Below, in pieces: positions 1 through 64,000 of a stretch of DNA of 64,000 nucleotides. Under the pieces are notes generated by a model. The model was given only the letters and a program-made list of their open reading frames with translations, was not told the origin of the DNA and searched no databases. The stretch spans positions 7,481,766 through 7,545,765 of the forward strand of contig NC_057718.1 of assembly GCF_004010195.1 (NCBI RefSeq). The letters are read 5' to 3'. The position numbers and the translations under genes are program-made. The stretch's first letter is position 1. Every line of letters begins with the position of its first letter. The DNA comes from Chiloscyllium plagiosum (lineage: Eukaryota).

Positions 1-390
1 AGGCTGAGGGGTGACCTTATAGAGGTTTACAAAATTATGAGGGGCATGGATAGGATAAATAGGCAAAGTCTTTTCCCTGGGGTCAGGGAGTCCAGAACTA
101 GAGGGCATAGGTTTAGGGTGAGAGGAGAAAGATATAGAAGAGACCTAAGGGGCAACTTTTTCACGCAGAGAGTGGTACGTGTATGTAATAAGCTGCCAGA
201 GTATGTGGTGGAGGCTAGTACAATTGCAACATTTAAGAGGCATTTGGATGGGTTTATGAATAGGAAGGGTTTGGAGGGATATGGGCCGGGTGCTGGCAGG
301 TGGGACTAGATTGGGTTGGGATAGCTGGTCGGCATGGACGGGTAGGACTGAAGGGTCTGTTTCCATGCTGTACATCTCTATGACTCTATA
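1..390 (+). mobile_element. CR1/HER1-type LINE, 3' end (young subfamily, TCTATGAC tail)
   Basis: ORF 37..309 ends RTRGHRFRVRG..RGNFFTQRVVRVCNKLP..FKRHLD, the CR1 ORF2 C-terminus; 3' tail gaagggtctgtttccatgctgtacatctctatgactctat. Confidence 0.93.
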
Positions 391-544
391 TCCATAACCT
401 TAAGACATTCCACAAAACATTGTGCTTCAGGTATTGCTGCTGCAGTTAGAATGTCAGAAATGTTAGAATGTTAGAATGTCAGGTTCTCTCAAACAACAAT
501 GTGGTAATGACCGGTATTCTGACCTTCCGATATGGAGGTTTTTA

Positions 545-834
545 CAGGCCCTTGGGCCCAACAAGTCCACACCGACCCTCTGAAGACCACCCCACCCAGA
601 CCCATTCCCCTACATTTACACCTTCATCTAATACTACGCGCAATTTAGCATGGACAATTCACCTGACCTGCACATCTTTGGAATGTGGGAGGAAACTGGA
701 TCACCTGGAGGAAACCCACGCAGACACAGGGAGAATGTGTAAACTCCACACAGACAGTTGCCTGAGGCTGGAATTGAACCCGGGTCTCTAGCACTGTGAG
801 GCAGCAGTGCTAACCACTGTGCCACCGTGCCGCC
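545..834 (-). mobile_element. HE1-type tRNA-derived SINE (V-SINE)
   Basis: Minus-strand head ggcggcacggtggcacagtggttagcactgctgcctcacag (A box) and gggttcaattcc (B box); 3' part similar to the CR1 tail. Confidence 0.9.
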
Positions 835-1202
835 CATTGAAGATAAATCTCAGAATCACAGGATTGTCACAGTACAGGATGGACGTGAGGACTTCAGATG
901 CTGGAGATTAGTTGATCCACACTCTCAACAGTGCAGGATGAGACTACTCTGTCCATCATTTCTGTACTGGCTCTCCCAATGACCATCTCACTTCATGCTC
1001 TGCTTGCTCTGACTCTGTACATTCCTCCTTCCCAAGTAACTATCTCCTTCCCTACTGAATGGCTCATTGACACCAACCTACACTCCAATCTCAAGCAGTG
1101 TGTTTGCCAGCGATAACCTTTCTTCAAAATAGGGAAACATTTGTTTAACAAGCAACAGTAATTCCTGGAAATGAATTCACCTATCGTACTGCACATCTAT
1201 TG

Positions 1203-1340
1203 CCATAGCTCCAGAGGATCATAGCGCTGCCCTCTCATTGGAGAGTGATGACTGCTCATGATTTAACCTGAGGGTCACCACGCCTGATAATGAAGGGGTG
1301 GGGATTGCGTTGAGGAGGAGAGTCCTTCATGGTAACCTAG
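1203..1340 (-). mobile_element. Fragment of a further tRNA-derived SINE family (related copy with head at about 12410-12590)
   Basis: Shares tcatggtaacct and ggtcac blocks with 12410-12590, which continues into ggaattgaaccc (minus-strand B box) and ctgagctaacc (A box). Confidence 0.5.
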
Positions 1341-1671
1341 AGTGTACAGGACAAGATGGACCAGTGTGTCTCACCCACCGGGTTTACTGCAAAGAGGAAA
1401 TAAGACATCACTTTCACTGAGGTTTTAATGTACTTTTGTCTGAGAAAGGCTGAGAAGCAGCAAAATTGAAAAGCAGAAAGTAACGATGAAAATGGAGCTG
1501 GTGAATGGTGGAAAAATTGCCCAAACCTCCACTTCCTCACTTCGGCCTCCCTCCATCCTCAGTCTTCATGAGGTTCTGGCTCCATCTGCTGGACTGAGCT
1601 GGAAAATCCTTCATCGTTACTTTATCGTAACTCTGGAGCTGGAAGCCAGGGGCAAACTATCATCTCAGCTG

Positions 1672-2085
1672 CAAGTTAAAAATCACACAACGCCAGGTTA
1701 TAGTCCAACAGATTTATTTGGAAACACTAACTTTCAGAGCGCCTTTCGTTCATCATGTGGATGTGGAGTATAAGATCGTAGGATACATAATTTAGAGCAA
1801 ACATTTACAGTGTGATGTAACAAATGATATATTGAAAAAGACTTGGATTGTTTGTTAAGAGAGACTTAACAAACAATCCAAGTGTTTTTCAATGTATCAT
1901 TTCGGTTACATTATACTGTAAACTTTTGCTGTAAATTCTGTACCCTGCGAGCTTATACTCCACAACCACCTGATGTAGGAAAGGCGCTCTGAAAGTTAGT
2001 GTTTCCAAATAAACCTGTTGGACTATAACCTGGCGTTGTGTGATTTTTAACTTTGTACACCCCAGTCCAACACTGGCACCTCCAA
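1672..2085. mobile_element. Penelope-derived fold-back insert, family B (two inverted arms of about 190 bp)
   Basis: 1673-1859 is the imperfect reverse complement of 1866-2052; 13-bp TSD atcatctcagctg at 1659-1671 and 2086-2098; decayed hammerhead core near 1970-2000. Confidence 0.85.
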
Positions 2086-2189
2086 ATCATCTCAGCTGAA
2101 GTAAGCCCGACAGTGTAACATGGGAATACTGTGTAGGGAAAGGGTCTGAAGTGCTATGGGGGTGGGGCAAGGAAGGCAAAGAACTCTTA

Positions 2190-2403
2190 AGGAGCATAAC
2201 TAATTCTTCTGTAACACAATGGTTACATTCTTGCGCAACCCCATATTATAGAAGAATTGCACTGTAGAAACAGTGTTTGAATTGTTGGTGCTGTAATCAT
2301 GTTACAGTCATCACACATAAAAGTTTGTGCTTTTGAAACAGTGTCAATTACATTCCAGTGAATTTGCATTGATGAAACATGCGTTAAGACAGAACAACCT
2401 GTA
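2190..2403. mobile_element. Possible decayed Tc1/mariner (Tigger-like) MITE
   Basis: Internal inverted blocks ttcttctgtaac / ttatagaagaa; right end cctgta. Family assignment is from recall only. Confidence 0.35.
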
Positions 2404-2474
2404 GACAGGTTCTTGATTAGTGAGGGGGGTAGGTATTACAGAGTGGAGGCTGGAGAACGGGGTTGAGAAATATG

Positions 2475-3038
2475 TTTGATGTGATATGATTTATTATTGT
2501 CATGTGTACCTAGATACAGTGAAAGGTTTTGATTTGCATGCAGTACAGGCAGATCATACCATACAAAGTGCATTAGGGTAATAGAACAGAGCGAGGAATA
2601 CAACGTTACAGCTGCAGAGAAGGTGCACAGAAAGCGAGATCAACATTAAGTTTAAAATTTGAGAGAGCCACTCAGAGGTCTGATAGCAGCAGGGTAAAAG
2701 CTGTTCTTGAATCGGTTGGTATGTGTGTTTAAGCGTTTGTATCTTCGGCCCAATGGAAGAGGTTGGAAGAGATTATAACCGGGGTGGGAGGGGTCTTTGA
2801 TGATGTTGGCTGTGTTCCCGAGGCTGTGGGAAGTGTGGATGGAGTCAATGGGTGGAAGGTTGACTTGTGTATTGCACTGGGCTGTGTTCACAGCTCTCTG
2901 TGGTTCTGGGCAGAGTATTTACCATATTGGGCTGTAATGCATCCAGATAGAATGCTTTCTATGGTCCATCTATAAAAATTGGTAAGAGATTTAATGGACA
3001 TGCTGAGTTTCCTTAGCCTTCTGAGGAAGTAGAGGCGG
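2475..3038 (-). mobile_element. Rex1/Babar-type LINE, 3' end
   Basis: ORF 2652..2891(-) IIKDPSHPGYNLFQPLPLGRRYK..TNRFKNSFYPAAIR is the typical Rex-Babar C-terminus; 3' UTR shared with 18445-18900. Confidence 0.8.
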
Positions 3039-4767
3039 TGGAGCAGATTTGATGGATCAAATGGGCTAATTCTGCTCCTTTATCTTATGGTGTTATGGTG
3101 TATCCTGGGCTCTGGCCCCATTGGGGATCAGACTGGACTAGTGGATGAAGGATTGGGTTCCGGGGAGGATGAGTTGGGTGAGGGATGTTTGAGGCAGTGG
3201 TTCAAGGGGGAGCATGTTTCCAACCCATCTGGATCTGGCATCTTTCGTGACTGGAGGTTAATCTCCAGCACATGCCAGATGAAAATGCCAAGGCTTTTGT
3301 AAGTAAATCCATGCCAACTTTAAAAAAATACACTTGTTTAATAGGAACACTTAGATTTTACACCAGTCAGGAGTAATTGGACAAAGCTGTGGCCTTTTCT
3401 CCAGAGAAGAATAGGTGGGTGAGGTACCCCGATAGAGGACTTTAAGGTTATAAAAGTGTTTGATGGGGAAGATATTTCCTTTATTGGAGGAAGGATCAAT
3501 GAGGGGAAGACAGAATTCAAACCACGGGCTACTGAGAGAAGGCAATCACTGATAAATCCGGTCGGGAATTCAGGAAAAACAATTTCACCCAGAGAGTGGT
3601 GAAAATGTCCAACTCACTACCAAGGAGTGGTTGAGGTGAATGTATTGATGCAGTTCAAGGGAGGCTACAGAAAGGAATAGAAGATTATAGTGTAATGGTT
3701 CAATGAATTTGTGACAGGGGCATAAACATTGATGTGAGCAATTCACATTAATGATAAAGCATTGACTTCTGAATATCTGAGACTATTGTGGACTGAAAAG
3801 CTAATAGAAAAGTAAAACGCTGACTTGTAAATTGGTGCAGTGATCACTTGGCCCCAGGTTGAGCCAGGCTTTGTGAAATCACCAATAAACATGATTCCAG
3901 TTTGGACTGAAATTAACATCCTTATCAAAAGAAGGCTGAAGCCAGCTAGACATGAAAAAGCCCATAACTCCTGTTTAATTTACACCTTTATGAGAAGTTC
4001 CCAAATTGGAGATAAAACATCATCGCTTATAGTTAGCCAGCTTGGAGACAATGAATCCAGATACAGGAATCACAAAAGGGCTACATTTCATGCAAATACT
4101 TCAGCAGCACTAGGGATATGAAGTTCTGACGAGAATTGGAGAAGGCATTCTCTTTCTCCCTCTCAGAAAGGATAAAGCAACCGGTGACTAAATAAATTTC
4201 AAAGGGCAAAGGTTAAGCATGTGATACTCAGGTCTAGAAATTAAGGAAAATGAAGGGTGACCTTATTGGAGCATATGAAGTTCTGGAGGGGCTTTACAAT
4301 GTAGATGTTGAGATAATGTTCCCCTCATGTGGGCATCTAGAACTAGACAGCACATTTTGGCAATAAGGAGTCTCCCAAAAAGATAAAGAAGCAGAGGAAT
4401 TTCTCAGAGAGTCTTTCGTGTTTGGAATTCTCTTTCTCAGACTTCAGTGAAGGTTGTGTTATTGATTATATTCAAGGTTGAGTTGGACAGTTTTAATTGA
4501 CAAGGAAGTTCAGGATTAATGTCAGACAGGCAGGCAAAAGGAGTTAAAGAACCAATCAGCAACTATCTTATTAAATGGTCTACGTCTGCTCCTATTTCTT
4601 ATGGTCGTTTGACAGACAGATAAAGATTAAGTTCTCCAACCAGACTGTCCCATGATGTTGTGACGTTTCGGGTATCATAGGACAGACATTGGGCATGTGA
4701 GTCTCCATTGGTAGTTCTCTCACCTCTTATTCTGAGGATTCAGGGCTCAAGTAACAGGGCTCAAATA

Positions 4768-5065
4768 ACTGCTGCCTCACAGCGCCAGAGACCCGGGTTC
4801 AATTCCCGCCTCAGGTGACTGACTGTGTGGAGTTTGCACATTCTCCCCGTGTCTGCATGGGTTTCCTCCGGGTGCTGCGGTTTCCTCCCACAGTCCAAAG
4901 ATGTGCAGGCCAGGTGAATTGGCCATGCTAAATTGCCCATTGTGTTAGGTGAAGGGGTAAATGAAGCGGTGTGGATAGGTTGCGCTTCGGCAGGTCGGTG
5001 TGAACTTGTTGGGCCGAAGGGTCTGTTTCCAAACTGTAAGTAATCTAATCTAATCTAATCTAATC
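4768..5065 (+). mobile_element. HE1-type SINE, slightly 5'-truncated, (TAATC)n tail
   Basis: actgctgcctcacagcgccagagacccgggttcaattccc head; gggccgaagggtctgtttcc; taatc repeats at 5041-5065. Confidence 0.92.
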
Positions 5066-5242
5066 TGGACAATATCCAAGGTTGGCTGAAAAGTGGCAAA
5101 TAACATTCACACCTCACAAATACCAGGCAATGACCATCTTCAGTAAGACACAATCTAATCACTGCCCCCTTGACAGTCAATGGTGTTACCATCACTGAAT
5201 CCCCCACCATCAGCATCCTGGGAGTTAGCATTGACTAGAATC

Positions 5243-5355
5243 CTGATGAAGCACTTCTGCCCAAAACATTGATTTTCCTGCTCCTCAGATGCTGCCTGAC
5301 CTGCTGTGCTTTTCCAGCACCACGCTCTCGACTCTAATCTCCACCATCTGCAGTC
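5243..5355 (+). mobile_element. Penelope-derived short insert, family A
   Basis: 8-bp TSD ctagaatc at 5235-5242 and 5356-5363; starts exactly at ctgatgaa; body gatgctgcctgacctgctgtgcttttccagcac. Confidence 0.85.
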
Positions 5356-5753
5356 CTAGAATCTCAACTAACACAGTGGCAGCAAGAGCAGTCAGTAGCT
5401 GGGAATACTGTGGTGAGTAAGTCACCCCCTGGTTCCCTGAAGTCTGTCCATCATCTACAAGTCTGGAATGTGATGGAATACTCCCCACTTGCCCTGGATG
5501 GGTGCAGTTCTGGCAACACTCAAGAAGCTCAACACCATCCAGGACAAAGCGGTCTGTTTGATTGGCACCACATCCACTCCCTCCACCATCATCGCTCAGT
5601 AGCAGCAGTGTGAACCACCTACAAGATGCATTGCAGAAATTCACTGAAGATGCTCAGACACGAACATCCAAACCCACAAACATTTTCATCTAGAAGGACA
5701 AAGGCAGCATCTACTTGGCAACACCACACCCTGCAAGTTCCTGTCCAAGCAAC

Positions 5754-8700
5754 TGTTATGACCCGGCTGTGAACCCTTCTGCTAATTAAACCAAACACCC
5801 AGAAAAGCTCACCTCACATCGTACTGTATTAAGGTATGAGTGACAGAGAACTCACCAAATTTCACAATGTAAAGAAAATAAAATCAATTTATTCTTTAAC
5901 ACTAAAAGTGAGCACTAAATAACAACTATTCACAACTCAAAGCCATCTTTCTTTAAACTATTTATTATCTGCCTCCAATTCTGCCAACAATATGCTGTTC
6001 CAATAAAACTCTTATTAAAATTACATCAACTTAATTTCAAAACCACGCAGTGGCTGTCATCTTCGGTGTCTGACTTCTTCTATCTGAAGATCTCCCTGGA
6101 CCATCTTTCTTTTTACTGCAAATATGTTTCATATGAAAACGTCCCTTTGATTGAGAGTGCTTCCTATTTTGTTGGATCTGTGTAGATGACAGTTGCTCTG
6201 TCTGATTTCCAAAATGCTTGCATTTTTATATCCACAACATTGGATCAACTCATTGGTTCGATGCTGGCAAAACAATAAATTCAAACTTAGAGTCATAGAG
6301 ATGTACAGCACGGAAACAGACCCTTCAGTCCAACTCGTCCATGCTGACCAGATATTCCAACCCAATCTAGTCCCACCTGCCAGCACCTGGCCCACAGCCC
6401 TCCAAATCCTTCCTATTCATATACCCATCCAAATGCCTCTTAAATGTTGCAATTGTACCAGCCTCCACCACTTCCACTGGCAGNNNNNNNNNNNNNNNNN
6501 NNNNNNNNNCCTCCAACCCTGGCAACATCCTTGTAAATCTTTTCTGAACCCTTTCAAGTTTCACAACATCTTTCCGATAGGAAGGAGACCAGAATTGCAC
6601 ACAATATTCCAACAGTGGCCTAACCAATGTCCTGTCCAGCAGCAACATGACCTCTCAACTCCTGTACTCAATACACTGACCGATAAAGGAAAGCATACCA
6701 AACGCCTTCTTCACTATCCAATCCACTTGCGACTCCACTTTCAAGGAGCTATGAACCTGCAGTCCATGGTCTCTTTGTTCAGCAACGCTCCCTATGACCT
6801 TACCATTACGTGTATAAGTCTTGCTAAGACTTGCTTTCCCAAAATGCAGCACCTCGTATTTATCTGAATTAAACTCCATCTGCCACTTCTCAGCCCATTG
6901 GCCCATCTGGTCAAGATCCTGTTGGAATCTGAGGTAACCCTCTTTGCTGTCCACTCGGTGTCATTCAGCAAACTTACTAACTGTACCTCTTATGTTCACA
7001 TCCAAATCAATTATATAAATGATCAGCTTCTGAGAGCAAGCAAATTGGATATGAATCACATTTGCAGAAAATTCCTATTTGTATTAATTTAACAAAACCA
7101 GTTTAAAACAAATGGCATTGGTTGTTCGAAGAAAACTGAGAAACATCCATGCAACACTCTGAAACAATGCACTGCAAATAACGCATAGAGAAATTTCAAC
7201 CGAATATGGCACTGTTTTCAATAATTTTACAGCTATTAGAAATGGAATACAGACTACACGGATTAATTTTATTAAGGGTTGGGACAGCTGCAAAGATGGG
7301 CATACTTAGGCTGAATTTAAAGTAAATTCCTATTCCAGCCGCGTTTGAGAGAGAATGTGCAATGGAATCCATGGTTTCAAAGCTTGTATTTTCTTTATTC
7401 AGACAGAACATAACTGGAACTGAGGCAGAAACTTCAGATAACAAAGAGAAACTGAATCTTTAGGTTGAAGAAACTAAAATGTAAAATGGAATTTCAGGTG
7501 TGCAGAGAAATTGGCAATGGTGGAAAGCAGACTTTTTACTTTAAAAATGCTTATCAAGCTTAGATCCCAGTGGTTCGGTGCATGCAAGCTGCAGATAGTA
7601 ACAGGTGCCAGGAGATAGCAGTAGACAAATACACAACAACTGCTGCAGCTGTTTTGATTACTTAGACTTTGGTCTTGATTGCCTGAATTAACCACTGCAT
7701 TCAGAATGAAGGGGCTTCTGCAAACATGTGTGTTGTTGGTGAATGCCATGACTTGTTGTTGGTTGGAGATCAGACTAAGCAAGCTGGCATTTGAAGAGGA
7801 AATTCACAGCACTGAAGGGCTTTAGGACTTGGAAAATAGACAATACGTGTGGAGTGAACCATCTATTAAATCTGTGACATCTACCTTTCTTGTATGTTAG
7901 TGCTGTCAGGAAATAACTTTTCGATCGACTGCAATTTGCCTAATTCAAGTGTAATCTCAATAAATTGATCCCAACAAGAAAACCAAAAATCAGTCAGTTT
8001 TGTTTGTTATGATTTGGTGGAAGCCAAAGATCTGACTTCTGGGCCAGAAGGTCCAGATTCAAGTCCTTCTGACCTGAATGTGTCACAACGTGTCCAAACA
8101 AGGTGACTGAAATATCTCTGGGGCAAATGACGATGGGTGAATGTAGACTTCATTAAAAATGCTACTCAAGCTCAGTTCCCAGTAATGCAATACCAGATAC
8201 AATGAAAATGGGGAAATATTCCCAATAATATTTAAAATCAACCTGTTCAGAGAAGTTATGACACAATATATAGTTTTAAAAAAAGTTAAATTGATAAGAA
8301 TGCTATGATTAAGAGGCTTCACATCCCCATGACCGAAGCAATACAAAAATTTACTAATGTATGAAGATAGCTTATGACATTTTGACAACTGAAACAGAAA
8401 ACCTGCTTAACATTTTAATACTGACATATTACTGACTTGTTAGACAATTTACAATCCTTTCAAATTCTAATCTGTATTATTAAAGTGCACTGTTCACACA
8501 TTCAACTAATATGGCTCAACAGAAGATAATGCATTAGGAAATGAGAAGCCCAAAGCCCATAAAGGTGTTCAAAACTGGAAACATTTTAATGGTTAAGTTT
8601 AAAATCAACTTAGTATGCATGTTGGAGAGAAGCATATCATAATTATTCCATCAATTGTTAGTTATATGATATACATAACAGATAATGTTGTTGATTCGGT

Positions 8701-8921
8701 TTTAGTATCTTGGGGCATAATTTAAACTGATTGGTTACATTTGAATTGTTGTCAAAACAACAACCAACTTAGGTATCCATTTCACAGTCAAATGTTACAT
8801 ATTTTAAATTTTCCAGTACGTTCTGACTGCTATCTGGTCATCACAGGTGCTGTCAGCTCTTAATCCAGAACAGCATTCACTCTCTCTTAAAGGTACAGTT
8901 CACACCTTCAACAACATAACA
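5754..8921 (-). mobile_element. LTR-like element (TGTTATG..CATAACA, 4-bp TSD) containing a CR1 and unexplained sequence
   Basis: 7-bp terminal inverted repeat; TSD caac at 5750-5753 and 8922-8925; on the minus strand two CCAAT (about 6238-6256), TATAAAA (about 6222-6229) and AATAAA (about 5887-5892) occur in U3-R-U5 order. Confidence 0.7.
6288..7021 (-). mobile_element. CR1/HER1-type LINE, 5'-truncated, with assembly gap 6484-6509
   Basis: ORFs 6655..6954(-) QQDLDQMGQWAEKWQMEFNSDK and 6367..6648(-) LVRPLLEYCVQFWSP; tail at 6288-6310. Confidence 0.93.
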
Positions 8922-9251
8922 CAACTCACCAACCTAACTTGGAAATGTATTGCCTTTCCTTCAGTGTTGCTGGGTCAAAGTCCTTGAATTCCCTCCCTAA
9001 CAACGTTGTGGGTCAACCTACAACACATGGGCTGCAGTGGTTCACAAAGACAACTCACAACCACCCTCTCAAAGGGGGAAATTAGGGACGGGCAATAAAT
9101 GCTAGCAATGTTCATAAATGAATTGAACGAATATCACATCAAAACACTTTCTTCTCAACAGAATACTTTTGAAGTTCCCCGATAGAACCACAGTATTTGC
9201 AAATATCAAGCACTCACAAACAGCAACATGATAATGGTCAATTCATCTGTT

Positions 9252-9835
9252 TATGTGGAAGAATTGGAAAAGGTGCAAAGGAGATTTACCAGGATGTTGC
9301 CTGGTCTGAAGAGAAGGTCTTATGAGGAAAGGCTGAGAGACTTGGGTCTGTTCTCATTGGCAAGAAGAAGGCTAAGAGGGGATTTCATAGAGACATACAA
9401 GATGGTTAGACGATTAGATAGAGTAGGCAGTGAAATCCTTTTTCCTAGGAGGATGACGTCAGCTTGAACGAGGGGGCATAACTACAAATTGAGAGGTGCT
9501 AGATTTAAGACAGATGTCAGAGACAGGTTCTTTACTCAGAGAGTGGTAAGGGCGTGAATGTCCTACCTGCTAATGTAGTTAACTCAGCCACATTAGGGAG
9601 ATTTAAACAGTCCTTCGATAAGCATTTTAATGATGACAGGATAGTGTAGGAGGATGAGCTGAGAATAGTTCACAGGTCAGCGCAACATTGAGCACCTGTT
9701 CTGCGCTGTATTGTTCTATGTTCTATGTTCTATGTTCTATGTTCTATGCTCTATGTTCTATGTTCTATGTTCTATGTTCTATGTTCTATATTCTATGTTC
9801 TATGTTCTATGTTCTATGTTCTATATTCTATGTTC
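9252..9835 (+). mobile_element. CR1 LINE 3' end (second subfamily) whose tail expanded into a (GTTCTAT)n microsatellite at about 9713-9835
   Basis: ORF 9228..9467 LEKVQRRFTRMLPGL..ERLRDLGLFSL; 3' UTR matches 39170-39251; about 17 copies of a 7-bp unit. Confidence 0.92.
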
Positions 9836-9844
9836 TTATCATGG

Positions 9845-10100
9845 TGTTGCCTGAGGGATAAATACTGATACAGAACACTGTAGATAGCTCCTCTGCTCTC
9901 CTTCCAACTATGCAATAGTATCCTTTACATCATCCTGAGAAGGCAGACAGACCCTTAGCTTAATGCCTCACTCTAAGGGCAGCATTTCCAGTGGTGTAAC
10001 ACTCCCTCCCCACTGCTGACTTAATGTAGTAACATCTCTGGAGTAAGGAATGAGCACTTAATTTCTGACTCAGAGTCAATGCACTCCATTATACCACACC
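9845..10100 (-). mobile_element. DeuSINE-like (SacSINE1-type) decayed SINE; related pieces at about 13480-13600(+), 18290-18440(-), 41975-42200(-), 57430-57820(-)
   Basis: Minus strand reads gggagtgttacac..gaggcattaagc..tctgtctgccttctcagg..taaaggatac..ggaagga gagcagaggag..tatttatccctcaggcaaca, resembling the recalled Deu central domain. Confidence 0.6.
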
Positions 10101-10124
10101 TGACAAGTAATTAGCGGAAGACAT

Positions 10125-10580
10125 AGAGTCATTCAGCACAGAAACAGACCCATTGGCCCAACTCGACCATGTTTTGTGAACTGAGCTAATCCCATTTGCT
10201 TGTATTTGGCCCACATCCCTCTAAACCCTTCCTATTCAAGGAGCTGTCCAAATGTCCTTTAAATGTTGTAATTGAACCCATCTCCACCACTTCTTCTGGC
10301 ACCTTATTCCATACACGCACCACACTCTATGTGAATAAGTTACCCCTCAGGTCTCCTTTAAATCTTTCCGCTCTCATGTTAAACCTACACCCTCTAGTTT
10401 TGGACTCCCCCACTCTGGGGAAAAGACCTTGGTTATTCAGCTCATCACTGTCCCCCCATGACTTTATAAACCTCTATAAGGTCACCCCTCAGCCTCCAAC
10501 ACTCAAGGAACAAAAGCTTCAGCCTGTTTAGCCTCTCCCTGTAGCTCAACCCTCTGATTCTGCCAACATTTTGGTAAAAA
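10125..10580 (-). mobile_element. CR1 LINE 3' end, moderately diverged
   Basis: Reverse complement of the 1-390 element (aaacctctataaggtcacccctcagcctc, ccatacacgcaccac). Confidence 0.88.
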
Positions 10581-10713
10581 GCAAGGCTTGACTACTTAAC
10601 CTCTGACCCAAGAGTCTAGAATACAATCAGTTGTGCTGCAGCTGACATTTGGATGCAGAAATGGACAGGAGAAATTAGAGGGTCACGGGATATAGAGAGG
10701 ATCATAGAATCCC

Positions 10714-11213
10714 NNNNNNNNNNNNNNNNNNNNNNNNNNNNNNNNNNNNNNNNNNNNNNNNNNNNNNNNNNNNNNNNNNNNNNNNNNNNNNNNNNNNNNN
10801 NNNNNNNNNNNNNNNNNNNNNNNNNNNNNNNNNNNNNNNNNNNNNNNNNNNNNNNNNNNNNNNNNNNNNNNNNNNNNNNNNNNNNNNNNNNNNNNNNNNN
10901 NNNNNNNNNNNNNNNNNNNNNNNNNNNNNNNNNNNNNNNNNNNNNNNNNNNNNNNNNNNNNNNNNNNNNNNNNNNNNNNNNNNNNNNNNNNNNNNNNNNN
11001 NNNNNNNNNNNNNNNNNNNNNNNNNNNNNNNNNNNNNNNNNNNNNNNNNNNNNNNNNNNNNNNNNNNNNNNNNNNNNNNNNNNNNNNNNNNNNNNNNNNN
11101 NNNNNNNNNNNNNNNNNNNNNNNNNNNNNNNNNNNNNNNNNNNNNNNNNNNNNNNNNNNNNNNNNNNNNNNNNNNNNNNNNNNNNNNNNNNNNNNNNNNN
11201 NNNNNNNNNNNNN
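10714..11213. other. Assembly gap (N run)
   Basis: 500 N. Confidence 1.
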
Positions 11214-11274
11214 ACCACTGTTCTCCTAAAAAATAAAAGGTATGCTTGAATTCACTATCTTTTCCTATTCATTC

Positions 11275-11465
11275 ACAGACTGTAGGTGTTGCGAGGTGGG
11301 CCAGTATTCATTGTTCATCCCTAACTGTCCAGGAGGAGGCAGTGGTGAGCTGACTTTTTCAACTGCTGCAGCCCTTCTGGTGTAGAGACACCCAGAATGC
11401 TTTAGAAAAGGGTTCAACGATTTTGACCCAGTCACAGTGAAAGAATGGCGACATATTTCCAATAT
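11275..11465 (-). mobile_element. L2/CR1-group LINE 3' end
   Basis: Reverse complement of 8930-9125 (gattttgacccag..cagtgaaagaatggcgacatatttcca). Confidence 0.7.
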
Positions 11466-11779
11466 ATATCTGTGGTGCGAGGTCGGCAGTTGCTCAGAAT
11501 CAATAATCCCCCTTAATAGGCAACTCACTGTTGCTGAGCAAGAAACTCACCTCAACACCTGGCAGTTGTAAAAAAGATGCAATGAGTTATTCCCAACAAA
11601 TCGATAAACCTTGCTGAACATGGTTCTGGCATATTTCTTGTTATAATCCAAGTCATTCAAAGCCAAAACAAATTCCACTCTCCACAGATGCTGCCAGACA
11701 TTTCCAGCCTCTCTGTACTTTGGACACCAGCCCTTGAATGGCCTCGCTTAATTGAACCTTAGTTTCTTTATTCTTTGAC

Positions 11780-12375
11780 AGGTTTCACTGGCAAGGCCAG
11801 TGCTTATTGTCCATCTCTAATTGCCCTGGAACAGAATGGCTTACTGGACTATATCAGAGGGCATTTATGAGTTAACTACATTGTTGTGGGTCTGGAGTCA
11901 CATGTAGGCCTGACCAGAGAATGATAGCAAATTTCCTTCCCTAAAGGACATGAGAGAGCCAGATGGGTTCTTTTTTCTAAGAATAGAATCCCTACACTGT
12001 GGAAGCTGGCCATTCAGCCCATCAAGTCTACATTGACCCTCCGAAGAGTGCCCCATCCAGGCCCGCCTCTCCCTATCCTATCCCTGTAACCCCACATTCA
12101 GCATGGCCAATTCACCTAACCTATGCATCTTTGGACTATGGGAGGAAACTGGAGCATCCAGAGGAAACCCACACAGACACGGGGAGAATGTGCAAACTCC
12201 ACACAGACAGTCACCCAAGGCTGGAATCAAACTCAGGACCCTGGCGCTGTGAGGCAGCAGTGCTAATCAGTGTGCCACTGTGCCAACCGTTTTGTGACAA
12301 TGTTTGTGATCAGCAGCACGATATCTGGATTAATTCATTGAATTTAAATTGCTCCAGCTGCCATGGTGGGTTTGG
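11780..12375 (-). mobile_element. tRNA-headed SINE with L2-like tail, interrupted by an HE1 SINE at about 11984-12290(-)
   Basis: tgtgggtctggagtcacatgtaggcc..tttccttccctaaaggaca matches the 26545-27160 family; the HE1 copy shows ctgtgaggcagcagtgcta. Confidence 0.78.
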
Positions 12376-13624
12376 CATTAACTCGGGCTTATGGATTGCT
12401 TGGCAATGGTAAAGTCACCAGAGTCTTCACAAACCTTGTCTGCTCTGTCGTTGAAGGAAGATGACCAGTTTATCCTGGGGGTCACGAGGGGAGGGATGCT
12501 AACCTCATGGTAACCTCAGCCAGTGCAGGAATTGAACCCACGCTACTGACATTACTCACCAACTATCCAGCCCACTGAGCTAACCAACCTCAAGATTGCT
12601 AGACCGGCGTTGCAATGTACCCCCATATTTTAAGGGATGGGGAATAAATTCTGGCCTAGCCAGTGATGGCCACGTTGTATGTAAAAGTAATAAAAATTCT
12701 GCACGCCCCAACTAGGGAATTGATGGAGGTCAACTTTAACCTAACGAATGCTGGGAGCCTGACAGATTTCAAACCTTCAACCTTTCAACCAGCACTCTGC
12801 CAACGGAGCAAACGCCACAAATTATTCACAGGTTTTCCATTCAAAAATAGACTGCGCTTTTACAATGCCGTTGATTGCCGTCTGTCCCTTTGATGCGGCA
12901 TATCTATTTGATGCTGGTGGCACGATAAGCAACAACGATGTGGAACAAAGGCTACAATTGGGTTTATGGCAGCCCTGAGGGGTTAGTTGGACTGTTTGAT
13001 CTGTCCCATGGGAGAACTGATAAATTCACTTTCTGTAATTTTTCATCCCTTTTTTGTAGAGTTGCTGAGTTCAACAATGGAGCCAAGTGCACAAGAAAGA
13101 CCCCAAAATTTTAATCTCTCAGAGACTGCGGTGCGAATTAGCTGTTGGAAGAAACCAACTTTTATTCCATAGATCATTGCTGACAGCTTCTGATTATCTA
13201 TATGTAGTATCAGACTGGCAGAGTATCAAACTTTAACTGCAATACCCATAATTTTATTGCTGTTCAGTTGATAGCGCATATAAATTTGGCTGAAGAAATC
13301 TTTTAATAATCTGGTTAGAGTGCAGGACTAAAAATAGATTTATAATGCACCAGACTTTCCCGAAATGGCTTACTCACTGGGAACGTGGTACAAGATAGAA
13401 GCAACTTACTTCTATGTGGTGAATTTTCAACATTGGTGAGTGTTCAAAGCCTTGCAGCCAAATATTTATGGAGTGCACTCCAATCTTGAGAGTTTCAAAC
13501 ATATTATCCAAGTTAACATATCCATTAAGTACGTACTGAAGGAAAGCCGCATTGATGGAAGGGCCATCATTCAGATGAGCTCCTAAACTGATGCTCAGTA
13601 TATTGTACAGTTCAGATAATGTGT

Positions 13625-14105
13625 AGCATCTTAACTTTGGGGCTGTTTCCTGTGCAGAAAAGATTTACAAGGATGTTGCCAGGGTTGGAGGATTTGAGCT
13701 ATAAGGAGAGGCTGAATAGTCTGGGGCTGTTTTCCCTGGAGCGTCGGAGACTGAGGGGTGAACTTATAGAGGCTTATAAAATCATGAGGGACATGGATCG
13801 GGTAAATAGACAAGGTCTTTTTTTTCCCCCAAGGTAGGGGAGTCCAATACTTGAGGACATTGGTTTAGAGTGAGATGGGAATGCTTTAAAGAGACATAAG
13901 GGGTAATGTTTTCATGCAGAGGGTGGTGTGTGTATGGGATGAGGAAGTGATGGAGGCTGGTATAATTACAACATTTAAAAGGTATATGAATGGAATATGG
14001 GCCAAGTGTTGGCAAATGGCACTAGATTAATTTAGGATTTCTTGCTGACATGGACAAGTTGGATCGAAGGGTCTGTTTCTGTGTTGTACAATTCTATGAC
14101 TCTAA
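13625..14105 (+). mobile_element. CR1 LINE 3' end
   Basis: [36 protein letters not shown]; tail ttctatgactctaag. Confidence 0.9.
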
Positions 14106-15634
14106 GTCTAATCAACAATTTTCTTTCGCCTTGCTCTGTATTTAATTAACAGTGACATTCCTCTGTTGTAATGAGTACTGGGCACTGCACTGCAGCAAGA
14201 CTATCCTTGTGCAGTAGTAATGTGCTTGCCTTTGAACTAGGAGACTTACCTTTACATCCCACCTGCTCCAGTGAGTTTGTAATAACATATCTGAACAGGT
14301 TACTTTTTTATTTGAAAATCCGTACTGGTCTTGGAAGGTACAGCACTGATTCACTCGGGTGGTACCAGAAAACTCAAGGTTAAATTATGAGCACAGTTTA
14401 CATCTGTTGAATTCACGAGAGGACAAATGATTGAGTGATGACTTAATTGAGGTGTCAATGATGATTAAAAAATTGATGGAAAGGAATGCTACAAAATATA
14501 GGGTTGACGGTGTGAAATGCCCACATAATTGGACTGGTACTCCAGATAATAAAGGTTTACACTCTGGGAACATGAGTTCAAATGCCACCATGGCAGCTGG
14601 TGGAATTTAAATTCGTAAACCTAAAATTATGAAGTTGTTTTCCATTCTCATTGCTTTTTGTAAAATTATTCCTTAAAGATGGCATGTCTGAGCTGCATGT
14701 GACTTCAGTCTCACAGCAATGTGGTTGACTCTTAACTAGCCTCTGAAATGCCCTCATGATTTCACCTGGTCAGGCAAGGCACCTCCGCTCTGTGTTTCCA
14801 TTCTGTGCTGGGAGCATTCACAACCTTCATCTCAAGCCTCACGGGCAAATTGGATTGGTAATCACTTAGGATCTGGCAGATCGAGTTCTGAATTTCTTGA
14901 TGTCTTAGCGCCATACTGGAGCAATTGATACTCCTGGAACAGTCAATAATGTGCCACATGATAAAACAAAGCTATGCTGCAATCAAACACTCACATTATA
15001 TAGGCTGTCAATTAAAAGCCACTGAGTCTATTCCTCATCTACATGCATACTCCTGAACCATATGAATACATGGATTGGATTCCAACCTGTCTTATTGCCA
15101 GGCATCCATTATTCTCTGTACAAATGTATATTCCTGGATGAGATTCCAGCCTGTGACATATTCCAAGGTACACATCCTATTTCTGGTGTTAGAGGCACAC
15201 TGTGAAGTATAAACTTGACAGACAAGACCAGAACTGGGCCATTCATCCCCTCAAATCCATTCTGCCAATCAATAGGGTCATGGCTGTTCAAAGTTCAGAT
15301 TCCCATCTATCCCAATAATCTTTTTTGACTCTCATGTCGAGCAGGAACCTATCCTCCTCTGTCGTATAAATATTCAACAATCTCACTTCCACCGCTTTCT
15401 GAGGAATTGAGTTCCAAAGTCGCACAAAACCCACTGAGAGAAAATAATTCTCCCCATCTCTGTCTAAAAGGGCAATGCCCACTTTCAAAGCAGTGATGGC
15501 CTCATGCCTCCAAGTATGGGAGCAGTGTGAAATATAACAAACTTTCACCAAATATTATTTGTGTTACAATTCATAAGGGGTCTGTTAACTCTTTGGCTGG
15601 CTTGCAATACACAGTGATGCTAACAGTATGGGTT

Positions 15635-16545
15635 TAATCCCCTTACTCATCAAGAACCTATCTATTATAGAGTCAAAGAGATGTACAGCACAGAAACAGA
15701 CCCTTCGGTCCAACCTGTCCTGCCGACCAGATATCCCAACCCAATCTAGTCCCACCTGCCAACACCCGGCCATATCCCTCTTAAATACACTCAATGACTT
15801 TGCATCCGCAGTCCTCTGCAGTAATGAGTTCCACAGATTCTCTACCCTCTGGGTGAAGAAATTCCTCCTCATCACAGTTCTAAAGGGTTGTCCCTTCACT
15901 CTGAGGCTGTGCCCTCAGGTCCAAGTCCCTCTTACTAGTGAAAACATGTTCTCTACATCCACTCTATCTATGCCTCTCAGTATTCTGTAAGTTTCAATGA
16001 AATTCACCCCCCTCATCCTTCTAAACTCATTGAGTACAGATTCAGAGTCAATCGCTCTTCATATGACAAGCTTTTCATCCCCAGGATCATTTCTGTAAAC
16101 CTTCTCTGGACCCCTTTCAACAGCACATCATTCCTTAGATACAGGGCCAACAACTGCTCACAATGTTCCAAATATGGTCTGAGCAAAGCCTTATACAGCC
16201 TCTGCAGTACATCTCTGCTTTAGTATTCAAGTCCTCTTGAAATGAATGCTAACATTGCATTTGCCTTCCCAAGTGCTAACTGAACTTGCATGTTAACCTT
16301 GAGAAAGTCCTGACAAGGACTCCCAAGTTATTTTGTGCTCTGGATTTCTAAAGCCTTTCCTCATTTAGAAAATAATCTATGCCTGTATTCTTCTGACCAA
16401 AATGCTGAACTTTACACTTCCCCACGTTGTATTCCATTTGCCACTTCTTTGGCCACTGTCCTAATCTAGCCAAGTCCTTCAGCAGCCTCCCTGCTTCCTC
16501 AACATGACCTGTCCCTCTATCTTTCTTTGTGTCATTTGCATTGTC
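15635..16545 (-). mobile_element. Older CR1 fragment with a young CR1 tail inserted at about 15668-15780
   Basis: ORF 16348..16554(-) LLKDLARLGQWPKKWQMEYNVGKCKVQHFG; ORF 15585..15899(-) RRNFFTQRVENLWNSL. Confidence 0.85.
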
Positions 16546-17420
16546 TATTGGCATTCACCCACACTGTGGATTAACAAATAAAAAACTACTAAGCTTTGTA
16601 AACAAACATAATTTGGAGTTTGATGCATTGTCCAGGTGTTCCTGTCAAACCTTTGATTTGTTGTTCCTTTGTAAAACGCCAGAATGTGTCTAAAACTATA
16701 CACAAACAATCTGATTGGATTATAGTCTGTAAGTGCTCTTAGACTCCCATTGCCCTATATATAAACCACCAGAACCTGTTGATTGGATTGCAGCTGGTAA
16801 TATACTTAATGGTATCTATTATGCTTGAGCTAATATCAATTTGAAAGGATCCAAATTACCAGCAATCTTGAAAGCAAAATAAGAGGACATACTGTCTTGC
16901 TGTCTAACCACAAGACACTGCAACATCCTATGCTGTACATATTATTAAAAACCTGTGTGACATTGTTCCTCCCTCTAACCCAGGCTTTCCACTCTCGGGG
17001 TTCCATTGTCAGATCTTCCCAGTATTGGCCAAATTCCAGCTCTGAGTGGCCACTGACCTCATGATGATCCTCTGGTGAATTCTTTGTTCTGAATTTTGTT
17101 GTGAACGTTCACGCATCATTACAATCACAGTAAAACTGGCCTCACCCACAGAGCAGAAACCCACAGCCAAAGACAACTGTTTAAAGTAGGACGTGGAGAT
17201 TTGCATCGAGTCTGACTCGAAATGCCTTGGGGCCACTGAAGTGTTTTGCTTGGAATGTGGTACAGCGGCGAGCACACAGCAAGATCCCACAATGGGGTGA
17301 CAATCAGGTCATGGGATCATAAGGTGTTGTTTTAACCTAGCTCACCGGGTGGAAAATTCACAGGGTCACATGGAAATGCCAGTTCAATGCCATGTCAACT
17401 TTATTGACTTCAGTGGAGTT

Positions 17421-17727
17421 TGATTAGATTACAATTAGAATATGGAAACAGGCCCTTCGGCCCAACAAATCCACACCGATCCTCCAAAGAATAACCCACC
17501 CAGACCCATTCCCTTACCCTAGCTTTACCCCTGACTAATGCAACTAACACTATGGGAAATTTAGCATGGTCAATTCAGCTGGCCTGCATGAGGAAACCAG
17601 AGAAAACCCACGCAGACACGGGGAGAATGTGCAAACTCCACACAGACAGTCGCCTGAGGGTGGAATCGAACCGGGTCCTTGGCACTGTGAGGCAACAGTG
17701 CTAACCGCTGAGCCACCGTGCCGCCCC
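17421..17727 (-). mobile_element. HE1-type SINE with internal deletion
   Basis: gccaccgtgccgcc head end at about 17712-17726; gattagatt tail at about 17422-17430. Confidence 0.88.
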
Positions 17728-18179
17728 AAGTTTGAAATGGAGAATCAGTATACAACAAACATTACGTCGAATCCCACTGAAATGTTAGGTTAAAGTTACT
17801 CCCATGGCATTATATAACCCAGAAACCTTTCATAATTTTGAATGCCCTTATTATGTATCCCTAAACATTCTTGGCTCTGCAGCTAACATCTCAGCTCCTC
17901 TAATCTCCCGTCTCATTGAAATTCCGTACCTCTCGCACTGTTCTGGAAACCGCCTCCACACCCACTCCAAGGACTTTGATAGAACATGAGAATGAGGAGC
18001 AAGAGTAGGTCATCTGGCCCCTTGAGCCTGCTCTGCCATTCAATCAGATCATGGCTGATCCTTTCATGGACTCAGCTCCACTTACCTCCCCCACCCTACT
18101 CACCATAACTGTTAATTCCTTTACTGTTCAAACATTTATCTGTCTTTGGTGTCTTTGCCTTGATGGTTTGCTTTTAGTG

Positions 18180-18278
18180 GCAAAATGAAAACAGAAATTG
18201 CTAGAAACACTCATCTGGTCTGGCAGCATCTGCGGAGAGAAATCAGAGTTAACGTTTCGGGTCCAGTGACTCTTCCCT
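18180..18278 (-). mobile_element. Penelope-derived short insert, family C (truncated within the hammerhead)
   Basis: Minus strand gagtcactggacccgaaacgttaactctgatttctctccgcagatgctgccagacc. Confidence 0.75.
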
Positions 18279-18444
18279 TGGATGATGGCCGAAGGATAAA
18301 TGTTGGCCACAACACAAGGAAAGTCCTCTGTCTTTCTTTGAAATAGGGAGACAGAGTCTCATCAGAAAGATGGTATCTTTAACAGTGCAGCTGTCCCTCA
18401 GCACTGCATTAGGAATGCCAGTGTGGGTTTTGGACTCCAGTCCT

Positions 18445-18900
18445 TGATTTGATTTATTATTGTCACATGCACCTTGGTACAATGAAATGTTTTGTTTTGC
18501 TTCCAATACAGACAGATCATACTGTACAAAGTGCATTCGGGTAATAGAACAGAGCAAGGAATCCAATGTTACGGCTGCAGAGAAGGTGCACAGAGAGCGA
18601 GATAAACATTAAATTTTAAATCTGACCCAAGAGGCAGTGTGGTCAACGTTCCCTCTGAGGTGCATAGCTGCACGGGAACTCAGAGGGTTGGCATGTGCCG
18701 ACTGGCCTAGGTAAGTTTAATAATATTGGGGAAGAAGTTGTTCCTGAATCTCTTGGTACATGTGTCTAAGCTTTTGTATCTTCTGACCAATGGAAGAGGT
18801 TGGAACAGAGCATTACCAGGGTGGGAGGGGTCTGTCATGATATTGGTTGCCTTCCCGAGACAGCGGGAAGTGTAGTTGGAGTCAATGGAGTGAGATTTGC
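18445..18900 (-). mobile_element. Rex1/Babar-type LINE 3' end, interrupted at 18624-18715
   Basis: ORF 18707..18970(-) IMTDPSHPGNALFQPLPLVRRYKSL..KRFRNNFFP; UTR matches 2480-2660. Confidence 0.8.
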
Positions 18901-19099
18901 TTGATATCCATGACCTTTTCCTTATACCTCTGTGAATAGTTGTGAAAGATGTGTTTGACAAATAAGGCACAATTTCATCAACTGTGGAGGTACAGGTACA
19001 TTATCCAATAACTCACTGTCAGAAAACTGGAATTGTTCAAAAACAGGGCATTTTTGTGTCAGAAGATCTGGGTGCTGCTCTTGGAACAATGTTCAACTG

Positions 19100-19212
19100 T
19101 TCGTTCATTCATTCAATCATTCATTATTTCATTCAATCATTCATCATTTTATTATCTCATTCATTCATTATTACATTCATTCATTCATTATTACATTCAT
19201 TCATTCATTCAG
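19100..19212. repeat. Imperfect (TTCA)n microsatellite
   Basis: ttcattcattcaatcattcattatttcattcaatcattcatc... Confidence 0.9.
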
Positions 19213-19369
19213 TCACTCAACCCCACCTCACTTATCATTCCATGCGAAACCCTGCAAGGAAAGAAATGGTTTTGATAGACTTTTATTGTAACATGAGAAG
19301 AGAGCACAGGATATTGAATGGGCCCCGAACTTTATGTTAATTCAGATAAAGAAATATGAACAGGGAAAA

Positions 19370-19830
19370 TAGTGAGGTGATGATACCATCTTTTAATCTG
19401 TTAATCCAGACATTCAGACTAATAACATGGAGATATGGGTCCAAATCCCTAAAAATTTGTAATGGGTAACCATGAAACAGTTCTTGATTGTTGTTAAAAA
19501 TTCATTTGCTTCATCAATGTCCCATTCTTACCTAGGCCTGGCCTACGTGTGACTCCAGACCCAAGAGGCAGTGTGGTCAACGTTCCCTCTGAGGTGCACA
19601 GCTGTACGGGCACTCAGAGGGTTGGCATGTGCCGACTGGCATCTGAATGCCATTCTCAGCACCAACTTACAGTTTCTGCCACATCCAGACCTCATGGAGA
19701 TCTGTGGGAAAAAATTTGAACCAACATGGTTGGCTTTTAACTGCCCTCTGAAGTGGACTGACAGGTTCAATGCAAGAGCAGTTCAGGATAGGGAACAAAT
19801 GCTGACTTTCCCATAACTCTTCACATCCCA
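19370..19830 (+). mobile_element. tRNA-headed SINE with L2-like tail, decayed and interrupted
   Basis: ttaatccaga..gggtccaaatcc head; cttacctaggcctggcctacgtgtgactccagaccc; ggatagggaacaaatgctg..cacatcccatga. Confidence 0.65.
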
Positions 19831-20089
19831 TGAAAGCAAGAAAACAACAGCTGCTTATCACCCAAGCACGGAAGACCCATATACTTTTTTCTGCATGATG
19901 CTCTAATTCACAGGCTCAGATCTGAATCCATTGGAATGCTTTAAGACTTGCCTCCTGCCTGGCCCTCTCCATTCCCCAGACCCAAAGCTGCCACTTCTGT
20001 GCCAGCACCAACACGATGGTCTTCGTGGTCTTCTCTGGCATAAGTCTCTTCATGTTAAAGTTTCTGTTGTCCATTGGTAGTTGTGCTTT

Positions 20090-20221
20090 ATTCCTGATGA
20101 AGGGCTTTTGCCCGAAACACTAATTTTCCTGCTCCTTGGATGCTGCCTGACCTGCTTTGCTTTTCCAGCACCACTCCAATCTAGACTCTTGTTTCAAGCA
20201 TCTGCATTCATTGTTTTTACC
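20090..20221 (+). mobile_element. Penelope-derived short insert, family A
   Basis: 12-bp TSD tagttgtgcttt at 20078-20089 and 20222-20233; ctgatgaagggcttttgcccgaaa at 20094-20117. Confidence 0.88.
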
Positions 20222-20269
20222 TAGTTGTGCTTTCTGCCTTGGCTCTTTTGGTGGAATTATCTCGCTCAT

Positions 20270-21005
20270 ATGAGGGTTCAGGGTCTGTACTCAGTGGAGT
20301 TTAGAAGAATGAGGGGAGATCTCATTGAAATTTATGGAGTTTTATGTTATCTATTCACAGAATGAGGGCATCGTTGGCTAGGCCAGCGTTTATTGCCCAT
20401 CCCTAATTGTAAAGCATCAACCACATTGCTGTGGGTCTGGAATCACAAAGAGGTCAGACCAGGTAAGGATTGCAGTTTCCTCCCCTAAAGGATATTAGTG
20501 AACCAGTTGGGTTTTTCCAAAAATCAAAAATCATTATATTCTTAATTCCAGATATTTACTGAATTCAAACTCCACCATCAGCCATGGCAGGATTAGAACC
20601 TGGGTCAAAAGTCCAGCAATACTATCACTAGGCCATCACCTTTCCCTAGAATACTGAGAAGCCTGGACTGAGTGGACTTCATGAAGATGTTTTCAGGAGT
20701 AGGAGAGACTAGGATCCAAGGGCATAGCTCAGATTGAAAGAATGAGTCTATAGAACTGAGATGTGGAGGAATTTTTTCAGCAAAGGGGGTGGCGAATCTG
20801 TGGAACTCATTGCCACAAAAGGCTGTGGACGTCAAGTCGTTGAGTGTCTTTAAGACAGTAGATAGGTTCCTGATTAATAAGGGGATGAAAGGTGATGGGG
20901 AGAAGGCAGGAGAATGACATTGAGAGACACATCAGCCATGATTTTATGCCAGACCAAACCAGATGGGCCGAATGACATTACCCTACTCCTATATCTTATG
21001 GTCTT
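20270..21005 (+). mobile_element. Older CR1 3' end interrupted by a tRNA-headed/L2-tailed SINE at about 20355-20640(-)
   Basis: tggagtttagaagaatgagggggagatctc..ctgtggaactcattgccaca..tcttatggtctta; the SINE is the reverse complement of the 26545 family. Confidence 0.75.
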
Positions 21006-21695
21006 AATAGAGGAACTGCAAGTAATTTTTTCACAAAAGAGAAATAATGATTTTGGAATTCACTGCCCATGTAATGGTGGAGTAGATATAAGAGTATATA
21101 AACATGAGAATTAACAGCAGGATTTAACAAGGGGGGCAAAACATGGGTAACTACTGGCTGATTAGCCTAACATCTATTGTTGGAATAGTATTGGAATCAA
21201 CTATTAAGGAATTAATTGCAGAACGTTTGGAAAATCATAATAGAATCAAGTAGAGTCAACATGTCTTCACGAAGTAGAAATCATGCCCCTCTAATTTATT
21301 GGAGTTGTTTGAGGATGTCTCAACCAGAATAGATAGAGGGGAACCAGAAGATGGGGTGTATTTGGACTTCCAGAAAGTGCTTGATAAGATACTTAACAAA
21401 ACGTTCTCATAAGAGCCCATAATGTAGCAAATAGTATATTGGCATGGATGAAGAATTAATCCATGGGCAGGAAGCAGCAAATCGGAATAAGGAGTTCCAT
21501 TTCATTCTGCAATCTGTGACCAGTGGGGTTCCAAAGGGATCAGTGCTCAGACCACAACTGTTTACAGGAAATATTAATGACATGGAGGCTGTATTGCATG
21601 AATATATTGAGCCATATTTGCAGATGAAATAAAAATAGATAGAAAGGCAGGTTGTGAGAGGGATACAAACAGTTTACAGAGAGATATTAATGCAG

Positions 21696-22154
21696 TCATA
21701 GAGTCATAGAGATGTACATCATGGAAACAAACCTTTTGGTCCAACCTGTCCATGTCGACCAGATAGCCCAATCCAATCTAGTCCCACCTGCCAGCACCTG
21801 GCCCATATCCCACCAAACTCTTCCTATTCATATACCCATCCAAATGCCTCTTAAATACTGCAGTTGTACCAGCCTCCACCACATCCTCTGGCAGCTCATT
21901 CCATACACGTACCACCCTCTGTGTGAAAAAGTTGCCCCTTAGGTCTCTTTTATATCTTTCCCCTCTCACCCTAAACCTATGCCCTCTAGTTCTGGACTCC
22001 CCCACCCCAGGGAAAAGACGTTGTCTATTTATCCTATCCATGCCCCCCATAATATTGTAAACCTCTATAAGGTCACCCCTCAGCCTCCGACGCTCCAGTG
22101 AAAACAGCCCCAGCCTGTTCAGTCTCTCCCTAAAGCTCAAATCCTCCAACCCTG
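21696..22154 (-). mobile_element. Young CR1/HER1-type LINE 3' end
   Basis: ORF 21778..22149(-) 123 aa with intact CR1 C-terminus; tail gtcatagagtcatagag. Confidence 0.93.
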
Positions 22155-22344
22155 GTTTAAGTAAATAGGCAAAAAGTTGGCAAATGATGTATAATCCATA
22201 ATATTGTAAACCTCTATAAGGTCACCCCTCAGCCTCCGACGCTCCAGGGAAAACAGCCCCAGCCTGTTCAGTCTCTCCCTAAAGCTCAAATCCTCCAACC
22301 CTAGTTTAAGTAAATAGGCAAAAAGTTGGCAAATGATGTATAAT
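22047..22344. repeat. 149-bp tandem duplication
   Basis: 22047-22195 repeats at 22196-22344 with 2 mismatches seen. Confidence 0.92.
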
Positions 22345-22394
22345 GTGGGAAAAGCAAAGTTATTCATTTTAGCATGGAAAACAAAATATTATAG

Positions 22395-22528
22395 CTGAAA
22401 ATGTGTTGCTGGAAAAGCGCAGCAGGCCAGGCAGCATCCAAGGAACAGGAGAATCGACGTTTCGGGCATAAGCCCTTCTTCAGGAATGAGGAAAGTCCTC
22501 ATCTCCAGCATCTGCAGCCCTCACTTTC
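22395..22528 (-). mobile_element. Penelope-derived short insert, family A
   Basis: 16-bp TSD aaacaaaatattatag at 22379-22394 and 22529-22544. Confidence 0.9.
22456..22483 (-). ncRNA. Minimal type I hammerhead ribozyme motif (intact core, weak helix I)
   Basis: Minus strand CUGAAGA-A-GGGC-UUAU-GCCC-GAAA-CG-UC; catalytic activity not shown. Confidence 0.7.
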
Positions 22529-23071
22529 AAACAAAATATTATAGTCTATTTAAACAGAGAGAAACTGCAGAAAGCTGCAACAAAAAGAGACTTGGGGGAA
22601 CTTGTGCACAAAACACAGAAAGCTAGCACACAGGTATAGTAGCTAATGAGGAAGGCTTAGGGAATGGTGGAAATTATTTCAGAGAGTTGGTGTATAAGAA
22701 TTGGGAAGTCTTATTGCAACTGGACAAGGTGCTGGGGATACCACACCTGGAGTACCATGAGCAGTGTTGGGTCCCTTTGTTTAAGGGAAGACTTCATTTC
22801 ATTGGTGGCAGTTCAGAGAACATTCACAAGGCAGCTCGCTAGTATGGAAGAATTGCCTAAGAAGTGAAGGCTAAACTGGCTGGGATTCTACTGGCTGGAG
22901 TTTGGAAGAATGAGAGGTGACATCATTGAAACATATCAGATTCTTAAGGGGCTTGACAGGGTCAATGCTGAGAGGATGTTTCCCCTCATGGGAGACTCTA
23001 GGACTAGAGGGCACAGACTCAAAAAAAAGGGTCACCAATTTAAGACTGCGATGAGGATGAAGTTCTGAGAG

Positions 23072-24826
23072 TGACAGAGATGTACAGCACGGAAACAGAC
23101 CCTTCGGTCCAACCCGTCCATGCCGACCAGATATCCCAACCCAATCTAGTCCCACCTGCCAGCATCCGGCCCATATCCCTCCAAACCCTTCCTATTCATA
23201 TACCCATCCAGATGCCTTTTAAATGTTGCGATTGTACCCGCCTCCTCCACTTCCTCTGGCAGCTTATTCCATACACGTACCACTCACTGTGTGAAAAAGT
23301 TGCCCCTTAGGTCTCTTTTATATCTTTCCCTTCTCACCCTAAACCCTATGCCCTCTAGTTCTGGACTCCCCCACCCCGGGAAAATACTTTGTTTATTTAT
23401 CCTATCCATGCCCCTCATAATTTTGTAAACCTCTATAAGGTCACTCCTCAGCCTCCAGGGAAGACAGCCCCAGCCTGTTCAGCCTCTCCCTAAAGCTCAA
23501 ATCCTCCAACCATAGCAACATCCTTGTAAATCTTTTCTGAACCTTTTCAGGTTTCACAATATCTTTTTGATAGGAAGGAGACCAGAATTGCACGCAATAT
23601 CCCAACATTGGCCGAACCAATGTCCTGTACAGCCGCAACATGACCTCCCACCTCCTATACTTAATACTCTGACCAGTAAAGGAAAGTATACCAAACACCT
23701 TCTTCATTAACCTATCTACCTGTGATTCCACTTTCAAGGAGCTATGAACCTGCATTCCAAGGTCTCTTTGTTCAGCAACACTCCCTAGGACTTTACCAGT
23801 AAGTGTATAAGTTCTGCTAAGATTTGCTTTCCCAAAATGCAGCACCTCGCATTTATCTGAATTAAACTCCATCTGCCTGTTCTCAGGCCATTGGCCCATC
23901 TGATCAAGATCCTGTTGTAATCTGAAGTAATCCTCTTTGCTGTCCACTACACCTCCAATTTTGGTGTCATCTGCAAACTTACTAACTGTACCTCTTATGG
24001 TCGCATCCAAATCATTTACGTAAATGACGAAAGGTAGTGGTTTCAGCACTGATCCTTGTGGCACTTTCTTCAAAAAACTCAATCAAGTTTGTGAGACATG
24101 ATTCCCCATGCACAAAGCCATGTTGACTATCCCTAATCAGTCTTTGCCTTTCCAAATACATGTACATCCTGTTCCTCAGGATTCCCTCCAACAACTTGCC
24201 CACCACCGAGGTCAGGCTCACTGGTCTATAGTTCCCTAGCTTGTCCTTACCTCCCTTCTTAAACAGTGGCACCATGTTAGCCAACCTCCAGTCTTCTAGC
24301 ACCTCACCTGTGACTATTGATGATACAAATATCTGAGTCAGAGGCCCAGCAATCACTTCCCTAGCTTCCCACAGAGTTCTAGGGTACACCTGATCAGGTC
24401 CTGGGGATTTATCCACCTATATGTGTTTCAAGACATCCAGCACTTCTTCCTCTGTAATCTGGACATTTTGCAAGATGTCATCATCTATTTCCCTACAGTC
24501 TATATCTTCCATGTCCTTTTCCACAGTAAATACTAATGCAAAATATTCATTTAGTAACTCCCCCATTTTTTGTGGCTCCACACAAAGGCCGCCTTGCTGA
24601 TCTTTGAGGGGCCCTATTCTCTCCCTAGTTACCCTTTTGTCCTTAAGATATTTGTAAAAACCCTTTGGATTCCCCTTAACTCTATTTGCCAAATGTATCT
24701 CATGTCCCCTTTTTGCCCTCCTGATTTCTCTCTTAAGTAGACTCCTACTCTTCTAAGGATTCACTCGATCTATCCTGTCTATACTTGACATATGTTTCCT
24801 TCTTTTTCTTAACCAAACCCTCAATT
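23072..24826 (-). mobile_element. CR1/HER1-type LINE, about 1.75 kb of ORF2 (RT domain) with an internal deletion near 24062
   Basis: ORFs 24417..24692, 24012..24416 (KSPGPDQVYPR..NYRPVSLTSVVGK..QHGF) and 23441..24082 (VPQGSVL..KFADDTK). Confidence 0.95.
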
Positions 24827-26079
24827 TCTCTCTCAGAGGTTTGTGGGTCTTTAAAACTCCTTGCCACAGAGGGAAGAGTCCTTGTGTATATTTAAGGCTG
24901 AATTAGATAGATTCTTAATTAGTCGAGGAATTGAAGGTTATGGGAAAATGGCAGGAAAGTGGAACATGAGGAATATCAGATCAGCCATGATCCTATTGAG
25001 GGGATGAATGGCCTCCGCATGTTCCTATTTTTTCCGGTCTAAATGGGATTTTTAAAACAACATAGATGTGCTGTAATTTACAGGGCTAGGGACCCTAGGC
25101 TAGAAGGTGAGGTTAAGAGGCCTTGCTGTCTGGGTCAGCACAGACATTATGTTCGGAATGGTTTCTCTGCCATAAATCTCTTGATGTTTGCATTTTAATT
25201 TTCCAATGTGCTTTCACTTACCTTGGCTCCATTGGTGGAGTTATCCCCCTAAATCAAACACCTTTGGAAATGTTACCATGTTAAAGACACTATATGCATA
25301 TAATTTACTGTAAATTGATCTCTACTTTGATCTCCTCCTTTAAGATGCTCTTTAAAACCCATCTCTTTTACCGAGCTTTTGCTTATTTTACATAATGTCA
25401 TCATGTGTATCTCAGCATCATATTTTGTTTTGAGACCACTCCTGTGAAAATGCCATGGGACTCCTCATTTTGTTAAGAGCACTTTGTATATACAAATTGT
25501 CCAAGAGGTCGAGGGCAAGGGGAGAGGCAGAAAGGGGAGGAATAAAGATGCCAATTTTGGCTGAGTGGGGAATTAACAAGCATAACTCATTCAACTTAAA
25601 ATCTACAAAGGATCATTCATTCACATTAACTCCAAGAATGGTCCACAGATTGTAGATGGTGAGTGAAGTGTAAAGGACAGTGGAGAAGTAACAGGGTACA
25701 AAAACTACACACAAACTAGCAACCAAGGCCAAACTCTTACAGTTGGCTGTCCATCTCCTTCCCCAACTGTTGTCTTCTTCTTCGAAGGAGAAATTTTAAG
25801 GATCTATGACGGGTGATATCAGGGTGGTCCTAGAATTTAGTCAAAGTTCTCTTCTTGATATATTCAGCTATTTTCACTCATTAACAATACATTACACATT
25901 AATTTTATATAACATAATTATCTAGCAAATTATAATTTTATATATCATCCACATTATATATTTAGGTGTCACCCAGGTATAATATCATTCAGATAAAATA
26001 TATATTTCACTTAGGTACTATAGATATCACTTAAGTATTGGATATCACATAGTTATCATATGTGTGTGTATGGGTTACA

Positions 26080-26410
26080 AGGATGGCACAATGGCTCACA
26101 GCACCAGTGACCCGGGTTCAATTCCACCCTTGGGCGACCGTCAATGTGGAATTTGCATATTCTCCTGGTTTCCTCTGGGTGTTCTAGTTTCCTCTCACAG
26201 TCAAAAGGTTTGCAGGTTAGGTGGAATGGCCATACTAAATTGCCCTGTAGTGTGCAGGTTAGGTGGGTTAGCCATGGGAAGTTCAGGGTTACAGGGATTT
26301 GTTTTGGCTTATTGTTGTCATATGGAGTGAGTCTGGCTGGGATGCTCTTTAGAGGGTCAGTGTAGACCCGATAGTCCAAATGACCTGCTTCCACTTGGTA
26401 GGGATTCTAT
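26080..26410 (+). mobile_element. HE1-type SINE, diverged
   Basis: ggcacaatggctca..gacccgggttcaattcc head; ctgcttccac..gtagggattctatg tail. Confidence 0.82.
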
Positions 26411-26544
26411 GAATATCACCCAGCTATAATATCATCCAGATTTATATATGTGTATATCACTTAGGTATAAACACATCAGTCAGCTATTATGTATCATCCA
26501 GGAGTTAATTTATACATTTGTATGTGCAACACTGGGGTAAGTGC

Positions 26545-27160
26545 TGGTCTGGTTATACTATTACTGGACTGTTAATCCAGCGACCCAGCCAATGTTCTGG
26601 AGACCCAGGGTTGAATCCCACCATGGCAGCTGGTAGTATTTGAATTCAATAAGAATCTGGAATTAAGAGTTGAATGATGATGACCATGAATCCATTAGGC
26701 TGTTGTCAGGAAAAACCCACCTGGTTCACTAATGACCTTTAGGGAAGGCAACTGTCATCCTTACCTGGTCTGGCCTACATGTGACTCCAGACCCACAGGA
26801 ATAAGAAACAAAAAAAAAACAAAGAACTGTGGAAGCTGTGATTCAGAAACAAGAACAGAAATTGCTGGAAAGACTCAGCAGATCTGGCAGCATCTGAGGA
26901 GAGAAATCAGAATTAATGCTTCAGGTTGAGTGACCCTTTTGCTGTGGGTCCGGGGCCATATGCAGTTCAGACCCTTCCAGAATCACTGGACCCAAAACAT
27001 TAACTCTGATTTCTCTCCACAGATGCTACCAGACCTGCTGAGTTTTTGCAACAATTTCTGTTTTTGCTTTCCACAGCAATATCATTGACTCTTAACTGCC
27101 TCTGGGATGGAAAATAAATGATGGCCTGGCTATTGACATCCTCATCCTGTGAATGAATAA
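26545..27160 (+). mobile_element. tRNA-headed SINE with L2-like 3' tail, interrupted at 26799-27070
   Basis: gggttgaatccc B box; 3' end gggatggaaaataaatg..catcctgtgaatgaat resembles the L2-like LINE end at 9085-9125. Confidence 0.8.
26799..27070. mobile_element. Penelope-derived fold-back insert, family C
   Basis: agaaattgctggaaagactcagcagatctggcagcatctg..gagaaatcag is inverted against ctgatttctctccacagatgctaccagacctgctgagt..aatttct; 6-bp direct repeat ccacag at 26793-26798 and 27071-27076. Confidence 0.8.
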
Positions 27161-27289
27161 ACAAAATCACTCAAGTAAAAAAAGTTCATTTTTGTATACA
27201 AATATCTAACATCCAGATATTTAATGTAAATCTCTTGCTCAATAATCAAATATATTGCGCACAGGTGTGAAATATATATCATTCATTTC

Positions 27290-27600
27290 ATAGAGTCATA
27301 GAATCATACAGCACAGAAACAGAACCTTCAGTCCAACCAGTCGATGTTGAACATAATCCCAAACAAAACTAGTCCCACCTGCCTGCTCCTGGCCCATATC
27401 CCTCCAAACCTTTCCTATTTTCATGTACCTATCCAAATGTACCCACATTCAGCAGTGCCTCAGGAAGTCCACATGCGAACCAATCTCTGTGTAAAAAATG
27501 TGCCCCCATGTCTTTTTTAAATCTTGCTCCTCTCACCTTAAAAACGTGCCCCCTATTCTTGGAATTCCCCACCCTCGGGAAAAGACATCTACCATTACCT
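27290..27600 (-). mobile_element. CR1 LINE 3' end
   Basis: catagagtcatagaatcatacagcacagaaacaga tail; ctagtcccacctgcctgctcctggcccatatccctccaaacc. Confidence 0.85.
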
Positions 27601-28440
27601 CCAACTGTTTGACATCACCCATTATAAGTCATACAGGAACTCGATATAATCATCTAAATATAATATTGTTGATATGAAAATGTATGTCAACCAAATATTA
27701 TAAATACAAATAGAGCATATACATATATTTGATCCCTCTGATGCAAGTTTTATACTGGAGATCTTGGAGAAGATTAGTAGCTCAGGTTGTGGATCAGGTT
27801 GTCAGTTTTGCTCACGGAGCTGGTGGGTTTGTTTTCAGACGTTTCGTCACCACGCTAGGTAACATCATCGGTGAGCCTCTGGTGAAGCTTTGGTATTCTG
27901 TCCCGCTTGCTATTTGTGTGTCTAAAACAGGAAGACACAACATGCCTAGAGACTCTAGTCACCCTACCATACATCAAAGACATTTCAGAGATGACGACCA
28001 GAACCTCCAGCCCCTGGGCATCATGGTAGCTCACAAACCTACCATCACACTGAAACAGCTCCTGATGAATTTAAAGGACCCTGTACCCACAGCCAGCAGA
28101 ACAAACGTCATAAACAAAATACCCTCAAAGGACTGCAACAACCATTACATTGGACAAACTAGCAGGAAACTAGCCATCAGGATATATGAGCACCAACTAG
28201 CCACCAAAAGACTCTCACTGGTATCCATACACACAGAAAAGAGGGACACCAGTTCGACTGGGACAATACACCCACACTGGGACAGGCTAAACAAAGACAT
28301 GCACGGGAATTCCTCAAGGCCTGGCATTCAAACTGGAACTCTATTAACAAGCATATAGATTGGGATCCCATTTACCAACCCCTCAGAATCAGAATCGGAA
28401 ATGATATCTCCCACCACAACAGACCAAGACACATAAGTAG

Positions 28441-29045
28441 TAGTTGCTCCTGATGTAGTCTCCTCTACACTGGGGAGACTGGACGCTTCCTAGCAGAGCG
28501 CTTTAGGGAACATCTCCGGGATACCCGCACCAATCAACCCCACTGCCCTGTGGCCCAACATTTCAACTCCCCCTCCCACTCTGCCAAGGACATGGAGGTC
28601 CTGGGCCTCCTTCACTGCTGCTCCCTCATTACCCGACGCCTGTAGGAAGAACGCCTCATCTTCCGCCAAGGAACACTTCAACCCCAGGGCATCTATGTGG
28701 ACTTCAACAGTTTCCTTATTTCCCCTTCCCCCACTTCACCCCAGTTCCAAACTTCAAACTCAACACTGTCCCCATGACCTGTCCTACCTGCCTATCTTCC
28801 TTTCCACTTATCCACTCTACCCTCCTCCCTGACCTATCACCTTCATTTCCTCCCCCATTCACCAATTGTACTCTATGCTACTTTCTCCCCACCCCCACCC
28901 TCCACCCACTTCAGGCTCGCCGAAGGGCTTTTGCCTGAAACGTCGATTTTACTGCTCCTCGGATGCTGCCTGAACTGCTGTGCTCTTCCAACAGCACTAA
29001 TCCAGAATCTGGTTTCCAGCATCTGCAGTCATTGTTTTTACCTAC
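28441..29045 (+). mobile_element. Second Penelope-like element (Neptune-like) GIY-YIG C-terminus plus family A terminal repeat, nested in the first
   Basis: LLYTGETGRFLAERFREHL..PVAQHFNSPSHS..EERLIFRQGTLQPQGIYVDF with stops; 11-bp TSD cacataa(g/a)tag at 28430-28440 and 29046-29056. Confidence 0.87.
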
Positions 29046-29106
29046 CACATAAATAGCAAGCAAGACAGAACACCAACGCTTCAGCAGAGACTCACTGATG
29101 ATGTTA

Positions 29107-29309
29107 GGAGAAGGTGAGGACTGAAGATGCTGGAGGTCAGATCGAAAGTGTGGTGCTGGAAAAGGACAGGCAGCATCCGAGGAGCAGGAGAGTCAATGTT
29201 TTGGAGTGAGTCGGATTCCTGATGAAGGGCTTTTGCCTGAAATGTCAACTCTCCTGCTCCTCGGATGTTGCCTGACCTGCTGTGCTTTTCCAGCACCACA
29301 CTCTCATCT
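29107..29309. mobile_element. Penelope-derived fold-back insert, family A
   Basis: 12-bp TSD ctgatgatgtta at 29095-29106 and 29310-29321; ctgatgaagggcttttgcctgaaatgtc at 29219-29246. Confidence 0.9.
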
Positions 29310-29649
29310 CTGATGATGTTACCTAGCATGGTGACAAAATCTCTGCAAACCAACCCACCAGCTCAGTGAGCAAACTTTCCACAAGATTTTATGTATATAT
29401 AAAATATATTTTACTTGGATATAAAATTACAACATTCTGATATTTTACATAATCCAGGAATTATGTATATATCACCCACGTACAAAATCTCTTAGGTATA
29501 AAATACATGTTAATCAGGTACAAATTATATCCCTCAGGAATTGGGTATATTATCCAGATATAATGAAACATAAAATCATCTAGGTGTACATTTGCAGAAT
29601 TGCTAATGGCTCAGTTAATTTATTTGGACAAATAAACAGATCCTCCACC

Positions 29650-31427
29650 CTAAATTTAGGTCTTAATGTCACATACAGGAACACAGTGAGAGGTGTACGG
29701 GAGTGACCAGGCGGTGGATTTGCTCGGCTGGGGAGGGCAGTGTGCAGATACCAGCAGCCAAGGGGTTAACAGCAAGCTGTGTTGCTCCTCTGTCGATGAC
29801 GGAATTCCTGCCACAGTGACTTTCAACTCTGGCTCAGGGGAACCAGTGAAGGTCGAATGTGTGTGTATGATTTTGCAAAGAGGTAACCCTGAAGGTATTT
29901 CCACACATTCGAATAACCCTGTTCCCTCCCAGCTCAGAGCAATCAGATAAGGGAGGGGGGGGGAATGCATTTGTTGCAACCACTACGGACAGCGCAATTC
30001 TTTTCTCTGTTTTAAATTATGAAATAGGCTTTGATCTGGTAGAGATTGCACTGCGTTTGAAATATGACCCCTCTGACGAAGGGCGACTGGAAGTGGCTTT
30101 CTGGCGGGGGGGGGGGGAATCCAACAACGTCACTGCACAAAGTCTGCAAGATTTTTTAAGGCGAAAAAAACAATTGCTATTCTGGGAATCGGTGCCAGGA
30201 ATAACCCCGTCAGCCGACACACACACACACACACATACATACACACACTACAGCGTCAAAGGCAGAGAAAGGAACAACTCCAGAAAGGCAAATTCGAGGC
30301 AAGAAGCACGGATTCCACCGACAGGGGAAGTGAACGGTAGAGACAGGACCATTTACAAACACAACAGAGTGCATCTGAAGAGGAGCCCAACAGTGAGAGC
30401 ATTAAACTCACTCTCTAACTCTCTCTTTTATGTGTATTTTTAGGAGGAGTTGGGCGATTTGTTAATTTTCCACAATTTTCTGTTGGGGTCAGTCACCCCC
30501 TCCCAAAGAGAGGAAAAAAAAACCCTCTCATCTCAAAGCGATTTGCTTTTCTCGCGACGAGATTCCTTCCTTTTGAAGCAATTGTTTGTTTGTTGGGGGT
30601 GAGTGCACGGGAGGTTTTGACTAACCGGGGGAGGGGGTGTTTCTGGGTGGGAGCTGAGTGCACGTTTGGGAGAGTTTGTAAATCTGCTCCAGCTCTTGGT
30701 CTGCATCAGTCCCAGGAAAGGGTCCTGACTTCTCAGGGACACACACTGGAGTTGGAGTTGGAGTTGGGTCCCTGGGGCTGCTGATTGTGGCAGAGTGGTG
30801 GGGGGTCCGGGAGGAGGGAGGGGAGACAGACAGACAGACAGACAGACAGAGGTGGGGGGGGGGGAAGGATCCATAGCCCCATGGACATTTCCACAGCACA
30901 GTTGCCTGTGGGTTGGGTTTGGAGACCTGTCACCTCCTGGAGCTGCGGGGTCTCTGTGTAAGCACAGCAGAGAGGGGAGGCTGTGGTCTCTCTCCCTAAT
31001 GAGGGACGCGGTCACTCCTGGTCCTTGCCCCCCAACCCTGACCCTGACCCTGGGCCATACTCCGTTGTTTTCACTCCTGGTCCTCCTCCTGCTCTGGGTC
31101 CCGGTCTTATTCCGGGTGCTGGATAATCTCCTCGTCCTGGTTTCACTCCAGCTCCTTCCATTGCTTGTTCCTCGGTGCACTCCGGCTCCCGGTCTGAGTC
31201 CGGGTTGTGAGCCGCCTGGGAGCGGGTGCTGGCCGGGCTCCCAGTTGGACCGAGGCTCCCTCTCCCCCGGGTTGTTGGCCGGGATCCCGGTGTTTCGGAA
31301 AAGCTTGGAACTAGAATCTGGAAACGTTCCGGGAATGTTCCATGACGTGTCCAGGAAAGGGGCTGGAGTGACAGCAGGGGAAAAACCAGTTAGCGAAGCA
31401 GGGACTCTCTCGTGTGTGTGTGTGTAG
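29650..31427 (+). promoter_or_regulatory. CpG-rich, transposon-free island: probable promoter and first exon of an unidentified gene
   Basis: Visible CpG/GC enrichment (especially 31000-31400) against a CpG-poor background; G tracts, (CA)n and (GACA)n; ends at AG|GTAACT donor (GT at 31428-31429). Confidence 0.62.
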
Positions 31428-32550
31428 GTAACTGAGGAGTGTGTGTTTGTGTCTGTATATGTGTGCGAGTATATGTGCGTGTCAATGTGTTGGAGTGTGG
31501 GTGTGAGTATATGTGTGTGTNNNNNNNNNNNNNNNNNNNNNNNNNNNNNNNNNNNNNNNNNNNNNNNNNNNNNNNNNNNNNNNNNNNNNNNNNNNNNNNN
31601 NNNNNNNNNNNNNNNNNNNNNNNNNNNNNNNNNNNNNNNNNNNNNNNNNNNNNNNNNNNNNNNNNNNNNNNNNNNNNNNNNNNNNNNNNNNNNNNNNNNN
31701 NNNNNNNNNNNNNNNNNNNNNNNNNNNNNNNNNNNNNNNNNNNNNNNNNNNNNNNNNNNNNNNNNNNNNNNNNNNNNNNNNNNNNNNNNNNNNNNNNNNN
31801 NNNNNNNNNNNNNNNNNNNNNNNNNNNNNNNNNNNNNNNNNNNNNNNNNNNNNNNNNNNNNNNNNNNNNNNNNNNNNNNNNNNNNNNNNNNNNNNNNNNN
31901 NNNNNNNNNNNNNNNNNNNNNNNNNNNNNNNNNNNNNNNNNNNNNNNNNNNNNNNNNNNNNNNNNNNNNNNNNNNNNNNNNNNNNNNNNNNNNNNNNNNN
32001 NNNNNNNNNNNNNNNNNNNNNNNNNNNNNNNNNNNNNNNNNNNNNNNNNNNNNNNNNNNNNNNNNNNNNNNNNNNNNNNNNNNNNNNNNNNNNNNNNNNN
32101 NNNNNNNNNNNNNNNNNNNNNNNNNNNNNNNNNNNNNNNNNNNNNNNNNNNNNNNNNNNNNNNNNNNNNNNNNNNNNNNNNNNNNNNNNNNNNNNNNNNN
32201 NNNNNNNNNNNNNNNNNNNNNNNNNNNNNNNNNNNNNNNNNNNNNNNNNNNNNNNNNNNNNNNNNNNNNNNNNNTGTGTGTGTGAGATGTGAGTGCGTGT
32301 GTAAGATGTGAGTGCGTGTCTGTGTGAGAGATGTGCATGCGTGTCTGTGTGTGAGATGTGAGTGCGTGTGTGCATGTCTGTGTGTGAGATGTGAGTCTGT
32401 GTCTATGTGAGTCTGTGTCTATGTGAGTCTGTGTCTATGTGAGTCTGTGTCTATGTGAGTCTGTGTCTATGTGTGAGTCTGTGTCTATGTGAGTGTGTCC
32501 ATGTGTGTGTCTGTGTGAGTGAGTCTGTGTGTGTGTGTGTGTGTGTGTAT
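31410..32550. repeat. Compound (GT)n-rich simple repeat with a 16-bp unit array (gtgagtctgtgtctat, about 32391-32490); includes assembly gap 31521-32274
   Basis: Direct reading of the sequence. Confidence 0.92.
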
Positions 32551-33599
32551 TGGATGAGCCTGGCACCTACAACCCTCAGGAAAACTCCACAAGCAACATG
32601 TTTGTCAATTACAGTGGAACTGCCAAAGGAGGAAAGGTCAAGAGTGGCCTCTTTCCCACCCCAGCCTCAGCAGGGAAATGCTTAAACTCAGGATAGAGGG
32701 GACACTGGATGGTTTCTTGGGATTAGACCAAGTTTATTTCTCACCCTCCCACAAATTGTTGCGTAAATAAAAAAAATGACTGAAGGGCTTTCATTGAACT
32801 CAGAGGACTTCATCACAGGGATTTCTCCAGGGTTAAAGAGGTCAACTAGGGAGTTAGGTGGTTCCCTGTCAATGAAAACGATAATTTATTTTTATATATG
32901 AGATAAGCTCGGAGTCTCTATGACTCTAAGTCTATGACTGGTTCAATATTTGGGTATTTATGGGTGCAATTTGTGCTGTTGTGTAAACTCATGTCGCAAA
33001 GAGAAATCTTTTGAGCTTGCTGTTAATTTTCTCGAAAGCACAGACAGCGCACACTTCCCGGAGTACCCAAAGACAACTTCACTGTTAAGACTGGACACGT
33101 TTTATTTATAGAATGCATTCATATTTACGTATGTAGCATGTTGGCTACATATGGCCACCAGTATTTCTCACCACATCCTGAAATCTCTTGGCTGATCTTC
33201 AGATTGGCAGGCCTGACTAACCTTTCATAGGAAGGAAATCACCCCCCCACCCCCATGACATTCAGAATGTATTTCGGATTTTCTTTTTCTTATACCAATG
33301 CTATTTTTGCACCAGACAAAAAGAGCTCCCTCCCATCGTACTTTTTATTTTATCATTGTGTATCCCCGTCTACAGTTTGAGGTTATCCAAGGTTAGAATG
33401 AGCTGGACTGGTGATTACCACGGCCACCAATTCACAATGACTAACTGAGTTCAGGTCAGTGTCTGTTTATATTACATGAGGCTAGTTTTTATTTCTGGTC
33501 TTTGGGATCATATTCTGTAAATTGTAATTTTCTCAAAAAAAAAGGATATCAGATTTAAAAAAAAGATGTTCTTGTCAAAACCTCCCTTACCTCCTGGAG

Positions 33600-34230
33600 T
33601 TATGTAGTAGGAGCATTAGCAGACCATTTCAGTCTCTCAAGCCATTCGATAAGGTCATGGCCAATCTGCCCCAGGCCTCAACTCCTTTTTCACACCAGCT
33701 CCTCATAACGCCTCGATTTTTCAAAAATCTACCTCCACTTTAAATACTTCAGTCATCTAACCTCAGCAACTGTCTGGGGTAGAGAATTCCTGACATTCAT
33801 TACCCCTCAGGAGAATAAAATCCGTCACCTCAAGTTTAAGTGAGTGTCCCCTCACTCTGTAACCAATTTCCGTAGTTTGAGACTCCCCCACGAGGGGAAA
33901 CAGCTTTTCGACATCTGCCCTGTCAAACCCCATTGGCATCCTGTACATTTCAAGAACATCACCCTTCATTCTTCTATCCTCTAACCAGTAACGGTCTAAC
34001 CTGTTCAGTCTTTCTTAACACGTTAACCCTCTTCATCCCAGGAATTAACCAGTGATCCTCTTTTTGAAAAGCCTCCAATGCCAGTATATTCTTCAAAAAA
34101 CAATAGCAAAAGGTGTTCACTGTAGACCAAGTATGGCCTCACAAACACCCTGTACAGTTCTTACAAGACTTAGACACCATCGATGTTAGTCTTCCCTTTA
34201 AATAATTCCAACATTGAATTAACCATTTTT
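33600..34230 (-). mobile_element. Old CR1 3' portion
   Basis: ORF 33763..33969(-) KGDVLEMYR..GFDRADVEKLFPLVGESQT. Confidence 0.75.
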
Positions 34231-34344
34231 TCAATTGCCTTCCAGTGGAAAAGTCTGTGGAGAATTGGGCTTCTAATCAATATTGCTACTACAATGTCAT
34301 GATATGTCACTCTTGCCTCATGTTCACTCCAGTCACCCCTTCAT

Positions 34345-34680
34345 TGGCGGCACAGTGGCTCAGTGGATAACACTGCTGCCCTGCAGTGCTAGGGACCCAG
34401 GTTCGATTCCAGCACTGAGCGACCTGTCTGGTTTTTGTGTGTTCTCTTTGTGTGGGTTTCCTCCTACAGTCCAAAGATCTGCAGGTTAGGTGGATTGGCC
34501 ATGCTAAATTGTCCATAGTGTCCAGGGATGGGTGGGCTAGGCTGGTTAGCCATGGGCAATGCCGGGTTATAGGGATATGGTAGGGGAGGTGGGTCTGAGT
34601 GGGATGCTGTTTGGAGGGTCAGTGTGGGCTTGATGGTCCAAATGGCTTGCTTCCACACTGTAGGGGTTCTGTGATTCTAA
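34345..34680 (+). mobile_element. HE1-type SINE
   Basis: ggcggcacagtggctcagtgg..gggacccaggttcgattcc; ttggccatgctaaattg core. Confidence 0.88.
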
Positions 34681-34739
34681 TCATCTGTGAAGCAGGTTGG
34701 GACAAGCTTGGATCATGAGAGGCACTATACAGATGCAAA

Positions 34740-35750
34740 GCCCCGTGGGAGACTGATTAGCAAGGTTAGACCTCACAGAATACAGGGAGAACTAGCCATT
34801 TGGATACAGAACTGGCTCAAAGGTAGAAGACAGAGGGTGGTGGTGGAGGGTTGTTTTTCAGACTGGAGGCCTGTGACCAGTGGAGTGCCGCAAGGATTGG
34901 TGCTGGGTCCTCTACTTTTTGTCATTTACAAAAATGATTTGGATGTGAGCATAAGAGGTACAGTTTGCAGATGACACCAAAATTGGAGGTGTAGTGGACA
35001 GTGAAGAGGGTTATCTCAGATTACAACAGGATCTTGATCAGATGGGCCAATGGGCTGAGAAGTGGCAGATGGAGTTGAAATTCAGACAAATGCGAGATGT
35101 TGCATTTTGGGAAAGCAAATCTTAGCAGGACTTATATATTTAATGGTAAGGTCCGAGGGAGTGTTGCTGAACAAAGAGACCTTGGAGTGCAGGTTCATAG
35201 CTCCTTGAAAGTGGNNNNNNNNNNNNNNNNNNNNNNNNNNNNNNNNNNNNNNNNNNNNNNNNNNNNNNNNNNNNNNNGGGTTCAGAAAAGATTTACAAGG
35301 ATGTTGCCAGGGTTGGAGGATCTGAGCTACAGGGAGAGGCCTAACAGGCTGGGGTTGTTTTCCCTGGAGTGTCGGAGGCTGAGGTTTACAAAATTATGAG
35401 GGGCATGGACAGGGTAAACAGACAACGTCTTTTCTCTGGGATCGGGGAATCGAGAACTAGAGGGTATTGGTTTAGGGTGAGAGGGGAAAGGTATAAAAGA
35501 GACCTAAGGGGCAAATTGTTCGTGCAGAGGGTGGTATGTGTATGGAATGAGCTGCCAGAGGAGGTGATGGAGGCTGGTACAACTGCACCATTTAAAAGGC
35601 ATTTGGATGGGTATATGAATAGGAAGGGTTTGGAGGGATATGGACTGGGTGCTGGCAGGTGGGACTAGATTGGGTTGGGATATCTGCTCGGCGTGGACAA
35701 GTTGGACCAAAGGGTCTGTTTCCATGCTGTATATCTCTATGACTCTATGA
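34740..35750 (+). mobile_element. CR1/HER1-type LINE, 5'-truncated, with assembly gap 35215-35277
   Basis: [32 protein letters not shown]-terminal ORF 35369..35668; tail ctctatgactctatga. Confidence 0.94.
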
Positions 35751-36761
35751 ATCTGTGCCTCGTGTCTTGTAGGGGTTCTGTGATTCTAATCATCTGTGAA
35801 GCAGGTTGGGACAAGCTTGGATCATGAGAGGCACTATATAGATGCAAAACTCTTGTCTTTGCAGATGAAAGTTGCAACACCTTGCTGCCCCTGAGATGAG
35901 TCAACTCATGAATAGTGCAGGCGTGAACCAGAGACCAGTCTTAGCTGTGCTCTGGCGGAACTTCAATATATTTCTCCTGTTGGGGAAAGGGTAGGAGATT
36001 GTACTCAGTAGTAGAACATTGCAGGTTAGATGGGCTGAATAGCAACCTCCTGCACTTTAATGTGTCAGTGACTCAGTGATAAAAAGGCAGTTAAGAAGCA
36101 TGCATACTTACGCCTTTATCACACTAAATTGCACTAATATCATCTTGTGATACGTGTGCAAACTTATTAGCTGCAATCCTGCAATAAACCTTTGCTTTAA
36201 TAAACCGAAGATTTGTAGTATGCTGAACATAAATAAGTCTTGCTGTAATGAGAGCCATTCTCCCGGGAGAGTTCTGTAGAAGCCAGTTTCATATCTCCTT
36301 GTAAGAGTAGTTAGGGTTGAGACAGCGTTGGCAACAGTCCAGAGCAATCGATTGGGAGTTTTGTGTTTACTTATCTCGCAATGTTGGGCTTGGAACGCCC
36401 AATCAATGGAGCATGTTAGGACCACGAAACTGGGTAGTGGTGTTGCATTGTATACGGAGCCAGCTACTCCTCAAATTGCCCATACCAGGAGATCACATGG
36501 CAAGTAGGAGACCATTCAGTCCACAGTACCCATGTTGGATTTTTGAACTATTAGTCTTTTCTCATGGCCATGTAGCTTTATTTCTTTCAAATTGCATTTT
36601 TAGTTTTAAGTTTTATGGTGGCTAATTGAACAGGGGATGGCATTAAATATGTTTTTTAGCTCTTGCTTTTTTTTTTAGTTAGGGGAATTTCATTTGATGA
36701 AAGTGAGAACTTTGTGTTGCTCTTTCAGTTTTGCCCCATGTTGTATGTTTAAAAATAAAGA

Positions 36762-39251
36762 AATGCAGCACAATGCCACAGGGCAAAAGTTATCAATGGG
36801 GCAAGGGCAATTATAATGTGATGAGGCAAGACTTAGGATGCATAGAATGGGGTAGCAAAATGCAGGGGATGGGGACAATTGAAATGTGGAGCTGGCTTCA
36901 GGAACAGATATTGCGTGTCCTTGATAGGTTTGTCCCTGTCAAGCAGAGAGGAAGTGATAAGGTAAGGGAACTGTAGTTTGCTACAGAAATTGCATCTCTT
37001 ATTCAGCGGAAGAAGGAGGCTTATGTGACAATGAGACGAGATGGTTCAGATGAGACGATGGAGAATTACAGAGTAGCTAGGAAGGATTTAAAGAAAGAGT
37101 TAAGAAGAGCAAATAGAGGACAAGAACAGTCTTTAGCAGGTAGAATAAAGGAGAACCCTAAAGCTTTCTATAGGTATGTGAAGAATAAAAGGATGACTAG
37201 GGTAGGAATAGGGCCAAAGACAGAAGTAGGAAGTTGTGTGTGGACCCTGTGGAGATTTAGGCGGCACGGTGGCACAGTGGCACAGTGGTTAGCACTGCTG
37301 CCTCACAGTGCCAGAGACCTGGGTTCAATTCCCGCCTCAGGTGACTGACTGACTGACACGTTCTCCCCGTGTCTGCGTGGGTTTCCTCCGGGTGCTCCGG
37401 TTTCCTCCCACAGTCCAAAGATGTGCAGGTCAGGTGAATTGGCCACGCTAAATTGCCTGTAGTGTTAGGTAAGGGGTAAATGTAGGGAAATGGGTGGGTT
37501 GCGCTTCGGCGGGTCAGTGTGGACCTGTGGGCCGAAGGGCCTGTTTCCACTGCAATGTAATCTAATCTAATCTAAATGAACATTTCTCATTGGTTTTCAC
37601 TCAGGAAAAGGAGAATATTGTAGAGGAGAAGAATAAGATACAAGATATTAGACTAGAAAGGATTAAGGTTAGTAAGGAAGAGGTGTTATCAATTCAAGAA
37701 GGAATGAAAGTAGACAAGTCCCTTGGGCCGGACGGGATTTATCCGAGGTTTCTCTGGGAAGCTAGGGAGGAGGTGTTGGAGCCTTTGGCTTTGATCTTTG
37801 AGTCATCTTTGTCTACAGGTTTAGCACCAGAGGACTGGAGGATTGCAAATGTTGTGCCCTTGTTCATGAAGGGCAGTAGAGATGACCCAGGTAATTATAG
37901 ACTAGTTGAGCCTTACATCTGTTGTAGGAAAAGTTTTGGAAAGGATTATAAGAGATAGGATTTATAATCATCTAGCAAGAAACAATTTGATTGTAGATAG
38001 TCAACATGGATTCATCAAGGGCAGGTGGTGCCTCACAAACCTCTTTGAGTTTTTTGAGAAGGTGACCAAGCATGTAGATGAGGGTAGGGCAGTTGACGTG
38101 GTGTACATGGACTTCAGTAAAAACTTTAATAAGGTTCCACATGGTAGGCTGTTGGAGAAAATGCAGAGGCATGGAATTGAAGGTAATTTGGCAGTTTGGG
38201 TGAGAAACTGGCTTTCTGTAAGAAGGTAACAAGTAGTGCTTGATGGAAAATATTCAGCTTGGAGTCCAGTTACTAGTGGTGTGCCACAAGGATCTGTTTT
38301 GGGACCACTGCTGTTTGTCATTTTTATAAATGACTTGGACACAGACATAGGTGGATGGATTAGTAAATTTGCAGATAACACTAAAGTCGGTGGAGTGGTG
38401 GATAGTGTGGAAGAATGTTACAGGTTGTAGGGGGATTTGGATAAACTGCAGAATTGGGCTGAGAGGAGTTCAATGGAGTTCAATGCAGATAAATGTGAGG
38501 TGATGCACTTTGGGAAAAATAACAGGAAGGCAGAATGCTGGGTCAATGGAAAGATGGTAGTGGATTTGCAGAGGGATCTTGGAGTCCACATACATAGATT
38601 CCTGAAAGTTGCCGTCCAGGTTGATAGTGCTGTTAAGGAGGCATACAGTGTGTTGGGTTTTATTGGTAGAGGGATTGAGTTCTGGAACCATGATGTCATG
38701 CTGCAATTGTACAAAATGCCAGTGCGGCTGCACTTGGAATATTGTGTACAGTTCTGGTCGCCCCATTACAGGAAGGATGTGGAAGCATTGGAAAAGGTGC
38801 AAAGGAGATTTACCAGGATGTTGCCTGGTTTGGAAGGAGGTTTTATGAGGAAATGCTGAGAGACTTGGGCCTGATCTCATTGGAAAGAAGAAAGCTAAGA
38901 GGGGATAGAGACATACAAGATGAACAGAGGATTAGATAGGGTAGACAGTGGAAGTCTTTTTCCTAGGATGATGACGTCAGCTTGTACAAGGAGGCATAGC
39001 CACAAATCGAGGGGAGAAAGGTTTAAGACAGATGTCAGAGGAAGGTTCTTTACTCAGAGAATGGTAAGGGCGTGGAATGCCCTGCCTGCCAATGTAGTTA
39101 GCTCAGCCACATTAGGGAGATATAAACAATCCTTAGATAAGCACATGGAGGATGATGGGATAGCGTAGGGAGATGAGCTTAGATTAGTTCACAGGCCGGC
39201 GCAACATCGAGGTCTGAAGGGCCTGTTCTGTGCTGTATTGTTCTATGTTCT
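36762..39251 (+). mobile_element. CR1 LINE (TTCTATG-tail subfamily), about 2.2 kb of frameshifted ORF2, interrupted by an HE1 SINE
   Basis: ORFs 37025, 37590, 37906, 38236 ([21 protein letters not shown]), 38437 and 38920 tile the CR1 ORF2. Confidence 0.95.
37260..37575 (+). mobile_element. HE1-type SINE nested in CR1
   Basis: ggcggcacggtggcacagtggcacagtggttagc (small duplication in the head); (taatc)n tail. Confidence 0.92.
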
Positions 39252-40371
39252 AATTTCCCTGAATCAGTGATTTTCCAGACTTCTTGTACAGCAGATGACC
39301 TCGGAATAATACTGCATTACTGGGAACCTCTGACACTCTTGTTGAGATGTACTGCAGGAGTGACAGCGCAATTCAGTACTTTAACCTCATGCACCTAGAC
39401 CAAATATTCAGTGGAAGGGCAAAAATCGATATAATTTGGTGTTAAAAGCATCCCTTTCATCATGATCTGCCTCATAAGCTTTGACTGTACCCTTGCCGAA
39501 GGTGCTGCTGACTTGTGCTGTGTGCAGGTAAACCAGGTAGTTTCAGATGTCTAAACTCATATCCCCAAAGCATTTACCTGGTTCTCTGGATTACTAGTCT
39601 AATACCGTTATGACTATGCTACCATCTGCCAACTGTGACAGAGGAAGTGCAACAAATGTTATGTTTTTTTTTTAAAGAAAAAGCTTGCATTGATGAGTTT
39701 ATCAGGACCATTTGTTCCAATCCATGAAAAGGATCTCAAGGCTGGATTTAGTGAAGTAGATTCTTCAGTCTATCTTTTCCTTCCAGCAAACCTGTTTTGT
39801 TTCTAAAGGGGGGCACTTGGTTTCAATTTCTAAATCTTACAAACTGCAAATTTAACATGAGCATTTGTCCAATGCTTTCTGGCTGGGTCTAGATTTTACA
39901 AGTTGAAGACATTGAGATGTAAATGTTTACAGAAAAATGAAGAAGACCACCTAGAGAGGGAACCGCCCTGTCTAAAATCCTCTTCCTTAAGACTCTCTTA
40001 AATCCCATCCATGTCAGTCTTCCCTTTAAGTAGATCCTCAATTGAATTAAACATTTCTCAATTACCTTCTTACGAAGACAGAGAGTTTTTCATCAATGCA
40101 AGTTGTTGCTATTGCAATGCAATGATCACTGTCTCTTGCTGCATTTTAAGATGTTAAGTTCCTGTGGGAGTCAAGGGCAGTGGGAGGAATGTGAGGTTGA
40201 GACTATAATCAGATCAGCCGTGATCTTATTTAACAAGGGAGCAGGCTCAAAGAGCCTCTTCCTGCTCCTAATTTCCATGTCCCAAAAATTGAAGGAGAAA
40301 TATTATAATCTGCTGTGAGGAAAGAAGCCAGTAACTAACTGATAAATTGAAAACTTGCTTGGGTCATTCAT

Positions 40372-41335
40372 GAAAAGATTTACAAGGATTGACTGGAGGG
40401 TTTGAGCTCCAGGGAGAGGCTGAACAGTCTGGGGCTATTTTCCCTGTAGCGTCAGAGGCTGAGGGGTGACCTTATGGAGGTTTATAAAATCATAGTTAAA
40501 AATCACACAACACCAGGTTATAGTCCAACAGATTTATTTGGAAGCATTAGCTTTCAGAGCGCTGCTCCTCCATCATGTGGTTGTGATGAAGGAGCAGCAC
40601 TGCAAAAGCTAATGCTTCCAAATAAATCTGTTGGACTATAACCGGGTGTTGTGTGATTTTTAACTTTGTACACCAGAACCGTGGGCGACACGGTGGCACA
40701 GTGGTTAGCACTGCTGCCTCACAGCGCCAGAGACCCGGGTTCAATTCCTGCCTCAGGCGACTGACTGTGTGGAGTTTGCACGTTCTCCCTGTGTCTGCGT
40801 GGGTTTCCTCCGGGTGCTCCGGTTTCCTCCCACAATCCAAAGATGTGCAGGTCAGGTGAATTGGCCATGCTAAATTGCCCATAGTGTCAGATAAGGGGTA
40901 AATGTAGGGGAATGGGTGGGTTGCGCTTCGGCGGGGCGGTGTGGACTTGTTGGGCCGAAGGGCCTGTTTCCGTACTGTAAGTAATCTAAAAAAAAACCTC
41001 CAAATTATAAATAATGAGAGCATGGATAGGGTAAATAGAGAAGGCCTTTTTTCCTGGGTAGAGAGTTCAAAACTAGACGGCAGAGGTTCAAGAAAAGATG
41101 GGAAAGATTTAAAAGGGACCTGAGGGGTAACTTTTTTACCCAGAGGGTTATGCATGTGCTGAATGGACTGCTAGAGGAAGTGTTGGAGGCTGATACAATT
41201 ACAACATTTAAAAGGCATCTGGATGGATACATGAGTAGGAAGGGTTTAGAGGGATATGGGTGAAATGCTGGCAAATGGGACTAGATCAACTTAGATGAGT
41301 TGGACCGAAGGGTCTTTTTCTGTGCGGTATAACTC
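40372..41335 (+). mobile_element. CR1 3' end carrying a family B Penelope-derived fold-back (about 40494-41007), itself interrupted by an HE1 SINE (about 40683-40990)
   Basis: CR1 ggtgaccttatggaggtttataaaatcat resumes at atgagagcatggataggg; family B tail gtacacc..ctccaaat is split by the SINE. Confidence 0.88.
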
Positions 41336-42649
41336 TTTTAAGTTCTGGCATATTTAAAATTTGAAGTACAGGCATTGTTAGAGTGAGAAGACAGAGAAAT
41401 GGCACGAGGTGAGATACTCTTTTGGAGAATGGTGCAGGCATGATGGGCTGAATGTGCATTAACAGTTCTGTGATACTATTTTACAATACGTGACATATAG
41501 AATATCTTTTTTTTAATCATCCTGGCCAAGTGCCTTACCCCCAAGTTCTAATAACTATTTGCATTAAACTTAATACAAACGTTGGCCCCAGAGTATCTAT
41601 TGTCAAAGAGTAATATAATAATTGTGTACTATTTTTACAAAAGTGTGCCGCCTATATCATTACTGACTGGATAATAATGAATTTCAGTTTTCTAGTTACC
41701 TGGAATGGCTTACAGGTGTAAGAACACTGGTGTGGGTTTCATATTTTGTCGGGTAGATTTATCGGAATTGTGGGTAGGACTTTGGTGATTGAATTGCCAT
41801 GCTGCACCTGCTGTGTGGGTAAAACGAAGAGAAAATTTTGCTTTTCGATAGAATCTGGCGGGACAGCCCAAAGCACCTCCCAGCTACTGGGGTAATTCTT
41901 GAAGTGCAGTCAGTGCTGTTGTCTGGGAGATCTAGCACCCTTACACACTGAACAAAGTCACAAAAACAACAGTGTGACAATGATTTTCAGTGAAGTCAGT
42001 CGAGAGGTAAGTATTGCCCAAGATACCAGAACTCCCCTTTGCATGGTGCCATGGGATCAATTACGACACTGTCAGAGTGTAGAGGGAATCTCAGTGTAAT
42101 CTCTCGCCTGAGAGGCAGCACCTCCAATATTACAGTATTCTCCCCAGTTGGGTGCCTTAACCACTGGAATAGAACTCATGGTCTTGTGACAATATTACTT
42201 ATTAAGCTGTGGTTAACCATTCCTGTCTGTGCTCTCAAAGTTGGAGCCAACTGGTGCCTTTGCTGAGTTGCAGCTCTATGCTGCACACACCTGAATTTTC
42301 AAATTCTCAATCTCTTTATGGGATTCCCTCCCTAAACCTCTTTGCCTCTCCTTCCACATTTAACATCTCAACATCTATAAGGTGCTTTGTGAATCCTAGA
42401 TCTTTTGACCAAGCTTTTGGTTTCCTGCCCGGGTATCTCCTTATTTGGCTGACTGTCAGATTTTATCTGACAGCGTTCCTGTGAAACACCTTGGGAGGTC
42501 CTGTTACGTCAGTCAATGCAAATATAATAGAAGTAGTTGTTTGTCACTGTGTTTTGTTGATGACTTAACCTCTAAGTGCATTGTTACAGGTGGAATGTTT
42601 GCAACCTTAAGGTAAAATGTTGACTTTTGGGGCTAGCAACAAGTTTGTT

Positions 42650-43250
42650 TTATTCTCTCATGGGACATGGGCATCTCTGGCTAGACCAGCATTAATGCCC
42701 ATCTCTAATTGCCCTTGAGAAGGTGATGGCAAGCTGCCTTCTTGAGCCACTGCAGTCCATGTGCTGTAGGAGGATTCACAATGCTCTTAAGGAAGGAATT
42801 CCATAATTTTGTTCCAGCGACAGTGAAGGAACGGCGATATATTTTCAAGTCAGGACTTGAAGGGATGGTGTTCCCATGGATCTGCTGTCCTTGTCCTGGA
42901 TTTGGAAGGTGCTGTCTAAGCAGCTGTGGTGATTTTCTGCAGTGCATCTTGTGGAGAGTACACACTGTTGCTACTGAGTGTCAGTTGTGGAGTGACTGAA
43001 TATTTGTGGATGTGGTGCCAGTTAAGTGGGTACTTTATCCTGGATGGTGTTGAACTTCTTGAGTGTGGTTGGAGCTGCATTCATCCAGGCAAGTGGGAAT
43101 ATTCCATCACACCTGACTTGTGCCTTGTAGATGGTGGACAGGCTTTGGGGAGTCAGGAGGTGAGTTACTAGCCACAGTATTCTTGCATCTGACCTGCTGT
43201 TGTAGCTTATGGTGCTTATATGGCAAGTTCATTTCAGTTTCTGGTCAATA
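42650..43250 (-). mobile_element. L2/CR1-group LINE 3' portion
   Basis: ORF 42705..42965(-) CTLHKMHCRKSP..RSFTVAGTKLWNS..HGLQWLKKAACHHLLKGN; homologous to 5400-5753 plus 8922-9125. Confidence 0.8.
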
Positions 43251-43589
43251 GTAACTCCTGTTGGTATTGCATATCTCCTAGTTGGTTAGCATAATAGTAA
43301 AGTTTGGTTTTGACTTGTATTGCAACAATCCTGCTAAAATTCAGCAGTTATGTTTGACAATAATGCTTATTTAAAGACGATAGTTTTACATTGGGACCTT
43401 GGCAGATGAAGCTCAAAGTTTGGATCGGGTCCCCCGCCCCCAGAAACATTTTGCTGAGTCAGCATCATCTATGAGAGCTCAGGCAATTTTTTTGATGCCA
43501 TTTCCTCACTTCCATTGTTCTCCTTCCAAATGGTTCTAACCCACCGGAACAGTGTCAAGGGGCTGAATGGCCGACTCGTACTTCCAGGT

Positions 43590-43727
43590 AAAAACAATGA
43601 CTGCAGATGCTGGAAACCAGATTCTGGATTAGTGGTGCTGGAAAAGCACAGCAGTTCAGGCAGCACTACTGCTCTTCGGATGCTGCCTGAACTGCTGTGC
43701 ATTTTCCAGCACCACTAATCCAGAATT
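43590..43727. mobile_element. Penelope-derived fold-back insert, family A (hammerhead part missing)
   Basis: 12-bp TSD gtacttccaggt at 43578-43589 and 43728-43739; ttctggattagtggtgctggaaaagcacagcagttcaggcagca occurs inverted. Confidence 0.88.
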
Positions 43728-45709
43728 GTACTTCCAGGTGCAGATGTTCCCATACAAAAGCCGAACCTACTTCCAAATGATATCATTTTCTGAGACTCAT
43801 TGCGTAGCAGTCAAAACTAGGAATATCAAGTACTTTCATCTTTCTCACTACTCTCCCCTTCTTCCTACCAACTCTTGGCCACTCCTGTCTCAGATAAACT
43901 CAGCAAGAGACTGGGAACTGAACCGAGTTTCCTATGGGTCTGTTTGCCTTTGTATCACACCCTCAGTCAATCTAAAAGCAGTTGGCCCATTAGTACTGTT
44001 CCAGGTGCACAGCCAATGGCAATAAATTGAAAGAGTTTTTTTTAGCATGCTATTTCATTTTGTTAAGTAATAGCAGCTTACACTTTCCATAATACCTTTA
44101 ATATAAGGCACGTTTATTCGCCTCCAGCCCTAGAGATGGAGAGAAAAGGGTGAATCATTGCAGGAATGGCCCATTGAGAGAAACTCCTCTTTGCCACCTA
44201 AATTCTGGGTCACCAGCAGTTAAGGCCCTTAATGTATAGCCACTTAAGCTCCTCAATTTGCTACTTTTCTGATCACAGGAGTGGGTTAGGTTCCTGACTG
44301 GGAACCAATGGTGTCCTACCTGCTGGGTTGGTGGAATTGGGGAGGCGGGGGAGGGGTTTCAATTGCCCTAATTTGTGGTCAATTGGAAGCATGAATGGTC
44401 AGCAAATAGGTGACCCCTAAAATCCACCCTAACCGGCCTTTCCTCCGATACCGCACTCCCATCTCAGCAGAAGCCTCACCTCGCTGCTGGATTGTTCCCT
44501 ACCCACAACCCTTTCTCCAAGGATTGGCAGACTTTAGTATCTAGAAGCTGGAAGCTGGGTGATTGGAAGTTTCTGGTAAAGCCAGGGGATCAGCAAGTAC
44601 TTGTCCTCACTGACCTGTCATCCCTTTGTGAGATTGATAAGCTCTTTATGAAGACGATTGCTGGTATTTCATCTTGCTATTTTTTTGGGGGGGGAGGGGA
44701 GAGGGTCTGGTGGAATGGATCTCTTAGCTGGCACCTAATGCACTCGACCCCCTACAAACATTAGCAAACAAGTTTGGAAAACTGTGCCCACGGTAAAATG
44801 GTCCAAGTTGCATCACAGGAGTGTAAATAAGATGCAATTTGACATTACATTTTCTAAAATAAATATTAGGAGAGAAGAACTAAAGCATCCCTCAGTATCA
44901 TTAAGATGCTCCTGAAAGCATAACCTCTTTGGGTAAGCTTTTGGTCACCTGTCCTAATATTACCTGGCTCAATGACAAATTTCATTTCTGAAATAAGACA
45001 ACCATGAAGTGCAGTGAAAGGGACGCCTAGATGCAAGTTGTTGTTGCAAGCTGCCTTAGCTTTACATTACTCGAGCTGTTTAGCTATTTCCTGTGCTGCA
45101 GTCAAGCGTTTTACAGTCTGCTTTATTCCATTTCACACTTACATGCCTGTGTGTGTTTTCCTTCCAACTTCATTCCCCTGGTTCTGTTATAAAAACAGAA
45201 AATGATGGAAATACTCAACAGGCCAGGAAGCATCTGTGGAGACAGAAACAGAGTTAGCTTTCCAGGTCATTGATTCTCGCTCAGTTTATTTTTCCCCTTA
45301 AGTGCTGTTTGTCTGTGTCTTCAGTGGATTCCAATGAAGTGCCTCTATCTGAAATGTAGGCCTGCCTGCTCTTTCTGGATGTGTTGCCTGGTACAGTGAA
45401 TGTTTGCAGCATTAATCTGTGTTATTTCTGTTGACTGTTTTCTCCCTGGGAGTTTTATCAATGCAAGTGCAGGTGGGGAAGTAACATTATGAGAGGTGAG
45501 CTGGATTTCACCGGGGGCTACATGCTGTATGTGTGCTCCACAATGCCTTAATGTGCCAGTGATGAAAGGTCCTGCAGAGCTTCAGTTCCGAACATATTAT
45601 ATTTAAACTAATATCAGTGAATATTCCCGATGACTCACAGTATGTATGGGTCAAGCTTTTCGGGAAGATTAAATTTGCCTTGAATTTAAACAAATGCAGA
45701 CAAGCGCTG

Positions 45710-46015
45710 TCTAAGGTGTCACTCCAGGCCTCACTGGGTGAAGCTCTGCATTCCCACTGACACCTGGCAATCACTGGCCCAAGACTGACCAAAGTGGGGG
45801 AGGGGCATCCGGGAAGACGTCGAGCTGCTGTTGGGAAAAGGCGGAAACCTGGAGAAAACAGTGCAAGGAGTGCGTTGCCCCAGCCACCCCTTCCCATCAC
45901 CACCTTCTGCCCCAAGTGTAACAAAGCCTGTCATTGGTTTGTACAGCCGCCTACAGACTCCTCCTGAGAGAGGAAGGGAGTCATCCTCATCCGCGAGGGA
46001 CCATCGATGATGACG
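45710..46015 (+). mobile_element. RTE-clade LINE 3' end
   Basis: Frameshifted ..IPTDTWQSLAQD*PKWGRGIRE..CPKCNKACH.IGLYSRLQT (terminal Cys/His motif) followed by a short UTR and a gatgatga tail. Confidence 0.7.
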
Positions 46016-46209
46016 TTAGACTGTCAGATTGATGGCGAGAATATTATAGCCCTTCTGTCGGTCTGCAGGTAAATGGTGAAGGTGATTCCTGACATTATAG
46101 AATCTGAGTTATGAGGAATGTTGAGGAAGTTGAACTTTTTTTTTACATTGGAAAAGCTCTTTGGAAGATTAGTTTAAAAGATTTTTAGGGAAAGGGAGAG
46201 ATCAGGGCG

Positions 46210-46432
46210 TAAAAACCAAAGAGCTGAGGATGCAGGAAATCAGAAATAAAAACTGAAATTGCTGGAAAAACTCAGCAGGTCTGGCAGCGCCTGTGGAGAG
46301 AAATCAGAGTAAACGTTTCTGGCCCAGATAACCTTTCTGAGGAAGGATCACTGAACCTGAAACGCTCACTCTGATCTTTCTCTCCAGATGCTGCCAGACC
46401 TACTGAGTTATTCCAGCAATTTCGGTTTTTGT
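46210..46432. mobile_element. Penelope-derived fold-back insert, family C
   Basis: gaaattgctggaaaaactcagcaggtctggcagc inverted against gctgccagacctactgagttattccagcaatttc; ctgaggaaggatcactgaacctgaaacgctc at 46337-46367. Confidence 0.82.
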
Positions 46433-46646
46433 TGAAGGTTAGTGCATGTTGCACACTGTCAAAATGGAGAAAGAAAGCAATTGTATTAATCTTCGAACCC
46501 GATATGACCTTGGGAAGTTCTCATATAATTCATAGCTGCTGAAGCGTCCACTCACTATTAGAGGGTAAGGTAGATACATAGCTACTTACAGCATGACAGC
46601 ACAGGAACAGGCCCTTTGGCCCACTATGTCTGTGCTGACCATGATA

Positions 46647-46836
46647 CTAGGAGAAAGTGGTTACTGCAGATGCTGGAGATCAGAGTCAAGACTAGAGTGG
46701 TGCTGGAAAAGCACAGCAGGTCAGGCAGCATCCGAGGAGCAGGAAAATTGACTTCGGATAGGAGCCCTTCATCAGGATTTTCCTGCTCCTTGGTTGCTGC
46801 CTGACCTGCTGTGCTTTTCCAGCACCACTCCAGTCT
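46647..46836. mobile_element. Penelope-derived fold-back insert, family A
   Basis: 11-bp TSD tgaccatgata at 46636-46646 and 46837-46847; decayed minus-strand core cctgatgaagggctcctatccgaag. Confidence 0.88.
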
Positions 46837-47191
46837 TGACCATGATAACAGTCTAAGCTAATTTAATGGTTGTGATTTTATTCATTCATGAGATGTGGAG
46901 GTAACACGTTTAATACCCATCCTTAATTGCCCTTGAGAGAATGGCGGTGAGCTGCCATTGTGTTGTGTAGTGGAGGGGGTTAAATAGCAGAGGAAACACA
47001 TTTTGAAAGAGAGTTGCCTGGGACTGGGAAGAAAAGCAGGAAATTTGACAGGAGGTTATCAGCTAACGGAGACAAGTGACGTTATGGGGGAGCGGTCTCG
47101 GCCTTGGGCTGGGAAGTTCAGCTGAAGGTGAAAGAGGATGTATTGATTGAAACGGAAATATCAGGATTCCCCACCCTGGCTATGGTCTCTT

Positions 47192-47308
47192 CCAGGAGAA
47201 AGTGAGGACTGCAGATGCTGGAGCTCAGAGTCGAGAGTGTAGTGCTGGAAAAGCACAGCAGGTCAGGCTGCCTGACCTGCTGTGCTTTTCCAGCACTACA
47301 CTCTCGAA
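47192..47308. mobile_element. Penelope-derived fold-back insert, family A (hammerhead part missing)
   Basis: 11-bp TSD tatggtctctt at 47181-47191 and 47309-47319; tcgagagtgtagtgctggaaaagcacagcaggtcagg occurs perfectly inverted. Confidence 0.9.
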
Positions 47309-47899
47309 TATGGTCTCTTTCATCCTCATTATTAAGCTGCTCTGTCAGAACAAAATCTATTGCCCTAAGATTTCACTGAGTTGAAGGAATTTTGTTTTAA
47401 AATTTTAATGCCAAGTTGAAAATTGCTGGTGCACACAAGTAGCACACTTCATTTTCACAGATGTCACAAGTAACAGGTTGCAGTTGACGTGTTAATATTT
47501 CTGTATTGCCTCGTTCCAATAAACTGTGCCTAGGTGCCTTACTGACATGTGCCTTCATTTCTGCATTCAGATTTCCCAGCCATCACTGTGGATTAAATTT
47601 CCATTAGGGCAATCCATCTTTCAAGTATGAATTTTAATCTTTTGAAAATCTGTTTTACCCTCCCTTTTAAATAAAAAAAATGTTTTTTAAATCCTTGGTT
47701 TGATTTATTGCAACCCTAGTTTTGCAATCAATTTGAATGGCAGACAAAAATTCCAGAGCAAAACTGAGCAGAGAAATACCATTATTATAAAAAAAAAGAA
47801 TCCGGGCTGATTGTATTAGTCCCTTGTCCCCCTCAGTGGTATACACATGTATGAATATAAGCTGCAGCTGATAATGCAGTGTTTAATGATGATCGACTA

Positions 47900-48542
47900 C
47901 AGCTACTGTCTGCCTCTGTTTTTTTTCTATTTAACTGCCCTCAAGTCTCTTATCTGTTTCTCTCTCTCTCTATCTACCTCACCCCACCTTCCCAAGTCAC
48001 TGTCATTTCTCTTTCAGCCTGTCTCTCCCTTAATTCTCATTCCCTCGGTGTCTTCTCTGCTTTCTGGTGGAAATGACTGAACTTTGCCCCGTACTTGCTG
48101 ACACCCCCGACGGATTTTGAAAGCTATGACGTTCCCAGTTGTCTGAGCTGCACAACAGGAAACGCTTTGACGGCCTCCTCTCTTCCTGCTTCAGAGAGAG
48201 AGAGAGAAAAAAACACCTTTTTTTTCTGCAGGGAGCCAGCTGAGATCCTTACACTTCCATGTCTGCATGCTGCACTCAACCAATGCAACTCGAAGTAGCC
48301 TGATTGACATCCCTAGTTCCAAGAGGGAGCCAATGGAATGGAAAGTGGTACTTTCCAACTTAATGATGTAAGAAATATAATAATCTGTTCTCAAGAGTGA
48401 CGGGGGGGAATACAGTTTTATGTAGCAAGCGGTGGACTTGTAGGAGTAGAGCCATGTACTGTGTATGAACTGGGATAAAAGGTGTTCAGGTACCTGAGGG
48501 AAAATCCATCAGCTGTGTGATGCCAGGGGTATGCGTTGTCAG
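47900..48542 (+). promoter_or_regulatory. Candidate alternative promoter/first exon in a second transposon-free island (about 47.4-49.4 kb)
   Basis: CT-rich tract, some retained CpGs, GA repeat, and a strong donor CAG|GTAGGT (GT at 48543-48544). Confidence 0.42.
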
Positions 48543-50109
48543 GTAGGTAAATTACGTGTGTTGTGCATTTCTTTGAGTCAGTTCGGCTCACTGTGCAATT
48601 CATAATCAGGAGGCCTTCTTACCAGACTGTTAATTTTGTTTTTTATTTAAATCCACGCTTCACGAGTTTAAAGTTGCAGGGAATCCTCTGGAGTTTAAAT
48701 GCTATTTTTAAGCAAAAAAAAAAATCAGCCAGCAAATATACGCTGTGCCAGTCAGTCAGTCAGTCAGTCGGTTTCACACACCAAGCCTGAACAGCAGTGC
48801 AATTGGCTGACTTTTCCCCTTCCCACCCGGTCTTCCTGTTCCAGGAACAGGTACTTCTTTTTAAAATATGATACAGAGGCAAAAGGACGAGGCGATGGTG
48901 GATTTACAGTTGCTAAGGAGCTGGTGCAGGGGGAGGGAGATCTATAATTAGAGGCAAGAGATGGGTCGTCAGCAAGTTCAAAATGTAAAGGCAGAACTGT
49001 TGGCTCTTAGTTTTGTTTTCGTGTAGGCACTGTGTAGGTGGGGGGAAGCTTTGCTTTATAATTTTCCTCCTCAGCACCCCCCCTCCCCTCCCCACCAAGC
49101 CTTTCCTGGTATATATGGACAGGGCAGAAGATGGTTTAACCTTGTGTCCGGATTGCGTTTCCTAGGAGGGTGGGGTTTTGGGGGAGTGGGTGGTGAGAAC
49201 ACAGCAGTTAGCTTAGAAGCATGAGAGAAAGCATTCTATATCTGCACCTGTTTTTTGTTGCTAATAATGTGCCAGCCCCCTTTCTAAATAATTGTCTGTA
49301 GCACTAGGGAGCCTAAAGCAGAGATTGGCTGCTCTCTTATAGACTGTGTTTTAGCTGGTTTAAGTTTTTTTTTTAAAAAGTGACACCATACGTTTTTCCC
49401 AAGGGGCTGGGTTAGCAAATGCATTATCCACCCCAATGTCAGTGCACTCCCTCCTGCTGTTGGCCGCCCCAGCCTCAGGCATATTGAAGGTGCTGACTCA
49501 TGCTAGGGATATAACCAACCTCTCACAGCTGGACATGCTTCATAATGTGTCTGGATGGGGCATGTTGCAGTACTGTGTGTCTCAAGTTATTGCATTGTAT
49601 GTGTGCAACTTGTGTATATTTTTGTGTGCACGGGTTAGATATGGGCACCTATGTACGTCTGTGCATACTGCACAAATCTGTATATAAGCACATTTTGTAG
49701 GTATATTTATGAATGCAAGACACTGCCAAAAGGAAAGACAGAGGTTTATAAAGTGACCCTCATGTATAAAGACATCCCCAATATACTTCTCAGGAGTGTT
49801 ATCTAGTAGTAAACCATCTACAGTATAAAGAAATTGGGCCAGATTACCAAAACAGGTAGGTTTTAAGGTGTGCCTTAAAGAAGGATTAAGCCAGAAAGAT
49901 TTAGGAAGGGAATTTCTGAATGTAGGGTCCAGGCAGCAGTTGGCAAGGAGTGCAAATGATTGGAGCCAGGCAGGTGTCTGTGAGTGTTGTAGATCTGGAA
50001 GAGATTAGAGGCAAGGATGGATGAGCTGAGGGATGTGTTTGGATTAAATGATGGAAGTTTTACCATTGAAATGTTGAAATGGATGGTATTATAGGTCAGT
50101 GAACATGGT

Positions 50110-50520
50110 GGGAGAGTACTGAAACTAAAGCAGCACAAGGTGTTAGTGAGAGCACATCTGGAGTATTGTGTACAGTTTTGGTTCCCTTACCTGAGGAGGG
50201 ATGTAGTTGTGTTGGAGGCAGTTCAGATGAGGTTCACTAGATTGATCCCAGAGATGAGGAGAGAGAGTTTATGCCTACATTCTGTCGAGTTTGGAAGAAT
50301 GAGAGGAGATCGAATTGAGGTACAGAAGGTGCTAAAGGGGATTGACAAAGTAGAGGTAGAGAGGATGTCTCCTCATGTGGGACAATCCAGACCGAGAGTG
50401 ATTTAAGATAAGGGGTGTGGCAGATTTAAAACAGAGGTGAGAAATTACTGCTCTCAAAGAGGCATGAATCTGTGGAATTCACTCTCCCAGAGCGCTGGGA
50501 CTTTGAATACATTTGGAAGA
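50110..50520 (+). mobile_element. Old CR1 fragment
   Basis: ORF 50140..50406 LVRAHLEYCVQFWFPYLRRDVVVLEAVQMRFTRLIP. Confidence 0.85.
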
Positions 50521-51454
50521 GGAGATAGACAGACAGATTTTAAATGAATAATGGGTTTATCGCCACTTCTCTTGACCCCTGCACTGCAAGTGATTTGACA
50601 GGCTGCGTAACATTTATTACCATGTCACGTTATTTACAGTATGGGAATGAGCATGTGGAAGCATTGCGGAAAGATGCAGTTGAGTTATAAGATTAATTGT
50701 GATCTTTTTCAATAGTGGAACAGCTTCAGTTTTACTTTATTCTTTCGTCAAATATGGGCATCACTCGCAAGGCCAGCATTTAGGAGTCAGATTGGCACTT
50801 AAATAAATGGCTGACTCAAACATGTCAGAGGGCTGTTGTGAGTCAAGTGCTTTGCTGTGGAGTCACATGTCGGCCAGACAGGATAAGGATCGAAGATTTC
50901 CTTCCCCTTAAAGGACATTGGTGAAACAGATGAGTTGACAATATTGCCGTTACTGAGATTATCTTCCATAAATTGGTGAGATTCGCAGATATATCCCAGA
51001 GCATTAAATTGTGCCTTTAATCTAGTGACATTAGCACTGTGCCAAAAAATCAAATCAAATGACCTGCTCCAGCTCCTGTTTCTGACCTTATTGTCTCTCC
51101 CATCCAGCGCCAAACAAACAGAAACCTCCCCAATTACACATGCGGATGATCAAAGCTATTGTCTTTCGCGTGGGTCACAATTTCCATTCATTCCATTTGT
51201 CTCCTGTGTTGTCACTCGAGGGTGGACCAATGCTTGCATCCTTGGCCCTGAGCATGAGCTTCCCATGTTCTCCACATCTGAGATTGCCCACCCATCCCAG
51301 GCCAACTGCTGTTGAAGCATTTGTTCATGCTGACCCTCCCTCAAGCTTCAATCATACCACCGTGCCTATGGTCAGCCTCCCTACCCTCCACAAGTTTAAA
51401 CACTTTAATCTCTTAAATCTGCACCTGCCTGACACCAAGTTCCATTCATCTGTA

Positions 51455-52500
51455 AGATCTAGGAGCAGGAGTAGGCTATTCAGCCCCTTGAGCCTGCTCT
51501 ACCATTTAATAGGATCGTGGCTGATCTCATTTTGGCCTCTTGCCTGTCCACTCCCCATAACCCTGAAACTCACTGCTAATGAAAAATCTGTCTATCTCCT
51601 TCAATTTACTGTGTCCCAGCATCCACCATACACTGGGTGGGTGAAGTCCACAGATTCATGACCCTTTTGGGAGAAGTAATTTCTCCTCATCTCTGTTTAA
51701 ATTGGCTGCCCCTTATCCTCATGATTGTTCTAGAGTGTCCCACATGAAGCAGCTAAGTCTATGTTGTCAATTCCCCTTTAGAATCTTCCATACCTCACTT
51801 AGATCTTTCATTCTTCTAAGTGCGAGAGATTATCGGCCTAAACTGGTCAATCTCTCTTCTTAAGACAAACCCATTGTCTTTGGAATCAATCTAATGAGCC
51901 TCCTCTGAACTGCCTCCAATACATTTACATTCTTCCACAAGTAAGGGGAACCATAACTGCATTCAGTATTCCATGTGTGGTCTCTCCAATGCCTTGTACG
52001 TTTGCAGCAACACTTGATTATGCTTAGACTCTGTTACTTTAGCAATAAATGCCAAAATGCAATTTGCCATATTACCTGCTGTACCTGGGTAGTACTTATC
52101 TACAGTTCATGCGTGAGGACACCCAGAACCCTCTGCACTGTAGCACTCCGAAGTTTCCCTGCATTTGGATAATAAGTTGCCTTTCTAGTCCTCAGACCAA
52201 AATGGATAACCTCTCACTTGTTCATGTTAAAACTCCATCAGCCAAAACTTGGCCCATTCACCCATCCTATCCATATCTATTTGTAAGTATCGTATTTCAT
52301 TATTGCAACTTACAGTCCCACAAGTCTGAATGTCGTCCTTTTCTATCCCTGCATCCAAGTCCTAGATATAGATTGTAAATGATTAGGGCAAGGGGACTGA
52401 ACTCAGTGGCACCCCATTAGTGCCAACCAGAAAAAGACCCATTCCTCCTGTGTCTCTGCTTCCTGTTGGTTAGCTAATCCTTTATCTAAGCTAATAAATT
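51455..52500 (-). mobile_element. Old CR1 ORF2 3' kilobase, heavily decayed
   Basis: tcctctgaactgcctccaat..ccataactgcattcagtattcca (reverse complement of LEY.MQLW..LEAVQRR); 3' UTR aggagcaggagtaggctattcagcccctt. Confidence 0.72.
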
Positions 52501-53329
52501 ACCCCAACCCCATGTGATCCTAATGGTCAGTTAAACGCTTCCCTTTAATCCCACTGTTTCTTTCACCCAAGGAAAGCCTCCAGCCAGTCAAGTTGTGTCT
52601 TTAAGAGGTTATTTAATGCAAACAACATGCTTTCTAAGTGATGCAGTGCTCCTGTTTATATAATGTGTATACAGACAGATTCCCCTGCAGATTAATACCT
52701 TGTTAACATTCCCTGTCCCAACTCTAATGCGAGGGCTATAGAAGGGCATACACAGTTTTAATATTGATTGCCATGTTCTGTGTAACTGAGTGAACTGTTC
52801 ACTGTTTCTTCTTTAATTCCACTGGGCCAATGTTGGTGAAGTAACCTTTAAAAATAAACAGTATAGTCTGGCTGTGGGGAACCAGTCCAGTTGTACAGTT
52901 TACTGAAGGTGGTCTCGGCTGCTTACCGAAGGTAGATTCCAGATTCCTCTCCATTGACGTGTTGTTACTTCAGAATAAAGTCTCCCCAAAGGAAGGGGAG
53001 GAAGGAGACTGTGGCACAACTTTGTTATCCTATTGAGTATCCTCAGCTGTCTTGATATTCCTACTCAGCAGGCGCCACACTGGGTGTATTCAAGAGGGAA
53101 ACTATATTACCACTCCTTCAGTATAACGGCATCCAACCCCTGCAATGAAGTAGGGACCCTCCATTGTGAGGGTCCCTACTTCACAGCTGTTTAAGTCAGT
53201 GGCTTATCGCTAGCTTCTCCCAGGCACTAAATGCTAGATCCCCCCTAGTGATGCTATCATTCCATGAATTAATTATCATTTTAGCAAAAGCACCCAGGTT
53301 CCTCGAAGTTATAAATATGGGAGATTGAG

Positions 53330-53880
53330 TGCATAGAACACAGTCCAGTTCAGCACAAGAACAGGCCCTTTGGCCAACATGTCTGTACCAACCATGATGC
53401 CATTCTAAACTAATCCCAACGGCCTGCACGTGATCCATATCTCTCTACTCCTTGCCTGTTCATGTGGCTGTCAAATGCCTTCTGAATGTTGCTATTGTAT
53501 CAGCTTCTATCACCTCCCACCTCTGTTTTAAAAACAAACTTGCCATGGTCGTCTCCTTTAATGTTTCCCCTCTCACTTTAAATCCTCTGCCTTCTGCTAT
53601 TTGACATTTCCATCCTGGGGAAAAGACTCCAATTATCCACTCTGTCCATGCCCCTCATAGTTTTATAGACTTCTTTCAGGACTTTACTCAGCCTCCGATG
53701 CTCCAGCAAAAACAATCCAAGTTTGGTAAATCTCTCCAAAGCCTTTACATCCGCCCTAGAGTGTGGCAACCAGCCACACAATATTCCAACTGTGGCTGAA
53801 CTAAAGACTTTTGTACAGCCACACTGTGATATGCCAATCAGTGTACTCCATGACTGACCAATGAAGCCAAGCATGCCTTA
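53330..53880 (-). mobile_element. CR1 3' portion
   Basis: ORF 53578..53874(-) MLGFIGQ..KLGLFLLEHRRL..EVYKTMRGMDRVD. Confidence 0.8.
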
Positions 53881-54364
53881 AGCGAAAAGACTATGATAAA
53901 CCTGTGTAACACACTGGTTCAATGTCACTTGGAACATTGTACCCTGTTCTGGACACTGCATTTGAAGAATGAAGTGAAACGTTTAAGAGTGTGCAGAAAA
54001 AGATTCGTGAGAATGGCTTGAGGGATGAGGGGCAACCAAGGTTACAGGGAAAAGCCAGGAGTGTTGGATCAGCCATGATCCTATTGAATGGCAGAGCAGG
54101 CTTGAGGGGCTGAATGGCCTACTCCTGTTCCTAGTTCTTGTGGTTTTATTATCAGTTGTGTACATGATTTTGGCCAATGAGATGGAGAGAATATGGAACG
54201 ATTTTATTGGAGAAGAGAAGGATGAGGGGAGATTTGTCAGGATCATAGTGGTTCTGGGCAGAGTGTTTGGTGACAAGTAATTCCCCTGGATCACGAAGTA
54301 GAGGACACAGATTGGGCAAAAGCAACAGTGGTCATGCATTTAATACAGTAGGTGGTTAGGATTG

Positions 54365-54575
54365 GAAACAGGCCCTTTGGCCCAACAAGTCCACACCAAC
54401 CCTCCAAAGAGTAACCCACCCAGACCCATTTTCCTCTGACTAATGCACGTAATAGGCAATTTAGCATGGCCAATTCACCTGACCCTCACATCTTTAGACT
54501 GTGGGAGGAAACCGGAGCACCCGGAGGAAACCCACGCAGACACAGGGAGAACGTGCAAATTCCGCACAGACACTC
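54365..54575 (-). mobile_element. HE1-type SINE, 5'-truncated
   Basis: ggaaacaggccctttggcccaacaagtccacacc..gggaggaaaccggagcacccggaggaaacccacgcagacac. Confidence 0.88.
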
Positions 54576-54835
54576 AGTGCATTTCCTGACAGTATGGTGG
54601 AGGCAGATCCAATGACTGGCTTTCAAGGGTGAATTGGATTGTTATCTGGAGAGGAAAATGTAATCAGGCTCCAAGTAAAGTTGGAAATGTGACATTTGAT
54701 GAGTTACCCTTGCAGAGAGCTGACACACAAATTTTGGACCAAATGGCCTCCTACTGTTCTGTAACAATTCTGTATGCCTGTGATGTGGTGAGTGTCTTAC
54801 TATTTAATCCAAAAATTAACCTTCTCTCGGGAAAT

Positions 54836-55172
54836 GGTGGCAGAGTGGCAATGTGATTGGACTAGTAATCCAGGGGCCCAGTTTAATGTTCTGGGGATAT
54901 TGGTCCAAATCCCATCATGGTAGATGGAGGAATTTGAATTCAACAAATAAATCAGGGTCATAAAGCTAGTCTCAATAATGGAGACCAGAATGACTATTGT
55001 TGAAAAAAACCCATCAAGTTCACTAATATCCTTCAAATCTGCCTTCTTTTGCCTTGTCTGGCCTGCATGTAACTCCTGATGCTGCCTGGCTTGCTGTGTT
55101 CTTCCAGCCTCCTGCTTGTCTACATGTAACTCCAGGCCCACAGCAATGTGGTCAATTCTTAACTGCCCTCTA
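54836..55172 (+). mobile_element. tRNA-headed SINE (26545 family) with a 46-bp Penelope-derived insert at 55077-55122
   Basis: 11-bp TSD catgtaactcc at 55066-55076 and 55123-55133; insert gatgctgcctggcttgctgtgttcttccagc resembles family A. Confidence 0.8.
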
Positions 55173-55399
55173 AACAAGGCACACATTAGGAAAAAAAACC
55201 CCAAAAAACATGTTCCTTCTGTATGTTGGCAGAAGCAGAAGGACTTGGATTTGGTCTGACCGCAATCTTCATTAAAATTCTCTTAAGCTAGTTCATGGTA
55301 TAGTTACTCAAGTCTTGAGGGGACTATGCTGAGGATATTGGACTAGAAGGAGCTTGTTCTTTTAAGTTTGGATTCTTCTGTTTTGTTTTAGATTTTTTT

Positions 55400-55709
55400 T
55401 TTAGATTACATTACAGTGTGGAAACAGGCCCTTCGGCCCAACAAGTCCACACCGATCCGCCGAAGCGTAACCCACCTATACCCCTACATTTACCCCTTAC
55501 CTAACACTACGGGCAATTTAGCATGGCCAATTCACCAGACCTGCACATCCTTGGACTGTGGGAGGAAACCGGAGCACCCGGAGGAAACCCACGCAGACAC
55601 GGGGAGAACGTGCAAACTCCACACAGTCAGTCGCCTGAGGCGGGAATTGAACCCGGGTCTCTGGCGCTGTGAGGCAGCAGTGCTAACCACTGTGCCACCA
55701 TGCCGCCCA
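55400..55709 (-). mobile_element. HE1-type SINE, near full length and young (CpGs retained)
   Basis: Reverse complement of 40683-40985 with few differences. Confidence 0.94.
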
Positions 55710-55774
55710 CTTTCTTTAATATGTAAAGTTGCTGCAATTTAAATTTTAATCTACGTTTGCCAATGTTTCTTAGA

Positions 55775-56130
55775 GTCACAGAGTTTTATACATCTACCAC
55801 ACAGAGAAAAGCTCTTCAGCCAATTGTGTCCTTGCCGGTCAAAACTGACCACCTAACCATTCTAATTCCATTTACCAGCACATGGCCCATAGCCTTGTAT
55901 GCTTTGGTATCATCTAAATACTACTTAAGTGTTATGAGAGTTTCTGTCTCTATCACCCTCCTAGATAGCGTGTTACAGTTTCCAACCGTCCTCTAGGTGA
56001 AAAGGTTTCTCCTCATATCTCCTGTAAATCTCCTGCCCCTTGTCTTAAAACTGCGCCCCGGGTCATTGATCTTTTTGTTAAGAGGAGATGTTCTACCCTT
56101 TCCATGCCCCTCATAATTTTAAACATCTTT
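55775..56130 (-). mobile_element. Old CR1 3' end
   Basis: ttccatgcccctcataattt; gtgaaaaggtttctcctc; tail agagtcacagag. Confidence 0.7.
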
Positions 56131-57074
56131 AGGCAGAACCTTCCAAACCCATGGCCATTACTATCTACGAGAACAAAGGTGTAGGTAGGGCAAAGTTTGC
56201 TTTAACTGGCACTTTTGAAATACCGGCAAAAATTTCCATACATCAAATACCGCAGTGTCCGAGTATATATGCAGTAAATAATGTCTAACGGTGACATGTA
56301 TACGTTTTACGTTTCTGCATTACGTTTCTATTCCTTACTGTGATTTGTTTTCTGGAGGGTTAGCATGGTGATGTTTTTACATAGATTTTTTATTTGAGGG
56401 ACGTTAAGTACATGAACAGGAAAGGTTTGGAGGGATATGGGCCCGGAGCAGGCAGGTGGGTCTAGTCTGGTTTGGGATTATGTCCAACATGGACTGGTTA
56501 GACCGAAGGGTCTTTTTCTGTGCTGTATGTCTTGATGTTTATGTCTTTAAGTTTGGTTAGACTTTACTGCGGCTATGCATATCTCTGTTATCCGGAATGT
56601 TTGATCAACCAGCACATCCCTGGTCCCATAGGTTATGGTTATTAAAAAGTTCATCGACCATAAAGTATCTCCATGTCTAGCAGCCCTTCACCGCCACCTT
56701 CTCCAAGCTGGTTTAGGGATGGGCAATAAATGACAGTCTAGCCAACAATGGCCACATTTCATGAATGAGTCTAAAAAATACGTTAGACTTTGCTGAACAT
56801 CAGCTTGTTCTGACCTTTCTCTTGCACCGAGAAGCGGTCAGTCACAGCTTCTGCCAAAGCTGGTCTCGATCTCCCGCCTGGTGAACAGTTAACAATGGTT
56901 TCGTGGTCATTCAGATTCACAAGCCCAGATAGCTGTCACCATCAAATTCCACAATCTGCTGTGGCAAGATTTGAACCTGGGAACCCAGATCATTAGCTGA
57001 GTTCCTGCATCAATAGCTTTACAATATTATCGTTCAGCCTGCTCAAGCTCTGGGAGGGGATGGGCATATAGTCG

Positions 57075-57425
57075 TTAGAATATAGAAGCATGAGAGGTGA
57101 TCTTGTTAAAATGTACAAGATCCTGAGGGGATTTGACAGGTTAGGTGCAGCAAAGTTGTTTGGAGAAAACAGGACTAGAGGGCATTATCTCACAGTGAGA
57201 CAGAGATGTTGAGGATGAATTGCTTCTCTGAGGGTATTGAGAGAGCTGTCAAGGCTGGATGATTAGGTATGTCCAAAGCTCAATGAGACAATCAGTGAAG
57301 AAATAAAGGGTAATGGGGCAAAGCCAGGAAAGTGGAGTTGAAGATTATCAAATCCACCATCATCTCATTGAATGGCAGAGCAGACTCGATGGTTGAGTGG
57401 CCTGTTTCTGCACCTATGACTTTTG
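57075..57425 (+). mobile_element. Old CR1 3' end
   Basis: atgagaggtgatcttgttaaaatgtacaagatcctgaggggatttgacagg; ggactagagggca. Confidence 0.72.
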
Positions 57426-57512
57426 GTGTTATATGGACCTGAGTAAGCAGATGAGAACTTGGGTTAACATCTCCTCTGAAAGACAGTGTGGCGATCCCTC
57501 TGTACTGCATTT

Positions 57513-57791
57513 TATTAGATTCCCTACAGTGTGGAAAGAGGCCCATTGGCCCAACAAGTCCACACCGACCCTCCAAAGACTTACGCACCTAAACTATGGG
57601 CAATTTAGCATGGCCACTTCACCTGGCCTGCACATTTTTGGACTGTGGGAGGAAACCAGAGTATCCGGAGGAAACCTATGCAGACACAGGGAGAATGTGC
57701 AAACTCCACACACACAGTCGCCCAATGCTGGAAATGAACCTGGGACCCTGGTACTGTGAGGCAGCAGTTCTAACCACTGAGCCACCGTGCC
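57513..57791 (-). mobile_element. HE1-type SINE
   Basis: ctgtgaggcagcagttctaaccactgagccaccgtgcc head. Confidence 0.9.
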
Positions 57792-58041
57792 TGTAGTGGA
57801 GTGTCAGCTCTGATTTTTCAGTCAGAATCATTGCTGCCAAATTCCACTATTCCATCTCGTGCCACACCGGGATTTCATCTCTCATTCCCTCTCACCAGGT
57901 AGATTACTTTTTAAAAAATGGTGCCTAGCCCAGATTCCCTGTAATTACTATTTTCTGGGAATGAAGAGAGACTCCAGGAGGAGGGCACCAGGGCCAAAAT
58001 TGCAGCTTTTTACAATTCCAGATTGACTTACAATTGTCAAC

Positions 58042-58200
58042 ATTTGGAGATGCCGGTGCTGGACTGGGTTGACAAAGTTTAAAAATTGCACAACACCAGG
58101 TTATAGCCAACAGGTTTAATTGGAAGCACTAGCTTTCGGAGCGCTGCTCCTTCACCAGGTGGTTGGACTATAACCTGGTGTTGTGTGATTTTTAACTTTG
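58042..58200. mobile_element. Penelope-derived fold-back insert, family B
   Basis: 13-bp TSD tacaattgtcaac at 58029-58041 and 58201-58213; minus-strand core cctggtgaaggagcagcgctccgaaagcta (one core substitution). Confidence 0.88.
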
Positions 58201-58329
58201 TACAATTGTCAACTGCAGCATTTTGTGTTGGTGTTCAAAGGAGCTATACCACAAGTATATTTCCTCTTTCAACCTCTGCAAGTATCTAAACTATGTGCAA
58301 TTATATTATCCAAAGTTGTCTGAGGAATC

Positions 58330-58600
58330 ATGATGAGTTGCTGTGGCGCATCTTGTAGATGGTACAGTCTGCTGTGACTGAGTGTTGGTGGTGGTGGGAG
58401 TGGATGTGGTGCCAATCAAGTGGGCTACTTTGTCCTGGATGGTGACAAGCTATGAGAGTATTGTTGGAGCTGCCCCTATCCAGGCAAGTGGGGAGTATTC
58501 CATCACATTCCTGACTTGTGTCTTGTAGATGGTGGACAGGCTCTGGTGATTCAGGAGATGAGTTACTCTTTTCAGACACCCAGCTTCTGATATGTTGCCA
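58330..58600 (-). mobile_element. L2/CR1-group LINE fragment
   Basis: Homologous to 5400-5640 and 42940-43200 (atccaggcaagtggggagtattccatcaca). Confidence 0.78.
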
Positions 58601-59369
58601 CAGGAGTTATGGAGCTAAAATTTCTGGTCTGCCAGGCAGAATTTTGCACTGCGTTAACTCAACTGTTTTGTTTGTTTTTTTTTTCAAAATCGTTGCATAG
58701 CATGCTAGGTTCTTCCTGATTGAAACTTTGGGTGTGTCTTGGTGAAAGTTTTTTTGTTTTAGCGCAATGAGATGCTAGTGGTTACAGATATGTTACTAGT
58801 TGTGGTAGATACGGGTGTGAGGGAGAAGACTGGAATTTGAGGTGATAAATTAAGTTCAACACAATATTGAAACACTGATTCTCTTCACATGCCCAACCCT
58901 TGCCCAACACTCCATCCCCAATGTCTCAATGGATTAGGAAATCCTACAAATGCCCGCTGATATAACCCCATGCATTGGCATTACTAAAGCAGTTTTATCT
59001 GCGCTGTATTAAAACACTGAGGCCTCATTTCAAGTTCTCCTCTGTTTCTCTCTCAACCAAAACCACACTGTTACAACCTAATGGACTCTGCTTTCTGTTT
59101 TGGCTTTCTTGAAAGAAATACCCCGTTTTGATGCCCACATCTGGGTTAAAAGTGCACAGAGTTTTCCATCGCCTTGTCCCCTCGAATTGTGAACTTATCC
59201 CACCCTTACCTTCTTTTGGTAGGTGCCTGCCTCTTTACCTGGGAATGTGCTCTTCCAGCTTTTCTGTTGCAGCGATGGGCAAGTGCAAACATATTGCCAT
59301 ATTTAATTTGTACTGATTCTGTGCTGTCATTTTGGCACTTTACCTGCTCTGGCCTTTAGTTTGAGACAA

Positions 59370-59570
59370 CTTGGAGAACTGCAGATACTGGAGAGTCCGA
59401 GACGATGAAAAGTGGTGCTGGACAAAGCACCACAGGTCAGGTGGCATCCGAGGAGCAGGGGAGTCAACGTCTCGGGTCGGAGGACTGAGGGAGGGAAAGG
59501 GGGCTGAGAAATAAATAGAGGGAGGGGAGTGAGGCTGGAGGAAAGGGGTGTTTGCAGGTGGGAGGTGAAA
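59370..59570 (-). mobile_element. Penelope (family A-related) 3' fragment
   Basis: ctgcagatactggaga..gtggtgctggacaaagcac..aggtcaggtggcatccgaggagcagggg agtcaacgt, followed by a purine-rich tract complementary to the type seen at 28720-28910. Confidence 0.7.
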
Positions 59571-59784
59571 GAGCATTCTAGAATAAATACTTAGCAGACC
59601 AGAGAATGTCAATCCAGAAGTCACTTTGGCAATTTAAGAAACCTGACTATGAACACTTCAACTCAATACCAACAAACAAGATCCCAACAGATTCACTAAT
59701 GCTCTTTTCCACTCTTTCCTGATCTGACCAATGTGTGACTGTAGCCTTTTCTCTGAAGTGGCATTTGATGAGCACGTTACTTAT

Positions 59785-59925
59785 CGGGGGACATAAATTT
59801 AAGGTGAAGGGTGGAAGGTATAGGGGAGATGTCAGGGGTGGGTTCTTTACCCAGAGAGTGGTGGGGGCATGGAATGCGCTGCCCGTGGGAGTGGTAGAGT
59901 CGGAATCATTGGCGACCTTTAAGCG
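59785..59925 (+). mobile_element. CR1 C-terminal fragment
   Basis: GGHKFKVKGGRYRGDVRGGFFTQRVVGAWNALP..LATFKR. Confidence 0.85.
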
Positions 59926-62542
59926 GCGTGACCAACAGACCAATGTGAGTAACCCCCAATTTGAGACCTATGCCCCCCCCCCCCCTCCTTTACACCTGGA
60001 ACAATTGACCAGAGAAGTCTGGTCATTGCTAACTGCAACAACGTGTCTGGCTCGTGAGTGAGGCGGTTTGCTCGAAAGATTCTGCAACAAACTCTCATAT
60101 TTGGATTCACAAGACCAGCTTTTTAATGAAGGTGGGAAATGGATTCTTAACTAGAATAGTTTTTTCTTAAATAAAACCCAACGATTTGTGAAGGTGACAG
60201 TTTGGTAAGGAGTACCATTCTGAACTTCTCTGGACGATTAACACTTTTGTTTACAGTGTTTGTCTCTTTGTTTCTGTGCTAACCGCATTTAATGTGGAGT
60301 CTGCACTTTAACGACAACACTGTAATGAGCCAGTGGGGCTTGGTTTAAAGGTGACTTTGGTCACCAAGATGAGAATCGTTCTCTGTTTGACCCCTGTACA
60401 CTGAAAGAGAAATATCTCCACATACTTTACAGGGGTGATTATCAAACAGTTTATACAGTGTTCCCTCTTGGGGATGCTGGAATATTTCAGGGAAAGTTTG
60501 TTGAAGGAGGGTACATTTTACAGAGTATTCTAACGGTAGACCATGAGATAGCCAGAGGGATTTCGGAAGGCAATTCTAAAGGTTTAGGCCCAGGTAGCTG
60601 AAGGCAGGGCCATCAATGATTGAAAGATTAAAATCCGGGTTTAGTGAGCATTATAACATTCACAAGTGTTCACCTTAAGTGATGTACAAAATGTCATGGC
60701 ACCTTGATCCTTCGTTAGTCCTTTTGCTATGGTGTACCATCAATAAAGAATGATTTTGAAGCTCTCTCAAAGAGCTAGCACAGGCACAATGGAATGAATG
60801 GCCTCATTCTGTGCCACCTCATCCTGTGAGTACAAGGTGCAGTCAAGCCACTCTGTTAATTTTCTTTTTAAACACGACATGTTACATGAGTCCGTGCTGC
60901 ACTTCAGCATTTCTTGGGAAAAAGACCCATTTGTCAATGTCGGTGTCTTTTATTCAACAAGGCAATTGACAAGATAAAGGTTTGTATGGAGTGAATGGAT
61001 TAGTTGGCAAATGGACTCTATTTGCACAAGTTAATGATGACTGACAGTTTACATTTTTAACCAAATCAGGTTGGAACTCATTTAGTCAAGGCATTGTCTT
61101 GAGAAATGGACTGGAGAAGGGTGTCACTTATTCTGTTCAGTTGAGTTAAAACAAGTAAGTGTTCAAAGATCAGGACTCTGTGTTATGTATGCAGCTTCCA
61201 GTATGTTGCACACTGTGTGGTCTGTCTAGCAGTCTGAAGTTGTCGGTGTAATTCTTTGCACCCCCAGAATTCTGTAACTTTGACAAAATGTCATTTTTCA
61301 GCAATACTCAAGTAGATATTCTTTGTGAAAGAGACACTGAATCTGCTACCACCTTACCAGGGCTAACGACGGCTTGCAGCTGGGACTGCTGTGAACCCTT
61401 GGAGGTGCAAAGCAGAAATGTTCTCCATTATGAATCGGCCTGCGCTGACCCAGCTGGGGTGGGGGGGGCACATGGATCTGAATCTGGACCTTCTGGCTCA
61501 GGGGGAACACCAACCAATTGTGGCACAAGACCCCCAAACATTTCACTTTACATAACAACTTTCACAATGTCAAGAGGTGGAGTACCACAGCCAGTGCAGT
61601 ACTGTTTTCAGAGTGTTGCCATGTAGCAAATTAATTCACCAATCTGCACACAGCAAACTTCTAGAAAACGCAGTGACGTCCTGGTTTATTTTATTGCTGT
61701 TTGTGGGCGCTCTCTGTGCACACATTGGCTGCCATGTTTCCTAGACTACAGATGCCTGCATTTAAAAAGGCCTTCATTGCCTGTAAAGCATCAGCAGCTG
61801 TGAATGGTGATATATAAATGCAGGTCTGTCGGTGAGACATTTGTGCTGAGTGGCAAAAAACTGTTGACAGATCAGTTATCCCCGTTGACAATTTTCGGGG
61901 GGGGTTTAATTGTAATTGAGCAGATCTTTGCCACTGACGTTGCAGCCACTGACGTTGCAATCCGTGAATGTTATAATTGAGAAGGGAATTGTCAATCTAA
62001 TTTTAAAACAAGCTGACAGAAAATCAACAGCTGGAAGGTCGTGTTTTCTCCAGCGCAGTTTTAGTGACACGACGAAGCCCAGTGCAAATGGATGAAGTGT
62101 CCTTGCAGGGAATGTGGTTACACAGTCCAGTCAATTATCTGGTGAAGTAATAGCTGCGTAGTGAGAGCATGTAGTGTTTTTTAATGGAGATGGAGACCAC
62201 AGCTAATGGCAGCACTGAGAGGTTGAAGCATTATAATCCATAAGTGCACTTGTTCTTGACAGAGCTACCGTTCTGATCTCTTGAATTGTTTCCAGGATTC
62301 TGAATTATCTGGAAACCCCTGTGCAACTGTAAGAGGGGACAGCACATTAGGAGGCTATTCAGCCCATCTCACCCATGCCAGCCCTTGTGCATTGGTTCCA
62401 TTGCGCTGACATTTCCCTGTTGTCCTCCTAAGTGTTTCCCTTCGATTACCTCTCTGATTCCCGTCAGAAAGAGATGATTAGCTCACCTTCCACAATCCTA
62501 CAGCCAATTCATTACAGTTCATAGCAACTTCTTGAAGAGGAA

Positions 62543-62690
62543 ATGGCACGGTGGCTCAGTGGTTGGTACTGCTGCCTCACAGCGCCAGGGATCCAGGTTT
62601 GATTCCAGCCTCCGGTGACTCCCTGTGTGGAGTTTATGCATTCTCTCTGTATCTTCGTGGGCTTTCTCCAGGTGCTCCAGTTTCCTCCTT
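62543..62690 (+). mobile_element. HE1-type SINE, 5' half
   Basis: ggcacggtggctcagtggttggtactgctgcctcacagcgccagggatccaggtttgattcc. Confidence 0.85.
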
Positions 62691-63642
62691 GTTGTGTAGT
62701 CCAATGTACCAATAAATGTTGCTGATGTGACTCTGACATTAATAAGAGTGGATGAGAGAAGCCACTAGACGAGGAGAAGACCCTGTGCTGGGAGCTGTAA
62801 GAGTTACTTCTGATGTGTAGATGTCAATGAGAATTTTACATCGTTGTAGAGCAAGAGTGGAAGAGCTTAACTCAAGTATAAGGAGCCAATGGCTTTGTAG
62901 AGTGGATGTCACAGAGTCATATCCAACTTGCCCACTCTGCTTAGTTTTCACAATCAATCTAGTCCCATTTGCCTGCATTTGGTCCTTGTCCCATCCATGT
63001 ACCTGTCTAAATGTTTCTTAAATGTTAAAATTGTACTGACTTCCGCCACTACATCTGGCAGCCGTTCCAGAGACTCCACCCTCTGTGGGAAACAATTGCC
63101 CCTCTGGGCTCGTTTATATCTCTCCCTTTCTCCTTAAATGTATGTATAGAGACCCACAGCCCAGGGACCATTACAAATAATATAATTATGTCAGTAGCCC
63201 CATTAATTACAGTCCAGCTGATGGTAAAACTGGACAAATCTGACTCCAGAATGAAAGCTGGCTTGATAATAACCTGTTTAATTTTCGCAATTAGTTATCA
63301 TGGTTGGTTAGTCACTGAAACTTACACATATGCAGCTGCAGATGTTCTCTAACAATAGAACATAAGCTTATTACATAAAGTTAGAAATTTTGAAAAAGCC
63401 TAACCTATATATATGTTAAAAGACCGTTTGAATTTAATACAGGCATCAAAACAAAGCTTCAACCTGTTTCCCAGCAGCATGTTTTATAGTGACTCAGTCC
63501 CAGAATAATATCAGTCCTCTCTCAGCTTTGTAAGTCTTTATATCAGTCATGCCTTGAACCGAAGAGTCTTCCTCTCCGAGTCCATTAGCTTGAAGTTCTT
63601 TCAATTCTGATAGCCTAAACTTTCTCTGTTCTAACAACTCCA

Positions 63643-63841
63643 AAGTTAAGAATCACACAATGCCAGGATATAGTCCAACAGGTTTATTTGGAAGCTCTAG
63701 CTTTCGGAGCGCCGCTCCTTCATCAGGAGCAGTGCTTCGAAAGCTAGTGGTTCAAAATAAACCTATTGGACTATAACTTGACGCTGTGTGATTTTTTAAC
63801 TTTGTACACCCCAGTCCAACACCAGCATCTCCAAATCATGA
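63643..63841. mobile_element. Penelope-derived fold-back insert, family B
   Basis: 12-bp TSD ctaa(c/a)aactcca at 63631-63642 and 63842-63853; aaagttaagaatcacaca..tagtccaa is inverted against ttggacta..tgtgtgattttttaacttt. Confidence 0.88.
63694..63730 (-). ncRNA. Minimal type I hammerhead ribozyme motif, complete (helix I 4 bp, helix II 5 bp, palindromic helix III)
   Basis: Minus strand GCUC-CUGAUGA-A-GGAGC-GGC-GCUCC-GAAA-GC-UA-GAGC; catalytic activity not shown. Confidence 0.75.
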
Positions 63842-63898
63842 CTAAAAACTCCAGGATTTCTGTGTAAGCTTTCCTGGCTTGGGAACTGCATAGACTAC

Positions 63899-64000
63899 AC
63901 GACCTTCCCTCCATCATAAGGTCAGCATTGGGGATGTTTATCGATGGTTGCACAATGTTCCGCATCATTCGTGACTCCTCTAGATACTGAGGCAGTCCAT
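63899..64000 (+). mobile_element. L2/CR1-group LINE RT fragment running off the window
   Basis: DLPSIIRSALGMFIDGCTMFRIIRDSS, a decayed ..MFADD.. RT motif. Confidence 0.65.

Follow-up and report, generated by a model that had tools for sequence, protein, structure and literature searches.

We analysed a window of 64,000 nucleotides from the Chiloscyllium plagiosum genome (contig NC_057718.1, positions 7,481,766 to 7,545,765) in which a BLAST catalogue yielded 34 arms of short inserts belonging to four families (A, B, C and D). We grouped these arms into approximately 21 insertion events, covering 6% of bases at about one event per 3 kb, in agreement with a preliminary description of the same DNA that had counted about 20 inserts at this density. 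The families share the layout CUGANGA, one nucleotide, helix II, GAAA, a palindromic ACGU or AGCU and H, and 20 of the 34 arms reach this hammerhead region. All sites named in the preliminary description were present on the strands it gave, and the minimal hammerhead layout that it attributed to four families was recovered. Only two window copies are fully intact (C3 at 22483 and at 63726, both on the minus strand). The others are truncated or have decayed, chiefly at CpG, and nearly all copies in the window are dead relics. Many inserts are hairpins, with the motif region on both strands and the motif buried within a long stem.

The young family A insertion (22393..22528) comprises an inverted module X (22393-22497, minus strand) and a forward tail (22498-22528, plus strand) flanked by a 16-nt target duplication. 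Its intact motif reads CUGAAGA-A-GGGC-UUAU-GCCC-GAAA-CG-UC (22456-22483, minus strand), with C3 at 22483 and cleavage predicted between 22456 and 22455, and its genome copies are 97-99% identical. Older family A-like relatives include a solo arm with tail at 20090..20209 (plus strand, C3 at 20094, 12-nt target duplication), whose helix III has decayed to ACAC while helix II (GGGC/GCCC) and the core boxes remain intact, and a hairpin at 29107..29314 made of an arm with tail (29107-29204, minus strand) and a second arm (29215-29314, plus strand, C3 at 29219) reading CUGAUGA-A-GGGC-UUUU-GCCU-GAAA-UG-UC, with CpG decay. Another solo arm with tail (5241..5357, plus strand) retains CUGAUGA, with GAAA and helix III decayed (CAAAACAUU), and an arm with tail at 28922..29030 (plus strand) has lost the CUGANGA box and keeps GGGC/GCCU-GAAA-CG-UC. 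The remaining members are a hairpin truncated 3' of the hammerhead, and hence devoid of the motif, which scores as miRNA-like (43599..43715, 12-nt target duplication), a hairpin with decayed hammerhead and a tail on its minus arm, whose plus arm begins immediately past the predicted cut site (46650..46828, 11-nt target duplication), a truncated hairpin with tail lacking the hammerhead region (47195..47295, 11-nt target duplication), an arm truncated inside the hammerhead (59374..59476, minus strand) and a 27-nt tail fragment without the hammerhead region (885..911, minus strand).

In family B, the hairpin at 63641..63838 joins a minus arm (63641-63726) to a plus arm with tail (63725-63838) and is predicted to fold as one long hairpin over its entire length (-101 kcal/mol); the minus arm carries the intact motif CUGAUGA-A-GGAGC-GGC-GCUCC-GAAA-GC-UA, with C3 at 63726 and cleavage predicted between 63698 and 63697. 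A second hairpin, with the tail on its minus arm and a 13-nt target duplication (58042..58204), has one core change (CUGGUGA, at 58158, minus strand), and in a third (40491..40674, arms 40491-40575 on the minus and 40584-40674 on the plus strand) the core boxes are decayed. The fourth (1673..2089), flanked by a 13-nt direct repeat, has its inverted arm (1673-1755, minus strand) separated from its forward arm and tail (1970-2089, plus strand) by approximately 214 nt of unrelated AT-rich hairpin DNA (AT-rich hairpin at 1815-1913), and both hammerhead boxes are decayed (AUGAUGA, CUGAUGU). Family C comprises an arm at 18188..18276 (minus strand) that retains GACCCGAAACGUU (GAGUC..GACCC-GAAA-CG-UU) and lacks the CUGANGA box, a hairpin at 46242..46434 whose plus arm (46335-46434, motif at 46337) keeps CUGAGGA and GAAA with a weakened helix II (GGAUC/GAACC) and a decayed helix III (ACGC), a hairpin with decayed hammerhead (26845..27066, arms 26845-26938 on the minus and 26983-27066 on the plus strand), an arm truncated 3' of the hammerhead (45191..45256, minus strand) and a 22-nt fragment (11678..11699, plus strand). 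A further 31-nt fragment (55078..55108, plus strand) is of the 3' region type common to A and C. Because these two families have this 3' region in common and similar tails, they are not independent, and the earlier view that the families share only the layout does not hold for them.

Family D is linked to an RT/GIY-YIG reading frame. Its motifs at 27838-27871 and 29310 both exist as previously described, not as separate inserts but as the two arms of one Penelope-like insertion (27759-29375). The inverted arm with tail (27759..27923, minus strand) carries CCGAUGA-U-GUUACC-UAGCGU-GGUGAC-GAAA-CG-UC, in which U4 is changed to C. The forward arm (27925..29375, plus strand) ends without a tail, has G12 changed to A and a decayed helix III, and is interrupted by inserted DNA at 28442-29046, within which lies the family A-like arm at 28922..29030, and by the hairpin at 29107-29314, whose target was the family D hammerhead box and whose 12-nt target duplication is CTGATGATGTTA. 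Next to the motif, at 27898-28621, the forward arm carries what is left of the GIY-YIG endonuclease frame. Over 529 aligned columns it is 81% identical to a genome copy of family D, and it matches the shark RT-EN protein P0005 in a tblastn search (E 2.8e-54). In a genome copy, YKIPCKDCNK..YIEQTGKKLAIRIHEHQ lies upstream of the motif by about 370 nt, and the frame terminates as ..HQRLTDDVT* at a stop codon within hammerhead loop II. Over 54 aa, this stretch shares 80% identity with the C-terminal region of a shark protein that has a Pfam RVT_1 match.

To compare motif occurrence with chance, we used a strict descriptor (CUGANGA, 0-1 extra nucleotide, helix II of at least 4 bp, GAAA, a palindromic dinucleotide and UH) and a relaxed one, together with 200 first-order resampled shuffles. 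The descriptors gave 2 strict and 5 relaxed sites in the window, against shuffled means of 0.005 and 0.13 (maximum 1 in both cases). Genome-wide, exact family-specific motifs numbered 88,166, 17,348, 1,009 and 379, all four reversed-pattern controls gave 0, and a generic pattern had 227,174 matches compared with 7,123 for its reversed control, which bears out the earlier proposal of a major repeat class. Motif occurrence greatly exceeds chance. The claim that helix II differs by family yet pairs was also upheld: with pairing not required, all four outer pairs were standard in 94 of 135 box-to-box occurrences, pair 10.4-11.4 occurred as C-G (59), G-C (26), U-A (17) and A-U (8), and 85.9% of helix II cells were paired versus 62.2 +/- 1.6% with randomly dealt partners, in a sample dominated by copies of a few lineages and equivalent to about 4 independent comparisons. 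On the other side, helix I is short by inspection, with 2 contiguous core-adjacent pairs in A, 3 in typical B copies and 4 in D, and the Rfam check proposed earlier gave no hit: hammerhead families such as Hammerhead_1 had no match at the gathering score or at E<=10, including when a 136-nt copy was searched alone. Their models have the catalytic boxes and helix II position seen here, but call for a longer helix I and for a hairpin at helix III.

Anatomy, like copy number and pairing, was read directly from the genome. Among 29 family A genome loci, 14 were inverted-forward hairpins with one tail and 6 were single arms with tail, and a tail at both ends was never seen; among 29 family B loci, the tail was at one end in 24, absent in 5 and at both ends in 0; family C had a tail in 5 of 24 genome loci. 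Tails measure 24-36 nt and occur at one end only. Of 17 window events, 8 lie between target duplications of 11-16 nt, against 34 of 2000 random places under the same procedure; across window and genome copies, the duplications range from 7 to 16 nt. The arm-arm junction differs between copies, and solo forward arms exist. As described in PMC8557442, the signature of Penelope-like elements (PLEs) combines a 5'-truncated copy in inverted orientation with a tail of 30-40 bp that is frequently one-sided. Because the inverted arm, one-sided tail and target duplications match this signature, the inserts are very probably products of PLE retrotransposition. The Penelope derivation given in the preliminary description thus agrees with these features and with the endonuclease remnants of family D; for A, B and C, none of whose copies was found attached to an RT/EN frame, the support comes from the insertion signature and the motif.

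We propose that each insert would reproduce the 3'-terminal RNA module of one PLE lineage, made of a minimal type I hammerhead motif followed by some 57-78 nt to the start of reverse transcription, to which a 24-36 nt tail may be added. Both cut DNA ends would act as primers, and this two-end priming would often leave an inverted copy head-to-head with a forward copy, with the target-site duplication outside both. PMC11167929 likewise describes a PLE protein that cleaves and extends both strands, with reverse transcription beginning at two internal sites. The hammerhead would matter only in the RNA of source elements, where the four lineages have in common their catalytic boxes, the additional nucleotide, a helix II closed by a G-C pair and, where helix III would stand, a palindrome of 4 nt. 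By analogy with the literature, the motif may cleave as a dimer through this palindrome.

One oddity is the sharp 5' end of young family A, together with the finding that none of 45 family A arms ends at the predicted cut site. The absence of cut-site starts implies that the copied RNAs were uncleaved there, and the sharp end is at odds with random 5' truncation of a long element. The short families, and above all young A, might instead be full-length non-autonomous (SINE-like) units of about 139 nt whose transcripts begin 14 nt before the hammerhead core, at a start of their own, and which a Penelope reverse transcriptase copies in trans, a reading that we hold tentatively and judge somewhat improbable. 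In its favour, 28 of the 45 family A arms extend to module position 1 with no upstream sequence in common among these 28 loci, target duplications abut position 1 in the solo copies L007, L013 and L023, and of the 16,783 exact copies that reach this end, no more than 29 run on into the upstream sequence of the longer copies L011, L015 and L027. The 97-99% identity of family A copies means that the family was recently active, and in the family B copies that were read, the arms likewise reach no further than about 10-12 nt upstream of C3. However, neither a promoter nor a source copy nor a transcript start was found, the genome search returned best matches to a short query and was thus biased to short units, and a strong reverse-transcription stop or template-switch hot spot would yield an equally sharp end. 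This reading would refine the Penelope origin rather than exclude it.

Non-LTR retrozymes, tandem hammerhead units that spread through self-cleaved, circularised small RNAs, are a very unlikely alternative. Animal retrozymes (PMC7229834; bioRxiv 10.64898/2026.07.22.740005) resemble the inserts in being short, non-coding, hammerhead-bearing relatives of the PLE terminal region (pLTR), and the preprint reports them in one cartilaginous fish, but they form head-to-tail arrays with fuller type I hammerheads. Here the units are dispersed, solo or in inverted pairs, none of 11 Tandem Repeats Finder rows in the window is an array of insert units, the motif is of the minimal form lacking a helix III hairpin, and none of the 45 family A arms begins at the cut site, the expected start of a linearised circle or monomer. 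It is harder still to credit that the inserts are MITEs, derived from cut-and-paste DNA transposons and yielding hammerhead-like boxes by chance from their palindromic shape: many units are near-perfect hairpins flanked by direct repeats, with miRNA-like scores in Rfam below threshold, but the hairpins are asymmetric with a one-sided tail, junctions and target duplications (7-16 nt) vary, solo forward arms occur, family D continues into an RT/EN frame, and one catalytic layout is found again in unrelated sequence families, whose reversed-pattern controls gave 0.

We return to the PLE reading for comparison with known systems. This kind of element has already been described (Cervera and De la Pena, 2014; Craig et al., 2021), and the novelty is small. 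The minimal hammerheads of Cervera and De la Pena (PMC4209133) are, like those here, type I without a helix III hairpin, with the boxes CUGANGA and GAAA, a nucleotide left unpaired between A9 and G10.1, a G10.1-C11.1 pair and palindromic 15.2-16.2, so that the fit suggested earlier is borne out. As here, each genome holds several sequence families with compensatory changes, and motifs are mostly single, in truncated copies, with opposite-strand pairs 100-700 bp apart; unlike in those elements, the family D stop codon lies within loop II. The endonuclease-bearing PLEs of Craig et al. (PMC8557442) and PAc of Anolis (PMC11167929) resemble the inserts in their high 5' truncation, in the GIY-YIG endonuclease C-terminal to RT and in a tendency to insert in or beside older copies, as A units do here inside D; the unit in PMC8557442 likewise has an inverted 5'-truncated copy joined at its 5' end and a 30-40 bp, often one-sided tail. 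They differ in that most units here are only 100-250 bp, that young family A has one sharp 5' end and that no partial-tandem pLTR was seen in the window. The PAc ORF starts at hammerhead stem II, while that of family D ends in loop II. The study in PMC11167929 also found cleavage dispensable for insertion in vitro and, in anole, observed no ends of RNA at the cut site. Cartilaginous fishes are absent from the main text and supplement file 2 of PMC4209133, which gives about 4,000 sites in coelacanth and about 9,000 in Xenopus, against 227,174 generic sites here, a rough comparison since the descriptors differ. The inserts are remarkable mainly for this very high copy number in the Chiloscyllium plagiosum genome.

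We catalogued the inserts of the window, which holds 1,343 N in four runs, by BLAST with one natural reference for each of the four families (A, B, C and D), yielding 34 arms, an arm being one copy of a module X that runs from the hammerhead region to the 3' end. Grouping arms by adjacency and orientation gave about 21 insertion events, in agreement with the density of roughly one insert per 3 kb estimated in the preliminary description, all of whose hammerhead sites were found present. These inserts cover 2,767 bases, or 3,833 (6.1% of the non-N window) with the whole family D insertion. The hammerhead region is reached by 20 of the 34 arms, and the other 14 end 3' of it. We searched for motifs with a strict descriptor (CUGANGA, 0-1 extra nucleotide, a helix II with 4 bp or more, GAAA, a Watson-Crick dinucleotide, U and H) and with a relaxed version without the helix III/UH demand. 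The strict descriptor matched two window sites, with the first residue of the CUGANGA box (C3) at 22483 and 63726, both on the minus strand, and the relaxed one matched five, as against means of 0.005 and 0.13 in 200 shuffled windows made by first-order resampling rather than exact dinucleotide shuffling. Eighteen of the 20 region-reaching arms failed the strict descriptor, mostly through at least one box change and some because they are cut short. Departures from the family pattern in the remaining copies were mostly CG-to-TG or CG-to-CA changes, such as GCCCGAAACGUC to GCCUGAAAUGUC at 29215 and GCCCGAAACGUC to GCCCAAAACAUU at 5241, the pattern of decay that old, methylated, dead copies would show.

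All four families carry the layout CUGANGA, one extra nucleotide, a G-C-closed helix II, GAAA, a 4-nt palindrome and H17. The boxes C3-U4-G5-A6-N7-G8-A9 and G12-A13-A14 are kept in two strict and five relaxed window copies and in 106,902 exact genome matches. Every strict match of the window and of the genome loci compared with it has the extra unpaired nucleotide between A9 and G10.1, as does each of the four families; this nucleotide is U in family D and A in the other three. Helix III had been described as reduced to a 4-nt palindrome, ACGU or AGCU, and this is what we found in every family: the palindrome (A15.1-N-N-U16.1) and H17 read ACGU-C in families A and D, ACGU-U in family C and AGCU-A in family B. 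Helix II is GGGC/GCCC in family A, GGAGC/GCUCC in family B, GGGUC/GACCC in family C and GUUACC/GGUGAC in family D. To count its pairs, we took every CUGANGA-N-(11..23)-GAAA occurrence in the window and 92 loci (n=135) without requiring pairing, using a box-anchored script because a MAFFT alignment of 16 motifs had set family B one column off. The four standard outer pairs were present in 94 of 135 occurrences, and 85.9% of helix II cells were paired, versus 62.2 +/- 1.6% (maximum 67.2%) when the 3' partners were dealt among occurrences. Pair 10.1-11.1 was G-C in 82 and G-U in 26 of the 135, and pair 10.4-11.4 occurred in all four Watson-Crick forms (C-G 59, G-C 26, U-A 17, A-U 8). Helix II therefore pairs despite differing between families, as proposed, with about four independent comparisons behind the 85.9% versus 62.2%, since the sample consists of many copies of few lineages.

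The Rfam check proposed in the preliminary description failed as a test of the predicted hammerhead, with 0 hammerhead matches at the gathering threshold. A hammerhead family was absent among the 18 Rfam matches at E<=10 in the window, and among the 7 matches obtained at the same threshold with a 136-nt copy searched alone. We attribute this to the lack of a helix III hairpin and to the shortness of helix I, whose contiguous pairs beside the core number, by inspection, 2 in family A, 3 in a typical family B copy (GUG/CAC) and 4 in family D (UGAG/CUCA). Folded to minimum free energy, a solo family A unit formed helix II and no hammerhead junction, at ordinary energy (z = -0.20). The family B unit at 63641-63838 folded into a single long hairpin (-101 kcal/mol, z = -11.95), its apical loop containing the CUGAUGA box and its helix II strands pairing with the opposite arm, so that in this folding model ribozyme action by a hairpin copy alone is unlikely. 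Such hairpins also explain two sub-threshold miRNA-like Rfam matches to family A-like hairpins, mir-2756 at 46708-46815 (50.5 bits, gathering threshold 61) and mir-558 at 43634-43713 (36.7 bits, gathering threshold 90). Family A-like hairpins could be confused with small-RNA genes, or could evolve into them, and hairpin-shaped units in general are easily taken for MITEs, SINEs or miRNA precursors.

To describe the anatomy of the insertions, we compared 82 copies from the genome that belong to families A, B and C, leaving out rows that repeated the window or another locus. These copies follow a common plan in which module X begins shortly upstream of the hammerhead, has a fixed 3' end and is followed by a tail, module Y (36 nt in family A, 34 nt in family B and at least 24 nt in family C), present at one end only, with [inverted X][forward X][Y] as a frequent layout. 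A tail at both ends was seen in 0 of the 82 loci. Among the 29 family A loci, 14 were hairpins with a one-end tail, 6 were single arms with a tail and the remainder had other forms. All family B and C loci were hairpins, with a one-end tail in 24 and no tail in 5 of the 29 family B loci, and with a one-end tail in 5 and no tail in 19 of the 24 family C loci, where tails were likely missed at 75-83% identity to a 24-nt reference tail. The families had been described as sharing only their layout, which stands except for families A and C, whose tails are similar and which have the 3' part of X in common. The junction between arms differs from copy to copy, and hairpins have therefore arisen repeatedly. 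Direct repeats of 11-16 nt surround 8 of 17 window events, and repeats this long turned up, by the same search, at 34 of 2000 random places; target duplications overall span 7-16 nt. In the family B unit at 1673-2089, bracketed as a whole by a 13-nt direct repeat, the arms lie about 214 nt apart, and the intervening stretch (1756-1969), which contains an AT-rich near-perfect hairpin at 1815-1913, may have entered the middle of the unit at a later time.

The one-sided tail, the inverted 5'-truncated copy and the target duplications together form the published signature of Penelope-like elements (PLEs), as set out in part of PMC8557442, and uphold the Penelope origin first proposed for these inserts. 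Non-LTR retrozymes were considered as another class, tandem retrozymes having been reported in one cartilaginous fish according to a portion of the text of bioRxiv 10.64898/2026.07.22.740005; retrozymes form tandem arrays, against which our loci show solo or inverted units, and 0 of the 11 Tandem Repeats Finder rows of the window were head-to-tail hammerhead arrays. A MITE class was dismissed because the tail is one-sided, the arm junctions vary and the duplications, at 7-16 nt, have no fixed length. For PLEs, excerpts of PMC11167929 describe an anole protein that cleaves and extends both DNA strands, with reverse transcription from two internal sites that lie as far apart as the tail is long.

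To look for a join between families A, B and C and a reading frame, we performed an all-against-all BLAST of the 82 loci, which revealed no upstream sequence common to the units beyond other repeats, and a tblastn search with shark RT-EN proteins, in which family A units had no RT/EN remnant immediately upstream of them. As no such join was found, the evidence for a PLE origin of these three families consists of their tail, inverted arm, target duplications and motif. The sequence upstream of three family A loci (L011, L015 and L027) was considered as the element body and dropped, as it was present in only 29 of 16,783 copies. A GA-rich sequence (..GGGTAAGATAAAAGGTAGGGAGGAGGGAC..) adjoins some family A units (L018:1400-1520, and about 1150-1500 in L011 and L015) as a short tandem repeat or as inverted pairs, and likewise accompanies only 29 of 16,783 units. 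At a further locus (L012:1325-1498), an RT fragment (..FLRYIDDSIGAASCSHEEVEQFIHFTNTFHPDIK) lies beside a family A unit, its continuity with the unit being a candidate only; the fragment had 25,703 first-look candidates in the genome, and 150 scored copies were 91-100% identical, so that this RT family is very abundant and young. In two stretches adjoining long RT frames the relevant part consists of N, and "open frames" of 1,230 and 695 aa are inflated because N runs lie inside them. A Pfam search of 56 open frames of the window and loci yielded LINE-type RVT_1 and endonuclease matches and no GIY-YIG at E<=0.001. An open frame at 23444-24082 on the minus strand of the window (RVT_1, E 5.6e-10) is probably what is left of a LINE, with no relation to the Penelope inserts.

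An ORF with RT followed by a C-terminal GIY-YIG endonuclease was found for family D only. Eight family D genome copies have at least 250 nt upstream of the motif in common, and at one locus (L100) with the adjoining one (L093) the frames ..IRYKIPCKDCNK / NYIEQTGKKLAIRIHEHQLATKRHD.. lie about 370 nt upstream of the motif. After frameshifts, L100:1257-1500 with L093:1-200 reads ..HQRLTDDVT*, in which the CUGAUGA box is translated as L-T-D-D and the stop, TAG, falls inside hammerhead loop II. By hand count, TAG or TAA is kept at this position in about three quarters of 100 exact D-type copies listed. Of 19 candidate matches to the endonuclease-like stretch, 7 proteins passed E<=0.001, and all of these come from carpet sharks (Stegostoma tigrinum, Chiloscyllium punctatum and Hemiscyllium ocellatum), in keeping with the shark source implied in the preliminary description. 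The top match, with 80% identity over 54 aa, bears Pfam RVT_1 (E 1.8e-8), and another homologue has a weak GIY-YIG match (E 0.0027, below cut-off); the decayed endonuclease fragment itself is unrecognised by Pfam.

The two family D sites of the window belong to one insertion, composed of an inverted arm with tail at 27759-27923 (minus strand) and a forward arm at 27925-29375 (plus strand) with 81% identity to a genome copy over 529 aligned columns. The forward arm also matches P0005, a shark RT-EN protein used as tblastn query, at E 2.8e-54. It is interrupted twice, by inserted DNA at 28442-29046 that includes an A-like arm (28922-29030), and by an A-like hairpin at 29107-29314 whose 12-nt target duplication is family D's own CTGATGATGTTA; insertion of PLEs into older copies is known, as stated in part of PMC6765202. 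P0005 is annotated as an "uncharacterized" Stegostoma tigrinum protein and ends in ..ALHRRLADDVTKNGDETSEN.., a translation straight through a D-type hammerhead, so that parts of the element have been annotated as host proteins. Two further matches to the endonuclease stretch are named after host genes (a MAP3K7 isoform and CUE domain-containing protein 2), pointing to pieces of the element that were exonised or wrongly joined.

To assess abundance, we counted exact pattern matches on both strands of the 3.56-Gb assembly (101,977 contigs), with the reversed pattern as control. The family patterns yielded 88,166 (A-type), 17,348 (B-type), 1,009 (D-type) and 379 (C-type) matches, each with a control of 0. 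A generic pattern (CTGANGA-N{11,22}-GAAASSTH) yielded 227,174 matches versus 7,123 for its reversed control, consistent with the major repeat class anticipated from the window; among 100 generic matches listed, about 77 were A-type, 13 B-type, 8 D-type, 1 C-type and 1 unclear by hand count. The 208,231 bases flanking the genome copies contained 18 strict matches, all of A, B or C type, with 12 of the 18 beside family A copies, which fits nesting. One mechanism can be assigned to about 6% of the window and to a very large genome-wide class of short repeats.

Between young family A genome copies and the window copy, identity is 97-99%. The family A unit, within 22385-22537, also occurs at >=95% identity, without its flanks, in contigs of uncertain kind labelled with three organisms (2,318, 5,682 and 1,406 contigs), and young family A is therefore common to several related taxa or labels. 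Close to the young insertion in the window, a 149-bp unit is present twice at 98% identity (22047-22344), ending 49 bp before it. We mapped the 5' ends of 45 family A arms from 28 loci, position 1 of X being 14 nt upstream of C3. Position 1 is reached by 28 of the 45 arms, 15 others start at positions 2-13, and two start at 54 and 57. In three solo copies (L007, L013 and L023) the target duplication directly abuts position 1. Genome-wide, 16,783 exact copies reach position 2, and the upstream sequence of L011, L015 and L027 continues in only 29 of them. Such a sharp 5' end is not that of random 5' truncation; it seems that the copied RNA begins at position 1, or that reverse transcription stops there.

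Of the 45 arms, none starts at the predicted cut site; the templates would therefore have been uncleaved, in agreement with the anole PLE, for which excerpts of PMC11167929 report that cleavage is dispensable in vitro and that RNA ends at the cut site were not seen. Because copies never begin at the cut site, the family A motif may have a role other than cutting the template, for example in recognition or folding for the enzyme. The unit of about 139 nt consists of 14 nt, the minimal hammerhead, 61 nt that lead to the reverse-transcription start, and the 36-nt tail. We consider it conceivable, though rather doubtful, that young family A forms a discrete unit of this length that was recently active and has its own transcript start, the smallest Penelope RT template, in tens of thousands of copies. 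One young lineage with a sharp 5' end and no cut-site copies bears on whether such motifs cleave in vivo, and four lineages with the same core offer a large natural data set on the role of the hammerhead in Penelope elements.

A literature search on Penelope-like elements, hammerheads and sharks led to no shark hammerhead PLE, "shark" in the review retrieved denoting the shape of the motif; the Penelope literature on Chiloscyllium, in the portion covered, was without hammerhead content, and cartilaginous fish were absent from supplement file 2 of PMC4209133. Neither the element nor the ribozyme is of a new kind. Earlier publications already describe the motif, its association with PLEs, the proposal of dimers and the anatomy of insertions, dimer action of the minimal type I hammerhead being treated in parts of PMC4209133 and of the review PMC6765202. 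The minimal hammerheads of PLEs in PMC4209133 comprise families with compensatory changes, a nucleotide that separates positions 9 and 10.1, a G10.1-C11.1 pair and a palindromic 15.2-16.2, all of which are matched here. The motif counts of that study were about 4,000 for coelacanth and 9,000 for Xenopus, to which our 227,174, obtained under a different descriptor, compare only roughly; a PLE expansion has been reported in the whale shark, according to part of bioRxiv 10.1101/443036. In the anole PLE (PAc), as described in a section of PMC11167929, the ORF begins at stem II, whereas in family D it ends in loop II.
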